The notes below the pieces were generated by a model, which did no database searches, was not told where the DNA came from, and worked only from the letters and a program-made list of their open reading frames with translations. The position numbers were made by a program, and so were the translations under genes. This document shows positions 1 through 64,000 of a stretch of DNA of 64,000 nt, piece by piece; positions within the stretch are counted from its first letter, which is position 1; each line of letters begins with the position of its first letter. Source of the stretch: Mytilus californianus (lineage: Eukaryota); the NCBI RefSeq assembly GCF_021869535.1, contig NW_026262690.1:83080001-83144000 (forward strand). The letters run 5' to 3'.

Positions 1-330
1 CGTTTTATAAAGTCTGAGTAGCAGATGCAAGCTCTTGAATACCGAATGAGTTGGGAAATGTATATCCCATATGCAGGTAAAGTTGGTATATTACTACTAA
101 GATTTTCTGTATGGATTCTGCTTCATATGAGCACAAAAAACAAGTCAGCAAATAGGGGTGCACAATCAATACTTATTCATTGCTATTGGAATACCGACTG
201 TCTGCTGAAATATCAATCCACCAAACTCAACAAATATGTTGTCGATCAAAAAGTAGTTTTTATTATATCATCTTTCGTGTATTTGTTGTTGGTTCTTTAC
301 AAAGAAAGAGACTTTTGGGTCATTTTCACA
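1..330 (-). mobile_element. Degenerate Penelope-like retroelement reverse transcriptase fragment
   Basis: Minus-strand translation, with frameshifts and stops, gives NIFVEFGGLIFQQTVGIP, then remnants of the APL.ADLF..SYEAE segment, then LSSNIPTLPAYGIYISQLIRYSRAC. These match the PLE RT motifs QxxGIPMG and PAYGVYISQLIRY as I recall them. The intervening RT core is deleted. Confidence 0.75.
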
Positions 331-719
331 ATTAATTTTATGAAACTCTATTTCACCAAGTTTCCTAACACCTGTGAAACAATCTGCATGTAAATAAAAC
401 AAAACATACTTGTTTAATATTGCAGTTTATGATTTTTCAGTGTCTACTGTTTCACATAATTTACAGTTAACAGCAACTTGAACTTTTCTAACTGACTTGG
501 ATTTTTCTGTACTTTCTTTCTTCCATTTTTAATGTTTTCCTTTGGTTGTTAGGATTTGTATTATATAGATTGAAAACGTGATAGCAGATATATTGCATTT
601 TATTTATCAGTATGAAACTGAAGTTTAAAGTCGAGGACACTGTTAATTTTATGATATACAAGAAAAGTGCACCTTATCTTAAAACAAATTGGGATGTACA
701 GCTTGATCAATATCAACTG

Positions 720-832
720 TGTTTGATAATTATTCTAAATACTAAATATTTTCTTATCCTAGGCAGATAACCTAGCCGTATTTGGCACAACTTTTTGGAA
801 TTTTGGGTCATCAATGCTCTTCATCTTTAGGC
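720..832 (+). repeat. Fragment of the abundant hammerhead-bearing interspersed repeat (tttggcacaactttttggaattttgggtc)
   Basis: The same sequence recurs at about 4560-4740, 4880-5070 and, inverted, at 63840-64000. Confidence 0.7.
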
Positions 833-2791
833 CTGACACCTATTAGCTTGTCGTAATGTTCTATTGTATTGTTTATTTGTGTGTTTCTCTGTCCTGCGTG
901 TTCTTCCATTTATTTGTATTGTAGTCCTGTCATGTAACGTTGTCATTTTAGTGTTATATTTAACATTGCCATTAAAGCGGGATGTTTGGCTAGCCACAAA
1001 ACCAGGTTCAACCCACCATTTTTTCTTAGAATGTCCTGTACCAAGTCAGGAAAATGGCCATTGTTATATTATAGTTCGTTTCTGTGTGTTTTGCATTTTA
1101 GTGTTGTGTTTCTGTTGTGTCGTTGTTCTCCTCTTATATTTGATGTGTTTCCCTCAGTTTTAGTTTGTTACCCGGATTTGTTTTTTTCTCAATCGATTTA
1201 TGAATTTCGAATAGCGGTATACTACTGTTGCCTTTATTTATAGATGTAAAATATATAACAATATCTCTGTAAAACATAGCCATTGTTTGCGTTACAATTA
1301 TGTGTTATTTTTTCAAGATTGCACTCTACCGAAATGTACAATTTAATCTATTACTATCCACAACTATCGTCTCCTTTCTATAAACATTTATAAATTTAAT
1401 AACGATCAGTAAACACATTGGAAACATGTCAGGCTCATATCTTCTTACTGCTTTCCTTAAACAAGCTTTAATGGTCAAGATAGTTAAATGCATTTGACCA
1501 TTAGGTTGTTTATTTCATATATCAGAATTCATTTCGGTTTCAGTAAAATTGGAAAAAAATGCCTTGCTTATGACAACAAAGAACCTTAATAGTACCTGTA
1601 TACACGAACGAGAAAAAAATATTTATCAAATAGTTATAAAATGGCAAGAGCGATAGTTTTACCGATGCTCGTCCGGTCATTCTGTCCTTCCAAACACTAT
1701 TAGTTGTCAAGACTTTTTTCGCTACGCTTGTTGATGTTGTGCTGATATTTTTGTGTAGATGTATGTTGTTTTGTTAATGTTTCGTTTCGTTCTGTTGGCT
1801 TACTTTTACTTTGAAAGAGGTGGAGTTAAGAGGCGCCCCTACCCTACCCTGTTGAGCTACATATATGGTTAATGCATTGACTTTAACAAGTCCCTCTCAT
1901 GGCGTTGCCTTGGTGGGTCCCCCTTTTAAAATCCTGAATCCACAACTATTAGGTCCCATCCGTGCTTTCCTGATTCATTGATAAACTGAGTTCAGTAGCA
2001 TTAACATTATACACAATATGTTATTATCCCCGAAACATTTTCATTCTATAGTCGCCATATTTGATATGCAATTAAAACTCAGTTGAGTATATAATATTTA
2101 ATTCAATTAAAAACGTTCACACCTTCGTCAGCCATTATACATTAACCATTACGAGAAGACCTATCTAAAGAAATACAAACGAATGAAAAGTATATAAAGG
2201 AATATTTTATTTGTGCTTTGATTCCCTGAGTTTCTGTAGCATTGCAATTATTTCCGACAGAACTCTAGAGGAATGTGAAAAGCTGTTTTCATCTGAAAAA
2301 AATGTTAATAAAATTAGCAACCCTTCAAATTAAAAGAATGAGGGCTAAAACATAGTACATAAAATTAAACTTTCGATGACGCAGGTCAAAATAGTCTTTA
2401 GTATATATCTTTTTCTCTCATAATTTTGTGGTCTTAATTTATGACATGGGGATAACAATTTGCTAAATGTAATGGTGTCTTGCATGTTTACTCTTTAACT
2501 GTAAACAAATTACATACAATAAATTTACAATATACAAAGAAGGGATGTTTTCATAAATGGCCGCGATAAAATATTCCCTTTTGAATATTGATAAACTTTA
2601 AAAGAAAAAAAAGAAAAAGAAAATGTTTCACCGGAGAGAAGAAACGATTAAACGATTACAATCGAAGTTGTTATAAATTTTCGGTTGGTCGATTTTGTAA
2701 AGGTTATATTAAAAAAATACAGTTTAAACTCCACTGTCAATTTTTGCTATTTTCTAGGCAGTTCTGGTTATATATCTCCACTTTAGCTGTT

Positions 2792-5700
2792 TCAATTTTT
2801 GTTGCTTTGACTTCCTGAACACGGTCAACTAAGAAACGTGTATTAAACGCAGAAAAGTTTTTAAAACATAGGCGAAAGATACCAAAAGGACATTCAAACT
2901 CATAAGTTGAAAATAAGTTACCAACGCCATGGCAAATTACGCACAAGATGATACAAACATACCAGTTCCTTGTTTTTCAGTCTTGCTAGTGTCGGTAATG
3001 GAAGCTTTACTTTCTGGAACCCCTTTGAATGAAAGTTTTAAGAGAGATGAAAAAAACAATAGTATTAACATGTTTTCCTACTTTAACTAGATTTGTTTCT
3101 ATAGAAATCGACAACGTTGGACGACTCAAAACTGTCTATGACAAACAGGGCGATTTATTTTTTTTTCATCTAATTGTACTGCATGTATGTATTCTTAATT
3201 GATGTAACATTGAAGCAAACTCTCATACAGATTTAATACATATTGTAGTACTACCCCCCATCCTTTCCAAAAAAACACAAAAATAAACCCCAAAGAAACA
3301 CAATCACAAATGCAAATCAACCAAAAAATCTAAATAATAAAAAAAAACAAAAACAAAATAGAAAGCACCAATAAACAAAAATATTACAAACTACATAAAC
3401 AGGGGTTACAAAAGAATATGTTGTACATAGAGATACATTCATTAATAAAACATATATAATGTGTACTTTTTTAAATAATAACAATTCTATAACAAAAACG
3501 TAAAATCATAAAAAAAACTATTTTTGTAATGGATGTCAGTTTTATACCTTTAGCCCTATCAGTGAGTTCTATTTAATTAAACAAAAGCAATATTCAATAC
3601 TTAACGAGTGATTTTCAAATTATTTTTTTTTCAATTTGTTTACGCTTTTTTTTTGTTTCATCTCCATACATCCCATATACCATTGTCATTGATAATCAAT
3701 ATATAAAAACCTGAGTATACAGTTTTAAAAAAATTACCAGGCCAAGCATCTGACCATTTTCCATTCCACGACTCTTTACTGTTTGTCGACCCCTTTGTAC
3801 CTTTTTGTCCTAAAAATGAAACAATTCAATTCACAATATCAAACCGCACATTGAAATGTTGGGCACCTTTTTGCTTGTTGAAATACCACATGATGGGAAA
3901 GTTATTTTGAAAAATAAAAAAAGGCATGAGCTGAGATCTGATTATCATTATTGGTTTTTTACGTCATTCGTAATTCTCAATTATTATGGTTATAAATGAT
4001 CGTACATGCTTAAACAGAAGTATAACAGGACAAGAATATGAAGCCCTTACATTGCAGGGAGGAACTGTACAGCTGTTGTAAACAACTTTTTAGGAAACGT
4101 TGTAGACAGCACAGGCTGTACTGTTTACTTTGGTCATCTGTCTATTTTATACTTTAGACGTCAAAGCGTTTTATAGAATTTTCATGGACACAATTCTTCT
4201 AAATTCAAGATTTTAAGATGCGATTCTTGTTAACCATTCCGTTATATGCTTATATATTTACTAAAACTTACTTTTGGTAATATTTTTTATGAATATTTTT
4301 TTTTTTAGTTACTGAAAAGTATTTAGTTTCAAGTTACCAGGCATTTCCTGTTTCCATGCTTCGGCCCAAGATTTTGCCGTATCACTGTCTGACGAAGATT
4401 TTCCTACAACATGAGAAGCTAATTGAAAATTGAACATTTCTGAGATATTTTATGTAAAAAGATGATGGTTTATGTTTATTAGTCATTTGTGTTGACAAAG
4501 AATATTCTTTATATGTTCATTTTTCTATAAATTTACTGTGAATTTTTCGAAAGACTTTGGTTTTTCTACCCCAGCTATAGATTGCATTAGCCTTATTTGG
4601 CACAATTTTTTGAAACTGTGTTTTTTAATGCTCTTTAAATTCAAATTCGAATTTGATTAGGCCTTCTAACTGTTTTCATTCGAGCGTCACTGATGAGTCT
4701 TATGTATAACAAGACACGTTTGTGGTGTACAGAATTATAAGCCACTACTGGTGAACGGTTCGTTCCCTGGAGTATCACTAGTCTAGTAGTTAGAACTTTT
4801 GTGTTGGCATGAAATATCATTGAAATGTTAATTTTTTTGTCGATTTACTGTCTATAAAAAATGCTGAATTATTAAAACAAACTAAGGTTTTCTAGCTCCA
4901 GGTATAGATTGCCTCATCCTCATTTGACACAACTTTTTTTGATTTTCAGTTTCACTTTATTGCTCTTCAACTTCGTATTTGATTTGGCCTCCCAACTGCT
5001 TTGATTCGAGTGTGTCTCTGATGAGTTTTACGTATACGAAACGCGCGTCTGGCGTACAAATTATAAACCTTGTATTTTTTATGAGATTTTATGTATCAAT
5101 ATTTATAATAGAACAAAGAAACAGCAAATTTTCCACAAAAGTTGTTGGTGGTTTTTCTTACTTTGCAAGTTCTTTTTTGAATTTGGCTGCGACTAAAGAA
5201 TTATCATCAAACACAGGATATCAAATCTAATCATGTATGCTTATAGTTCTGCACTGCTATAACCTTTTAAATGCATTGGGCACATTTCATTGTGGAATTA
5301 TATGCGACTATCATACAAGTGAGAGGTTCAGCTAGCTATAAAACCAAATTTAATCCACCATTTTCTACATAAGGAAATGCCTGTACCAGGTCAGTAATAT
5401 GATATTTGTTTCCCATTTGATTGATGTGTTTGAGCTTTTGATTTTGCCATGTTATAAAGAACATTCCGTTTTGAATTTCCCTTGGAGTTTGGTATTTTTG
5501 TTATTTCACTTTTTGATTGATTTTGTATAGTATATTGCTTTGTTTTGCTATAACATCAGCGACTCTAGTTAAGAACCGCAGAAATGTTGAAATCCGTGCA
5601 AATACTATACATCCGGTCACATACCAAGAGCAAGTAGTACAACAGTTTTAGTTGTCCTAAATACTTAATATTTTCAAATGTTTGTCATTGTGATTTTATA

Positions 5701-8700
5701 TACTACCGTTAACCTATGGGTGTTTTCTCATTATTGCAGTGACCAATAGCTTCATCGATGTTTGCTTTAAATTGTTGGCGTTTTTATACATTAAGTATTT
5801 ATACTGTTTCCATTCTAACAACAATAAGTCCTGACTTAAACATGTATTATTCCATATTTATTTCAGATATATTTAACCCTTCTACCAAGAAATTTGTTTC
5901 GCATGCACACGTATAAAAATTGCGGTTTTTGTCCAACGCAATCATAGGTTTGAACGTTGTTTTCAATTTAGACTTATTTATATTTTTTCGTTTGGGCTTG
6001 TATTATATTTGCCTTCGGGTTTATATGATCCGTTCATCCTATTTTGACTCTTTAAAATTCAAGAGTCTATCCTAAATTGAGGTAAATTATATGGCCTTCC
6101 AAATACTGTTTCGATTGCTAACATCACTGAAGAGACATTAATTGTCGAAATCCGGATATGGTGTACAAATTTTTGCACCTCATGTTTGCGGTTTGCCATC
6201 TTTTCCGCAATTTTATTGTTTTCTATTTGGTATTAAATGAATAAATTAAATAAAGATTCATTTTGTTACATCTTGTGATCCGTTTATTTGGCAATCGCCA
6301 ATGGCAGTCAGCAGGGTTTAAGAACATCCGTTGTTCGACCTGTTAGTCAAATGCGTTTGTTTAAATATACTTTTTAATTTTTTTGGTCTTTTGGAAAATG
6401 TTGTTTGTGCTGTATTTAGACCCTTCTACCAAGAAATTTGTTTTGCATGCACACGTATAAAAATTGCGGTTTTTATCCAACGCAATCATAGGTTTGAACG
6501 TTGTTTTCAATTTAGACTTATATATATATATATATATACCTGGCCATGAGCCGTCCCATGTCTTCAGGTTATCTTTCCCTAAAAAGGAAAACAAGCGTAG
6601 GAAAATTAGATATTAATTACAGATGTATCGAACTTTCAAAACCTTTCAGACATTATGTCAACGTTAAAAAAAATTAAAATGCTCGAACGTAAAACAGACT
6701 TAAAACAAGTGGATGTAGACAATCTTTTACAAAAGCTATTGCGAATTAGGGTGTATACATGTACATTGATTATGACATTGTCCCGACACATGTAAAATGG
6801 TGTGGATGTCAATATTCATCAGTTAAAGACAGGGGTAGATTTTGTCGGGATTGAGGTGCATTTTCCTTTGAATAATGGCATACAGGGAAGGACTATTAGA
6901 TTTTTAGGGATGAGTCAAATGTATACATACGTCGTGAATCTACAATTGAAATAAAATTTAAATGAGAACGATATAACATACCATGCTGGTTATGGTTTCC
7001 ATGGCCAGTAACAATCAATTGTTCTTCATTTGCAGTATTCCCAAAATGTGTTTCTACATTTAATTCTGATGATGTTGTTTCTATTGTCGTCTGCTCATTT
7101 TTGCTTTCACCTGTAAATGATTTTTTTTGCTACAATATTCGAAAAAGAGATAGAGCCAATTTCTCTTAAATTTTTTTTTCACTCCAGGATCATTTTCAAA
7201 CTGTTTTCCAATCAATGAGAAATAATCATAATGACATGTACAGCTTCATTTGTGTACAAGATTTTGATGTATTTCTGAACATTATATCGTTCACATTTCT
7301 GAACGGTATATCGTTCAAATTGCAAACGCCCAAAGATTGTTCTAAGTGCAATTCTGTTCGATATGACCAATTTTATCGAAAAAAAAAACCTGATAGGATG
7401 GACATTCAAAGCCAAAACTAAACTCTTTTGGAAGTAACGCTATATGCTTTGTCTTTCAAACACAAATCATTTTTTGTTGGATAAGGATATTCTTGAAAAC
7501 AATCTTTGTTAAAAAAAATATGCAAAATTTGCACAGCAATATATTAATACTGTCTTCAACATCAATGTATATCGCTGAATAACTTTTTGAATTTATAAAC
7601 TTTATGGCTATGAATGTAGGAATCATTTCCTTGCTGTGCATGGGAAATCAAATTAACTTTCTTTGCTTTAAATCGTCAAAGCTAAACCGTATTACGAATA
7701 TGTAATATGTCTTCGAATTACTGGTTTTGAAGTGCCTTTGAAGGTAAACTAAAAATCAACGCTTCGGATGCACCATAAGTGTTAAGTGAACTAATTATTA
7801 TCAATAACAATAAGGAATAAAGAGTTGTCATTCTTTAGCTGTGAAACAAATAAATACTTGCAGTTTCATATATACAGTTCCGTACTATTCTACAGAGCAA
7901 TTAAAACTTTAGCATTTGACCCATTTTTAATTTGAGCTAAACTTAGAACTTAGATAAGCTAAAAATGGATATAAGCTATGGGTTACCTGTATTTGGCCAA
8001 GAACCATCCCATGTCTGCTTCCAAGCTTTCTTGTTATTTACTGAAAAATACAAAAATGTATATATATGGAACAGCTAAACCACCTGTTTGTGCTATGCAT
8101 TCAGTTTCGATGTGTTTACTACCATCAACTTGCTTAGAAATGGAAATAAGCTTAGACGTTGAATAAAAAAGAGCTAAAACTAATAATAAGCATATGAAGT
8201 ACCACTTACAGTTTTTAAAGTATTGGTTTGGATCATATTTTCCTAAAAATCCAAGATCCCCTGGAATAAAAGCTACAAAGAGACAAAACATTTATATTAT
8301 ATAAAAAAGATTCAGTATAGGTATGAACAATGGACCTCTATTCGATTGCAAGTTTTTAGCAATTTCTATATGTTTAACTTTATTCATTTATACTTGTCCC
8401 ATACCAATACTGGTGAACCGTCAGTAACATGCAAATTCTTCATCAGTATAGCCAATGTAGCCTATCCAGCGCACTTAGCATGATTGATTAATACAAGCAT
8501 TTTGGGTATGCTATAAGTTGCTTTTTCAATTCTCTTTGATAACGTTTATATTCGCTGGTTTTGGATATTTAATTTATATCTTTTTCGGTTATGTGGCTTG
8601 TCGTATGTTAATATGTCGTCGGCACTCCAAAAAAAACTTCGATCCTTTTCTGAATAAGGTTAAAACCGAAAAGATTTTCGGACGGAAATTGTTCTGTTTG

Positions 8701-11700
8701 ATTAACTATACCATTATATACAAGAGGGTGCGAAATATTAACAATGTCTTTAAAAATCAAAATTTTTTATTCATATTCCTTCAAATGATTCCAATGTTCT
8801 AATTTGTCTTTGATCCGAATTAAAAGATTGGAATGATTTCGGAATACTACGTCGTTTTTCATGAAAGATTTTTTTTAAACTTTGTACCCTCAGGAACGAC
8901 ATGTAGTGTTCGACCTGTTTGAATTTAGTTTATGCTAGAACATTTTAAAGGGTTGTGATTTCCAAAATTCATATTTTTAAAACATCAAGAATTAAACTAA
9001 AGCTTTGGTTATGTACACAGTGGAAAAGACATCTGACATACTAAATAAACTGTATTACCTAAATTACAAATTTTAACAAATCAACAAGAAACTTGGATAA
9101 GAAAAATTATTAACTAGGAGAACTTTCCATCTTCATCAATCGGCTAATCACGTCTGCTCCATACTAAGAATTTTTTCTTAAAATAGACTCAGCTGCTATG
9201 ATTGTTTTCATATCCGCAACTTTCCATTCTTGAGTAGTAACACCATATATGTCAAGGTCAAATCTCAATTGATATGATATGCCAAATTCTTATAAAACAG
9301 TTTTAAAAACAAAGTTACACTCTCATCTCAACTCAATAGCGGTCTTAGATCATTGTATGCCGGTGTAATCGTCTCGTCTGTGATTTTACCGATTGTGTCC
9401 TATTTCCGATTGTGATATTTTGACTACTTGAATTCGCATGCATAGCAGGAGACGCTTACCCTGTCGATGAACCCGTTCTATTTCCTTTTGAAATTCGTGC
9501 GATTCTTTCGGTTTTTAGTTGTTACCCTTATTTGCCCCTTCCTAATCGATTTACGAAATTTAAACATCGGTCAACTGCTGTTGTCTTAATTAATTTTAAA
9601 ACTGACCTTATCAATGTGACAAAGAAGAACGACTTATCCCTATTCACATGTTACACGAATTGAATAATTGTTATACATCGTAGTTTTGTAATTATTGCGG
9701 AAATCATATAATACCCTTTCTCAATAATAATGTTTCAACTCTGTCATACATCCTTCATGACAAATCCACGTCAATCCAGTACCATGACTGTTTTTATATA
9801 TATTCATTGCTTTAACACTTGCTAATGAATGTATATTAGGAATTACTTACCCTGTCGACGGCAAAAATCTTATTACTTTGAAGATTTATGAGATTAGTGT
9901 GTTTTTTTTTTATTTCCATCTCTGAATGTTTTACCTTATCAGCTGACATTCGTTGACAACCTCCATGTGATATGACGAAAACGTGAATATCAATCTTCAC
10001 ATACTCGACGAAACAACACATTTTTGGTTAAAAAAAAATGCACAAGGATCAATTTTGAAAAAAAATGTTTGCCCATAATTTAATTTCCAAACATTTATTG
10101 AAAATCTAGGCAAGTCGCATCAATCAGTCATATTATTTTGAATGGCAGACCATATTCACGTATATGGAATCAGTATTATATGCCAGTATGCAGATGTTCA
10201 AAAGTGTTTGTGTTGCGGGAGGGTCCACCTGAGCTATTATTGTCACTTGGCGTCCGTCGTCGTAGTAATTAAATAATAAAAAAACATGTCAATCTATTCT
10301 AAACTTCGCCATAATAAACCTATAAGTGTCTTCTTTAAAATTTGAGTAGATTATACTCATTACACAATTTTGTTTTACCGCCATGGCTTAATATAGAACA
10401 TAATGGTAAACAGCAAAGTAATCAGCAAATAGGTCATCATAATAGAAATCAACAGAAATCGATATTTGCAGTTATTTCTTATTAGAGTTATTGCCCTTAA
10501 ATGGCGTATTTAACCCATTTTCCGGTTTTTGGCTATTATTTCGGAAAACTAGAATACATGACCCCTATGGTACGACTTAAAAGACATTCAGGGAAATTCG
10601 TTTAAATTGTCTTATAGGACTTGCAAGGCGAATTGGCTCCATGCGTGTTCACAATAATCCTTATATATGATTACGTTGACTATGTCACTCTGCTAAGCAA
10701 CAAACATGGCCTTACTACTTTATATCAAGACAACTTTGTTTAAATATTGAACACACAGAGTGTTTTCAGATTTGAGACAGATTTATCAGTCTATTAAGCC
10801 CCCAGTCGATGAATCCTCGGTAAATATCGTGTGATTTCATAGTTTGGCTAATTAGGTTACACATGCGCAGTTAATCATGGAACTGGATTATTTTCATTGA
10901 TGTTTCTGCTATTTGTCAAACAATGGCCGCCACATTCAAACTTTTCAAAGGGGGACATATAGAGAAAATATATGTTAGTATAAAAATAAATAATCATGAA
11001 TAGCATTGCTCTTTAATTTATATAACTGTAATGCACATGTATCTACTTTTAGTGCCAAGCGAGAGGATCAGGCTCATGCTAGCCTCAAGTTAAAAGAGTA
11101 AAACACTACATACACACATCATTTGTCATGTTCAAAGTGACAGAGGCATCAGCAATTTAGATAGTAAAGATTAGAAAATACAAACAAAAAGCAAATAGGT
11201 AGTAATACATATAAAGATATGAGGGATGGTAAATGAGATAACTATACATAAAGACCAAATGACAAAGATGAAAACAATAACAAGTCCCCATACGGTGTTT
11301 TTAAATATTTCGGTATCACACGGGAAACTCCATACTAAAATTTACGACAACAACAACAAAAAAAAACGATTTTTAGATCCCTATTGTTACTTTTCCTTTT
11401 TTGTACGGTGATGTTCCTTTAGCTCAATCTTACAGTGTTTATTTATCCCAACTCGTTCGCTATGCCCGTGTCCGTACTGACGTTAAAGATTTTAATGAAC
11501 ATAATCTATGTATTACTGGTAAATAATTAATTCAGGGATTTCGTTATCACAAATTACTGAAAACCTTTACTACATTATTTTATAGATACAAACAGCTGTT
11601 TTGGAAGTTTTGATGGTACCTGTAGAAAGCTTATTATTAACGGTTTTATAACATCCTGATTTTTGCGGTGATGTTGCTTTGAAATCCCGTAAAACTAGAT

Positions 11701-13891
11701 ACTATCCAGGTAAGCCTATCGATCATTAAAAATAAACTTATTCTAAAAGGTTATCAATTTAATAAAATCGTTGAATATTGTTTTAATCTACTCATATTGA
11801 TTTTGTTATCAAAAATTTACATCGTAACTAAATATGTATTGCTATATTTATTAACACTTACTGTTCTACATCCTGTCGATACTTAAATTTTGGCATTGCA
11901 TAAGGGCATGTTTCCGAACGTCTTTACACCAAATCCATTGGATAGGTGCTAATTGATATTTTGTCTTGGATACATTTTTTTATTAGTTGTTATTGGCTCT
12001 TAACTAGCCTTCGGTAACTTTGAGTACCCTCAAATCGGTATTTTATATATCCAGTCAGGAACCTGTACTTCAGTGGTTGTCGTTTGTTGCTGTATACCAT
12101 AATTGTTCTTAATTTGTTGCTTTGCAAATAAATCAGGGCGTTAGTTTTCTCGTTTAAATTGTTTTACATTTTGTCAAGTCGGTGCCATGTCATTTGGTCT
12201 CCAGTGGATAGTTGTATCGATGGCAATCATATCACATCTCCCTATTTGATATTCTTTCAACTGATTTTTGAGACTTTTTCAATTTTCTATCATACATCCC
12301 GCGACAGGTTAACAGAAGTTAAGCGAAAGGTCTTTGGATACTCGTAAAGTTGTATGTTCATAATCATTATAAAAACAATAGCCAAAAACCGTAATGAGTA
12401 AGCTCTACGATATTTGGATTAAGAGTTGAATGTCAGGTTAAACCTGCTAACGTTAGGCGATTTGGCAACAAGCATGTTTTACAAGATGCAAAAGTTATAT
12501 ATATAAAATTTTATTTCTGTTAAATTATGCATACACCAAATGTTGTTACTGTGCTGAGTGTTGTAAAATTCTAGTTAACAACAGTGAACTACCCTTCCCT
12601 AGAAATAAAAATATGGTTATGTTGATTTTTGATTGCTTGTTGTTAAATATGTCTATTGTGGTATTCTGTATATAAGAAATGAATGCTTCTTTTTGTAATT
12701 TTATTGGGGTGTAAAAGCGGTGACCGAAGCAATGTTTGTTTCCGATCTGCTTCATACTAAGAATCTGCGCACGATCAACGCTTTTGCACAGAATAAAATT
12801 ACAAAAAGAAGCATTCAATCTTATAATTATATTTTTATGCTTTAGCCGGGAAAATCTTTTTTTTCTGTTTTTTTTCTCTATGTAATGTTGTCACGGGAGG
12901 CACGTGCTGTCATGGATGTTGCATTTTATTGAATGCCTCTCGATTGTTGTCAGGCAATCAAAAGTACAGATTCCTATGAAACATACATGTATATGTGTAA
13001 TTATTCATGGTTGGCCGTCACATTGACGTATGCAAAACGTCTTCTTTTATTCATATTATCTAAATAAATGAAAATTCAAAATAATTGCTTTCTTTGGTAT
13101 GTTTATTAATGATTAGTTTTATCATATTGATTCATGTTGTATTTAACCATTTTTTTAATAAGTGAAAAGTCTCTTGCAAAAATAACAGTGCACCTTTTTA
13201 CAATTAAACCCTTTTGCAATTGGAATTCAACGTAAATTAAATCTCTATCTCAACAGAATTTTGTAAATCAACAAATGTTTTAGAAAATATTGCTTACCAG
13301 ATTCTGTCTCCAAAGATCTTCCTAAAATTACAAAATATAAACCAAACAATAACTTGGTTGACATGATGGAATTATTCGAAAAGCACCTGTCCCGGTGACG
13401 CGCGCGTCATTGAAGATATGATATCAACCCGACATTGATAAGTAAGTTTATGTCTACAAAACGAGATATATAGATACCTTGAATTTTGAAAAATGATAAT
13501 TATATTCGAATTATCATGCATTATCTTGGAAAAAAACAATTATGTATACGAAGCTTTGAAACAGGTACAAAAATGTGGGGCTTACATAGCATTTTATTCT
13601 GTTTGGTGCTTACATTTATATACGACAGATTGCATGTATGATTATTCTTTTTATATTGCAAAGATTATGAAAATCGTGAATTTTGAACATCCACTGAACC
13701 TGTATTTTTTTTGGAAAAGGCATAAATAAAATTCTACGGAAATATATTGTTCACGACACTAATAAGACTTTATACGGTCATTGACTATACCATCTTCCGT
13801 TGACTCTTTTGGCTTTCTCGAAGTTTTGCTTTTTATTACCGAGTGTGTGAGCAACAAACAATGTAAATAATACGGACGTTCCGTGCCACAT
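2792..13891 (-). CDS. Gene D: secreted micro-exon protein with Trp motifs and one YDPN motif (~202 aa model)
   Basis: Exons 13891-13840, 13321-13298, 8914-8888, 8272-8210, 8040-7987, 7110-6982, 6578-6540, 4403-4338, 3809-3738, 3022-2963 and a tentative last exon 2814-2792. All introns are GT-AG and phase 1, and the join is stop-free: MWHGTSVLFTLFVAHTLG RSLETES GRTLHVVPE AFIPGDLGFLGKYDPNQYFKN LNNKKAWKQTWDGSWPNT GESKNEQ...GHGNHNQH GKDNLKTWDGSWP GKSSSDSDTAKSWAEAWKQEMP GQKGTKGSTNSKESWNGKWSDAWP GVPESKASITDTSKTEKQGT GSQSNKN*. The 3' end is uncertain and further micro-exons may have been missed. Confidence 0.7.
2963..3022 (-). CDS. Gene D 60-nt exon (GVPESKASITDTSKTEKQGT)
   Basis: Acceptor ctttcattcaaag and donor G|GTATGT; symmetric phase 1. 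Confidence 0.65.
3738..3809 (-). CDS. Gene D 72-nt exon (GQKGTKGSTNSKESWNGKWSDAWP)
   Basis: Acceptor tgtttcatttttag and donor G|GTAATT; Trp motif. Confidence 0.75.
4338..4403 (-). CDS. Gene D 66-nt exon (GKSSSDSDTAKSWAEAWKQEMP)
   Basis: AG/GT bounded, symmetric phase 1, Trp motif. Confidence 0.7.
5013..5054 (+). ncRNA. Minimal type-I hammerhead ribozyme motif, core intact but stems imperfect
   Basis: TGTCT-CTGATGA-GTTttacgtaTAC-GAAA-CGCGC-GTC-TGGCG: the conserved CUGAUGA, GAAA and GUC are present; there are mismatches in stems I and II. Confidence 0.55.
5877..6521 (+). repeat. Pair of 101-bp direct repeats (5877-5977 and 6421-6521)
   Basis: cccttctaccaagaaatttg...ttagacttat occurs twice with 2 mismatches, 544 bp apart. 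Confidence 0.9.
6122..6163 (+). ncRNA. Structurally intact minimal type-I hammerhead ribozyme
   Basis: Stem I CATCA/TGGTG, core CTGAAGA, stem II GAC-attaatt-GTC, GAAA, palindromic stem III ATCCGGAT, NUH triplet AUA with predicted cleavage after 6158. Confidence 0.7.
6519..6538. repeat. (TA)10 microsatellite directly at the 5' splice site of the gene D 39-nt exon
   Basis: Seen directly; the minus strand reads CCAG|GTATATATATA... Confidence 0.9.
6540..6578 (-). CDS. Gene D 39-nt exon (GKDNLKTWDGSWP)
   Basis: Acceptor ttgttttcctttttag and donor G|GTATAT; repeats the TWDGSWP of the 8040-7987 exon with different codons. Confidence 0.8.
6982..7110 (-). CDS. Gene D 129-nt exon (acidic, Thr-rich, ending GHGNHNQH)
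   Basis: Acceptor tcatttacag and donor G|GTATGT; 43 open codons. Confidence 0.75.
7987..8040 (-). CDS. Gene D 54-nt exon (LNNKKAWKQTWDGSWPNT)
   Basis: Acceptor tttttgtatttttcag and donor G|GTAACC; symmetric phase 1. Confidence 0.8.
8210..8272 (-). CDS. Gene D 63-nt exon (AFIPGDLGFLGKYDPNQYFKN)
   Basis: Acceptor ttttgtctctttgtag and donor T|GTAAGT; carries the family FIPG and YDPN motifs. Confidence 0.8.
8888..8914 (-). CDS. Gene D 27-nt micro-exon (GRTLHVVPE)
   Basis: Acceptor aacag and a weaker donor G|GTACAA; symmetric phase 1; resembles the exon-like segment at 6339. Confidence 0.55.
13298..13321 (-). CDS. Gene D 24-nt micro-exon (GRSLETES)
   Basis: Acceptor ttttgtaattttag and donor G|GTAAGC; symmetric phase 1. 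Confidence 0.7.
13840..13891 (-). CDS. Gene D exon 1 (signal peptide MWHGTSVLFTLFVAHTL)
   Basis: ATG, hydrophobic core, phase-1 donor G|GTAATA. Confidence 0.7.
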
Positions 13892-14687
13892 TGATATGGT
13901 TATTGTTTACTGTAGTGATTGTTCAGTCAAAGTGTGCTGTATGCATATACATTTGTGATTTTCAGTCACTTGTTTCTTACGATTTATATCTGTAGAATTT
14001 TATATGCGACGGTACAAAGGAGTATTTTGTAAATTGTTCTGTGTAATTTCAAGCAGCATAAAGAGAATAAAAGTACATTGTCTCATGTTTAAATCTTATT
14101 TGTGTTCGTCACAAGACAGCTCATATGCCGTATTCATAGCGCAACCTAGATATATTTTTGCATACATTTTGTCGTCTACTTGATGTTAAAAATTATCATT
14201 TATAACAAAATAATAGTTAAAGAATGCATTTAAGCGGTATTTTATATGGAGAGACATTTATATTGTAAAAAGGTACGTACCTGTTAATGGTACAGAAAAC
14301 CGATTACTAAATTTACCAGTTTGCCCACCTCCTGCAATACAAAGAACATTCTTAAATAAAAATCTTCAAAATATTTGATGTTTATCATTTGATGTTTATT
14401 ATTTTAGTTCATTATAGAGAGGCGAAAGATACCAGAGGGATGTTCAAACTCACAAGTCGAAATCAAACTGACAACACCATGGCAAAAAATTAAAAACGAC
14501 CAAAAGACAAACAGCCGTATACAAAACACAACATAGAAAACTAAAGACTTAGCAACAAGAACCCCACCAATATCCAGTGTGATATCAGGTGCTCCGGATA
14601 AAGATAACAAATAAAGAAATGATATTTTGTGTGCTTGCGTATTTGTTTATGTGGTAGCAATGTTCTTATACATTTTCTAAGACCAAT

Positions 14688-14908
14688 ATTCAAAATATGT
14701 TTATAAAGATAAATAACAGCCGTAAGTTTTTTCGTTGTTATAATTATGATCGCTTCGTGCTGCTCAGTCTTTAGTTTTCTATGTATTGTTTTATGGACTT
14801 ATTCAAAATATGTTTATTAAGATAAATAACAGCCGTAAGTTTTTTCGTTGATATAATTATGATCGCTTCGTGCTGCTTAGTCTTTTCTATGTATCGTTTT
14901 ATGGACTT
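14688..14908 (+). repeat. ~110-bp tandem duplication within the inverted pair of PLE-tail-like repeats (14417-14600 and 14860-15003), upstream of gene D
   Basis: attcaaaatatgttta...ttttatggactt occurs twice in tandem; the flanking repeat copies are in opposite orientation. Confidence 0.8.
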
Positions 14909-15329
14909 GATGTCTTTTCGTCGTCTTTTTTTTTTTGTCATGGTGTTGTCAATTTATCTCGACTTATGAGTTTTGAATATTCCCTTGGTATCTTCCGCCT
15001 CTTCTTTTCGAATTTCCGTAGATTGTTATTTCACATTTGTTCTTTCCTAACTGTTTACCACACCATACATTAAAAGTTGCAATTAGTCAATGTTCAAGTC
15101 ATAATGTTTAAAATGTATCTTTTTCTGCGTTTCGTAAAAAAAACCAGAAAAATGGTGTTATGCACTGTTCAACGAGATTCAGTGAAGTCATGTGTTTTTT
15201 AATGACCAGTGGTCAAGGTTTACGGGTTTGCTCCAAAAAGTATAGTTTTGTATTCTTGCAGCAGACGTTCGATAATAAACTACATTTTTTAAGTATATGT
15301 ATGCATATGTTATTCTATTATTACTTTTT

Positions 15330-15440
15330 TTGGCCTTTTTAACTTTTTGATTCGAGCATCACTGATGAGTCTTTTGTAGACATAACGCGTGTCTGGCGTA
15401 CACAATTTTAATCCTGGTATCTATGTTGAGTTTATTTATT
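15330..15440 (+). repeat. Hammerhead-family repeat copy with inactivated core (GAAA changed to ATAA)
   Basis: catcactgatgagtcttttgtagacataacgcgtgtctggcg at 15357-15398. Confidence 0.7.
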
Positions 15441-15556
15441 TTTTTGTTTGTAAAAGGGTTTAAGCACAGGACTATGTGCTTTCTCTGGAAGCGCTGTTGG
15501 CATTTACCTGGAGATAGAGGTTTTCATGAAATCACATTTGTTTATTTGAGTTCCAA

Positions 15557-15812
15557 TGTCCCCCGCGTTGCATATATTTTATATTTCCAAGGGGCATAAC
15601 TCTTTTAAAAAAGTCGATCGGCCACCATTATAGAAACTTGTCCGAGATATTGCTGATATTAACCTATAGTATAAGTTTTATAAAAATCTGGCAAGAATTG
15701 TACCTGTGAGAGCGCTAACAAGACCGGACGGACGGACACACGGACGGACGTACTGACGCACGGACGGACGACCGGAATTTCCATGTCTCCGCAACGCGTT
15801 ACGCGGGGGACA
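15557..15812. mobile_element. Non-autonomous bivalve MITE/HINE (pearl-like) element
   Basis: 12-bp inverted repeats TGTCCCCCGCGT (15557-15568) and ACGCGGGGGACA (15801-15812), an internal GGAC microsatellite (15726-15770) and a short 3' palindrome. Confidence 0.7.
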
Positions 15813-17573
15813 ATAACCAAAAACTGTTAGGCTTATTATTATTATCTGGTGCTGTATTTTATATATATATATATTCGTGAATTGTTATAGTTTTAATTAA
15901 ATTAAACGTCGGCTTCTTTGGCCGCAAGGCAAATAAAACAGAAATTGTTTGAGTTTTTTTTATCATTATGTAATTTTTTATAGTTGAGGATAAATTAAGT
16001 CTAGTAGTGTTATGGTATATTTGTCCGTCATCATTTGGATATAGAAATATGAATATGCGTTATAAAAAAACACAACTCCTGGTGATTTATGTACAAAACA
16101 ATAAACAAAAAACAGATATGATAGACAGCGACCAACGACAACCACTGAATTACAGGCTCCTGACTTGGGACTTAAGTATGTTTGGACCATTAAGGATTGT
16201 ACAGTTAATAAGTTTTCATTCTTACAAACAGAATGGCGATGCAAAACTTTATTGACGGAATCGTTGGTTTTTACTTGTTTGTTTCTTTATTCTTATATAC
16301 ATGACCCAAAAATCCTAAGAAACAAGACTTCACAGAATAAACTCTTTGATAACAAATAAGCATATCTTTTAGGTTTATGCAAACACTAGCAGAGGAAAGC
16401 GAAACTTCATTAAGTTACCATTCATAAAACCCATGGGGTCCATAAGCTTACTGCCTCCAGCAAACCTCTGGGCTCCTCCTGTTACAAAAACAATTTCAAT
16501 AAAATAATACAAATATAAAAGATGTCGAATCTAATACGCAACAAGCCTCATGCTATGAAAATAAAGACAAAAAAAGTAGTGTCATGAAAAGTGAAGGTGT
16601 ATTGAAAATAAAACAGAATTACAAATTTCTAAGAAAATGAATTGATGTACTTCAATGATATGCCATAACATCTGTCATTTGATAAATCAAAAATTTCAAG
16701 AATTTATAGCTGCAACAAGCAGTATGTTAGATGGAGAAAACATGATGATAGAGCTTTAAATTCGCAATAATTTTTTCTATTTTTTCAAATGACATGGTTC
16801 CAATGATAACAAGACATTATTTTGACGGATTACTTGAATTTAGGTCTATAAATTTACTTATTTTCAAAAGGTTCATTTTGAAACATAGCGATAAGCAAAA
16901 TATATATTATCTCGCCACTGCCTCATGCAATGAACTTGATGTGAATGAAATGATTGTGGCTCATATTCAATTTTACCAAAAACCTATATACAAACTGACA
17001 AATTAAATATTCTACTTTTTTATAGGCCAAATACCGGCTCTTATGCACCATTCTAATACATATATTATACTACTTATTACATGATAAAATGTTCTACCTA
17101 CCCTTCATCGCCCCTAAAGGATCCAACGGATTACCACCCGTCTGTCCTCCGGTTTGACTTGCAGAGCCACTGTCTAAAATAAATATTGTCTAAAAGTCTA
17201 AAAGAAGCGTTTGCAAAGCATAACACAAAGCAAGTCCTATAACATATGACTTCGGAGGGCATTAGTTTTTATTTTTGTTTATTTCTGATATTTTCTTATT
17301 ACTTATTTTGCTAATTGTGATTTTTTTTTATTTTCTAATTTCTTTTTACTATCAATGTGCACCAAAACAAAAAAATAAAATATCCGCATAAAACGTTAAA
17401 TAATAAAAAGAGAATGAGAAGGCATATATCATAGGACTAAGCACCAAGCTACATCATGAATTTTATAATGTCAACCATATAGAAATAACCCAAAAATCCA
17501 AAGCGCAAAGCATTTAGTGAAAAATTAAGCATAACACTTTCATTTAAAACTTTCTTTTTTGAAGTTGGAACTA

Positions 17574-17953
17574 TTAGAAATTTAAGAGATCAAAACTCTT
17601 ACTTGCGCCTCTGGATGTACCAGATGTTCCTCCCATCATTGCGTTCATGGGATTCGTACCGCTACCACTCCCACTTCCGCTTCCGGATCCTCCCATCATA
17701 CCACTCATCATATTCATAGGATTCAAATTCATTCCACCTCCGCTACTGCCCCCCGTGCTTCCACCACTGCTTCCGCCTGTACTCATAACTGAATTAGCCC
17801 CACTCATCATTCCAGAGGATCCACCCATTAATGAACTTGCATCCATTTTGCTTGGGTCTCCACCTTTAGCTCCGCCAAACATGTTTAAGCTTGTACCTAA
17901 CTGAGCTTGTTGCATATTGACAGAGCCAGGATCAAAGCCACCGTTAGTTTTAC
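17574..17953 (-). CDS. Gene A terminal exon (FDPGSVN, GDPSKMD, LNPMNMM, Met/Gly-rich)
   Basis: ORF 17574-17966 trimmed to the acceptor at 17954. Confidence 0.88.
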
Positions 17954-20900
17954 CTGTAACATTCATAGTTCAAATCCAGTCAAGAAACAACAATGATAAT
18001 AATTTTGACGGTATCATTACGTTATTACCAATCTTGGTTAACCTTAACACATAAAAAATCCTCTTTTCGGAAGACCAAATATTGTTACAACTATCTCAAA
18101 ATAATCCTTTTTATGAATAAAAAGAGATACCATGGGTTATGCGTCAATGAGACAGAAATCCAACGTTACAATTAACCAAAGTGCATATACAACTACAACT
18201 ACAGACTGTACGTGTAGCGTATACATATCTCCACTGCAAACATTTTAAAATGCATCCTTAATTATCAAATCAATTACTAGTGTCGAAAAGAATATTTTTT
18301 GAAAGTAAAGAACACCTTCTCGATTTCTTCAGTTTAGGCCACAGTTGGGTTTTTTAGTTTTGCGTCCGTTTGCTGGTAGATTTTTAATGGTCTGCGGTAT
18401 ACAAAAAGACAAACGCAAAAATATTTGAGAAAATCGTACAAAAATCAAGAAATTATTATTCTAAGGCTTCATTTGAACTTTATACATGTGTAATGATCTC
18501 CTTAATCAGTATTTTGTTCAAAATTTAAAATATTATATATTACTGAATTGCAGTTTGTTGAATAAATTATTGAACAAGATCGATTTCCGTGTTAAAAATT
18601 TATTTTTGGGTGTATATTTAATCTTATATGGCCCTAGCTGAATTTGATAATTTATAGTTCTTAGTTCATTTTAGAATAAACAATGTACTATGCCACAAAA
18701 AAAAATCAGAATTAACTTTATATGTTCAATAGGAGAGTGCTGTATCCACGAACAATGTTTCACCATAAAAGTTTACATGCAGAGATGCTATAAATGCAAA
18801 GGTTTTAGGCGGAATTCAGCGTCTTGAATTTCGACATCTTAAAATTTAACAAATTTTAAAGAACATTTTGTTTCCATGAATCAACTTGACTGAAAAAAGA
18901 GGAATCATCCATCTTTTATTAGTTTCACTCAAAGTATTAAATAGGAAAGTCGTTGAAACTTAGTGGATTTGAATGTTTAAAACTCTGGATAATACGATTT
19001 AAAGAGTTTCATCAATTTTACATACAGTCTTAACAAAACATTATTCAAAGCTGAAAAGTTTTGATATGCTATTGCAAAGTTTTCATGTTTTGTCAAATTT
19101 TGCATCGAAGGACATCCGGTACCAAAATAAATTAACTTGCTTCTTAACGATAATAAGAAGCTTTACTTCCGCTAGAACTTTGTTCTATTTGAAATTCTCT
19201 TTCTTTCTCATTTCTTTTTAAAAGTTACCAAAATATACAAAAGAAAGCAATTTTGTAAGTTATCTCAAAGCTGTATATAATAGGGTAAAGTGTTCAGAAT
19301 ACAATGTAATGTTGTTAGCAGTTCAAGTTACACACATAAAGCCGTGATAAACATTGCATTTTATTCCAGTTGAAAAGATTTTGAAAGAGGCCCCGCTGTG
19401 AAATTCTTTTGGAAATTGGCTCTACCTCCTTATCCTCTAGGAATGACATTTTGGATGAATTTTATAATCTTGGTATTTCTGAGTAAATAAAGTGGTAATC
19501 AGATAAACTACCAGTCTGTATTTATATGATACTGTTATTGTAGATATTTACCACATCCTGTTTTCGGTCCCATGAATTTACTCATAGTATTTCCTCCTAT
19601 AAAATATAAGAATAGTAACTAAATAAGCTAAAGTGTGCATAATCTATTAGATGTATGTATAGAAGGAAAAAAAAAACAATTCATGTTATCGAACAAATAT
19701 TTCTATCATATATATTCCTCAGTGAAGGTCAACGTTCATGAAATACATTTGTATTGCAGCACGCAATTACAGCTAAATATGTTGAAATATAAAAATTCCT
19801 TTAGAGAAATTAAGTTTCCAAACATTTACTGAAAAGTTTGCATAGATGTTTTTTAATTTGACTTTTCTTGTGATAGTTTTACCCAAAACAGTAGTTGTCT
19901 AATCTGCACAATTATCAGTTCGTGGACATCAATCATACCTAAAAGCGGATTTAGTGGGTTAAAACCGGAAGTTCCTCCTGTATTGGCGGCTACTGGATCA
20001 AAAGAAGCTTGTTGTCCGCAATTTGACTGTTGACTTGTTGCTTGTTGTTGACCCCCTCCGACAGACTGAGGCTGCTGACTACCAGAGCCAGATTGAGGCT
20101 GTTGACTTCCAGAGCCAGATTGAGTCTGTTGACTACCAGAGCCAGATTGAGGCTGTTGACTACCAGAACCAGATTGAGACTGTTGACCCAATGCTTGACC
20201 AAAACTTGATGCTGAAGACTGTGATGGTTGACCTGAAGCTTGTCCAAAGCTAGATGCTGCCGATTGTGGTTGCTGTCCTGAGGCTTGGCCAAAACTAGAC
20301 GGGGACTGTGATCCGGATTGTTGGCTTGGTTGACTCGTAGTCTGTTGCCCACCAGGCGGTTGTTGTTTTGCATTAAACCCCATACCGTTTGCAAAAGATG
20401 GTTTTGCTCCCCCTGAAGAACCACCCATTCCACTGTTTGCAGCATTAGGGTCATACTTGGCGCCAGTATTTACAGCATTGTTTGGGTCATACTTTGGCAT
20501 TGTGTTTGAACTGCTACCACCACCACCACCATTCATTTGTTGTGCTCCACCAGACATCATCTGATTCTGATTGAATGACATTCCACCGGATGTTCCGCCA
20601 GATCCACCCGATGACATCTGTGCATTTGGGTTAAACATACCAGTTCCAGATGACTGACTTGATTGTGCAGGACTATTTGTTGACTGAGATGATTGACTCT
20701 GTTGGGAATTTTGTCCACTGTTTGAAGGTTGCTGTTGACCTCCCATCATGGCATTCGGATTAAACATACTTCCTCCTGATCCACCTGATGACTGAGACAG
20801 ACCACCAAATTGACCTCCACCAGAGCTGCCACCAGAGGTGCCACCAGATCCACCCGATGACATCTGCGCATTCGGATTAAACATACTACCTCCTGATCCA

Positions 20901-23341
20901 CCTGATGACTGAGACATACCTCCACCGGAACTGCCACCAGAGGTGCCACCAGATCCACCCGATGACATATGCGCATTCGGATTAAACATACTTCCTCCTG
21001 ATCCACCTGATGACTGAGACATACCTCCACCAGAGCTGCCACCAGAGGTGCCAACAGAACCACCCGATGACATCTGCGCATTCGGATTAAACATACCAGT
21101 TCCAGATGACTGACTAGAACTTCCTGACTGCTGAGGATTACTTGTCGACTGTGATGATTGACTCTGCTGTGAACTTTGCCCACTGTTTGCAGGTTGCTGT
21201 TGACCTCCTCCCATCATAGCATTAGGGTTAAACATACTTCCACTAGAACCTCCACCTGTGTATTGGGACATCATCTTATTAGGGTTGAAGCTTCCATACA
21301 AAGAAGATGAGGACGAAGATCCACCAAGGAAACTCCCCATCATTGAATTAGGATTAAAACTTTGTCGGACTGTAAGAATTGTATTACGATTAAAATCAGG
21401 ACTATCAAACAACATTGAATAAATACTATCTAGAAATATATATACATGTATATGTTAATATCAGGAATATAATACTAGTATATAAGTTTGCGACGTTGTG
21501 TTGATTTTTCATCGTTATGTCTTCATTTATATTTTGTGAGGCCTATCTAGTCCTTTGCTACATGTAAAAAGTGTAGTTTTCTTTTTCAATATCTCCATGG
21601 ATATTAAAGACAAAACGGTTTGCAAAGAATGATAGGCTGATGGTACAATTCACTGTGGGTGACCTATTATGAGGTCCATCGTGGGAACTAACTGCTAATA
21701 TCATAATCAAAATTTATCACTAATTACAAGGCATCAGCTTAAGCATTTCTTGATTATCAACGTTTTCAATTCGTTTCGAAGCACCCGATTTCATACCCGG
21801 ATTTGGTGGGGTTCGTGTTGCGCAATATTTGGTAGCAATACACAGTTATGAGTTTGGTTTCGCATTTTTGCCCCTGTGAATTTTTCAAATATGAAAGTTA
21901 TTGTGCAATAAAATCAATTATTAGATAGCTGAAGAATAATATAGCCTTCAAAGTGAGTTCATATGAACATCCAGTTTGTTTTTTGCATGTTTTATAGGAC
22001 ATTTTCTGTTTGACAGTCCGTATTTTCACATCCGGTACTGTCATAGGTCCAGAAATTATTGCAATGTTTTCCAACAAATATTTTAAGCTCGAACTTTTCA
22101 ATTCAATTTTATGGAAAAAAGAGAAAAATGCATATGTTTTTTATTGGATCTCTTGATAGATAAATGTCAATGATTTTAGAAAAGGCATCTTTCAAATGGA
22201 TTGAAATTCTACTTTGGACAAAATTATGGGGCATTTGTGACATTTTCACCCCCTTTTTGCAATATTTGTATCAAATAAATGCCGATTGTTGCCATGGTTA
22301 CACCAAAAAGAGATTATATTTCGCCATTTTAATCATTGGAAATGAAATCTAAATGCTGTTTCTAAACATACGCACACACATTATACAACCAGTAAGCCTA
22401 ATTTGTTACAAAGCAAGGGAAAGAGGGTGGTTAAAAATTGTGAGTGTCAATTTTAAGTTCTTTTCCTAACTGTGTATTGCTACCTTTAGTTTTCTCTTTT
22501 TTTGTGTATTGTGGACTTGTTTGTCGTTTCGTCGTTTTTCGTGCTTTGCCATGACGTTGTCTGTTTATATTCGTCTTATGAGTTTTTTTTAATGTCTCCT
22601 TGGTATTTTTCGCACTTTTTTATGTTATAATAAAATGTCATCTTTATTGTGTAGAACTGCTGACCCATCCGGAATCCTCGGTTTTTGGTTGCTACATGGT
22701 GCTCAATGTTTAGTTTTCTGTGTTTTGTTTTGTGGACTTGTTTATCTGTTAGTCTTTTTTTTTTATTTTGACGATGGTATTCCTGTCTTTGATCGACTTA
22801 TGGTATTGATTACAATTTTATGGTATCTCCCTTCTCTCTTTTTTTTTTAAATTAAAAATGTGAATTTGGTCTATATGACACGTGATCTCAAAGATTATAA
22901 ATCTAAAATAAATATGCTTTGTAAGTACCAGATACCGATCCAGGATTTTGAAAAAGGGGACCGCAGGCCCCCAAACTAGACAAAATGTGTAGAGGAACCG
23001 GTAAAAAGTCTGGATTAACCATAAATGCGGGCACCCCGCCCCCCTCTTCCCCCTTAAATCCGCCTCTGAGTACGTAATCAAAAACCTCCATTTCGATATC
23101 TGATTATGCGTAAGGGTGTTTGGAGTTGAACAGTGGTTTTGCTTGACATCTCATCCGTGACGCTTGTTTTCTCAATGACATTTGACCGATTTACATAAAT
23201 TATAAATACGTAAAATAGATTTTTTTTTTAGAATTTCATCGCGAAAGTGTTGAAGGTGACAAATTCAGACTCACCATTTCGGTCAGTTCTGGTCACAATG
23301 ACCATACACAAAAATGTAAATATTGTATTTAACGGTGCCAT
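17574..23341 (-). CDS. Gene A: secreted Gly/Ser/Gln/Met-rich protein with FNPN repeats (625 aa model)
   Basis: Exons 23341-23275 (MAPLNTIFTFLCMVIVTRTDRN, donor G|GTGAGT), 21369-19939 (acceptor cttacag, donor G|GTATGA) and 17953-17574 (acceptor gttacag, ends TAA TAG). All introns are phase 1 and the total of 1878 nt is in frame. Confidence 0.85.
19939..21369 (-). CDS. Gene A exon 2 (477 codons of MFNPNA-(G/S)n and SQQPQSGSG repeats)
   Basis: Core of ORF 19853-21415 trimmed to splice sites; contains ~105-bp and 27-bp internal repeats. Confidence 0.92.
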
Positions 23342-23949
23342 ATACAAAATATTTAGTCCCAAATAAAGGTAAATATAAATCTTTTATCAGTTTATGATAA
23401 GAAGGATAATGATCTAGTTGAACTCGGTTGGTGCTTAACTATATCCTATTATTATGAATATAGGTGAGGGTTGTTCTAGTTATACCTTAAGTTCACGAAT
23501 CGCAACCGTTCCAGTATAACATATTTAAAAAAAAATTATGAATGTTGATTCTTTTATCATATTTCAGTGGGTTCATATGCATTGATAGCCCACAAGTACT
23601 GGTTGCTGCATGGCATGATAATATTTCATGTTTTCACCAAAACACAAGTTTCAACTCCATCAAACAAAATAAACTAATCTGTGCTGACCTTTGTTGTTTC
23701 TCCGTTTCCATCATTGAAGCATTTCTTTGACTTTAACATTTTCTCCTTTCCGACATTAAGCATATAATTTAATTCAGAAAAGCGTTTAAAGCACAATACT
23801 AGAAAGCCTCCGTAATTTTCAGAAAATAAAGATAATATTACATAAGAATAAGAAAAATATCTACAAAAAACCCTTAGTTTTACTTTCAATTATACTGAAG
23901 GTGTCTTTTCAATCAGTTACATCAGTGAAAATTTTTAAATTACCTCACA

Positions 23950-24380
23950 TGTCCAATAGTAAACTCAAAATTTAGGATACCACAGAGAACTGATGGACAT
24001 TGACGTATTTTCAAAACTGGGGTCTTTGAAAATGTGATAGTTCTCATTTTCCCATTGTCAATTTTCCATTTTATGAGTATGAAGTTATTGGTACCACCAT
24101 GACAACATACTATCTACCCATTGCGTATGGTGTTTACATATCGCAGTTATCCTTTCTTCAGTGAACATTTCACCTGAAATGTCCCAGTTAACTCAAAATT
24201 AAGAAAACTACAGAGACCTGATGAACATTGGTGTATACTCAAAACTAAGGTATATGATATACTAAATGGTCATAATGTCCCCATTGTCAAATTCCCACTT
24301 ATGAGTAATAAGTTATTGATACCATAATAACATACCATTTATCCTTTGCCCATGGCATTTACATATCGCAGTTTATTTCA
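23950..24380 (+). mobile_element. Two tandem diverged Penelope-like RT remnants
   Basis: Two ~225-bp copies; the first reads LKI*DTTE...FPIVNFPF...AYGVYISQL, which are PLE RT C-terminal motifs. Confidence 0.65.
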
Positions 24381-24879
24381 TGTGCCAAAGCATATTTCTC
24401 ATCTTGTTGTTTTCACAAAAAAAAAGATGTACTAAAAAAATTCCCCCATGTTTATTTCTTCCAGAAGTTAGCTGTCATCGCATTTTGCTACGGTATTTAA
24501 TGTTTTTGTTATTCCTGTGGCCGATTTTTTTAAGGATATGTTATTATCACTGATGCAGTTTTGTCAGATTGATTATTTCGAATGTGGTGGCGTTAAGAAT
24601 TTTCAAAATCAGTTTCATCATCTTAACACCTTTATTTACAAAGAAAATGGCTTATATCTTTTAAGATTTTGAATAAGCCTAGGATTTCCAAATTGTACCA
24701 CGAATCACAAAGAAATTGGTGGGGCTAAAGTGATATGTGTGGTTTTACATTCGGACAGATGAATAATCAGTAAAATATTAAAACACTTTTAAACTTGGCA
24801 AAATGTTGGTCAACAAAACTTGGCTAAATGTAGGTCAACACATGTTATTATACTTCATGTCAAAATGTGGGTTTGGTTG

Positions 24880-25245
24880 GTTAATACGAGGGAGACAATT
24901 TACTCTATCCCATGGCAAATACTCTACCACCCTTCACGGAGACGCTTGCTCAAGTGTGCGCTTTAATAAATACGGATTATTGTTATGTACAAGACGACAT
25001 AGTTTATTATTATACTTTACGTAAAATGCAATATTTTGATTGGCTTATACGAGGGTGTTAATTTACTCTATTCTATGGTAAATACTCTATTACCCTTCAC
25101 GGAGACGCTTGATCAAGTGTGCGCTTTATTAAATACGACTCTATCCTATGGCAAATACTCTATTACCCTTCACGGAGACGCTTGATCAAGTGTGCGCTTT
25201 ATTAAATAAGGATGGTTGTTATGTACAAGACGTCATAGTTTATTA
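24880..25245 (+). repeat. ~165-bp tandem duplication with a nested 73-bp re-duplication
   Basis: actcta..cccttcacggagacgcttg.tcaagtgtgcgcttta..aaata at 24902, 25065 and 25138. Confidence 0.85.
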
Positions 25246-25300
25246 CTTTGAATTTGAAATTTAATCGAAAGTAATAACAGAACATTCAGTATAATAAATG

Positions 25301-25439
25301 AAATAACACATATCTGAGAGGGTGATAGAGCAGATTGTTACCCCTCGAAAAGACATTGTCAACCTTGGCTTCACCTCAGTTGACAATGTTTTCTCGGGGT
25401 AACAATCTGCTCTATCACCCTCTCAGCTATGTGTTATTT
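25301..25439. mobile_element. 139-bp foldback (palindromic MITE-like) element
   Basis: ~62-bp arms aaataacacata.ctgagagggtgatagagcagattgttacccc...gtcaac and their reverse complement, around a ~14-nt loop. Confidence 0.8.
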
Positions 25440-28400
25440 ATATATTGTTTAAGTACTTGCCATTAGCCATTTTTATATATTTGTAATGGCCACGAGAAAA
25501 CCCCTTTTTCAGTGATGTTCGTGTTGCTCAGTGTAGTGTTTTGTAGACAAATATTGTCTTTTCGTCGTTTTTCGTTTTTTTTTTGCCATGGTATTCACTA
25601 TTGTCGGGTTTTCTTCGTTTTGTGAATTTTGATTGTCTGTTTGGTTTTTTCTGTCCCTTTTTTGTTCATCCCTCTGATATTTTACAATGTAGCTTCTCAA
25701 TTGGAGTGTGATAGAGCTTATTTGTATAGATTCAATACTCTCTGTGTTTTTCAAACTGGATGATGAAGAGCAATATGGATTTTTGTGCTGGTTACATAGT
25801 TTTCACATTACTACACGTGTTTGGTTATTGTGCAATGGAGTATTATTCTATTGGTATCCATCTTTTTTAAATACCCTAAAGATGCCTACTTAAACCCGAA
25901 AAACAGTTCTGAACTAGTTTTAATCTTTTCTATAAGGAACTGAAAAAAAATAAAAAAAATAACCTGTGAACAATGTATTTCGCCAACAGCAGTCATGAAT
26001 ATTTCATTATATTTGTGCACATTGCTCTATGTCCTAAGAATAATGCTGCTCCACAGGATTTGTCAATGGTTTTGTACAGAAATTTTGTTCATGCCATCTC
26101 TCTGTTTTCAATAATAATAATATATGTTTAGGAGTGAAATCAAATATAAGGTTGATTATGGGGAAATTCCAATTGGCCAATTCGACACACACTGACGACA
26201 GACGCCAAGTGATTACAATAAGTAATATCTTCCAGCAACATGATATTAATTTAATTACAGCAACAGCAGCTTTTTGAATCCGTAGTATTGGTCATACATA
26301 TTTTTGTCATTGACAGTCGTAAGTTGAAATTGTTTTTCATTCATTTTTTGTTTTTTTTTGTTTGATCTTTTGATTTTGACTTTACATAAGGGACTTTCCG
26401 TTTTGAATTTTCCTTGGAGTTCGGTATTTTTGTTAGTTTACTTTTTGGTAAGAATCAACGATGAATTGCGCTCCACAAAAATGATGAATCATACAATTAT
26501 ATGGTTCAGGTGAACAAATTTTGCACAGCAAATTAATAGCTTGAGCGAAACACAAACTGTCTGGAGCATAATTATACGAAAGCTATCTTAACAATGTAAG
26601 GTACCTTAATATGATCTCAGTAAAAAAAAAGTTTTGTATATAATCAAAATCGGAAAGAGGAAAATTTTCTACTATGCAGCTATAGGTTTAAACTTTTCTT
26701 TGATCATATATAATAACATAATTTACAAAGGGTCGAAACCACGGCCATCGTCGGTCGTGAGAGATATCAAACGCTATAAACAGCAACGTAGTAACTAGAA
26801 TCAAAGAAAACTAGAAAAATAGAATATCACTCAAATCATAAAAGAAATTTTGACACATCAAACACAAAACAAATTATTTGGATTTGTGTTTATTAAAAAC
26901 AAATTTCTGTACAAAATACATTTCATGTTTCCCAAATTATGTTTAATATCAATTGATAGCACTTTGTTGGTTTCTTTAGCATAGCAAACTGCATCTGTAA
27001 GTAAAATAAGATAACATCTTGAATTTTGCTGACAATGAATTCTTATTTCGTATCTATTGTAAATTATTGGGGGCAGGAGCAATATATTTTGATTTCATCG
27101 ATCGATATATCTGTCGAATTTTTGTGAATATCTTTATTGATAATCCTTTCAAAACTTCCTGCATATTACATGCTTTACTCAATTCAATAAATATTAATAT
27201 TAGGGGAATGGTGGAAAGTGTCACTATTTTGTAATTATCATAACTTTGAATTCGGGTTCTAATTTAGGAATGTATTGATCGGGATCTATGATGTGTATAC
27301 CAAAAAAATACTTATTCCATCCGTTCAAATCTCTTAGAGGGCCGTGATAGTGCAGTTACTGGACGCCTTTGTCGGGCAAAAAAATCCATCTATAGTGTGG
27401 TTTGAAGAAAAGCTGTTAGCTCGCTTGGTCAAAAGTGACAGAGTGAGCAATTGCCAACACATAGCGTCTGTGGTCTGATACCTTTATGAAAATCTTCGCC
27501 TCTAAAAATCTCAGTGGAACAATTATTTGCTTAATGGTTGTGAGTGTAAGGGCTTTATTTCTATCAGTATTTTTCCGGGTTAGGATTTGAGGTATTTGTC
27601 TATCTTTAAATCACTTTTGTTGTTGTTTTTTTTGCTAGGGATTTTTTTTTCTTTGTTTGTTTGTTGGCTTGGTTTTGTTTGGGTTTTTTTGTTTGGGGGA
27701 GGCTGTTTATTTAAATTGACTTTGTGTGTATAATGAAACTCAAGATTAAAATAAGGCAAGTATGAAAAGCGTCTGAGACTGTCAAATAAATTTATGACAT
27801 AAGAATATTAATTTTAATTCAACGAATTATGTCCTGGGCATACACGCTACAGTTGTTCGAAATGATGATGTGATACGGAGAACACAAACATTTGTATTTG
27901 TCAAAGGGATAAAATAATCTTTCATAAATTGACTTTTTGCTATTGGTTTTTATTATACATGCATTTTATATTATATTGAAGGGTAGAACCAACCCCCCTG
28001 AATTTTTGTCACATCAGAGATGTTTTTTAAAAACCCGTGTCAATATCTTATAATATTAACAGAATCAAAGCACTTCATCTGTGTATTTAGAGATTCTAAC
28101 AATATTATTTCGTATCTGTAAACATGAAATTAATTAATTGGTGCGTAATGAAGCCTAAAAACTAATGTTGATATACTTGGGCAATTTGATAAATGATTAA
28201 AAATTATTAAGACTGACATGAAATACCAAAACCTAATTTCTGTTATATAAGTAAAGCTATCCTATGTTCATTTAAGTCCCCGAAATCGTTCGGATGCAAA
28301 ATTTTACAAAACTTGTCGGTCCACTGGTTGAGCAGGGTGCCACTGATGAATCAGGATCTACCTACCCTTCCGGAGCACCTGAGATTCCCACAGTTTCTGG

Positions 28401-29661
28401 TGGGGTTCGTGTTGCTCAATCTTTAGTTTTCAATGTAGCGTTTTGTGGACTTGTTTGTCTTTTCGTCGGCATGGCGTTGTCAGTTTCCCTATTACATATG
28501 AGTTTTGAATTTTCCCTTGGTATCTTTTGTTGTAAAATTTGTAAAAAGGTATCAAAAAAGTTTTCAGTTGCTATTGGCAATGCATAATATTGTTCCAAAA
28601 TCGTTAAACACATATATCATATATTCTTTTCTTTTCAAATTCTATTAGGTTTCATCAACTTCCCGATTTTGACCTTCTTAGTGAAACAAATACAGGGCAC
28701 ATTGGCCACACCCCTTTAGAGTGATCGTTGTTGAAGCGAAACGCTTATTGTCGACTTAAACGGTGTTCTTAAAGTTTTACTGGTGTCAAAATTTATGTTA
28801 AGTATTTTGTTTTGGTTATTGTGTTTGTTGTTTTTAAATGACGTATAATTCACATCTGCTAGCATTAACTTTGCATATATACACATTCAGATTTATAAAG
28901 TACGGATAATCTATTTAAGCCACCACACTCAACATACTGAAATGCAACAACAAAGTCAAAACCTTAAACAGTTTTGGCACGTCTGTTTAAGCCCTCTTGG
29001 TTTTGATGCTCTCAAACTTCTTATGCATTTTGAAGTTTAATAACAGAAACACGTGTTGCGTGCACTGAAATAAGCATCATACAATACCAATACAACGAAA
29101 AGGAAGCCATTGTTACTGTAAAGTTCATACTTCAAAGCAAAATAGCTGTCCACCTTCCAGTAGACTAGGTAACACATGTGTTGGTGCTTACAATAAAAAC
29201 TATAGTAGTTGACCTTCACCATCACGTGAAACCCGAATTCCACAAAAATACACACAAAACGTGTTTCTGAAGTAATCTTCGTCAGTACGGTACGCTCGTG
29301 ACTAAAAGTTGGGAAAGCCAAAAATACACTTGACGTCTGAGAGCATAAAACCAAAAGGAAAAAAAGATAAAAAAAAGCCAAAGTTGTATTTGTAAACTTT
29401 TGCCTAAGTGAGCTTCAACATTAGTTTTAGGGTACGATCATTTGATTTTCTGGGGAGGAGAATTTTGAAATTGAATAGATTGCACCTGGTAAGAACTGAA
29501 AATTAATGACTTTCCACAAGACAGGATGAATATGAAAATTCTGCAACATAAAATGCAGGATAGTTGAGGATACAAATGGTCGTGCCCTTAGCACAATTAC
29601 ACTATTTCATGATTGTTGGAAATTCAATAAACAAAATGTATCATTTAAATCACGCCAGTAC

Positions 29662-29819
29662 CAGTTGCCCTTTACTATCACGTGCAAATGAGTTACCCTT
29701 TACCAACATGCGCATAATTGTTACTTATAACCAACACGTGCATATCAGTTGCCCTTGTCAAGCACGTGCACACCTGCTTCCATTAATGCACAAGTAACTT
29801 TTTACCAACATGTGCAAAA
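29662..29819. repeat. Degenerate 28-bp tandem repeat, each unit with an E-box-like core
   Basis: Units at 29662, 29690, 29718, 29746 and 29792; cores CACGTG, CATGCG, CACGTG, CACGTG, CATGTG. Confidence 0.75.
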
Positions 29820-31006
29820 CCTAGTTTCATTATCTTTTAAAGTACTTACACTTGTAAATATTATAATCCTATTAAAGAAAAGAAAGTATAAGTTACAATC
29901 CTATCAAGGAATAAAAAATATAAGTACTTAATATAAAAATATCTACATAGATTTAAGCATTATTATATATATTATACGAGCAAGTCAATAGGGACCAACC
30001 GCATTTGGTAAACTTGGTTTTGAAACTTTTAATCGGATAAGTTACGAACTATTATTTTCACTTTTATTCGTTTAGAAATTAAGACATGTCAATGGGTACA
30101 TCAAATATGAAAACAGGAGATGAAAAGCGCGCGAAAAAGAGATAAACATCATCCACGTTCAGAAATCATCCCCTTTTTTAGAGTCTGAAAAGGCACATCT
30201 TAGCATTCCAAAACAATAATTGTACGATGATTGACATTTCTCCGATTGATTTGTGCATTCTGATAATAAGCTAGTTACATTGCATAATAACAGAGAAGTA
30301 TTAAGTATTGATTAGGCGGTATTGCAAGAATACTTAATCCATGTCTGTAAATTTGTTCATTTTCCTATATAATATGAATAAAAATAAATGTTGGATATAC
30401 TTAAAGGAGAGAACAACCTAGCAGATATAAAATAATATGTTGATTTCAACCTCAGATTTTAAATGATGGACACATCCATATCCTATCTCATGTTCTAAAT
30501 TATTTCAGTATAGACAAGTTGCGAATGAATTGAACAGGGAATACTTAAGATCTTTAATAGCGACCCCAATCTTTATATAAAATGAAACAAAAAGAAGCAC
30601 GTTGAGCTTGAAAACACAGTAAAACTCGAAAGCTTTATACACAATGTAAAATGAAGACAACATCGATGTTTGGCGCATATTTGGATGACCATGTTTTGAA
30701 CATGTTTTTTTATATATTCGGTGACACATCCGTTTAAAAGATTTACGGTGCCATTCTTTCTTTTTACATCTGGGAAACAGTAGTGCATGAAAATGGAATG
30801 TAGAGCAAACATACACGCTATTAATTAAACAAATATTTAAACGATCTATAGCCCTCGGATCAAGTTTTATTTTCTTGTTTTATCTATATATATATATTGC
30901 ACTGTTAGTTTATATGCCGTTCATAACACTTATTTTCCCGTAATTGACATATTCCTGAAAAATTCCCTTCAAGGAGGTTTTATTGGTTACATAAATCACA
31001 TATTAC

Positions 31007-31546
31007 CTCTCTTCCCTAGTTGGTTTTGTGGATTAAAAAAGTTAAATGTTTTGGAGTTGAATTGATCTGGATCAAATCCACCACCGCTTCCTCCACTTTG
31101 TCCCAATTTTGATGAGGATGGATCTAACATGTTGGCTTGTAATTGGTTAACCTTATTTGCGTCGAACTTTGGAGGCTGACTTCCACTACTGCTGCCACCA
31201 CCACCGCTTCCACCGCCACTAGTCTGTGCTTGTGGATTAAAGAAATTGAACTTCATAGTGTTGAACTGGTCCGGGTTAAACATAGCTCCGCCGCCTCCAC
31301 CTGAACCAAGCTGTGACTTGGAAGGATCTAGCATACTGGATTGTACTTGATTAACCTTATTAGGATCAAAGTTTGGTGGCTGACTTCCACTGCTACTAGA
31401 ACTTCCACCGCTGCTGCCACCGGAACTTCCACCGCTGCTGCCACCAGAACTTCCACCGCTGCTGCCACCAGAACTTCCACCGCTGCTGCCACCAGAACTT
31501 CCACCGCTGCTGCCACCGGAACTTCCCTGACTTGTTTGTCTTCTAC
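31007..31546 (-). CDS. Gene B exon 5 (24-bp GSSGGSSG repeat x5, two modules, ends NQLGKR)
   Basis: 540 nt, symmetric phase 1; acceptor ttctattcag. Confidence 0.9.
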
Positions 31547-34500
31547 CTGAATAGAATATTTAACACGATTAAATCAGTTGTGATTGGCGTAACTGCGATC
31601 ACTCTCAGATCTGTACTTTGTATCTTTAGTGGTTTTCGTAGTTGTTTTTGTACTTAAAGGATGTTCGCTTCCTTGTTTTTGAATTTTTGCCAGATTTTCG
31701 GAATCCTCTGGTTTTATCTACGTTTTTCCATTAACCCCTACTTTTCTTTTCATAATTTTATTACATATAGTTTTAAAAGCCATATTTGAAAATCTTACAA
31801 AATCCTTGTTATTTTTTCATATTTTTTAAAAGAGAAAAGCGGACAATGTTAACAGTATGAAAAATCTAGAGAGAATCATTTCCCGCCAAATTTTCAGCGG
31901 CTTATATCTCGAAAACAAGCACACGGACCCTTAATTTTTTTCTGCTTTTTTAGTTCCTCTATTTATATACTATCAATTTATAACAGTCTTTTAAAAAGCT
32001 TGTTATTTTGAAGTAGAGTAGCGAACATCCTTACATCGTTCTGATGAGTTAAGTTAAGCCCCTTTCCACTGATTTTTATAGTATGTTCTTATGTTGTACT
32101 GTTTCGCCTATGTCCCAGTTTAGGGGAGGGTTGCGCTTCCGCTAACATGTTTAACCCCGTCACATTCTTTATGTGCCTGTGCCAAGAATGAAGAGTTGTC
32201 TCATTGGCAATCATACCAGTAACCACATCTTCTTACTTTGATATTGTAAGAAGATATTTGGAGATAAAAAGAATAAGCCTGAACTGACCACTTTGTTAAT
32301 TGACGAATAAATTCCAAGAGACTAGTTGCGCGTGTTAAAAAAGTCCCCTTTTTTGTCAATTCTGTATTTTTTCAAGTTAATTTTTTATAACGGACTATGA
32401 ATTTTAGTTATTTCACGTAGTGCGTATATTATTGAATTAAGGCTGCATTGCTACCGTACACGTAAAACAACAATTACATCAGTTGTAACTACAATTTACC
32501 CCTCTTTCCTAGTTGGTTTTGTGGATTAAAGAAGTTGAATGTCTTGGAATTGAATTGATCTGGATCAAATCCACCGGCGCTTCCCCCACTTTGTCCCAAT
32601 TTTGATGAAGATGGGTCCAACATGTTGGTTTGTAATTGGTTAACTTTATTTGCGTCGAACTTTGGTGGCTGACTTCCTCCGCTACTGCTGCCACTGCCGC
32701 CACCACCACCACCGCTAGTCTGTGCTTGTGGATTAAAGAAATTAAACTTCATGGTGTTGAACTGGTCCGGGTTAAACATAGCTCCGCCGCCTCCACCGGA
32801 ACCAAGCTGTGACTTGGAAGGATCTAACATACTGGATTGTACCTGGTTTACTTTATTAGGGTCAAAGTTTGGTGGCTGACTACCACTGCTACTAGAACTT
32901 CCACCACTACTTCCGCCGGAACTACCTTGACTTGCCTGTCGTCTACCTGTTCAATAAAAATAAATAGCACAGTGTATCACAAATAGCAGTTGTATTGAAA
33001 ATGAAAGCAGATGTAAAATCGGGTTGTTATAATGGTTTAGAATTTTCAAAAACATAAAAAATGAAATACATACGTCTTCCTGCTGTCATTGCACTAGGAT
33101 TGAAGAAGCTAAAGGACATGCTGTTGAACTGGTCAGGGTTAAAACCACTGCCTCCTCCTCCGCCTGATCCTAGCTGTAGTTTTGATGGGTCTAGAAAACT
33201 GGCTTGTATTTGGTTGACTTTGTTGGGATCAAAATTTGGCATTTGTGCACTACCACTGCTGCTGCCACCACCAGAACTGCTACTACTTCCGCCGGAACTA
33301 CCACCAGAACCACTACCACTGCTGCTAGACCCGCCTCCACTAGGACTGAAACACAGCAGTACAATAAATCATCGTTTTAATTTAGTTCTTTAATGTTTAT
33401 AAATGTTTAGATCATACATTTTGATAGGAGAAAATATGACAACATAACAAGTAATCATTTTCTATTGCTCAAGGACATTCTTCATTCGTGTGCTTTTTAT
33501 ATATATTTATGTAATAGATTTTCTTACAGATGATTTCGGTATCTCTTAATACCTTTGCTGGCTCCCGCCTCCTAGAAACTGTGATGGATTTAACAAAAAC
33601 TGAGGAGGTTGCATATTCTGTGATAGTGATCCACTGGAGCTACCACCGGAGCCTCCTTGTGTACCACCAGAACTTCCACCGCTCTGAGTAACTCCACCGG
33701 AACTTCCACTGCTTGGTGTCACTCCACCAGAACTTCCACCAGTCTGAGTCACTCCACCAGAACTTCCACCTGACGATCCCCCGGATGTGCTGTTCGCTTG
33801 TCGAACTAGAAATAAATGAATATATAGCTAGGTATGAAATAATAAAATTTCTGCAATTTTTTTTCAAGGTTTATGCATTGTGAAATAGTAGAAGTATATC
33901 TACATAAAATGAAGAGATTAAACTAAAAAAAAAGCATTGTGAAAGTTTCAGTCTCTTGTGGAGAGTTGTCTCATTGGCAATCTTACCACATCTTCTTATT
34001 TTTATATTTACATAAAATGAAGGGATTTTAATAAAAGCTTTGATTGGAATTTGAAAGATTACCATCAGACATGCTATTCTTACTTTACTTCAATTTTCTA
34101 TTTTCTAGATATTGTTTTGTCCTCCGCCACTTGAAAAATCACTAGAACAAAACAGATAAACTCCTATAAACTAGTGAATAATCGCGCAATTTCAAATGTA
34201 TAGGCAAGCTACCTTCGTTAATAAGAATCACAGATTCTTGAAACAGTACAGGGGAAAATGACAAACAAACAATGCAGTGAAGAAGATACCAATTTTCAAA
34301 GGTCGAAATGACATTTGCTTTCTTGATCTTATTTCGTTTGCTTCATGTAAGTTTGTCTATTTTTTGTAGTATCGATGATTCTTTTGGTTTAAATTTATTG
34401 AATCGCTTGAATGTAACTTCGGCCATTGTAAATCGTATAGTTTGAATAGGAAAACACTTAACTCTGAATTGTGTTAAACTTGCAAAACAATGGTTTTCTA

Positions 34501-35210
34501 TGTTGACAAGGCTCAAGGCATAATATTACAGAGAGAATAGGAACGTAGATTTGAATCGTTTGTTGTCTTAATTTACAAATTCGCCGTTTCAGAATCTAAA
34601 GGATTGCAGGTAATTTCAGTGTTCGTAAATCAAAATATAAAGAAGTTAAGACATTGGTTGAATATCCATGTTTAGGACTTTTAATCAATCAGAACATTTT
34701 GATGAACAATTTGTGCATTTTTGAAAAAAAAAACAAAATATTATTTAACCTTAACTTAGTAAAAACGAATTTGTGGAATTGTAATTAGATATTTAATTAT
34801 TTATAACGAATATAAAATCGATATTAAAATTTAAGATAACAAATTCTGTAATTAGAAACAAATGTTACTACGACTTCACGTATTACAAATGAAACTTCAC
34901 TTAAAGATGAATTAAAGAAGTTATGTGATTTTTTTTAATTTCAGGTAGTTGTAAAATCATGTTTAATTGAAGTATTTTCAAAGGTAGGGGAATGGGTCAC
35001 AGAAATCTGATAGAAACAATGACCATGCTTTTTTCTTTTCTTTTTTTTTTGTACAGCCTTTTTGGGATTCCCCTCTCTCTCTTTCTGTTAAAAAGCTATA
35101 TTAGTTTACGTTCAAATATGAATGTTCCTACCGAAAAATATAAACTTACCACTAATGGCGAATGCATGGCTGACCAATAAAGTCGCCAATATAATCGTTG
35201 TCCACGCCAT
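31007..35210 (-). CDS. Gene B: secreted Gly/Ser-rich polyprotein with FDPNKVN/LDPS/FNPDQFN modules and basic cleavage sites (at least 524 aa; 3' exon unresolved)
   Basis: Exons 35210-35150 (MAWTTIILATLLVSHAFAIS, G|GTAAGT), 33805-33553, 33345-33074, 32946-32500 and 31546-31007. Intron phases 1,2,1,1 all join in frame, and the last exon found ends in a phase-1 donor G|GTAATA. Confidence 0.88.
32500..32946 (-). CDS. Gene B exon 4 (two 3-motif modules, ends NQLGKR)
   Basis: 447 nt, symmetric phase 1; paralogous to exon 5. Confidence 0.9.
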
Positions 35211-38200
35211 ATTCGATGTGAATTATGAATGAAATTTTAGGATTATTTTAATAATTGAAGGTCGCAGGTGAGACATCGTATCAAAAGTTCATGTCTTCGA
35301 TAACATACTTTCGACAGGTGGAATTGATATGGGATCCTTCAACCCTTACTTATCTTTCACAAAGAAATTTATGTGAAAAAAATGAAGCATTTTTCATGTC
35401 ACAAAATCATGAAATCGGCTATCAAATTTAATTTCCTGCGTTCACTGTTCACTAAAACTACTTAGTTTTGACAAGAGTTGTGTTATCTGGGAACATAATG
35501 TCAATATATTCTCTAAAAGGAAATTGTGTATTTTAGTTTTTTTTAATGAACCAAGAATTTTTACGGCAAATAAAAATAAAATTATATAAAAATAGGTAGA
35601 GATGCAATTTTTTCGCTCGCAATCTGAAATCGTTTCCACAAGCTATACAGACATCAACGGCAAAACCACGAGCACGGTCTCCAGCGCCTTAGACCAATCG
35701 GCAAAAAGGGCTAGTAAAATATATATAACAAAAGATAAGGCTTATTGCTTGCATCGGAAAGTAGCATGTGGAGATCTCATATAAGTGGCATAAGAACTGT
35801 TAATACCAAATTTTATTTATATGGTTGGATTGGAAACCAAGTTTTATTTTCTTCAAAAGAATTTCAGCCAAGGTCAATTACAAATGCAAAGAAATTAATA
35901 ACATCATTATTCCATTTGAATCTTCAGTAACAACTATACCATTATCATTTTTAATATGTATTGCATAACGCTTACACCAAATTTCATTGTGTTTGTTTTA
36001 AATGCTTAAACATTGCCGTCATGCAAAACGCCAAATCCTAGTTTAAATACAATCTAATGATAATTATTAATTTTGTGGAATGATTGACTACTTATCCAAT
36101 AGATGTATTTTATATCTTTGTGTTATTTCCTTGAAGTTAGGGAACTAATGGAACTACGATATCAACTGCTGACTTGAAATTTCTAGCTATACAAATTTTA
36201 ATTTTCTAGAATGCTGTTCGGGAATATGCCTTATTCTATGCAACTTACTAGTATATGAAAGAATTGTATGATAAAGATGTTAGGTAATTTTTTAGTCTGG
36301 TTAAGGAAATGCTTGTGTTTTGAAATTCCATCTTTTATCGTTTGACAACTACATTCTAGTATATAAGATAAAGAGCAAAATCAATGATTTGAATGATATC
36401 GTCGTAAAATCTATGCAAAAACAAAACAAAGTTAAGAGAGAACAAATGAAGGTACAACAATGAAAGAGTAAAGCACTTGCAAAGCCACTGCTACTTGCCA
36501 CGATCAATGGCGGATCCAGGATAGGACGTAGAAGGCGTACCCACCACTCTGATCGCCAAAAAAATCAAATCTAATGTTTCTCACGATTTATATGATTTTT
36601 TATCATAAAATCGTCCAAAATTGTTACGCCTTGCTCCGCTCGCCATTCGCTCTTCCATATTCGGGAATTACGCCCCCTTTCAAAAATTCTGGATCCTACC
36701 CTGCCAATGTTGATGTAGGTGATGCTTCTTAAATTGAGCAACAATCTTAGTGGCTCAAATCTTTATTAATGCAAAAGCTAGTGACTGGTGCTGCTCCTAT
36801 GTTCTAGTGTCTCAACAAGATAACGCTGTTTGTAACTGATCTCAGACAAGTTAATTCGGTTTCAATATAAGATTTTATCTTTTCCTAGGATTGACCATTC
36901 CATTGATAAGATTCAGTATGTAAAATCTCATCAAATTTCGTTTATTAACAAGTCACTTGCAGGTGACCTTGACAAAGGATATTTTTTGTAACGACAGTAT
37001 ATTTTAACTCATGCCCTTTGTAATGAAAAAATGATTTTTTTTTTAAAAGATGTAACAATACTATTTAAGACTTTTGTTGAAACGCCTCTTGCAAAATTCA
37101 CTATTATCTTTCCCAAAGTGATTATATTGTCAGGCCAATGTTGAAACTAAGGTTTCAACTCCCTCAGACAAAGTTGACCTAAGATGGATTTGACAATTAT
37201 GTTTATGCCCCTTTTGGTAAAATAGCTATTTACGTCTTTCATTGCTAAAACATCATTCATTGGCTATCAACGTTTCGGCTTTGAGTGTTACTGATGAAGG
37301 TTAAAGCTGAAAAGTACTTCGGACTCACAAAATTTATCAAGTGTTATTTTAATTTTTGAGGCTAAAACAAGGTTTTGCGTCTGTCCCAAATAAAGGCAAC
37401 AGTAGTATACCGGTGTTCAAAAGTCATAAATCCCGAAGTCAGGAGTCTCTGGCCTTTGTTAGTCTTGTATGTTTTTAATTTTAGTTCATTTATATGTTTC
37501 GGAGTTTAGTGTGATGTTCATTTTCACTGAACTAGTACACATTTTTTTAGGGGGCCAGCTGAAGCCCGCCTCCGGGTGCGGGATTTTCTCGCTGTGTTGA
37601 AGACCCACTGGTGGCCTTGGGCTGTTTTCTGCTCTTTGGTCGGGTTGTTGTCTCTTTGACACATTACCCATTTCCATTCTCAATTTTATTATTGTGGTAT
37701 CATTATAGATAAAATAGATGCACTTGTGGGATTTTATCATTATCTTGAAAAACAAGATTATGAAACCTCTAGGCATTGCTTAAAATCTGCAGGAAATTAA
37801 CCAATTACATTAAATCACTTTGAGGACAATCGTAGGAAATACTCACTTCAGACTCAGAGAAGCAAATCAATTAAATTTGATAAATGCATATCAAGGGCAA
37901 AACTAATGTAATTTCTAATCTAAATCCTTTTGTAATATTCGAAGTGCAAATATACTTGTACATTCTATATGCATAGTCGGTGAAATTAAAATCTAGATAG
38001 ACATACACTTGTCGTTCATCTGACAAAATATACTAGTATACACATTTATTGAAATAAATAGGCCTTTTTATTATCACAAGTTTTGTCAGTCAGTTAACAT
38101 CTGTCTGATTTATATACTTTTCGTGTTCTATATGTTACAGACGTAGCTAGAATAGCTAAGTTCTTGTTGACAATATAAGCTAATGACGAACATCTCGTTA

Positions 38201-38499
38201 CATTACGTTCAACTTTTTCCAGTTATTCTGGCATATCAGTGAAAAGCTATGATAAATACATGTCTAGCTTTATATGAGAATTAAGGAGATGAAAGGCTGA
38301 AAGAATCTTACTGGTGTGATATATCCACATTCATGTTCCGGCTTAGCGCGTCGGTCTATCACAAATCAGGTTTCATATTCATATCACTTAAACATGTTCC
38401 GGTCCTGAATATGCATGTAATAGTTGCCACTGGACGTTAAGCAGTGATTCATTATTTATATATACATGTATATAGGATACTACTTTATGCTAATAAAAT

Positions 38500-39420
38500 C
38501 TTAATTGTGCTGTTACACAACTGTCCCAGATTAGGGAGAGGGTTGAGTCGCTAACATATTTAACCACGCAACATAATGTATGCGCATGTCCCAAGTCATG
38601 AGTCTATAATTCAGTGGTTGTCGTTGGTCACTTTCTATCATATTTGTATTGTGTTTACTGTTTTGTACATAAATTAGGCCGTTTTTTCATTTGAATTGTT
38701 TTATATTTTGTCATACCGGGGACATTTACATAAGTGGGAGGTTTAGCTAGTTATACAACCAGGTTTAAACCACCATTTTCTTTGGAAAATGTCTGTACCA
38801 AGTCAGGAATATGGCAGCGATTTTCCATTCGTTTCGTTGATTGATAAAGTCTAACGTTTGATTTTGCCAGTTTTTTTATGGACTTCCCCTTTTTTAATTT
38901 AGCTTAGAGTTCGGTACTTTGTTATACCTTTTATAGCTTACTGTACGGTATGGACCTATAGTTTCTTACACCTACGTCATTTGGTCGCTGGTGGATAATT
39001 GTCTCACAGACAATCATTCCACATCTTCTTATGTTTATACTGAACACATTTTCAAAGACATTGATGAGAATTAGGAATAAAAATGTCCTACACATCAAGA
39101 TATAGATATAAGAAGATGTGGTATGAGTGCCAATGAGACAACTCTCAATCCAAGTCAAAATTTATAAAAGTAAACCATTATAGGTCAAAGGACGGTCTTC
39201 AACACGGAGCCTTGGCTCACACCGAACAGCAAGCTATAAAGGGCCCCGGCCAAAAATTACTAGTGTAAAACCATTCAAACGGGAAAACCAACGGTCTAAT
39301 CTATATAAAAAACGAGAAACGAGAAATACTTATGAACCACATCAACAAACGACAACTAATGAACATCAGATTCCTGACTTAGGACAGGTGCAAACAATTG
39401 CAGCGGGTTTAAAAGTTTTA
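38500..39420. repeat. Nest of abundant interspersed repeats (the agatgtggtatgattgccaatgagacaactc family and others)
   Basis: The same motifs recur at 12000-12250, 32040-32240, 33940-34000, 37400-37690, 52125-52800 and 59700-60300. Confidence 0.7.
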
Positions 39421-40375
39421 ATGGTACCAAACCTTCACCCTTATATGTTCTTATAGTAAATGTCGATATATTATAGCTGATTTTGAAAAAGAAATCTCTA
39501 CAAACAATCCTGATTGGAAAAAACTGGCGCTTGGACAGCATGGTCCTGACTTGATACAGCCCCCTTTCAAATCAAATGAAACATGTGGGTAGCACAAGAT
39601 TTTATTGCACGCCAAACCTCCTACTTGCGTAATATTCTGTTTAGTTCTAATTATTCCTGTATCATTGATTGTCATTAATGGAGTATATATAGCTGTGTAT
39701 TCCCACAGCCAAAAGATCATGGGTGTGTATTTATACACCCTTCATAGCCAAATGAATAATTTTCAACAATAGTAGATGCAAGGACTTTGTGCGTCAAGAA
39801 AGCAAGTCATACGCATACTCGTGCATTTAATTTCGACTTTCCATATTAGTTAGAACGTGGCTGTGTATTTATACATCCTGTATAGCCAAATGAATAAAGT
39901 ACAATAGTAGCTGAAAGGGATTTGTGTGTGCGTCAAGAGAAAGTCATACACATACACATATATTTAATGTTAACGTTCCCAATTAGTTCGAAAGTGACTG
40001 TTCTGCCCGATATGTATCCACCATCATAAAACTCAAGGAGAAAAAAACTCAACGAAAACAAAAGTAACTATAAGTTCTTAAGAAGACTGCATGTAAGATA
40101 TACATCGAAATAAAGAGAATCAATAAAATGAATATTTATTTAAGAGGTCATAAAATGCATGGAAGAACTCAAAGGGCTCAAAATATCTAAGAATGATTGG
40201 ATACATGTTTTTGCCAGAACAAAAATGTATCGGAAAGGAATCCATGTATTTGAGAACAAACGATACTTGTATACTCTTGCAATGATCTATTCTAAGGTTT
40301 CGACGTTCGTAGAAAAAAATGTTTTAATTCTGAAAACAAATTATATCTATCCTTTTGTTTGTTCGACAACTTTCT

Positions 40376-43300
40376 TTATTTTACTTTTTCACCGTCTCCG
40401 TGACCAACGATAGGATTATCGTTCTTGCCTGTTCCACCATCGCTCCCAGCGACTTGTTTCATCATTTCATTGGGACTGAAATGCATGTTAACTTTGTTTA
40501 CTGCATTTGGATCAAAACTGACTCCCGATATCAAACCCTTCATGTTACCGATCATAGCTGAAGGGTTAAACATCATATTTGTTTGACTTTTGTCTGACGT
40601 GCCACCATTTTCTGTCGTATTTTTGTTCGTATTCATCATTGCGTTTGGATTAAACAACATGCCAGATTTCATTTTACTAGGATCAAATACACCACTTTTA
40701 TCTTTTCCTCCAGACAGAAGACCAGGAATAAATCCAGAACCTGTACTATTTCCTTCACTTGAGTTGCCTTGCAGAAAAGGTGGAATAAAATTTACATGAA
40801 TATCATTTACTTTATTTGGATCAAATGTATAACTTTCGGCTGTTTTCTTGTCATAGCCAGCATTAGATTCCAACATTTCAGATGGATTAAAGTTCATTCT
40901 CTCTTTATTAACCGCGTTTGGATTAAAATATGCTTTATTTACTTCTGTTGGGTCAAATTGCCCACCAAACCCAGAATTCATACCATTTTGCGTACTATTT
41001 CTCGAATTTCCCAAAATCCCCATGTTAACCTGGTTAGCGTCAAAATTTCCTAAGAATTGTGAATTATCAAATTGTCCTGTTGACATGTTATTCATATTTG
41101 TCTGAGCCTTGTCGAATGGGTTGATATATGAGTTTTGATTTACTTTATTTGGATCATAAAATGTATTGTAGTTCGTGGACGTTGGTCCACTTGAACCGTC
41201 CATTCCCATTTGCTGATTGGTATTGAAACTCATTTTTGCTTGGTTAACTGACGAAGGATTGAAATTATAAGCCATCCCAAAACTATTCGACGTCTGAGTC
41301 GCTGTGTTATTGTTGACATTTGATGATCCTGTATTCTGAATATTATTCATTACGAAAGCCTGCTGATTAACCATGTTAGGGTTATACATTCCTTTGTTTA
41401 CCATCATTTGTAATGTTTGACCATCTCCTGTCAAAGATCCTGGAACAAATCCATTTTGAAGGCTGTTTGACTGAGCAGGCATTAATTTACTGGGTTCACT
41501 ATGGTTTTCATGCATATCAGTTGAAGTTGTAGGCACTAAAGTAGTCCCTTGAGTTGTAGTATCCATAGTGACAGTAATTTTTGTCTGTGATTGGCTAGTC
41601 GGTGCAAGTGTAGTTTGATTTGTTTGGTTTCCTATGTTAACTGAATGATCATGCTCTACTGGTAAATCGGATAACATATCAACAAAGGCATATCGCTGAT
41701 TGATGCTTATCTTACTTTCCTCTGGTTTATCTACAAAGCTGTTTTCATATTCCGAAAAGTGATTCTCAATCCGGTCTATATCTGGTTTAAAGCCAGGAAA
41801 AAGTAAGCCAGGTATAAATTGTGAATTCTTTTTGGATGACGGTTGCGGTACAATTTTGGACTGCAATGCAGCTGATGTGTTTTCAGTGTTTGAATTTGGG
41901 TCATCTGAATTTTTGGCACTGCTCATCAACTTTTTGTTTAAAGTGTCGGCATTGAATAAAATATGACGTACTGGTGGTAATGGAGTATTCATATCTTCAA
42001 CTGGGAACATTTGTCCGGGTTTAAACTTTCCATAATAGTTGTTAAGTTTATCAGGATCATATGAAAGTTTGTTACTTATATGTGGTGTCTCTTTATGAAC
42101 AGAAAGCAAAAGTGCATCTGGCTGAAAATTCATTTTTACGTTGTTGAATGAATCAGGATTAAAGTTGATAGATGTTTGTCCACGCATGGGATTAAACATG
42201 CCTGGACTGTTTTTTGCATTCGTTTGAATACTGTTCTGTTGGTTAGGTGCCCAATTTTGCGGAGAAGCATTCTGTTTTGCCATATATTTTCCAGTACCTA
42301 GCGAGGAAGAAGAGGAGCTCATCATTTCTTGCATCAGTGCATCAGGGTCAAACAATTTCGCTTTGTTATCGTCATGAACAGAACTAGATGGCTGTTGTAT
42401 TGAAGACGTTCGAGGGAAGCTCAGTCCACCCATTCCTGATGTCATCATGAATAGAGGGCTTACTTGTTGCTGAGTATTAAACTTTCCAGCATTGCTCATT
42501 TGCTGTGGAGTTTGTGGTGTACTTAATATGTTGTTATCAGTTTCAGTAGAAATAGAACCTTTGAGGAGTTTGTTCAGCATTGGCATAATACTTCCGGTTT
42601 TTTGTTCATAGTTTGAAATTGTTTTCATTGTTGGTTTCAATGGTTCTCCTGTATAATATTGCTTCTTTGGAACATTGTTTTGTTGTTGTGGTTGTCGGTG
42701 GATGATGGCGTTGGTATTGATGTTGAGAGGTGCATTACTTCCAAGATGTACTCCGAGAATTTTTAGCAATTGGAGTGCTGACATACCAGATAGTTGATTA
42801 AGCGTTGATGCAAGATTACCGTGATTTGGGACAGAAGGGGCAACTTTTTCTTGTGACGAGAGTAAATGTTTCTCAAGTTGTTCTGATTTATTGTTAATTG
42901 GATGTTTTTGAAGAGCTTGATGATCTGTCTTTTTGTATATGTTTTTTTCTGGTATAATTCCAAAAGTTTTAGTGAAGTTATCATCTGTCTGGACATTTTG
43001 AAGACCTGGTAGTGACACACAAAAACACCCTGAAAAGAAAATTTAGTTGACGTAAAGTGTCTTTCCAATAATTACAGGTATTAATGTTAGGAACTATTTT
43101 TAAAGTAAGAAATTTCAATAAAAATGGCAAGCAATTTAATGAAAAGACGTGTGACATCTGATGTTTAAGAGCACGAAGGCATCTGTTCCTGTTGTTTAAT
43201 TAATTATTTGGGCAGCTTCTGAATTTAGTTTAAATGCCTAAATATTAGTTGTCCATAACGCAATTGTAATTGTTGAGATACACTAAAATGTTGTCTTTGG

Positions 43301-44338
43301 ATAGTAGTTTTTGGTCTATTTTAAATTTGTCTTTTTGCTGTACAATCAATGAGTTATCCCACACGTTTACTTCGTTGTTTTTATATATACATCTTACAAA
43401 TACTGATAATTTTTTGAAAGACGTTTATGAAGTTCAGTCGACTATGCAATATGAATATATATTTAAATAAAATCGTCATAGATACCAGGCTTAAAATTTT
43501 GTACACCAGACGCGGGTTTTGTATGAAACTCACCAGAGACACTCGAATCAAAAAAGTTAAAAGGGCCAAATAAAGTAAGAAGTTGAAGAGCACAGAGGAC
43601 CCAAAAAATCGATGTAGACCTTATCATATGTCTGCATTAATTCAAGTGCCTGTGGTTTAATGATTATTTGATAGTTGTTGTTTTACGCTCCCGGAGAAGC
43701 ACGAAAGAACAATATTGATGACATCAACTTATGATGAAATGATAGGACACAAAACGGAAATGAGTTTCGACAGCAGCATGAAATATATGTACAGTGAGCA
43801 ATTCAGTCGTTATCGTAAGTTGCTGTCTGTCATATTTGTTTTTCGTGTATTGTGTTGTCGTACCACATCTTCTTATTTTAAAAGGGTAAAAACATTCGGC
43901 ATTGGCTTCTTCAAACGGATGATGCTAGATGCAATACTAGGAAAGCGACATTATACCAACACTGGTTAAGCATTGGAAACATCTAGCACAATTGCGAACA
44001 CCCTTACAAGGGGAGAGTCTCACAACTCATTGAAGAGTGTACCCGGAAACAATACATATACGGAAAATATAAATCGTTATAAAAGCGAAAAACAAGTATC
44101 GTTCAAATAAAGTACAATTGCTTAACTAATAATATTAAAATGATCTTAACGTGGTAAATTGAGTTTTGTGTTTTTACGAAAACTAAATTTAAGTTATTAT
44201 ACAACAATATAAATGAAAGATGTTTTAGAAATTCATGAAAAGACAACAGAAGTTTTATCAAATCATCTTGTGTTAAAAAAGAAACTTGAAATACACACCT
44301 GATATCAGAAATCCAACTAAGATGGTAAAAAATGTCAT
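40376..44338 (-). CDS. Gene C: large secreted Asn/Ser/Met/Gln-rich protein with ~25 [FY]x-P motifs (897 aa model)
   Basis: Exon 1 44338-44299 (MTFFTILVGFLIS, G|GTGTGT) plus exon 2 43029-40376 (acceptor ttttcttttcag) completes the signal peptide ...ISGCFCVS-LP and runs through the 880-aa ORF. Confidence 0.88.
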
Positions 44339-45306
44339 TTTCTCACTTTTGTCTTGAACTTTGTTCCGCCATGTAGAGGTCTGGGCACCTGTCGTTGGAT
44401 AAAACCATCACTATCTTGTACCTTCGTCATTGTATCGTAAACATGACCAGGTAGCATGGATATTACTATTAATTACTGATTAAAAAGATTACAAAAGTAT
44501 AAAAAATCAACAAATAAACAGCGAAACAAACTATTCATTTCTATTCGACTTATTTTTTTATGAATTAATATTAGAAATATAGTATCATAGCACTGCAATT
44601 TTGACGAGTTTGTATCAAATTTCAATTCGAAACTTCCGAATTTAAGATTTAATCCTACAAAAATAATTCAAAAGGAAGGAGGGTGTGACCTTTAGTTGAA
44701 TAACTGTATTTGCTGTTCATGCAATGCTGCAATTAAAAAAAAAATCATTGGTTAAATTGGTTTTAGACCGTAGAGTGAACTATGCATACTTGTTGGCATC
44801 CTCGTCATTTGGTCTCTAGTGGGTAGTTGTATCATTGGCAATCAAGCTACATCTCCTTATTATATATTTAAAAATTCTTCATCGTCTTGTCCTCCCATTA
44901 GTTATATGATTTACGTATTGTTTAAGGCATGTAGATCGGGTAAGTAAGGTCTGTTTCTTTGAAGATTTTATTTTCTTTTTCGTCTAGTGCTGTCATCTTT
45001 GTAACCGCCTCCACATTTTAGGTTTTCAAATAATCATACAATTGTTTTCCTTAAACTAACGGGTCACATTTGAAAAAATGAATTTTATGTAAATATCATA
45101 AGCCACAAAAAGAACTTTCATACATTTTGACCTTGTATGTGACCTTAAATGAAAACAATTTTGCCCTTGTGAGTCCCCTTTAACAAAAAAAAAATCCACA
45201 AAAAAAGAATAACCAATACTCAATAAACAAAAACAAAAACTTACAAAACATACAAATAAAATATACAATGAATAAAATATTACATTTATTAGTTTCATAT
45301 TTACTG

Positions 45307-48300
45307 TTATTTGGTCTACATTTTATAGTTTTTCATCATACAGCTTGTAGAAAATAAATATACACTCCATATGGTTAATGTGATTGGAAAAAATGAATTG
45401 TTAAAAGGTTCACAGCCTGATGTAAATGTTTCTTTTCACTGTTATGAAATTAAAACTAATATGCTTAAATCTTATTTATTACATGCATAATGAATGAAAT
45501 CTTAATAAATACATTATTTTATTTAAGATACTAATACTAGTATTGTCGGCCTTGATTTTAAATCTAATAGAAAGAGCTAGCCGTTGATGGTTATGTGTAG
45601 GTTGTGACCGTTCCGAAATGCGGTACGGGGTCCAGGTTGCTTTCTCAAGTAGAGGATTAACAGAAATAAGCAAATTGGATGCAAAAATGGAATTTAACTA
45701 TGAAACTTTTATCTAAATGAAAAAAGAAAATTATTTTATCTCATAATATCAACCTTTTTTTTTACAAAAACAGAGAACGATTTTAACGAATTTAAATTTA
45801 TGATGTAGCGAGAAAACTAGGAAGGTGTCCCTAATACTTCTTTTTATATTATGAATGCACGTTTTAAAGGCCAATCACCTCATTTTTGTTAAATTCTATC
45901 GTTTAGTTTTGTTTTTTTTTCTCACACAAAATTGCCTTATAATCCTAACAAAATCTGACGATTTGAAAAAAAAAAAAGCTCCGATGTTAATAATTTTATT
46001 TTATTTCGAGCGATATTCCTATGTATTAAACTTCTGTGTATATTTGACAGTTCCAAAAAATTAATAAAAATACCGACCTCCAAGGTAAATTCAAAAGAGG
46101 GAAGTCAATAAAACCTGACAAAATCAAACGCTCGACTATATCAACCAACGGAACGAAAGGAAAACAACTATCATATTTATGAATTAATACAGGCATCTTC
46201 AGAAAAAATTAGTGGGTTTAATCTGGTTTTATAGCTAGCCCAACTCTCTGGGATGACAGTTGTTTATAGATCCGTTATATTAACAAAACAAAAAACCCAA
46301 CTAGAAATACTTAGTGAACCTGACAATAATTGGGATCCAACAGCTAAAACTGTGAAGACATACAACACGACAGACTTAAAAGTTGAACAAACATACAAAT
46401 AAAACTGACAAAGACGCCAACAAAATAATATACTAGTACACTTTCCCGATAAATTGCAAATTAGATAAAATATTGATAAAAGGGTATGCAAAATGGAAAC
46501 AACATTATAAAAACCTCAAGCGTCCGAATCGTACCTCTAGACCCACTTGCATCAGGAACGCCCAAAGCCAAAAACCGGAAAGCTGGATGCACGATTACCG
46601 AGCCACGCCAAGATTCATACGACCAAAAGGAAAACATACCAAACGGTATTTTGTGCTGATGTCAAAAAAGCATTTGTATTAGCAATACTAAAGAAAAAAC
46701 ATAATTCATTCTACGTTGAATTAATTTGATTTTGTCTCATTGACAAAATTTAAATATTTTTTTAGTTAATTTGTTTTGTTTTTTTTTGGGGGGGGGGGGG
46801 GGGGGGGCGAGGGAACTGAGGTCTCGGATCTAGGTTTTATGTTGATTATAATTCCATTACCACATCAGATTTGATTCACTTGTGTCATCCTTGTTTAACA
46901 TCAAAATAATATAACCTTTCGCTACAAAATTAATAAAACTACAATTAATATAGGAAGTGTGAAAAAATAAGCAAATCAGAAGTTTCTAACACAGCTAAAT
47001 TAAAAAATGTCAGTATGTGATCATCAGAGTATAGGGATGATACCAGACCGTCCGTTCATCAGTTCATTTTATACTGCAACTATATGTCATGTACCTCTTT
47101 TCAAAATGTTACAATTAATGATATTTTTTGTCAGTGGCATACCAAATTATGACAAAGAAAATTCAGGGCTTTCAGTTTTCCTTGCATGTCTCAAAATAAA
47201 CTCCTGCAAAAAAATAAGACAAAAAAAAAACCACGGTGAATCGAAGAAAGACAAACAACATCATGGCAAAAGAAAAAGACGAAAAGACAAACAACAGTCC
47301 ATCCTTCCTTAAAACAATTCACAGAAATCTAAGACTAAGCAACAAGAACATCATAAAAACCAAAAGGTTGAACTCAAGGACACCGGGTTGAGAAACAGTT
47401 TCTAAATATCATATTAAAAAAATCAAAAGCTTAAACACGGGTAGAATTTAGAACTATAATGATTGCATACATAATTCTTGACGTCACTGTTTGAACTGTG
47501 GAAGGTTCATGAACAGTTACAAATGCTTCCATTCATTGTCATGAGATAAAAAAATAACATGCTTAAATTCTTATGTATAACAATTATTTGGTCTACATTT
47601 TATAGTTTTCCATCATTCAGCTTGTAGAAAATAAAGATACACCCCATAGGGTTTATGTGATTGGTAAAAACGCACTGTTAAAAGGTTCGCAGCCTGATGT
47701 AAATGTTTCTTTTCACTGTTATGAAATTAAAACTAATATGCTTAAATCTTATTTATTACATGCATAATGAATGAAATCTTAATAAATAAATTATTCTATT
47801 TAAGATATTAATCTCGTCCGCCTTGATTTTAAATCTAATAGAAAGAGCTAGCCATTGATGGTTTTGTGTATATTTTGTCCGTTGCGAAATGCAGTACGGG
47901 GTCCAGGTTGTTCTCTAAAGTAGAGGATTGACAGCAGCCTGGGAAAATTAGAAAAAAAGTATGTTTTCCTCCTTTTTTTTTTTTTTGCTATTTAATTTAA
48001 GGAAGATCGGGGTCTAAATTAATTTTGGATTGGAAATAGCTGCAAATGATCGATTTAGATTTTTTACAAAATAAGCAAATTGGATGCAGAAATGAATTTA
48101 TCTATGAAACTTTTATTTAAATGAAAAAAGAAAACGATTTTATCTTGTGATATCAACTTTTTTTTTAAACAAAAAACAGAGAACGATTTCAACAATTTTA
48201 AATTTATAATGTAGCGAGAAAACTACAAAGGTGACCCAAATACTTCTTTTTATATTATGAATGCACGTTTTTAAGACCTATCATCTCAGTTTTTTAATTC

Positions 48301-51300
48301 TATCGTTTAGTTTTTTCTTTGTTTTCACACAAAATTGCCTTATAATCATAACAAAATCTGACAATTTTGCAAAACTTGTAGCTTTGAAAAAAAGTTCCGA
48401 TGTTAATAATTTTTATTTTATTTTGAGGGCTGAAAATGATATAAACTACATTTTGACAAAGTACAATAAAATATACTTCAATTTCTATGTCAGATGAACA
48501 CCACCTCATCCCCCCTTCCTTTTCCCCCGAAAAAACCTTGAAGCCCGTCTTATCCTTCCTATTGACTACTTTGAGTATTAAATACATGGCGATAAGAGAA
48601 CTGTTGATAATTTGTATATATACTCTACCGAGGTGGTAGCTTATCCGTTTACACAGATAATATTTTACCGCCCTAATAGGTACCTTTGAAATGAAATAAT
48701 AATGGTAGTTCCTTTTGTGTGTTACAAAATGAAAACAGTTCCAAATATTTTACGGATTCGTAGATTGTAGATTTTTTACTGGAAAGCATTTTTTGGTCAA
48801 TTTTCTTGTAAATGAAATTTTTCCTTATGACTAAAATAGTGATGACTAGCGACATTCCTATGTATTAAACTTCTGTGTATTTTTGACAGTTCCAAAAAAA
48901 TTAACAAAAATACCGAACTCAAAGGTAGATTCAAAAGAGGGAAGTCAATAAAACCTGACAAAATCAAACGCTTGACTATATCAACCAACAGAACGAAAGG
49001 AAAACAACTATCATATTCATGAATTAATACAGGCATTTTCAGAAAAAAATTAGTGGGTTTAATCTGGTTTTATAGCTAGCTCAACCTCCCTCTGGGATGA
49101 CAGTTGTTTATAAAATAAAAAACCCAAATAAAAATAATTAATGAACCTGACAATAATTGGGATCCAGCGGCTAAAACTGTGAACACAAACATCACAGACA
49201 TAAAACACGATAGACTTAAAAGTTGAACAAACATACAAATAAAACTGACAAAGACGCCAACAAAATAATATACTAGTACACTTTCCCGATAAATTGCAAA
49301 TTGGATAAAATATTGATAAAAGGGTATCAAAAATGGAAACAACACTATAAAAACCTCAAGCGTCCGAATCGTACCTCTAGACCCACCCGCATCAGGAACG
49401 CCCAAAGCCACAAACCGGAAAGCTGGATGCACGAATACCGAGCCACGCCAAGAGTCATACGACCAAAAGGAAAACATACCAAACGGTATTTTGTGCTGAT
49501 GTCAAAAAAGCATTTGCAATTGCAATACTAAAGAAAAAACATGATTCATTCTACGTTGAATGAAATTGATTTTGTCTCATTGAAAAAATTAGAATATTTT
49601 TTTTAGTTAATTTGTTTGGTATTTTTTTTGGAGGGGGGAGGGAACTGAGGTCTCTGATCTAGGTTTTATGTTGATTATAATTCCATTAACACATCAGATT
49701 TGATTCACTTTTGTCATCCCTGTTTAACATCGGAATAATATAGCCTTTCGCTACAAAATTAATAAAACTACAATAAATATAGGAAGTGTGAAAAAATAAG
49801 CAAATCAGAAGTTTCTAACACAGCTAAATTCAAAAATGTCAGTATGTGATCATCAGAGTATAGGGATGATACCAGACCGTCCGTTCATCAGTTCATTTTA
49901 TACTTTCATGCAACTATATGTCATGTACCTCTTTTTCAAAATGCTACAATCAATGAAATTTTTTGTCATTGGCATACCAAATTATGACAAAGAAAATTCA
50001 GGGCTTTAAGTTTTCCTTGCATGTCTCAAAATAAACACCTTCAGAAAAGTAAGATAAAAAAAACACGGTGAATCGAAGAAAGACAAACAACACCATGGCA
50101 AAAGAAAAAGACGAAAAGACGAACAACAGTCCATCCTTCCTTAAAACTCTTCATAGAAATCTAAGACTAAGAACAAGAACATCATAAAAACCAAAAGGTT
50201 GAACTCAAGGACCCCGGATTGTGAAGCAGTTATCTAAATCTCATATTAAAAAAATCAAAAGCTTAAACACGGGTAGAATTTAGAACTATAATGATTGCAT
50301 ATACATAATTCTTGACGTCACTGTTTGAACTGCAAAAGGTTCATGACCAGTTACAAATGCTTCCATTCATTGTCATGAGATAAAAAAATAACATGCTTAA
50401 ATTCTTATGTATAACAATTATTTGGTCTACATTTTATAGTTTTCCATCATTCAGCTTGTAGAAAATAAAGATACACCCCATAGGGTTAATGTGATTGGTA
50501 AAAACGCACTGTTAAAAGGTTCGCAGCCTGATGTAAATGTTTCTTTTCAGTGTTATGAAATTAAAACTAATATGCTTAAATCTTATTTATTACATACATA
50601 ATGAATGAAATCTTAATAAATAAATTATTTTATTTAAGATATTAATCTCGTCGGCCTTGATTTTAAATCTAATAGAAAGAGCTAGCCATTGATGGTTTTG
50701 TGTATATTTTGTCCGTTGCGAAATGCAGTACGGGGTCCAGGTTGTTCTCTGAAGTAGAGGATTGACAGCAGCGTGGGGAAATTAGAAAAAAAAGTATGTT
50801 TTCCTCTTTCTCTTTTTTTTTTGGCTATTTAATTTAAGGAAGATCGGGGGTCTAAATTAATATTGGATTGCAAAAACCTGCAAATGATCGATTTAGATTT
50901 TTTACAAAATAAGAAAATTGGATGCAGAAATGAATTTATCTATGAAACTTTTATTTAAATGGAAAAAAAACAATTTTGTCTTGTGATATCAACTTTTTTT
51001 AAACAAAAAACAGAAAACGATTTCAACGAATTTAAATTTATAATGTAGCAAAAAAACTACAAAGGTGACCCTAATACTTCTTTTTATATTATGAATGCAC
51101 GTTTTAAAGACCTATCATCTCAGTTTTTTAATTCTATCGTTTAGTTTTTTCTTTGTTTTCACACGAAATTGCCTTATAATCATAACAAAATCTGACAATT
51201 TTGCAAAACTTGTAGCTTTGAAAAAAAGCTCCGATGTTAATAGTTTTTATTTTATTTTGAGGGGTGAAAATGATATAAACTACATTTTGACAAAGTACAA

Positions 51301-54300
51301 AACATATACTTCAATTTCTATGTTAGATGAACACCACCCCCTCTTCCCTTTTCCCCGAAGGAATTGAAGCCCGTCCTATCCTTCCTGTTGACTACAAATG
51401 AGTATTAAATACATGGCGATAAGAGAACTGTTGATAATTTGTATACTCTACCGAGTGGTAGCTTATCCGTTTACACAGATAATATTTGACCGCCCTAATA
51501 GGTACCTTTGAAATGAAATAATAATGCTAGTTCCTTATGTGTGTTACAAAATGAAAACACTTCCAAATATTTTACGGATGCGTCTAAAAAATCATTTAGA
51601 ATAAGATTGTAGATTTTTTACTGGAAAGCATTTTTTGGCAATTTTCTTGTAAATGAAACTTTTCCTTATGACTAAAATAGTGATGACTAGCGACATTCCT
51701 ATGCAACTTCTGTGTATATTTGACAGTTCCAAAAAAATTAACAAAAATACTGAAATCCAAGGTAAATTCAAAAGAGGGAAGTCAATAAATCTGGTTTTAT
51801 AGCTAGCTAAACCTCCCTCTGGGATGACAGTTGTTTATAGATCCGTTATATTAACAAAACAAACAAAAAAACAACTAGAAATAATTAGTGAACCAGACAA
51901 TAATTGGGATCCAGCAGCTAAGACTGTGAACACATACATCACAGACATACAACACAACAGACTTAAAAGATCGAACAAACATACAAATAAAACTGACAAA
52001 GACACCAACAAAATGATATACTAATACACTTTCCTGATAAATTGCAAATTGGATAAAATATTGATAAAAGGGTATACAAAATGGAAACAACAATATAAAA
52101 ACCTCAAATAATATATTATAAAAAAAGAAGATGTGGTATCATTGCCAACGAGACAACTCTCCACAAGAGACTAAATGACACAGAAATTAACAACTATAGG
52201 ACACCGTACGGCCTTCAACAATGAGCAAAGCCCATACCGCACAGTCAGCTATAAAAGGCCCCGAAATGAAAATGTAAAACAATTCAAACGAGAAAACTAA
52301 CGGCCTAATTTATGTACAAAAAAATGAACGAATAACAAATATGTAACACATAAACAAACGACAACCACTGAATTACAGGCTCCTACTTGGGACAGGCACA
52401 CACATACAGAATGTGGTGGGGTGAAACATGTTAGCGGGATCCCAACCCTCCCCCTAACCTGTGACAGTGGTGTAACAGTACAACATAAGAACGAACTATA
52501 AAAATCAGTTGAGAGAGGCTTAATTAACTCATCAGATGGATACAAATACAAATAATACAAATACAAGTGGACGTGGCCGGGTACTTGTACATCCAAACAA
52601 CAAAAAGACACTAAGTACAGATCTGAGAGTACTCGCAGTTACTGACAGTTAGTTCAAAGCCACTAACAACATCCAATGGATTTAGTGTAAAGACGTCATA
52701 AACAGTCATAGAAAAACATGACCTTGTGCAATGCCAAGATACAGGTATCGACAGATTGTAGATCCATCAATGTGTATATGTATATAACAATAATATTTAG
52801 TTACTAGTACACTTTCCCGATAAATTGCAAATTGGATAAAATATTGATAAAAGGGTATACAAAATGGAAACAACAATATAAAAACCTCAATCGTCCGAAT
52901 CGTACCTCTAGACCCACCCGCATCAGGAACGCCCAAAGCCAAAAACCGGAAAGCTGGATGCATGAATACAGAGCCATGCCAAGAGTCATACGACCAAAAG
53001 GAAAACATACCAAACGGTATTTTGTGCTTATGTCAAAAAAGCATTTGCAATAGCAATACTAAAGAAAAAACATAATTCATTCTACGTTGAATGAAATTGT
53101 TTTTGTCTCATTGAAAAAATTTGAATATTTTTTAAGTTAATTTGTTTTATTTTTTTTGGGGGGGGGGGGGGGGGGAGGGAACTGATCTAGGTTTTATGTT
53201 GATTATAATTCCATTACCACATCAGATTTGATTCACTTGTGTCATCCTTGTTTAACATCAAAATAATATAGCCTTTCGCTACAAAATTAATAAAACTACA
53301 ATAAATATAGGAAGTGTGAAAAAATAAGCAAATCAGAAGTTTCTAACACAGCTAAATTAGAAAATGTCAGTATGTGATCATCAGAGTATAGGGATGATAC
53401 CAGACCGTCCGTTCATCAGTTCATTTTATACTGTCATGCAACTATATGTCGTGTACCTCTTTTTCAAAATGCTACAATTAATGACAATTTTTGTCATTGG
53501 CAAACCAAATTATGACAAAGAAAATTCAGGGCTTTAAGTTTTACTTGCATGTCTCAAAATAAACTCCTGCAAAAAAGTAAGATAAAAAAACCCACGGTGA
53601 ATCGAAGAAAGACAAACAACACCATGGCAAAAGAAAAAGACGACAAGACAAACAACAGTCCATCCTTCCTTAAAACAATTCACAGAAATCTAAGACTAAG
53701 CAACAAGAACATCATAAAAATCAAAAGGTTGAACTCAAGGACACCGGGTTGAGAAACAGTTTCTAAATATCATATTAAAAAAAATCAAAAGCTTAAACAC
53801 GGGTAGAATTTAGAACTATAATGATTGCATACATAATTCTTGACGTCACTGTTTGAACTGTGGAAGGTTCGTGAACAGTTACAAATGCTTCCATTCATTG
53901 TCATGAGATAAAAAAATAACATGCTTAAATTCTTATGTATAACAATTATTTGGTCTACATTTTATAGTTTTCCATCATTCAGCTTGTAGAAAATAAAGAT
54001 ACACCCCATAGGGTTTATGTGATTGGTAAAAACGCACTGTTAAAAGGTTCGCAGCCTGATGTAAATGTTTCTTTTCACTGTTATGAAATTAAAACTAATA
54101 TGCTTAAATCTTATTTATTACATACATAATGAATGAAATCTTAATAAATAAATTATTTTATTTAAGATATTATTCTCGTCGGCCTTGATTTTAAATCTAA
54201 TAGAAAGAGCTAGCCATTGATGGTTTTGTGTATATTTTGTCCGTTGCGAAATGCAGTACGGGGTCCAGGTTGTTCTCTGAAGTAGAGGATTGACAGCAGC

Positions 54301-56817
54301 GTGGGGAAATTAGAAAAAAAAGTATGTTTTCCTCTTTCTCTTTTTTTTTTTTGGTTTTTAATTTAAGGAAGATCGGGGGTCTAAATTAATATTGGATTGC
54401 AAAAACCTGCAAATGATCGATTTAGATTTTTTACAAAATAAGAAAATTGGATGCAGAAATGAATTTATCTATGAAACTTTTATTTAAATGAAAAAAAAAA
54501 CAATTTTGTCTTGTGATATCAACTTTTTTTAAACAAAAAACAGAAAACGATTTCAACGAATTTAAATTTATAATGTAGCAAAAAAACTACAAAGGTGACC
54601 CTAATACTTCTTTTTATATTATGAATGCACGTTTTAAAGACCTATCATCTCAGTTTTTTAATTCTATCGTTTAGTTTTTTCTTTGTTTTCACACGAAATT
54701 GCCTTATAATCATAACAAAATCTGACAATTTTGTAAAACTTGTGGCTTTGAAAAAAAGCTCCGATGTTAATAATTTTTATTTTATTTTGAGAAGTGAAAA
54801 TGATATAAACTACATTTTGACAAAGTACAAAACATATACTTCGATTTCTATGTTAGATGAACACCACCCTCTCTTCCTTTTTCCCCGAAACAATTGAAGC
54901 CCTTCTTATCCTTCCTGTTGACTACTTTGAGTATTAATTACATGGCGATAAGAGAACTGTTGATAATTTGTATACTCTACCGAGTGGTAGCTTATCCGTT
55001 TACACAGATAATATTTTACCGCCCTGATAGGTACCTTTGAAATGTAATAATAATGCTGGCTCCTTTTGTGTGTTACAAAATGAAAACAGTTCCAAATATT
55101 TTACGGATGCGTCTAAAAAATCATTAAGAATAATTTTGAAAATTTTTTACTGGAGAGCACTTTTTAAAATTTTCTTGTAAATGAAACTTTTCCTTAAGAC
55201 TAAAATAGTGATGACTAGCGACATTCATATGTATCAAACTTCTGTGTATATTTGACGGTTCCAAAAAAATTAACAAAAATACCGAACTCCAAGGTAAATT
55301 CTAAAGAGGGAAGTCAATAAAACCTGATAAAATCAAATGAAACGAAAGGAAAAAAAACTATCATACTTATGAATTAATACAGGCATTTTCAGACAAAAAT
55401 TAGTGGGTTTAATCTGCTTTTATAGCTAGCTCAACCTCCTTCTGGGATGACAGTTGTTTATAGATCTGTTATATTAACAAAACAAAAAAACCCAGCTAGA
55501 AACTATTAGTGAACCTGACAATAATTGGGATCCAGCAGCTAAAACTGTGAACACATACATCACAGACATACAACACGACGACAGACTTAAAGGTTCGAAC
55601 AAACATACAAATAAAATTGACAAAGACGCCAACAAAATAATATACTAGTACATTTTCCCGATAAATTGCAAATTGGATAAAATATTGATAAAAGGGTATA
55701 CAAAATGGAAACAACACTATAAAAACCTCAAGCGTCCGAATCGTACCTCTAGACCCACTTGCATCAGGAACGCCCAAAGCCAAAAACCGGAAAGCTGGAT
55801 GCACGAATACCGAGCCACGCCAAGAGTCATACGACCAAAAGGAAAACATACCAAACGGTATTTTGTGCTGATGTCAAAAAAGCATTTGCAATAGCAATAC
55901 TAAAGAAAAAACATAATTCATTCTACGTTAAATGAAATTGATTTTGTCTCATTGACAAAATTTAAATATTTTTTTAGTTAATTTGTTTTGTTTTTTTTTT
56001 GTTTTTTTTTGGGGGGGGGGGGAGGGAACTGAGCTCTCGGATCTAGGTTTTATGTTGATTATAATTCCATTACCACATCAGATTTGATTCACTTGTGTCA
56101 TCCTTGTTTAACATCAAAATATTATAGCCTTTCGCTACAAAATTAATAAAACTACAATAAATATAGGAAGTGTGAAAATAAGCAAATCAGAAGTTTCTAA
56201 CACAGCTAAATTAAAAAATGTCAGTATGTGATCATCAGAGTATAGGGATGATACCAGACCGTCCGTTCATCAGTTCATTTTATACTGCAACTATATGTCA
56301 TGTACCTCTTCTTTTCAAAATGTTACAATTAATGACATTTTTTGTCATTGGCATACAAAAGTATGACAAAGAAAATTCAGGGCTTTAAGTTTTCCTTGCA
56401 TGTCTCAAAATAAACACCTGCAAAAAAGTAAGATAAAAAAAAACCACGGTGGTATTTCAAAAAGTTGTAAATCGAAGAAAGACAAACAACACCATGGCAA
56501 AAGAAAAAGACGAAAAGACAAACAAAAGTCCATCCTTCCTTAAAACATTTCACAGAAATCTAAGACTAAGCAACAAGAACTTCATAAAAACCAAAAGGTT
56601 GAACTCAAGGACCCCGGATTGTGAATCAGTTATCTAAATCTCATATTTGAAAAAATCAAATGCTTAAACAGGGGTAGAATTTAGAACTATTATGATTTGC
56701 ATACATAATCTTTTACGTCACTGTTTGAACTGTAGAAGGTTCATGACCAGTTACAAATGCTTCCATTCATTGTCATGAGAAAAATATTAACATGCTTAAA
56801 TTCTTATGTATAATAAT
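45307..56817 (+). repeat. Four-copy tandem array of a ~2.85-kb unit
   Basis: The anchor ttatttggtctacattttatag occurs at 45307, 47584, 50418 and 53946, giving unit lengths of 2277, 2834, 3528 and 2871 bp. The units are highly similar and each has a poly-T/poly-G tract. Confidence 0.93.
52108..52801 (+). mobile_element. 694-bp non-autonomous interspersed element inserted in array unit 3
   Basis: Absent from the other three units; contains agatgtggtatcattgccaacgagacaactctccacaagag...; flanked by an 89-bp direct duplication. Confidence 0.85.
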
Positions 56818-57358
56818 TATGAATGAAATCTTATTTTTTGTATGAAACATAATAAACATAAATAAAGAGACTTAAGATATTAATCTTTTTGAACTTGATT
56901 TAAAATTTAGTAAAAAAAAATCCTTAAAGTAGTTTTTGATAGTCAAGTCTAGATTTATTTCCGATGCAAATATTGAACGGATCCCAGTTATTGAACTCTC
57001 TTACCTTCGAGTGTTAAGAAGTAAAACTACAGGTTTTAAAGAGCCTGTGCCTCTCGCATAGGTCTATGTGAGTCTGTGTGACTCTGATTGGTCAATGTGC
57101 ATCTTCAACAATGGACACTCTAGAACATTGTGGACTAGAAAAGAATCCATGACAAAAACCTGTTTTTGTTGATCTTGTATTACTGTTGATCTTTTTTGTT
57201 TAACGTTTGTCTCTATCTTCTTTAGTTTTTGCCAGGAACAATGAAAGGACAAATATTTTACGGACAATCACTCTTATCAATAGTCTACGAACTATTTCTG
57301 CAAAATATTTACTTATATGTAGATCTTGTATCGCTGATCATTTTTGAAATGTAAAGTC

Positions 57359-57467
57359 AGAGGCGGATTAAGAGGGTTTTCCAGGGGGCCCGCCCCCTTT
57401 TTGTGGAAAAATTTGGTTGAGTATATGGGAAATCACTGAAGCATGACTGGATCGGGATCCGCCACTG
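57359..57467. mobile_element. Small MITE with cag.ggcggat terminal inverted repeats
   Basis: cagaggcggat...atccgccactg; related GC-rich copies at ~22935-23068 and ~36505-36705. Confidence 0.6.
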
Positions 57468-60400
57468 AAAGTATCTATCTATCGTTTATAGTTTTCGAAA
57501 AATAAATTATCATGAAAGAGTAAGAACTCCAATTAGTAAAATTAGTCATTTATGGGCATAACTTCTATAAGAAGATGTCATTTAGTTTTAATGTCAATGA
57601 ACAATAGGTAGATCTCATTATTCTGAACATTTTTTTTAACCCCTGTCAGATTTTCTTTATTCATAGACTATTTTAAGATAATATACAATACTTGGTTGAC
57701 AGGCGGGGTCATCGGACATATTTTAAAAACTGACGAGTGTGACCGAGAAGTTTCAGAGAGGCAGATTTTTGTAAAAGTTAACGGTTGACGACGGACGCCA
57801 AGTGATGAGAAAAGTTCACTTGGCCAGATGAACTAAAAATGAATGTCATCGATATCCTTTTTTGTTATTGTTGCTTATAAAGTTAAATTGCCGTCTATAC
57901 ATATTACTGACTTATTCACGCGAGCCTTACATATTAAAGACATCGTAATAAGATAAATGTGTCATTATGTTTGACTATGATTTAACATGATATTTTATAT
58001 TTTTCCGAATTGAATTTAAATTTGTTAGCTAAAGCATTTACTAAGATAATATTTTACGTCTGAATAAATATGTATAAATTGACGCCTTTCTAAATATTAC
58101 AAATTGAAACATTATTAAACATTTTTCAACTGAGTATGAAATTAATAAGAAAAAAAAATCAGATTATTTTTCTAAACGGTCCTTTCTACATAAGGAAATG
58201 CCTGTACCAAGTCAGGAATATGACAGTTGTTTTCCATTCGTTTGGTGTGTTTGAGCTTTTAATCTTGCCATTTTATAAGGGACTTTCCGTTTTGAATTTT
58301 CCTTGGAGTTCGGTATTTTTGTTATTTTACTTTTTTTTGGAAAGTATTTTGGTATTAGACTTTAAACACATTTATTATGATAATGGAATTAATAATTAAT
58401 TTTATGTTGGTTGAACTGTTCTTTTTTTTTATTCTGATTTGTTTTTATAACGATAAAACCGTAGCCGTTATTCTTTTTCTGTTTGGGGTATTTTTCTTTG
58501 TGATATTTTTATTTTTATTATACATGTACTTCCATTATGAGTATATAAAGTTGCATCATCTTTGCTTAAGATAGATTTCTATATAGCATTTCACTACAAG
58601 ATGCATAAAGTTAAAGAAGATCAAATTCGAAGTTTCAATTACAGCTGAATTCAAACATGAATTATGTATTTGGTCATCAGAGAATTTTGGGGTGAGATCA
58701 GACCATCCATTTGGTGAATTTTATCAGTTCTTTTGAATTTTCATATTTCACTATCATGTAACCAATTTTTTCATCTAACACATTGAATTACATTTTTGTT
58801 ATTTTTATGCCAAATTTGTGACAGAGATTTTATTGTTTTTAGCTACCATTGGTTGAAAAAAGAAGGAATATACCAAAGAAGGAATCAAAACCATAAGTCG
58901 ATTGTAGACAAACAACATCAAAAAAGAAAAAAAAGACGAAAATAAAACAACAAATCGTCCAAAAAATACTGCAAAGAAAGCTAAAGCTAAAACCTTACCG
59001 AAACTCGGGGGTAAACTCAGGCACCCCGTAAGATGAATAAATGTCTGCGCGACTATTTGTACTCGTCGAGTCTCCAATCTAGAGCAAACAGCATGTGGTA
59101 AGTCACTCGGTGCATGGTGTCATTAGCGAGAGACAGAGGACGGGTTGTGGCTTAAACAATCATACATATCCGTGGTCACCTGCGTTACTTGTTTGTATTA
59201 CGATCTCTGCAGTTTAAGAAATCAATTTTTAGTCTGAAAATCTTTGCGGTTGTATAGGATTTCATAGCTCTATTCTCATGAAAGTCTTTAATCCGCCTTG
59301 TATATTAAGAAAATTACCAAATGCTTAAACAGGTGTAATTTCGGGCTATTACTATTATAATATTATTGTATTAGTAATCCTGTATGTCTGTTTTTGATTG
59401 ATTTTTTGTTGTTTGCTTTATGTCCAGTGCCAAATATTTCGTGCTTGTTCAGGACGAGAACACACAAGCAACTAACACAATAGGTAGGTCATGCAATAGG
59501 GGTTTGACCGTCCTGAGGGGCGGGAATTTTGACTTTTTGGTGTCTAATGGACATATTGAGAACAGGCCTGTTGAGGTTTAGGAAGTTATTCCGCTCGACT
59601 ATTGGTTTTTTATGCTATTTCGAGCTGAAAGTTTAAACATTGACAGGAAGCAATATACTTATATCATATTTTGACATTGCACAAAGTCATTCGTTTAGCA
59701 GACTGTTAATTGAAGTCTTTACATTAAATCCTTTGGATGTGTACTGATTGACACTATAGTCTTGGAGAACTTGATTTATTTATTAGCTGTACTTGACTTT
59801 AAACTAGCTTTCAGTAACTACGAGTGCTAATTTTTTTGGTGTTTTGTTTCTATTGTTTTTATGTTAGTTGTTGTGCCTCGTATCGATCTTTTGAGTTAAG
59901 CCAATTGCTACTGATTTTTACAGTTTGTTCTTATGTTGTGATATTACGCCACTGTTTCAGGTTAAGGGAAGGGTTTTGGACAAACAAACATGTTTAAATC
60001 CGCCATATTTTTTATGTGTCTGTCCAAATTCAGGAGCCTGTTGTACAGTTGCTGTCGTTAATTCATGTCTGTCGTATTTGTTTTTCGTAAATTGTTTTGT
60101 TATAAATTAGGTCGTTGGTTTTCTCGTTTGAATTGTTTCTTTTTTTCATATCGGTGATATTTAAAGCCAACTATACAGTATGGGTTTTTCTCATTGTTAA
60201 ATTAAGGACGTACGGTTGTCTACTATTGCTTATACCCACTTCATTTGAAGTCTGTGGATAGTTGTCTCATTTGCAATCATACCACATCTCATTATTTCTA
60301 TATTAATAAATCTTTCCCTGTATAGAGTTAAAACTCGGATTAAATTATTAATCTGTTTGAAAATAAATATACCAAATGTTTTAATTGAGATCGATAAAAA

Positions 60401-62522
60401 AAATAACTGCATAAAGGTTCATGACCTGTTGAAAAGGTCCATTCGTTGAATAGCATGATTAAATCTTATTTATTACATTATGAATGAAATCTTGTTTGTC
60501 GTACACAAATGAAGATATACTTAAATATTAATCTTTTCGACCTTGATTTCAAGTAAAAAAAAATAGCCTCATTGTAATTAAAGATTGTTTGTTAAGTCTG
60601 TTAACGTGCAAAAATCGGAACGAATTCACCGTAATTGAATTATCTTTTTCTACATAATTAAAAGCAGGCCAGCTAGGGAAAAGTAAAAATGTCATTTACC
60701 TGGTGTTTTTTTTATTTTTTAAGTTAAAAATCCAGTCCTATATTATTTACTAAATTCTTGATTACTTACAGACATCGTGATAATAGAACTGTGTAATAAT
60801 TCTGTTTGACTTTGATTTAACATGTTGTTTTATAATCTCCTAATTGATGTTAAATTTGTTAGCTGGTCTATTCACTCATTTACCCGGATAAGATTTCGCC
60901 TTACGTGAAATAAAAACGATTAGCGCTGTTCCAATGCAATCTACTATTATGCAGATTTTAGAAAGTCCTGTTAGAAATATTGGGCATTACATTTTTTTCT
61001 GTTAATTTTTAATAAGTTAAATGAAATCATGTTTACACGAAATCTCAACTTTAAATCTTGTTCACTATAACATAAATAGTTGTTTTTGTTGGGGTTTACT
61101 TTGAGTTTTTTTTAATCATGCTGCCTTTAGAACATCACAGTTTTATACAGTTGTTACGAATTTGTTTATTTAGTAATTAATAGTCTTTCGCGAATCAGAA
61201 GTTAACACTACAGCTATATATTGATACACGATTCCAAAATTTGACATTAAAGTATGAAGTAACACCGTCCATTTCGCTCTTTTTATCCATTTATTTTTAT
61301 AATGTCTATTTCATGCTTTTAATCCATCTTTTAATGTACTTTCATGCTCACGATGTAACATTGAATGCAAATTTTGTTATTTTCATGCAAATTTTAAATA
61401 GTTACATTTAGTTGTGCCGCAAAGAAGCTGTTGCATTGCAGATAAAACTGAGAAGAAATCAAGGGGAGACAATCAAACAGCATTCAACAAAACAATAAAA
61501 AAAAAAGATTGAACAAAACACTGATTGCATTCAGGTACTCCGGAAGGGTAGTTAGGTGTTATGATTTCATTCCAAGCCAGGATACTAGTACTCATATTTT
61601 CTCAGTATTCCTTTAAAAAAGTCGTGAGGCTAAAGTCCCACCCTCGCTGCCAGTCCAGAAGATCGACACTTATTCCCCTTACATCCAGACTCCTTTACGT
61701 ATCCACAAAAAAAAAAAAAACAACCGATGACCGAAGAGAACACAAACACCGAGAAAGGAAAACTGTTTACCATATTAATCAACAGGGTCCCGATCATTCT
61801 CTTACATAACGCAGGTCTTGTAACCGTCGTGTTGCTCATGTTAAGGAAAATGCAGTGACAAAACAAATTCTGTAATGTCATAAATGAGGGAAGGAAAACG
61901 GGATTGTGTTTATGACAGATTGATCATATCTATGGTCAATGACACTTGATTCTTCTATATTGATGCAGCTGTTCAACAAAAAGGTATGGAAATTTTCTCT
62001 TGGTTTTTTTTTACTCAGAAGGATAAACTTTAAAAACTAACTGGAATTTGAATACAAAAGAGATAGCTCACACTGTCGATTTGATAACAATTTCACATAT
62101 AGTCGTTGTTTCAGAATGCTATTCGGTACTATACATTGTTGTTATAGGCAGTTTTGAAACAGCAATGCCAAATTTACAGTTTTCGTGAAATTTGGCATTG
62201 AAGGACATTCTAAACCAACTTAAATGTATTTGTATTTGAAATATAAAACATGGTTTTACTTCCAATATAATTTAGGTTTTGGTGAAGAATGGCCTCCTTG
62301 TTTATTTTTGTGTGAAATCCTTAATTGTACTATACCATTCTAACAAACATTTTCACATATCAACAGACCCATACAAATATACAACGAAAATCAAATGATG
62401 CTCTTTTTGGTTAACCGTCAACTGTACACATGAATTGTGTCATGTCTTATCGCATCATAAGATAATTTAGTCGAGAAGACTGATCTAGTCACGCTTACAT
62501 CAGATCATCATCGAAAGTCAAA

Positions 62523-63482
62523 ATGAAGGGTTGTCTAGCTCTTCTTTGTCTCCTTCCAATCTGTCTATCGGCTCCACTATCTGGTAAGCACATAAAATCT
62601 ATATAATGAAGAGAATTTAAAGTTTGAATAGGATTTTCGTTTTGTGAAAATACAAGCCTTGGGTTTCGAATAACTTAGTAAAACTTCATGTTATTAAGAA
62701 AGGCAGTCTGTAACTATAAACTTATTTAAAATTTGGAATACAAGTACTAATATTCAAGCAATATTATATTATAAAGTGTCCATACATACTGCTTATTATT
62801 GGAGGGAGCGGTCTTTTAAATGATTGTCATTAGAGCAAAAGACGATTGGCTCGTGGTAATATTTCTGATTTCTTACCTCTCATAAATCTATTTGGAATAC
62901 ACTACATATAAATTTTACGATTTCCTACTAAGAGACTTCCAGACTAAAGATAAAAGAAACATACAACTTGTTCGTAAAGATGCAATTATTTCAAACTAGT
63001 TTGTAAAATATGGTATTGTGAAAAAATATTTTTACAATGTATTATTGATTGTATAAATATATTCCGATTTAGATGGGACTTTTGACCCGAACGCTCTAAA
63101 CAAGGATTTTGGTACTGGTGGTTTCGCCGGCAGTGGTGGATTTGGAACTGGCACAGGTGGTAGTTTTAATCCAAACGCTTTGAACCAAAACTTCGGAGGA
63201 GGTGGATTCGGCTCCATGTCAACATTTGCCGCATCGACTGTTGCTCCTTCTGGGACAACTGAAACATTTGATCCTAATAAAGTAAACAACTTCGGTAGCG
63301 GAACTGGATTTGGAGGAAGTGGTTTCGGTACAGGAAGTGGAAGTGGAACTGGAGGTTTTGGTTCCGGAACTGGTTTCGGTAGTGGTGGAAGTGGAACTGG
63401 TACCTTTGACCCGAATAAACTTAATGGTGGTACTGGAAGTGGTACCTTTGATCCAAATAAGCTCAATAGTTTTGGAAAATAA
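62523..63482 (+). CDS. Gene E: small secreted Gly/Phe/Thr-rich protein with five F[DN]PN motifs (156 aa)
   Basis: Exon 1 62523-62583 (MKGCLALLCLLPICLSAPLS, G|GTAAGC) plus exon 2 63073-63482 (acceptor gatttag; DGTFDPNALN...TFDPNKLNSFGK*). Phase 1; AATAAA at and just after the stop. Confidence 0.9.
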
Positions 63483-63839
63483 ATAAATTAAAGTCATTGT
63501 TGTTACATATACATTTAAGATTATTTCATTTTTAAAGTTTGATTAGTTATAATATATTTAACAAGAGGTCATCGACATAAAGTTATGTAGTTCACAAATC
63601 AAAAATGAACTGACACACACCCGTTTTAGTTTAGAAACGCTATGGAAAGAATAACAAGTGTAACAACAGGGTAGGCTTCTCAAGATGAAATAACACCATT
63701 AGACTTTTGTTTTCGTGCTTGGTTGCTGTGTGTCGTGTTTGTTTTTCGTTTATTGTTTTGTCATAAAAAGGTTCAGGATATTTAATATAGCTAGCTTATT
63801 CCGTCTAATTTTTTTTTAGAGAAATGAACGCATGTTATA

Positions 63840-64000
63840 TTCAAACTCATCACAGATACCAAAATTAACATTTTGTACGACAGATGCGCGTTTCGTCTAC
63901 AAAGACTCATCAGTGACGCTCGAATCAAAAATGTTAAAAAGGCTAAATAAAGTACGAAATTGAAGAGCATTGGAGACCCAAAATTCCGAAAGGTTTTTCC
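63840..64000 (-). repeat. Hammerhead-family repeat copy (motif at 63878-63918, nearly intact)
   Basis: Minus strand CGTCA-CTGATGA-GTCtttgtaGAC-GAAA-CGCGC-ATC-TGTCG; one mismatch each in stems I and III. Confidence 0.7.

Follow-up and report, generated by a model that had tools for sequence, protein, structure and literature searches.

Whether a short F-D/N-P-N motif that recurs in open reading frames along one stretch of the Mytilus californianus genome marks a real family of secreted proteins, and what such proteins might do outside the cell, is the question raised by this locus. Here we analysed a window of 64,000 nucleotides, for which a preliminary description had proposed a co-regulated cluster of five genes (D, A, B, C and E) encoding uncharacterised proteins in which aromatic motifs are parted by polar spacers. 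The cluster is a genuine set of conserved, paralogous genes for secreted, low-complexity proteins built on this motif; it is old, tandem and restricted to bivalves, with A, B, C and E as members and perhaps D.

A six-frame scan recovered motif-bearing frames at all the sites where the preliminary description had placed its genes:

8210-8272, minus strand: D micro-exon carrying the motif
19856-21454, minus strand: A
30999-31559, 32492-32950 and 33030-33368, minus strand: B, in three frames
40379-43042, minus strand: C
63057-63479, plus strand: E

All strings quoted beforehand were verified (FDPNKVN in B, C and E; FNPNAMM in A and C; YDPN in A, C and D; FIPG in C and D), and the form [FY]-[DN]-[PA]-x-x-[VLMF]-N occurs in 5 to 16 copies per gene in A, B, C and E, the Pro position accepting Ala (FDANKVN, FNADTLN). 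Measured against 5000 composition-preserving shuffles, the four-residue motif was counted 10, 3, 3, 3, 13 and 5 times in A, B1, B2, B3, C and E (shuffle means ≤0.23, maxima ≤3) and the seven-residue motif 4, 2, 3, 3, 11 and 5 times (shuffle means ≤0.013), counts that lie far above the shuffle means and place the motif beyond composition. The open frames, of 141-888 codons, are intact, and the proteins measure 625 aa (A), 527 (B), 897 (C) and 156 (E), with 7-31% Gly and 0.7-7.1% Met. Their mature regions had been described as having almost no Cys and little Tyr, and we found 0-0.2% and 0-2.1%, respectively; acidic residues are nearly absent from A and B. A DOPA-type foot adhesive was rejected because the Tyr content is too low.

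In every gene the first exon is short, Met-initiated and hydrophobic, and a GT donor interrupts its last codon after the first base. The claim that each gene has its own signal-peptide exon with a phase-1 donor holds for A, B, C and E, where the signal-peptide calls are heuristic, while in D this exon is a prediction. Gene B is composed as follows (a slash marks an exon border here and below):

35150-35210, minus strand: B exon 1, putative signal peptide MAWTTIILATLLVSHAFAIS, phase-1 donor GTG/GTAAGT
33553-33805, minus strand: B exon 2, starting V-RQANSTS, Gly/Ser-rich with a 30-bp repeat (VTQSGGSSGG)
33074-33345, minus strand: B exon 3, Gly/Ser spacer and one 52-aa module, giving with exon 4 ...FFNPSAMTAG-RRRR-Q...
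32500-32946, minus strand: B exon 4, spacer and two 52-aa modules, giving with exon 5 ...FFNPQNQLG-KRGRR-Q...
30996-31546, minus strand: B exon 5, with an expanded SSGG repeat, ending ...FFNPQNQLGKRGNM-stop

RNA contigs of a close relative, from two runs of two studies, show each of the four B introns as a spliced GT-AG joint whose position matches the predicted exon border exactly; the first joint (35150/33805) is present in contigs of runs X1 and X12. Exon 5 is a recent copy of exon 4, to which it is 94% identical.

The remaining genes were modelled as follows, with exons 1 and 3 of A and both pieces of D placed from sequence alone:

23275-23341, minus strand: A exon 1, putative signal peptide MAPLNTIFTFLCMVIV..., phase-1 donor AATG/GTGAGT
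19939-21369, minus strand: A exon 2, Ser/Gly/Gln-rich with 10 motifs (FNPNAMM, FNPNAQM, KYDPN), ending ...FNPLNPLL-G/
17574-17953, minus strand: A exon 3 (predicted), starting (G)K-TNGGFDPGSVN, with a Gly/Ser/Met-rich tail ending ...SKSFDLLNF-stop
44299-44338, minus strand: C exon 1, putative signal peptide MTFFTILVGFLIS, phase-1 donor
40376-43029, minus strand: C exon 2, rich in Asn, Ser and Thr; its middle is mucin-like and Thr-rich, and motifs are dense in its C-terminal third
62523-62583, plus strand: E exon 1, putative 20-residue signal peptide, phase-1 donor CTG/GTAAGC
63073-63482, plus strand: E exon 2, Gly/Thr/Phe-rich with 5 motifs, ending ...FDPNKLNSFGK-stop
13840-13891, minus strand: D exon 1 (predicted), MWHGTSVLFTLFVAHTL, phase-1 donor CTCG/GTAATA
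8210-8272, minus strand: D 63-nt phase-1/phase-1 cassette (predicted), encoding FIPGDLGFLGKYDPNQYFKN

The model of A draws only on splice signals, compatible intron phases and its conservation in Pinctada; its exon 1/2 junction yields R-N-V-R/Q, and exon 2, which contains internal 105-bp repeats, is present in RNA libraries of a relative. Exon 1 of C coincides with the annotated N-terminus of its orthologues in M. coruscus (P0001), M. galloprovincialis and M. trossulus, and the protein holds 16 motifs when Ala/Thr variants are counted. The 156-aa model of E matches a 158-aa gene call of M. galloprovincialis. In gene D the 63-nt cassette is the sole motif-bearing piece: tblastn of the other members against 2800-14000 returned the KYDPN pentamer only, and a strict splice-site scan of the region yielded this FIPG/YDPN cassette together with two 'TWDGSWP' cassettes unlike the family. 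The proposal holds for A, B, C and E, and D stands as a prediction. Similarity among the paralogues is confined to the motif, so that the common descent of A, B, C and E is argued from the motif, the exon-1 architecture and linkage.

The synteny sought across bivalves was found in Pinctada imbricata, where the order and orientation E(-) C(+) B(+) A(+) are kept, with an E-like gene at the equivalent relative position and an A-like exon downstream of B. The arrangement of E, C and B is also kept in M. galloprovincialis, and in another assembly a single contig carries B-like as well as C-like genes. In a unionid we found a multi-exon B gene and, about 20 kb off, a second gene with its own signal peptide, and in a scallop a B-type protein (P0042), for which no contig position was found. 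Orthologues of C occur in three Mytilus species, in Pinctada and in several further bivalve assemblies, with best local alignments to the C-terminal query region showing 95, 88 and 88% identity in the three Mytilus species and 35% in Pinctada. A search of 1.84 billion representative proteins gave 27 matches, and all those named to organism are bivalve. For A, low-complexity candidates overwhelmed a word-indexed protein search run with the whole exon, and one with its less repetitive part (residues 288-372) gave no match; apart from the Pinctada locus, these searches leave A with no annotated orthologue. Two contigs of relatives (L003 and L004), considered as transcripts, were rejected since they carry intron sequence upstream of the main exon and are hence genomic.

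Comparison with M. galloprovincialis gave dN/dS values of 0.00 for E, 0.09 and 0.15 for B (0.09 in exon 4) and 0.25 for C, indicating purifying selection; over 129 codons the E protein is 100% identical between the two species at dS = 0.19. Spacer length and the number of module exons differ between species: the main exon of E encodes 141 aa in M. californianus but 347 aa in Pinctada, and B measures 527 aa against 343 aa in M. galloprovincialis. Such repeat turnover is typical of structural repeat proteins.

The description of the family as uncharacterised agrees with our searches. Pfam gave nothing above threshold (sub-threshold noise comprised PI31_Prot_C, Nse4-Nse3_bdg and DUF7084), PDB no match beyond a chance ubiquitin at E = 0.79, and Rfam nothing within the window, and the literature searched contained no paper with the motif strings or accessions, a looser query returning P450 papers only.

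Structure prediction with AF2 found no fold, with mean pLDDT of 55 for a B unit and 36 for C (pTM 0.15 and 0.21), and the proteins are thus predicted to be disordered, without a stable fold. Aromatic motifs spaced within polar low-complexity spacers at low pLDDT correspond to a sticker-and-spacer layout. Nearly all predicted helices begin at the motif Pro or Ala in these low-confidence models. The motif had been likened to Asx-Pro-Asn type-I beta-turns; given that Ala replaces Pro and that the modelled motif starts short helices, an N-cap with a hydrophobic staple would fit better than an obligatory Asx-Pro turn. The circumsporozoite NPNA repeats of Plasmodium share the Asx-Pro-Asn core with the cluster, but the motifs here are not tandem tetrapeptides, have flanking hydrophobics at fixed positions and admit Ala for Pro.

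The module of B measures exactly 52 residues without insertions or deletions; 20 of its 52 columns do not vary between Mytilus and Pinctada, and identity between mussel and pearl oyster is 54-77%. Strong conservation at fixed length is seen more often in ligands or specific binding domains than in bulk materials and runs counter to a material reading. Searching the ESM Atlas for look-alikes of one B exon gave scores ≤0.62, which were uninformative. Signals of processing type (G-RRRR, G-KR-G-RR and G-KR) are found in B, and the unit that follows opens with Gln. Among database relatives, Gly and basic residues come after 15 of 24 module ends and a near variant after 3 more, the ends lacking the signal including the internal first modules of double units; the G-RR...RRQ pattern, which is formed across exon junctions, also exists in Pinctada and Potamilus. 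The C-termini of A and E likewise bear a conserved Gly plus basic signal (Gly-Lys in E, of amidation type), and C has no conserved dibasic sites. Judged by these sequence signals, the family appears to undergo cleavage and amidation of the prohormone kind.

Regarding expression, A and C are present in RNA runs of the same three studies of a close relative, with at least 8 runs shared. The proposal of co-regulation is in line with this co-occurrence, which extends to B, the test being small and B having been found in two runs chosen for containing C. B exons in run X1 reach an uncalibrated assembler word depth of 80-400, and two RNA runs of M. californianus contained no reads of B. One B-type protein derives from the source 'merc' (ERR1711860), presumably a catalogue assembled from marine plankton metatranscriptomes; this would mean expression in a planktonic stage, and larval expression of a B-type protein is possible. 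The Mytilisepta expression atlas reports unnamed low-complexity proteins in foot, gill and mantle, in a text that gives no sequences.

Taking these results together, we favour, with a probability of roughly 0.5, the reading that the products of the cluster are disordered, undergo processing and go to build an extracellular material, with production confined to a particular tissue or stage. We infer its steps, from secretion through cleavage and amidation to material role and stage, from the sequences. In each gene a signal-peptide exon of its own, with a phase-1 donor, precedes one or a few large exons, where the pattern hydrophobic-Asx-Pro/Ala-x-x-hydrophobic-Asn recurs every 10-45 residues within spacers rich in Gly, Ser, Gln, Asn and Thr. 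The proteins would enter the secretory pathway and be processed there, with proprotein convertases cutting at RRRR and KR-G-RR between B units, at RNVR after the signal region of A and at the terminal or near-terminal Gly-Lys of A and E. An exposed C-terminal Gly would then be converted to an amide and a new N-terminal Gln could cyclise. The released units would make up an extracellular gel, glue or organic matrix, in which the motifs, probably as short N-capped helical turns with Phe and other aromatics, would give specific contacts and the spacers would give length and hydration. Expression would be limited to a tissue or stage that the usual adult RNA samples do not include; larvae or juveniles, or else a small secretory epithelium, are possible sites.

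The cluster might instead be a family of peptide precursors in which B, and perhaps small members like E, give rise to a hormone, neuropeptide, pheromone or settlement cue, with the amidated module as ligand and the Gly/Ser spacers dispensable. We regard this as unlikely, in spite of the classical prohormone layout of B (signal peptide, repeated units, Gly plus dibasic sites, Gln after the cut), the fixed length and invariant columns of its module, its low or absent expression in ordinary RNA samples and the scallop protein P0042, whose modules stand back to back with nothing but LGRRRLTRQ and LGKRR between them. The precursors of prohormones and neuropeptides, acted on by convertase and peptidylglycine alpha-amidating monooxygenase (e.g. 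molluscan FMRFamide-type precursors), resemble the cluster in their signal peptide and repeated conserved units, resemble B in the Gly and basic cluster after each unit and the new N-terminal Gln, and resemble A and E in the Gly-Lys C-terminal ends. The units of the cluster, however, are mostly low-complexity and comprise 55-190 residues (about 55 predicted in the scallop homologue and about 150-190, with much Gly/Ser spacer, in Mytilus and Pinctada), whereas mature prohormone peptides usually stay below about 50. Moreover, A, C and E, of 156-897 aa, have no internal cleavage sites, A being provided with them at its ends, and the cluster proteins show no sequence similarity to named precursors. 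The spacers themselves are under strong purifying selection, as seen in the complete identity of E. Supplements of a scallop ganglion neuropeptide survey did not contain these sequences, and the depth of B in X1, uncalibrated as it is, is unlike that of a rare neural transcript.

A shell-associated organic matrix from a small mantle zone, such as an abductin-like ligament elastomer, periostracum or larval or adult shell matrix, is quite unlikely as the specific product. Adult unionids have no byssus, and the presence of the family in all bivalve orders sampled, unionids included, agrees with a structure that every bivalve possesses; a tiny secretory zone would agree with the absence of the transcripts from RNA of ordinary tissues. 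Pif is a shell matrix precursor cleaved at a dibasic site, a precedent for the cleavage considered here. Abductin is the Gly/Met/Phe-rich elastomer of the scallop hinge ligament, and like it the cluster proteins are secreted, Cys-poor, Gly-rich bivalve proteins with Phe and Met, the Gly/Ser/Met-rich tail of A and protein E coming nearest. The suggested likeness in composition nevertheless failed, as GGMGG has 0 matches in the cluster and Gly and Met vary over the ranges given above, and abductin is not known to contain the F-D/N-P-N motif. Nor do A and B, almost without acidic residues, look like many mineral-binding proteins. The motif was absent from the leading insoluble proteins of ligament, nacre and prisms in Pinctada (two best matches per tissue, PMC7591529 supplement) and from the shell-layer proteome supplement of M. 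galloprovincialis (PMC4517812). For A, B and E, poor in Lys and Arg, this absence is weak evidence because they would largely escape tryptic mass spectrometry, but C should from its composition be detectable. A ligament origin as leading idea was rejected, the listed Pinctada ligament proteins being without the motif. Shematrins, thread matrix proteins and Pif share with the cluster tandem arrays, fast-changing repeat lengths, secretion and a signal peptide on its own exon; in the cluster, unlike these, order and orientation are kept from mussel to pearl oyster, B-type genes reach scallop and unionid, the 52-residue module is conserved to a degree unusual for such proteins and Tyr is nearly absent.

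That simple repeats gave rise to these frames by chance, or that the frames belong to decayed pseudogenes, is scarcely credible and was rejected: low-complexity composition, tandem DNA repeats in exons and the lack of B reads in M. californianus would agree with it, but spliced transcripts in a relative, dN/dS of 0-0.25, intact frames and orthologues with synteny across bivalve orders, as in Pinctada, speak against it.

Bivalve genomes are rich in lineage-restricted low-complexity secreted proteins, whose turnover is usually too fast to trace. Here a cluster order maintained between mussel and pearl oyster, and a B module that with its signals extends to scallops and freshwater mussels, points to conservation of a function not yet named in any proteome or annotation. 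The split between pteriomorph and palaeoheterodont bivalves dates to the Cambrian-Ordovician. We tentatively propose, at odds slightly below even, that the cluster is older than this split and represents an undescribed class of extracellular disordered proteins made of N-cap/hydrophobic-staple motifs, convertase-cut and amidated, with the B module as a new conserved domain, serving a bivalve material or signalling system, possibly larval. If the units were amidated components of a material, structural proteins would here be passing through the machinery that processes prohormones, which is unusual, and biomaterials work would gain a defined short motif. Should they instead act as signals, B would represent a large family of bivalve peptides that is new. 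With the present gene models and junctions, the choice between material and signalling can be put to a direct test.

Among known systems of regularly spaced aromatics in Gly/Ser/Gln/Asn with predicted disorder, the FG-nucleoporins, other sticker-and-spacer proteins and 'glycine-loop' proteins (loricrin) resemble the cluster without homology to it; in comparison with FG-nucleoporins, the cluster proteins would be extracellular and their sticker is a defined seven-residue element instead of a bare FG. Protein E and its Pinctada counterpart are both rich in GFG/GFGSG.

The window is AT-rich (~33% GC) and without runs of N, and when its six frames were scanned for the motif [FY][DN]P[NSD] nearly all the matches were located inside a few long open frames, listed here; a motif-bearing peptide stretch reads FDPNKVNQVQSSML.

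Open frames carrying the motif
19856-21454, minus strand: gene A, 533 codons, 10 matches
30999-31559, 32492-32950 and 33030-33368, minus strand: gene B, 3 matches in each
40379-43042, minus strand: gene C, 888 codons, 13 matches
63057-63479, plus strand: gene E, 141 codons, 5 matches
8037-8291, minus strand: gene D, short open frame, 1 match

With 5000 shuffles per frame, the four-residue motif appeared on average 0.23 times or less (maximum 3 or less) and its seven-residue form, observed 2-11 times, 0.013 times or less. Because these means are so low, the motif is far more frequent in the frames than in shuffled sequences. All the motif strings quoted in the preliminary description were found in frames of the window, and Cys and Tyr, which it had reported to be scarce, are nearly absent from the proteins.

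Each main exon is preceded by a short hydrophobic exon that starts with Met and has its GT donor one base into a codon, giving the following models.

Exons of the gene models
23341-23275, 21369-19939, 17953-17574, minus strand: A, 625 aa, from splice signals, phase and conservation only
35210-35150, 33805-33553, 33345-33074, 32946-32500, 31546-30996, minus strand: B, 527 aa, supported by spliced RNA of a close relative
44338-44299, 43029-40376, minus strand: C, 897 aa, exon 1 matching the N-terminus of annotated orthologues
62523-62583, 63073-63482, plus strand: E, 156 aa, in agreement with the 158 aa called for this gene in M. galloprovincialis
13891-13840, minus strand: D, predicted exon 1
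8272-8210, minus strand: D, predicted 63-nt phase-1/phase-1 cassette

The splicing of B was examined by aligning the reads and contigs of four RNA runs to 30400-35500. Two runs of a close relative (organism A) that come from different studies, X1 and X12, covered all exons of B, and joined them at 35150/33805, 33553/33345, 33071/32943 and 32497/31430, the last with 17 bridging letters. The third and fourth joints resolve to 33074/32946 and 32500/31546, the latter at an SSGG repeat, and once this aligner ambiguity is resolved all four introns, seen spliced in RNA of organism A, are GT..AG on the minus strand. The existence of the cluster is confirmed for A, B, C and E, while the fifth proposed member, D, stands as a prediction (exon 1 and one motif cassette). 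The other strong candidate cassettes of D encode TWDGSWP, unlike the family, and this recurrence suggests that D, if real, would for the most part be a repeat protein of another kind. Candidate phase-1/phase-1 cassettes with good splice signals on the minus strand are located at 8040-7987 and 6578-6540, encoding NNKKAWKQTWDGSWPNT and KDNLKTWDGSWP. Apart from these genes the window encodes nothing notable: its other open reading frames gave no Pfam match, and the window itself no match in Rfam.

The cluster is conserved among bivalves. Best local alignments of the C-terminal query region of C yielded orthologues with 95% identity in M. coruscus, 88% in M. galloprovincialis ("uncharacterized protein LOC143068882") and 88% in M. 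trossulus (mislabelled "homeobox protein 2-like"), Pinctada imbricata matched at 35%, and several bivalve assemblies gave further matches. These identities make the window's species a Mytilus near M. coruscus. Order and orientation are kept in the Pinctada locus, which holds E-like (-), C (+), B-like (+, three module exons) and A-like (+) genes, and the M. galloprovincialis locus holds E (-), C (+) and B (+). A, B and C of the window pair one-to-one with those of Pinctada, and between paralogues similarity is confined to the motif. When 1.84 billion representative proteins were searched exhaustively with a profile of the B module, only 27 matched; those with a species name belong to Potamilus streckersoni (Unionida) and Mizuhopecten yessoensis. 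One Potamilus contig carries a B gene of several exons and, ~20 kb from it, a second gene that has a signal peptide of its own, and in another assembly B-like and C-like genes are on one contig. Automatic gene models are unreliable for this family: in the public annotation a single product of 1435 aa spans both the B-like and the A-like gene of Pinctada (14069-22331 of the locus), and a single B gene of Potamilus is split by exon into supposed separate genes of 461, 118 and 146 aa.

Comparison with M. galloprovincialis gave dN/dS values of 0.25 for C, 0.09 and 0.15 for B, and 0.00 for E, whose 129 aligned residues (63073-63482 against 266-694 of the M. galloprovincialis locus) are identical at a dS of 0.19. 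With dN/dS between 0 and 0.25 and E identical at that dS, the spacers too are under constraint; the conservation of E is unusually strict for a Gly-rich spacer protein. In an alignment of 15 C sequences, most of the columns that never vary are motif positions occupied by F, P, N or V/M/L. Exon 5 of B (30996-31546) is a recent duplicate of exon 4 (32500-32946; 94% protein identity), in which a 24-bp SSGG-coding repeat has grown to 5.7 copies (31390-31526), an expansion mostly missing from the organism A transcript. Since the B of M. galloprovincialis is annotated at 343 aa, with one module exon fewer, module-exon number and spacer length differ among close species.

The cluster proteins have no Pfam family and no PDB relative, and no open-access paper searched contains their motif strings or accessions, which supports the view that they form an uncharacterised secreted family. 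Atlas look-alikes of a B exon were uninformative. AlphaFold2 with alignments gave a mean pLDDT of 55 for a B double module and 36 for C, where the most conserved stretch (model residues ~690-730) is the sole part to reach 66-75, and on these models the proteins are best read as disordered. In both models, of low confidence, nearly every short helix begins exactly at the motif Pro, or at an Ala replacing it (FDANKVN, FNADTLN, FDANQVN). The fixed hydrophobic residues of the motif stand one position before and four after the Asx, and hydrophobic residues at -1 and +4 of an Asx are, by helix-capping rules, the mark of an N-capping residue with a hydrophobic staple. Judging from the models, such a cap appears at least as likely as the Asx-Pro beta-turn of the preliminary description.

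All 13 copies of the B module that were compared are exactly 52 residues long, and 20 of their aligned columns never vary; the layout of B as a whole is prohormone-like. The spliced protein reads ...FFNPSAMTAG-RRRR-QASQ... and ...FFNPQNQLG-KRGRR-QTSQ..., ending in ...FFNPQNQLGKRGNM, and both internal basic clusters are built across exon junctions, an arrangement shared by Pinctada and Potamilus, whose exons end in G-RR and begin with RRQ. Among module ends of database relatives, the directly following 2-5 residues are Gly and Lys/Arg in 15 of 24, with a near variant in 3 more; the rest include first modules of double units. The scallop protein has only LGRRRLTRQ or LGKRR between successive modules. 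The C-terminus of E is Gly-Lys and that of its Pinctada counterpart is Gly, and in A the first junction reads R-N-V-R/Q and that before the last exon ...LL-G-K. Such signals would direct convertase cleavage, then C-terminal amidation, with predicted ends such as ...FNFFNPQNQL-NH2 and ...KLNSF-NH2, and possibly formation of an N-terminal pyroglutamate.

We read the locus, with a probability of about one half, as a conserved gene cluster, confined to bivalves, whose disordered products would, once convertase-cut and amidated, build up an extracellular material in a restricted tissue or stage. The preliminary description had proposed, more specifically, an elastomer or coacervate of ligament, periostracum, byssus or egg coat. 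The chief alternative, B as a signalling-peptide precursor, draws on the same prohormone-like layout; we consider it rather unlikely, and these sequences are missing from the supplements to a neuropeptide survey of scallop ganglia. Abductin and DOPA-type foot proteins do not fit in composition or repeats. The motif was not found in the searched shell and ligament proteome supplements (PMC7591529, PMC4517812). This absence counts for little, since tryptic peptides of a usable size cover just 18% of A, 18% of E and 52% of B; for C they cover 67%, so detection would be expected.

RNA runs of organism A from three studies (P1-P3) contain both C and A, with at least 8 runs in common and with X2, X9 and X11 among the libraries that have both, and spliced B was present in X1 and X12, picked for containing C, at assembler word depths of ~80-400 and 2-37. 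Exons of B had zero depth in two runs of the window's species, X21 (a 1.55-gigabase sample) and X22, and runs X22-X24 held next to none of the sampled A or C words. The pattern fits, in a small test, a restricted and shared expression of A, B and C. One B-module match came from the source "merc" (ERR1711860), presumably a catalogue assembled from marine plankton metatranscriptomes, and this plankton-derived sequence hints at a larval stage. Multicopy repeats in the B introns (31597-32280 and 33820-34161) were covered to a depth of thousands by each of the RNA runs, their flanking exons being at zero in the window's species, and many loose read ends at 33951, 33959 and 33999 look like element boundaries; the repeat is probably a short interspersed or MITE-like element that is transcribed. 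Intergenic DNA also carries tandem duplications of 113 bp and 73 bp, two copies each, and a (CGGA)n microsatellite (14687-14908, 25065-25208 and 15725-15770, respectively).

What the first reader, a model, noticed from the sequence alone, without database searches (positions are those of the whole stretch)
2963..13891. Gene D is a micro-exon gene: nine symmetric phase-1 cassettes of 24-129 nt invisible to the ORF track
Seen: after the signal exon come internal exons of 24, 27, 63, 54, 129, 39, 66, 72 and 60 nt. Every length is a multiple of 3, every intron is phase 1, and most junction codons are Gly, so any subset can be skipped without a frameshift. Established: this is the architecture of schistosome micro-exon genes (MEGs), which generate secreted variants by exon skipping. 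Inference: combinatorial isoform diversity in a molluscan secreted protein, probably missed or mis-annotated by gene predictors.
Basis: partly seen in the sequence, partly recalled or inferred. Interest (0 to 1): 0.75.

Follow-up and report, generated by a model that had tools for sequence, protein, structure and literature searches.

The report
Mussel secreted Trp-repeat gene, small symmetric exons
This is a real, already annotated California-mussel gene for a secreted, floppy, tryptophan-repeat protein built from seven small in-frame exons, one of which is optionally skipped; that is a familiar layout for secreted proteins, not a schistosome-style micro-exon gene.

Summary
The gene is RefSeq LOC127738709 of Mytilus californianus. 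Its isoforms X1 (195 aa) and X2 (182 aa) use exactly these exons and differ only by the 39-nt exon.

Against two M. coruscus loci the exons are islands of conservation. Exon identity is 73-93% and 45-nt flanks are 51-75%. dN/dS is 0.24 at dS of about 0.5.

Three parts of the reading fail:
- The signal exon at 13891 lies in a roughly 600-bp stretch that M. coruscus lacks.
- The '24-nt exon' is the tail of the likely first coding exon (ATG 13364 to 13298). That exon encodes a conserved signal peptide missing from every public model.
- The 27-nt exon was not found.

I add a terminal exon at 2292-2207.

The internal exons are 39-129 nt, so they are small but not micro. The gene is single copy, Mytilus-restricted as far as searched, and unrelated to MEGs. 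No RNA reads fell on the exons in four runs. Only one skipping event is on record, so combinatorial diversity is unproven.

The product is Cys-free and disordered. It has four Trp units (W-x3-W(-x3-W)-P-G) and a conserved C-terminal helix. Its function is unknown.

The parts
13466..13472 (-). TATA-like element about 105 nt upstream of the proposed start codon (candidate core promoter)
   Evidence: Read directly. It lies inside the block 13492-13284, which aligns to both M. coruscus loci at 75-78%. Its function is inferred.
13298..13364 (-). Proposed first coding exon (67 nt): ATG with A at -3, a 22-residue hydrophobic signal-peptide-like N-terminus, a GTAAGC donor, and phase 1.
   Evidence: ATG, reading frame and donor are conserved in both M. 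coruscus loci. Exon identity is 88% and flank identity 64%. Hydrophobic core. It is absent from RefSeq and from the M. coruscus models.
8210..8272 (-). Internal exon, 63 nt, phase 1-1. Encodes an FIPG...YDPN motif.
   Evidence: 90-92% nt identity to M. coruscus, acceptor conserved. dN/dS is 0.2-0.3. RefSeq's start codon at 8291 reads through this acceptor. That ATG is ATA in M. coruscus and the frame there is broken by indels.
7987..8040 (-). Internal exon, 54 nt, phase 1-1. Trp unit 1 (three Trp at i, i+4, i+8, then Pro).
   Evidence: (94-100% aa identity). dN/dS is 0-0.05.
6982..7110 (-). Internal exon, 129 nt, phase 1-1. A fast-evolving hydrophilic spacer without Trp.
   Evidence: 51-56% aa identity. 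dN/dS is 0.3-0.44.
6540..6578 (-). Cassette exon, 39 nt, phase 1-1. Trp unit 2. Present in RefSeq isoform X1 and skipped in X2.
   Evidence: It is intact in both M. coruscus loci (39 or 42 nt, frame kept). dN/dS is 0.05-0.14. Neither M. coruscus model includes it.
4338..4403 (-). Internal exon, 66 nt, phase 1-1. Trp unit 3 (W, W, then Met in the third place).
   Evidence: In M. coruscus it carries in-frame stops at different codons in the two loci and has no alignable acceptor, so it is a dead exon there.
3738..3809 (-). Internal exon, 72 nt, phase 1-1. Trp unit 4 (three Trp).
   Evidence: 87% aa identity. dN/dS is 0.07-0.13.
2963..3022 (-). Internal exon, 60 nt, phase 1-1. Ser/Thr/Lys-rich linker.
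   Evidence: It is 66 nt in M. coruscus L009, with the frame kept.
2206..2292 (-). Terminal exon with a phase-1 acceptor. Encodes the conserved amphipathic C-terminal helix. Stop TAA at 2209-2207, AATAAA at 2211-2206.
   Evidence: (96% aa identity). dN/dS is 0.07. Helix 174-193 is the only confident element of the AlphaFold model.
13840..13891 (-). Rejected as part of the gene.
   Evidence: It lies in 14096-13492, which has no counterpart in M. coruscus: the flanking blocks abut within 25 bp there. Part of that stretch is a dispersed repeat. It has T at -3 of the ATG and no tblastn match.
12510..12605 (-). Highly conserved single-copy element in intron 1. It may be an alternative terminal exon or a regulatory element; unexplained.
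   Evidence: About 97.5% identical to both M. coruscus loci. Single copy. No Rfam family. It has an acceptor, a short phase-1 ORF ending at TAA 12548-12546, and a conserved AATAAA at 12515-12510 (read).

Best explanation
Gene D is a single-copy protein-coding gene, found so far only in Mytilus. It is RefSeq LOC127738709 of M. californianus, and its product is a secreted protein of about 211 residues.

Gene layout (shown, except where marked):
- A first coding exon (ATG 13364 to 13298) supplies the signal peptide and ends in phase 1. This start is inferred from conservation.
- Seven small 1-1 exons (63, 54, 129, 39, 66, 72, 60 nt) and a terminal exon follow.
- Four of the exons end in a duplicated unit, W-x3-W(-x3-W)-P followed by a Gly codon split by the intron. 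The array therefore most likely grew by tandem duplication of one phase-1 exon (inferred).
- The Gly junction codons are a by-product of G|G at phase-1 splice sites (inferred).

Consequences of the symmetric exons:
- Because every internal exon is symmetric, units can be removed in frame.
- The 39-nt exon is optionally skipped in M. californianus (RefSeq X1 versus X2; annotation level).
- The 66-nt exon has died in M. coruscus without breaking the frame (shown).

The mature protein is Cys-free and predicted to be disordered apart from a conserved amphipathic C-terminal helix.

Function is inferred with low confidence. I take it to be an extracellular 'sticker-and-spacer' protein. The Trp/Lys units would act as multivalent contact sites, the number of units would set the valency, and the C-terminal helix would mediate association.
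For: - Exon coordinates, phases and splice sites.
- RefSeq isoforms X1 and X2, and the species. The 13-residue difference is exactly the 39-nt exon.
- Orthologous exons in two M. coruscus loci.
- Conservation islands on the exons, with introns unalignable.
- dN/dS 0.24 overall, and 0-0.14 for the Trp units and the C-terminus.
- Conserved ATG and signal peptide at 13364.
- RefSeq's ATG at 8291 is not conserved.
- Single copy.
- No Pfam family.
- Disorder plus a C-terminal helix.
- All 10 Trp spaced i, i+4.
- 1-1 exons after a signal peptide are the classical layout of secreted proteins.
Against: - No RNA read or junction fell on any exon in the four runs laid on 2240-8239. One was a raw RNA-seq run, read to about 6%; three were contig sets. 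Transcription and both isoforms therefore rest on RefSeq's models, whose evidence I could not see.
- No public model contains the proposed first exon. One M. coruscus model joins gene A's last exon to these exons.
- The signal peptide was judged by hydrophobicity and conservation only, without a dedicated predictor.
- The first exon itself shows dN > dS on very few sites.
- Function is speculation.
Confidence: 0.8

Rival explanations
1. This is a MEG-like variation system in which many subsets of the symmetric exons are skipped, giving a combinatorial pool of secreted isoforms.
For: - All seven internal exons are 1-1, so every subset keeps the frame.
- One skipping event is annotated.
- About 76% of the CDS lies in symmetric internal exons.
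- One exon has been lost in frame in a sister species.
Against: - Only two isoforms are on record.
- No junction reads were seen.
- Exons are 39-129 nt and none is 36 nt or less, against 6-81 bp and mostly 15 bp in MEGs.
- The gene is single copy and has no gene family.
- The Trp-unit exons are under strong purifying selection, which points to constitutive use.
- Symmetric 1-1 exons are common in secreted proteins that have no such variation.
Confidence: 0.12
2. The exons are not a separate gene. They are alternative 3' exons of the upstream gene A (17574-23341), as in the fused M. coruscus model.
For: - M. coruscus protein P0002 joins gene A's last coding exon to the 54-, 129- and 66-nt exons.
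- The same strand and the same neighbourhood are found in both species.
Against: - A conserved ATG with good context, a conserved signal-peptide frame and a TATA-like element lie between the two genes.
- RefSeq keeps a separate locus.
- The second M. coruscus model (P0005) is not fused.
- The two M. coruscus models disagree in frame in their bridging exon, as ab initio artefacts do.
Confidence: 0.05
3. It is a decaying or non-functional locus, a pseudogene or annotation artefact that makes no protein.
For: - Zero depth on all exons in four runs.
- No relatives outside Mytilus.
- One M. coruscus copy lacks the last two exons, and both have a dead 66-nt exon.
Against: - dN/dS is 0.24 at dS of about 0.5.
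- Frames and splice sites are intact in eight of nine exons across species, and the indels are multiples of 3.
- RefSeq has two isoform models.
Confidence: 0.03

Closest known systems
Schistosome micro-exon genes (MEGs)
   Same: - The product is secreted and has a signal peptide.
- Most of the CDS lies in symmetric exons separated by much longer introns.
- Exon skipping keeps the frame and changes the protein by a few residues.
- The gene is lineage-restricted and its protein is disordered.
   Different: - Exon size is 39-129 nt here, against 6-81 bp and mostly 15 bp in MEGs.
- Only one skipping event is recorded.
- The gene is single copy rather than part of multigene families.
- There is no sequence similarity, and MEGs are reported only from platyhelminths.
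- The Trp-unit exons are under purifying selection, whereas accelerated evolution is reported for MEGs (title and text of PMC4350168).
Classical 1-1 exon (exon-duplication or exon-shuffling) genes of secreted modular metazoan proteins
   Same: A phase-1 intron follows the signal peptide, then come phase 1-1 exons each carrying one module. Split G|GN junction codons arise from AG|G proto-splice sites (PMC7259759 and the references in it).
   Different: The modules here are short disordered repeat units (12-23 residues) and not folded domains. The units arose within the gene and were not imported from other genes.
Neighbouring bivalve F-[D/N]-P-[N/S] repeat protein genes
   Same: - They lie adjacent on the same strand.
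- They are secreted, Cys-poor and disordered.
- The 63-nt exon carries an FIPG...YDPN motif like those in the 880-aa ORF at 40376-43018.
   Different: - The similarity is not significant (BLASTP E = 0.42).
- Gene D has one such motif and then Trp units that the neighbours lack.
- The neighbours have large exons.
Lys/Trp-rich lead domain of pearl-oyster KRMP shell matrix proteins
   Same: A short Lys- and Trp-rich region in a small secreted bivalve protein (described in PMC3896809).
   Different: No alignment was made or found. KRMPs have a Gly/Tyr domain and a basic C-terminal signature that are absent here. This is a resemblance in composition only.

Membership tests
Schistosome micro-exon gene (MEG) | The product carries a signal peptide, so it is secreted or membrane-anchored | tested here: met
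   A conserved ATG exon 13364-13298 with a hydrophobic core. This rests on conservation and hydrophobicity only; no dedicated predictor was run.
Schistosome micro-exon gene (MEG) | Most of the coding region lies in symmetric exons (length a multiple of 3, same phase on both sides) | tested here: met
   Seven of seven internal exons are phase 1-1 and hold 483 of 633 coding nt, or 76%.
Schistosome micro-exon gene (MEG) | Those exons are very small (6-81 bp, mostly about 15 bp) | tested here: not met
   Sizes are 39, 54, 60, 63, 66, 72 and 129 nt, median 63, and none is 36 nt or less. The claimed 24- and 27-nt exons are not exons.
Schistosome micro-exon gene (MEG) | Alternative splicing by exon skipping yields a pool of protein variants | tested here: inconclusive
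   One event is annotated: RefSeq X1 and X2 differ by the 39-nt exon. No RNA reads fell on the exons in four runs.
Schistosome micro-exon gene (MEG) | Sequence membership in one of the MEG families, which are restricted to platyhelminths | tested here: not met
   The only relatives are Mytilus proteins. There is no Pfam hit. The restriction to platyhelminths is stated in PMC4350168.
1-1 exon modular secreted protein genes | A phase-1 intron directly after the signal-peptide exon | tested here: met
   The first coding exon is 67 nt, so its donor is in phase 1, and the donor is conserved.
1-1 exon modular secreted protein genes | Internal exons are phase 1-1 and each carries one module | tested here: met
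   Four exons each end in one W-x3-W(-x3-W)-P unit plus a split Gly codon. The other exons are linkers.
Bivalve F-[D/N]-P-[N/S] repeat protein cluster | Repeated F/Y-D/N-P-N/S motifs along the chain, and detectable similarity to cluster members | tested here: inconclusive
   There is a single YDPN motif in the 63-nt exon. The best non-self tblastn hits of that exon fall in the neighbouring genes, but at E 0.2-8, and BLASTP gives E = 0.42.

The most novel reading that the evidence does not exclude
A mollusc has convergently evolved a MEG-like way of tuning a secreted protein. The number of Trp 'sticker' units would be set by in-frame cassette use. Within a species this happens by splicing: the 39-nt exon is skipped, and possibly others in the expressing tissue. 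Between species it happens by exon birth and death: the 66-nt exon is dead in M. coruscus. The near-invariant element in intron 1 would be an alternative terminal exon that gives a second, very short secreted peptide from the same signal exon.
Probability: 0.15. Interest if true: 0.55.

Novelty: new member of a known kind. Interest (0 to 1): 0.3.

Why it matters
The case has modest value.
- It corrects the 5' end of a RefSeq gene. All public models lack the conserved signal-peptide exon, so the protein would not be recognised as secreted.
- It documents a Mytilus-restricted, Cys-free protein with a strictly i, i+4 Trp repeat that matches no known family.
- It gives a clean small example of how 1-1 exons allow a repeat unit to be skipped by splicing in one species and lost by exon death in another without breaking the frame.

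It does not show a new mechanism. If the protein proved to be a shell, byssus or mucus component, the Trp/Lys units would be of interest for mussel materials chemistry.

Tried and rejected
1. RNA evidence. The look-up of sequencing runs and read laying on 2240-8239 with four runs gave no depth and no junctions on any exon. All depth lay on intronic repeats (2856-2936, 4640-5640, 5840-6640). The small 'shares' of 0.05-0.09 were repeats and not exons.
2. The 27-nt exon. A scan of 13297-8273 for phase-1 AG..GT segments found seven 27-nt candidates. All have poor polypyrimidine tracts and donors, and none lies in a conserved island. Rejected.
3. Rejected.
4. Paralogues in the genome. Exon-by-exon protein searches and a degenerate DNA pattern for the WDGSWP unit found only the gene itself. 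The 2-mismatch pattern hits were no more frequent than the reversed-pattern control.
5. Pfam on the exons and on the RefSeq and M. coruscus proteins: nothing.
6. Homology to the neighbouring FDPN-repeat genes: a motif-level hint only. The signal peptides are not alike.
7. The conserved intron-1 block as a structured RNA: no Rfam hit and no covariation.
8. Literature searches for the locus and protein accessions, for Trp-rich Mytilus proteins and for a WxxxW motif gave nothing relevant. One broad search for micro-exon genes in molluscs was badly posed and is uninformative.
Exons were searched one by one by reference, and the stored RefSeq protein P0004 served as the whole-protein query. A full-length model that includes the proposed first exon was therefore never searched or folded.
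Full report
**1. What is in the sequence**

- 8272-8210 (63 nt)
- 8040-7987 (54 nt)
- 7110-6982 (129 nt)
- 6578-6540 (39 nt)
- 4403-4338 (66 nt)
- 3809-3738 (72 nt)
- 3022-2963 (60 nt)

Each is flanked by AG and GT(A), has a length that is a multiple of three, and is open when read in phase 1. It runs 2292-2207, has a phase-1 acceptor, a TAA stop at 2209-2207 and an overlapping AATAAA.

Four exons end in the same unit. Trp residues sit at i, i+4 (and i+8), followed by Pro and a Gly codon split by the intron. All ten Trp of the mature protein obey the i, i+4 spacing.

Splice-like signals alone prove little. A loose scan finds 107 phase-1 AG..GTA segments on this strand of the window. The case therefore has to rest on other evidence.

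**2. Public models**

A HMMER search of the 42-residue product of the 129-nt exon against 1.84 billion representatives found a 100% match, P0001, and a 58% match, P0002. The cluster look-up names them:
- P0001 is XP_052106016.1, 'uncharacterized protein LOC127738709 isoform X2' of Mytilus californianus.
- Its cluster mate P0004 is isoform X1 (XP_052106015.1, 195 aa).
- P0002 is an unnamed Mytilus coruscus protein.

The word search with P0001 added a second M. coruscus protein, P0005, and nothing else.

Isoforms X1 and X2 contain the 63-, 54-, 129-, 66-, 72- and 60-nt exons and my terminal exon, with the junction residues that the phase-1 joins predict. They differ only by 13 residues, which is the 39-nt exon.

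So the gene is not missed by annotation, and one in-frame skipping event is on record. From my own knowledge of NCBI's Gnomon pipeline, alternative isoforms are built from transcript alignments. I could not see that evidence here.

**3. RNA**

The look-up of sequencing runs listed no certain RNA holder. I laid one raw RNA-seq run (about 6% of it, 10.3 million reads) and three contig sets on 2240-8239.
- Depth was zero in every bin that holds the 54-, 129-, 66- and 72-nt exons or the terminal exon.
- The bins of the 39- and 60-nt exons were covered only through the adjoining repeats (6420-6527 and 2856-2936).
- No joint at any exon boundary was listed.

The tissues are unknown, and the gene may be tissue-specific. 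This result limits what can be said about expression and isoforms. It does not show that the gene is silent.

**4. Comparison with M. coruscus**

The look-up of encoding contigs gave the two M. coruscus loci, L009 and L010. tblastn of the exon peptides finds every exon from the 63-nt one onward in L009, and those up to the 72-nt exon in L010:

| Exon | aa identity to M. coruscus |
|---|---|
| 63 nt | 85% |
| 54 nt | 94-100% |
| 129 nt | 51-56% |
| 39 nt | 83% |
| 66 nt | 68-72% |
| 72 nt | 87% |
| 60 nt | 71% |
| terminal | 96% |

- blastn of 18 kb of the window shows that, from 8315 downward, the alignable pieces are the exons with a few tens of flanking bases. The introns do not align, apart from repeats.
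- Local alignments give 73-93% identity inside exons and 51-75% in 45-nt flanks. AG and GT are kept, and all indels are multiples of three: the 39-nt exon is 42 nt in L009 and the 60-nt exon is 66 nt.
- Nei-Gojobori counts, summed exon by exon, give dS of about 0.5, dN of about 0.12 and dN/dS of 0.24. The ratio is 0-0.14 for the Trp-unit exons and the C-terminus, and 0.3-0.44 for the 129-nt spacer.

The phase-1 reading frame is under purifying selection.

**5.

It sits in 14096-13492. The blocks flanking that stretch in the window lie only 25 bp apart in L009, and part of the stretch is a dispersed repeat.

*The proposed first exon.* The block 13492-13284 is conserved, and the alignment shows three things:
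- That ATG, the 21 nt after it and the GTAAGC donor at 13297 are invariant.
- The 22-residue product has a Lys-containing N-terminus and a 10-residue hydrophobic core in both species.

The ATG has A at -3, and a TATA-like element lies about 105 nt upstream. I therefore take 13364-13298 (67 nt, phase 1) as the first coding exon. The '24-nt micro-exon' is its tail.

*RefSeq's start.* RefSeq starts both isoforms at an ATG at 8291 by reading through the acceptor of the 63-nt exon. In M. coruscus that triplet is ATA, and one- or two-base indels break the frame before the conserved acceptor. That start is probably an artefact of an incomplete 5' model.

*The M. coruscus models.* They are worse. P0005 starts in a block equal to window 14357-14281 and skips three exons. 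P0002 fuses gene A's last exon to three gene D exons and stops in the dead 66-nt exon.

*The 27-nt exon.* It was not found. No conserved island between 12411 and 8315 could hold it.

*Corrected model.* There are nine coding exons, eight phase-1 introns and a 633-nt CDS of about 211 residues. I did not build or search the joined sequence. Exons were handled one by one, and the stored RefSeq protein stood in for the whole.

**6. Cassette behaviour**

- The 39-nt exon is optional in RefSeq. It is the smallest exon, and from my own knowledge exons under about 50 nt are prone to skipping.
- The 66-nt exon carries in-frame stops in both M. coruscus loci. In L009 a Lys codon has become TAG, and in L010 a Trp codon has become TGA. 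Its acceptor region does not align either. One M. coruscus model skips this exon and the other terminates in it.

So symmetric exons have allowed a unit to be lost in evolution without harming the rest of the frame. Nothing shows that more than one exon is skipped within a species.

**7. The protein**

- Pfam finds nothing.
- Without the non-conserved RefSeq start, the chain has no Cys. It is rich in Ser, Lys, Gly, Thr, Asn and Glu, has 10 Trp and is near neutral in charge.
- AlphaFold2 on the four-sequence alignment gives mean pLDDT 44. The only supported element is a helix at 174-193. This is the most conserved part of the protein and is strongly amphipathic.
- Every exon is single copy in the 1.65-Gb genome.
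- The 63-nt exon carries an FIPG...YDPN motif, and its best non-self matches fall in the neighbouring F-D/N-P-N/S repeat genes. The similarity is not significant.

My reading of function is inference with low confidence. I take it to be a secreted sticker-and-spacer protein in which Trp/Lys units make multivalent contacts. From my own knowledge, cation-pi contacts between Lys and aromatic residues are well known in mussel adhesive proteins. The C-terminal helix would mediate association.

**8. Comparison with known systems**

Schistosome MEGs share the signal peptide, the symmetric exons holding most of the CDS, and the frame-neutral skipping. The differences are these:
- MEG exons are 6-81 bp and mostly 15 bp, against 39-129 nt here.
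- MEGs form multigene families restricted to platyhelminths and evolve fast.
- This gene is single copy, its repeat units are constrained, and it has no sequence relation to MEGs.

The better-fitting known kind is the ordinary metazoan secreted-protein layout: a phase-1 intron after the signal peptide followed by 1-1 exons, with G|G junctions from AG|G proto-splice sites.

Earlier notes of this scan describe another California-mussel gene of ten small coding exons for a secreted Cys-free disordered protein (s1-287924). The layout therefore recurs in this genome.

**9. Verdict**

Seven of nine cassettes are real. The signal exon, the 24-nt exon and the 27-nt exon are wrong, and the terminal exon is added.
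The gene encodes a secreted protein with frame-neutral cassettes, one skipping event is on record, and the 5' end is mis-annotated. It is not a micro-exon gene, and combinatorial diversity is not shown.
- It is a new member of a known kind, of modest interest.

Noticed in passing
window 12605-12510 (minus strand, intron 1 of gene D): A block of about 80 nt is about 97.5% identical to both M. coruscus loci, which is more conserved than any coding exon of the gene. It is single copy in the genome, has no Rfam hit and no covarying fold. It begins at a good acceptor, reads 17 codons in phase 1 to TAA (12548-12546), and is followed by a conserved AATAAA (12515-12510). It may be an alternative terminal exon giving a 40-residue secreted precursor, or an intronic regulatory element.
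   Followed up: partly
L009:24207-24272 and L010:21215-21280 (M. coruscus counterparts of window 4403-4338): The 66-nt exon has in-frame stop codons at different positions in the two M. coruscus loci and has lost an alignable acceptor. It is a dead exon in that species, yet the rest of the frame is unaffected because the exon is symmetric.
   Followed up: yes
L010 (M. coruscus contig CACVKT020008053.1), downstream of 22398: This copy, the one that lies next to gene A as in the window, has no detectable 60-nt exon or terminal exon, whereas L009 has both. The two loci may be divergent haplotypes or a partial duplicate.
   Followed up: no
window 14357-14261 (minus strand), between gene A and gene D: A block 87% identical to M. 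coruscus is used as a coding exon in both M. coruscus models, but in different frames. It may belong to the 3' end of gene A or be a conserved non-coding piece. The whole stretch 16171-12411 is collinear between the species at 68-88%, unlike gene D's introns.
   Followed up: no
window 4640-5640 and 5840-6640 (the intron between the 39-nt and 66-nt exons), and 2856-2936: High-copy repeats inside gene D's introns are very abundant in the RNA and contig runs, with summed word depths up to several hundred thousand. They accounted for all the 'shares' that the look-up of sequencing runs reported. A 108-nt direct repeat (5876-5983 and 6420-6527) flanks one of them.
   Followed up: no
window 6539-6518 (minus strand): The donor of the optional 39-nt exon runs straight into a (TA)n microsatellite that is absent in M. 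coruscus. Variation in its length could influence use of this donor.
   Followed up: no

What the first reader, a model, noticed from the sequence alone, without database searches (positions are those of the whole stretch)
31007..35210. Gene B is a prohormone-like polyprotein whose cleavage and amidation sites are built by splicing
Seen: the junctions read ...SAMTAG-R/R-RR-QASQG (R codon split across 33074/32946), ...QNQLG-KR-G/RR-QTSQG (32500/31546) and ...QNQLG-KR (31007), and the N-terminus reads AFA-ISVR-QANS. Every module starts with Gln straight after Arg and ends in Gly followed by a basic pair. Established: furin/prohormone convertases cut after R-X-(K/R)-R or KR/RR; C-terminal Gly is the PAM amidation signal; N-terminal Gln is cyclised to pyroglutamate. 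Inference: three large products (about residues 23-193, 199-341 and 348-521) capped at both ends like neuropeptides but with structural-protein composition, which is an unusual combination.
Basis: partly seen in the sequence, partly recalled or inferred. Interest (0 to 1): 0.85.

Follow-up and report, generated by a model that had tools for sequence, protein, structure and literature searches.

The report
Bivalve secreted polyprotein with prohormone-type cut sites
This is a real, spliced bivalve gene for a floppy, secreted Gly/Ser-rich repeat protein. Its three modules are separated by cutting-and-capping signals of the kind used for neuropeptides, and these signals are conserved across distant bivalves, so the precursor is probably cut into three capped 14-17 kDa pieces of unknown job.

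Summary
Gene B is a five-exon minus-strand gene (35210 to 30996) encoding a 527-aa secreted protein. All nine Arg sit at five places: VR-Q, G-RRRR-Q, G-KR-G-RR-Q and G-KR near the C-terminus. Intron-less contigs from a related species and from an RNA library bridge all four predicted junctions.

One correction: 31007 is not a donor. Exon 5 reads on to GNM-stop, followed by a conserved AATAAA.

Relatives include other mussels, a scallop, unionid freshwater mussels, two further assemblies and a plankton transcript. In them, all but one module boundary reads Gly-basic-basic, then a variable 0-6 residue spacer holding a phase-1 intron, then basic-Arg-Gln. C-termini read G-stop, GK-stop, GR-stop or GKR plus a junk tail. 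All give a Gly-extended end.

The two duplicated module exons differ almost only synonymously (pN 0.02, pS 0.39).

The module is predicted disordered and has no Pfam, Atlas or literature match. It is absent from the neuropeptide, shell and ligament lists I could check.

Cleavage is likely. Amidation and pyroGlu are plausible but unproven, and the function is unknown. This scan had already noted the wider F-D/N-P-N cluster next door.

The parts
35150..35210 (-). Exon 1. ATG at 35210. Encodes an 18-aa signal peptide ending AFA (small residues at -3 and -1), then I-S and the first base of the Val codon.
   Evidence: The joint 35150 to 33805 is bridged by an intron-less X1 contig.
33553..33805 (-). 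Exon 2. Starts (V)R-QANSTSGG and continues as a Gly/Ser/Thr-rich region. The VR-Q start is shared with Gene A in this window.
   Evidence: The joint 33553/33345 is bridged in X1.
33074..33345 (-). Exon 3. Gly/Ser stretch plus one conserved unit of about 55 aa (P.FDPN.VNQ.Q..LDPS...LG..GG..F[ND]PDQFN..F.FFNP). Ends AMTAG-R plus the C of the split Arg codon.
   Evidence: The joint at 33074/32946 is bridged by a 387-nt X1 contig.
32936..32946 (-). Start of exon 4: GT AGA CGA CAG. It completes R-R-R-Q of cleavage site 1 (G194-RRRR-Q199).
   Evidence: The same split is present in L002.
32500..32946 (-). Exon 4, a phase-1/phase-1 cassette encoding product 2: RRQ, two conserved units, then QNQLG-KR-G.
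32500..32509 (-). GGA AAG AGG G: the Gly-Lys-Arg signal at the end of product 2, plus the first base of the spacer Gly.
   Evidence: The exon 4/5 joint is seen in X1 and in RNA run X17.
30996..31546 (-). Exon 5 (terminal), a diverged duplicate of exon 4 with a 32-aa SSGG expansion. It starts (G)RR-QTSQG and ends QNQLG-KR-GNM-stop (TGA at 30998-30996).
31008..31016 (-). GGG AAG AGA: the C-terminal Gly-Lys-Arg signal of product 3.
   Evidence: Relatives end G-stop, GK-stop, GR-stop or GKR plus a tail.
30979..30984 (-). AATAAA polyadenylation signal, 11 nt after the stop codon. It is conserved at the same place in related mussel contigs.

Best explanation
Gene B encodes a secreted, intrinsically disordered polyprotein rich in Gly, Ser, Gln, Asn and Phe. 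It belongs to an unnamed family whose named members are all bivalves.

Proposed mechanism:
1. The signal peptide is removed.
2. Furin or prohormone-convertase-type enzymes cut after the basic runs at the module boundaries (G-RRRR|Q, G-KR|G-RR|Q, G-KR|GNM). This releases three products of about 171, 143 and 174 residues and discards a one-residue spacer and a three-residue tail.
3. A carboxypeptidase E/D-type enzyme then trims the basic residues.
4. The exposed Gly is converted to a C-terminal amide by peptidylglycine alpha-amidating monooxygenase.
5. The new N-terminal Gln cyclises to pyroglutamate.

The products would then be protected from exopeptidases at both ends.

Each product is encoded by its own exon or exons. 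The later modules are phase-1/phase-1 cassette exons that carry their own RR-Q start and G-KR end, so exon duplication or loss changes the number of products without breaking frame or signals.

Status of each claim:
- Shown: the gene, its splicing, its transcription in a relative, the site pattern and its conservation.
- Inferred: cleavage (about 0.8), amidation and pyroGlu (about 0.55 each).
- Unknown: function. My best guess is an extracellular gel, matrix or mucus component rather than a classical hormone.
For: - **Gene and splicing:**
- **Arg placement:** all Arg lie at the boundaries, and the pattern was not reached in 20000 shuffles.
- **Furin consensus:** R-X-[KR]-R is met at RRRR and at R-G-R-R (sequence).
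- **Conservation:** Gly-basic-basic / variable spacer / basic-Arg-Gln is conserved in Mytilida-like relatives, Mizuhopecten, Potamilus, Sinanodonta, two further assemblies and a metatranscript. The phase-1 intron sits in the spacer.
- **Selection:** codons at the sites differ synonymously between species and between copies. Exon 4 versus exon 5 gives pN about 0.02 and pS about 0.39.
- **C-termini:** G-TGA, G-TAA, GK-TAA, GR-TAA, or GKR plus unrelated tails (GNM, GIMSFI, GKFFNIYYKKTYIS).
- **Machinery and precedents in bivalves:**
  - Amidated and pGlu peptides were seen by MS in oysters (PMC4200219).
  - Pif is cut at RMKR (PMC11291548).
  - pGlu is found on LICP, Prismalin-14 and PPL3 (PMC13080008).
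- **Disorder:** AF2 mean pLDDT 53.7, pTM 0.16.
Against: - No protein-level data exist, so cleavage, amidation and pyroGlu are all inferred from sequence.
- Gly is 22% of the protein, and G-rich linkers follow every internal unit. Part of the 'Gly before the basic pair' signal could therefore be inherited linker.
- Products of 143-174 residues are far larger than usual PAM substrates.
- The N-terminal site is a single Arg (ISVR-Q) without an upstream basic residue.
- One homologue has RR-D instead of RR-Q (P0027 N-terminus).
- One L013 boundary lacks its own G-basic end.
- The RNA run from the genome's own study showed no reads on the exons in the 6% of reads sampled. Tissue and cell type, and hence whether PAM and PC are co-expressed, are unknown.
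Confidence: 0.65

Rival explanations
1. Cleavage only. The basic runs are ordinary furin sites of the constitutive secretory pathway that separate modules of a matrix polyprotein, as in Pif or profilaggrin. The flanking Gly and Gln are linker residues or subsite preferences, and there is no amidation or pyroGlu.
For: Furin consensus is met at two sites. Pif sets a bivalve precedent. G-rich linkers follow every unit, so Gly next to the site may be inherited. The products are much larger than known amidated peptides.
Against: - It does not explain why C-termini in different lineages are G-stop, GK-stop, GR-stop or GKR-tail, all of which yield terminal Gly.
- It does not explain why Ser, as common as Gly in the linkers, never precedes the basic pair.
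- It does not explain why two sites flank a discarded variable spacer.
- It does not explain why Gln follows the last Arg in 13 of 14 boundaries.
Confidence: 0.2
2. No processing. The protein is secreted intact, and the Arg/Lys clusters act as charged patches between low-complexity blocks, for example for binding polyanions or tuning phase separation.
For: No direct evidence of cleavage. Low-complexity proteins often carry sparse charged 'stickers'.
Against: - All Arg lie only at module boundaries.
- Spacer and tail sequences are unconserved while the flanking G and Q are fixed.
- In some lineages the C-terminal basic residues are absent altogether (G-stop). That fits a removable signal, not a functional charge patch.
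Confidence: 0.08
3. True hormone or neuropeptide precursor. The active species are small, for example a C-terminal ...FNFFNPQNQL-amide released by a further monobasic cut, and the Gly/Ser-rich parts are spacers.
For: Signal peptide, dibasic sites, Gly-amidation signal and Gln start are the textbook precursor grammar.
Against: - There are no internal dibasic sites.
- The candidate monobasic Lys before TFNFFNP is not conserved (Potamilus has S-V-P).
- Conservation covers the whole 55-aa unit, not only the C-terminus.
- The family is absent from the scallop and oyster neuropeptide supplements searched and from all full text searched.
Confidence: 0.07

Closest known systems
Multi-copy neuropeptide/prohormone precursors (e.g. 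molluscan FMRFamide, APGWamide, ELH precursors)
   Same: Signal peptide. Repeated products flanked by KR/RR. Gly before the basic pair as an amidation donor. Discarded spacers between two basic sites. Gln at new N-termini.
   Different: Products are 143-174 residues of disordered Gly/Ser/Asn/Gln/Phe-rich sequence, not 4-40 residue peptides. One cassette exon encodes one product. The family is not in the bivalve neuropeptide catalogues checked.
Pif (Pinctada fucata nacre protein precursor cut at RMKR into Pif97 and Pif80)
   Same: A bivalve secreted precursor split at a basic convertase-type site into separately acting extracellular products (PMC11291548).
   Different: Pif has VWA and chitin-binding domains and a single cut. 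It has no repeated modules and no Gly/Gln capping grammar. There is no sequence similarity.
Profilaggrin and nematode polyprotein allergens (tandem units released by cutting linkers)
   Same: Tandem near-identical units made as one precursor and released by linker cleavage. Unit number varies between relatives. This comparison rests on my own knowledge and was not tested here.
   Different: Those units are folded (NPA) or intracellular (filaggrin), and they are not amidated or pGlu-capped. There is no homology.
The neighbouring bivalve F-[D/N]-P-[N/S] repeat protein cluster noted earlier in this scan (s1-302495, s1-302637)
   Same: Same genomic neighbourhood. All are secreted and low-complexity, with F-D/N-P-N type motifs and a reported C-terminal Gly-Lys signal. 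The 888-aa ORF at 43042-40379 and Gene A carry FDPN/FNPN motifs, and Gene A shares the VR-Q start.
   Different: Gene B is the member with internal module boundaries, that is, a polyprotein. The 888-aa ORF (...GEKVK-stop) and Gene A's putative last ORF (17969-17577...DLLNF-stop) do not end in G-K/R.

Membership tests
Neuropeptide/prohormone precursor | N-terminal signal peptide | tested here: met
   Hydrophobic 18-aa N-terminus with A-F-A at -3 to -1, by inspection. No dedicated predictor was run.
Neuropeptide/prohormone precursor | Products flanked by conserved di- or multibasic convertase sites | tested here: met
   RRRR, KR-G-RR and KR in this gene. Equivalent sites are present in every lineage examined, though one L013 boundary lacks its own G-basic end.
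Neuropeptide/prohormone precursor | Gly immediately before the basic site or stop (amidation donor) | tested here: met
   Gly at every G-basic boundary seen, and C-termini G*, GK*, GR* or GKR-tail*. This is sequence level only; the amide itself was not observed.
Neuropeptide/prohormone precursor | Small bioactive products (a few to about 70 residues) | tested here: not met
   Predicted products are 171, 143 and 174 residues with no internal dibasic sites.
Neuropeptide/prohormone precursor | Expression in neurons or endocrine cells; presence in peptidomes or catalogues | tested here: inconclusive
   Motifs are absent from the scallop and oyster neuropeptide supplements and from full text. The tissue of the expressing runs is coded and unknown.
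Bivalve shell/ligament matrix protein | Detected in a shell or ligament proteome | tested here: inconclusive
   Motifs were not found in the M. galloprovincialis shell proteome supplement or in the P. fucata insoluble shell/ligament supplement. Other proteomes could not be searched.
Bivalve unit-repeat family (about 55-aa unit P.FDPN.VNQ...LDPS...LG...F[ND]PDQFN..F.FFNP) | Significant sequence similarity over the unit to the other members | tested here: met
   E-values are 1e-55 to 1e-14 against mussel, Potamilus, Sinanodonta and Mizuhopecten proteins. There are only 23 representatives among 1.84 billion, and all named ones are bivalves.
Any Pfam family | Match above the gathering score | tested here: not met
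   Only sub-threshold chance hits. No ESM Atlas neighbour.

The most novel reading that the evidence does not exclude
This bivalve-wide family would be a new class of convertase/PAM/glutaminyl-cyclase substrates. They are large (14-17 kDa) intrinsically disordered extracellular polypeptides, pyroGlu-capped at the N-terminus and amidated at the C-terminus. They are made from polyproteins whose product number is tuned by duplication or loss of self-contained cassette exons. In effect, the neuropeptide-processing pathway would have been co-opted to manufacture exopeptidase-proof material or large signalling molecules.
Probability: 0.4. Interest if true: 0.75.

Novelty: new variant of a known kind. 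Interest (0 to 1): 0.62.

Why it matters
If the caps are real, these would be among the largest amidated, pyroGlu-blocked polypeptides known. They would show the prohormone-processing pathway applied to disordered, material-like proteins in an animal class.

The family is conserved across deeply divergent bivalve orders: about 70% identity between this gene and the unionid Potamilus over the unit. Even so, it is unnamed, largely unannotated and absent from the literature searched. It therefore probably marks an unstudied bivalve-specific secretion.

The cassette-exon design gives a simple genetic way to change product dosage. Relatives with one and with two module exons illustrate it.

The prediction is directly testable by mass spectrometry.

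Tried and rejected
- **Further module exons or a donor at 31007:** rejected. There is no tblastn match downstream. The stop comes three codons on, AATAAA is conserved, and relatives' 3' flanks align to ours.
- **Family and fold assignment:**
  - Pfam gave only chance hits.
  - The ESM Atlas search gave nothing.
  - AF2 with a 24-row alignment was low confidence, so I ran no fold search.
- **Full-length annotated orthologues:** not reached, because the word-index search is length-limited to the exon-sized query.
- **Accession and motif searches in papers:** none found.
- **Ligament methionine-rich proteins and abductin-like rubber:** considered because neighbouring Gene A is Met/Gly-rich. The motifs are not in that paper's supplements.
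- **Shell matrix protein:** motifs are not in the Mytilus shell proteome supplement, and another paper holds no supplements.
- **Crystalline-style or mucus role:** the literature search gave no usable lead.
- **Classical neuropeptide:** not in the scallop or oyster catalogues.
- **Failed look-ups:** exact look-up of P0015 and P0021 contigs failed.
- **Own-species RNA:** the RNA run from the genome's own study gave reads only on intronic repeats.
Full report
**1. What is there**

The window is AT-rich animal DNA (about 32% GC). Protein relatives and earlier notes of this scan place it in a bivalve.

On the minus strand between 35210 and 30996 lies a five-exon gene. All introns are GT..AG.

| Exon | Coordinates (minus strand) |
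|---|---|
| 1 | 35210-35150 |
| 2 | 33805-33553 |
| 3 | 33345-33074 |
| 4 | 32946-32500 |
| 5 | 31546-30996 |

The spliced frame gives a 527-aa protein:
- It starts with an 18-aa hydrophobic signal peptide ending A-F-A.
- Composition is 23.5% Ser, 22.4% Gly, 8.9% Gln, 7.2% Asn and 6.5% Phe. There is no Cys, Tyr or Glu.

**2. Is the splicing real?**

Laying public runs on 30900-35300 showed intron-less contigs in run X1 of a related 'organism A'. They cross 35150/33805, 33553/33345, 33074/32946 and 32500/31546.
- X1's RNA label is only a guess. Contigs that lack the introns must nevertheless derive from spliced transcripts.
- Run X17, an RNA-Seq library labelled mollusc metagenome, shows the exon 4/5 joint too.
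- The relative differs by synonymous changes and has 32 fewer residues of SSGG repeat in exon 5.
- The RNA run from the same study as the best genomic holders (X21, 6% of reads sampled) gave no reads on the exons. It only hit two intronic repeats, so that sample does not express the gene detectably.

**3. Correction at the 3' end**

I reject that for four reasons:
- The frame continues G-N-M-stop (TGA at 30998-30996), and AATAAA sits at 30984-30979.
- No further module exon exists downstream.
- In related mussel contigs (L005-L011) the same AATAAA follows the same exon.
- The DNA beyond it aligns to the DNA beyond our exon 5.

Exon 5 is therefore terminal and the protein ends ...QNQLG-KR-GNM.

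**4. More than chance?**

All nine Arg of the protein lie at five places: R22, RRRR195-198, KR343-344, RR346-347 and KR523-524. Lys elsewhere is always single.

In 20000 shuffles of the mature sequence:
- Four G[KR][KR] were reached three times.
- Four G[KR][KR] together with three R-Q were never reached.

**5. Relatives**

A search of 1.84 billion representatives found only 23 proteins, and the word-index searches found 20 and 33.

The named hits are all bivalves:
- Potamilus streckersoni and Sinanodonta woodiana (Unionida).
- Mizuhopecten yessoensis (scallop).

The rest are unnamed single-exon ORFs called on mussel-like contaminant contigs, whole-genome assemblies and one marine metatranscript.

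The shared element is a unit of about 55 aa: P.FDPN.VNQ.Q..LDPS...LG..GG..F[ND]PDQ[FYW]N..F.[FLM]FNP. The window's exon 5 translation is 71% identical to the Potamilus protein P0008 over the aligned stretch.

Other checks:
- There is no Pfam family and no ESM Atlas neighbour.
- AlphaFold2 with the 24-row alignment gives mean pLDDT 53.7 and pTM 0.16, with only short helices over NKVNQ.Q..ML. The module is essentially disordered.
- Contig L002 keeps synteny with the 888-aa FDPN/FNPN-repeat ORF at 43042-40379.

**6.

Yes. I read the loci directly.

| Lineage | Internal boundaries | C-terminus |
|---|---|---|
| This gene | TAG-RRRR-Q; QLG-KR-G-RR-Q | QLG-KR-GNM-stop |
| Related mussel L002 | SGG-R\|RRR-QTSQG, with the identical split codon | QLG-KR-G + KFFNIYYKKTYIS |
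| Related mussels L005-L011 | RR-QTS | QLG-KR-GIMSFI-stop |
| Potamilus | MTG-RR-AI\|A-RR-QQSG; FTG-RR-S\|APVRM-RR-QTSS | QNQLG-TAA |
| Potamilus / Sinanodonta paralogues | GSKR-QANFG | NQMGK-TAA in Potamilus, with AATAAA overlapping the stop; NQIGK at the annotated end in Sinanodonta |
| Scallop | VKR-QTSGG; QLG-RRR-LT-R-QTT | QLG-KRR; the true end is unclear |
| Plankton transcript | NQLG-KR-GLF-RR-QSQQ | not covered |
| L013 | MTG-KRR-AL\|L-RR-Q; QVG-RR-QASPG | QAQMAG-TGA |
| L014 | MTG-KRR-AL\|V-RR-Q; PVG-KR-QASPG | QAQMG-R-TAA |

The grammar is Gly, two or three basic residues, a spacer of 0-6 unconserved residues that holds a phase-1 intron, one or two basic residues ending in Arg, then Gln.

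Three points support functional conservation:
- Codons at these positions differ synonymously between species (GGA/GGG, AGA/AGG/CGT, CAA/CAG), so the amino acids are what is conserved.
- The C-termini converge by four routes (G-stop, GK-stop, GR-stop, GKR plus junk tail) on one outcome: a Gly-extended end after basic trimming.
- That convergence is the strongest argument that Gly acts as an amidation donor rather than being only a linker residue.

Exceptions:
- One homologue's N-terminal site reads RR-D (P0027).
- One L013 boundary lacks its own G-basic end.

**7. Exon cassette and duplication**

Exons 4 and 5 are phase-1/phase-1 and homologous only within the exon edges. Over 147 aligned codons they differ at 36 synonymous-only and 5 non-synonymous codons. 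That gives pS about 0.39 and pN about 0.02.

This points to an old duplication with both copies under strong purifying selection, RR-Q and G-KR included. Related mussels L005-L011 and L002/L003 carry a single module exon, whereas organism A has both.

So 'sites built by splicing' is best restated as follows. Each later product is one self-contained cassette exon, and the intron sits in the discarded spacer. Only the RRRR run truly needs both exons.

**8. Mechanism proposed**

The steps are:
1. Signal peptidase removes the signal peptide.
2. A convertase cuts at RRRR|Q, KR|G, RR|Q and KR|G. Furin consensus R-X-[KR]-R is met at RRRR and at R-G-R-R.
3. A carboxypeptidase trims the basic residues.
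4. PAM converts the terminal Gly to an amide.
5. The N-terminal Gln cyclises to pyroglutamate.

Predicted products are residues 23-193, 199-341 and 348-521, at 15.7, 14.4 and 16.6 kDa before any glycosylation. Their pI values are 4.4, 6.2 and 6.2.

The machinery and precedents exist in bivalves:
- Amidated and pGlu peptides, and Gly-extended intermediates, were seen by MS in oysters (PMC4200219).
- Pif is split at RMKR (PMC11291548).
- pGlu is present on LICP, Prismalin-14 and PPL3 (PMC13080008).

My estimates are about 0.8 for cleavage and about 0.55 each for amidation and pyroGlu. The N-terminal ISVR-Q site is the weakest, being a single Arg.

**9. Function**

Function is not established. 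The motifs are absent from all of these:
- All full text searched.
- The scallop and oyster neuropeptide supplements.
- A Mytilus shell proteome supplement.
- The pearl-oyster insoluble shell and ligament supplement.

The composition, the disorder, the 55-aa conserved unit and the restriction of all named relatives to bivalves lead me to favour an extracellular gel, matrix or mucus component whose ends are blocked against exopeptidases. Large signalling polypeptides are the minority alternative. The hit in a plankton metatranscriptome hints at larval expression but proves nothing.

**10. Verdict**

- This is a new variant of a known kind: prohormone-type processing grammar applied to large disordered modules of an undescribed bivalve family.
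- The wider cluster was already noted by this scan on adjacent DNA (s1-302495, s1-302637, s1-318235).

Noticed in passing
window 31635-32222 and 33840-34133 (introns 4 and 1 of Gene B): Two intronic copies of an interspersed repeat containing ...AAGAAGATGTGGT..ATTGCCAATGAGACAACTCT... They draw very high depth in every run laid, including the RNA raw reads, with many loose ends. This looks like an abundant, transcribed mobile element of this genome.
   Followed up: no
window 43042-40379 (minus strand): An 888-aa open frame full of FDPN.VN / FNPN / FNPS motifs, ending ...GEKVK-stop. It lies next to Gene B. A homologous 904-aa frame lies upstream of the Gene B orthologue on metagenome contig L002, so the gene order is conserved.
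   Followed up: partly
window 21454-19856 and 17969-17577 (Gene A, minus strand): Gene A's large exon begins ...T|VRQSFNPN, the same VR-Q start as Gene B exon 2. It is Met/Gly/Ser/Gln-rich with MFNPNA(M/Q)M repeats. It is the GC-richest stretch of the window (0.43).
   Followed up: no
window 31431-31526 (exon 5): The SSGG repeat tract is length-variable. The transcript of related organism A skips 96 nt (32 aa) here relative to the window.
   Followed up: partly
L005-L011, L002-L004 versus window 32946-31007: Related mussels carry one module exon where this genome and organism A carry two. pS of about 0.39 between the two copies suggests an old duplication, with later loss by unequal recombination in some lineages, or independent histories.
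   Followed up: partly
L012:5950-7569 (Potamilus) and P0020 (Sinanodonta): A two-exon unionid paralogue has the signal peptide, then FPSVR, an extra propeptide ending GSKR-QANFG, and a C-terminus of NQMGK/NQIGK. In Potamilus the stop follows directly and AATAAA overlaps it. The SVR and QAN motifs match Gene B's ISVR-QANS.
   Followed up: partly
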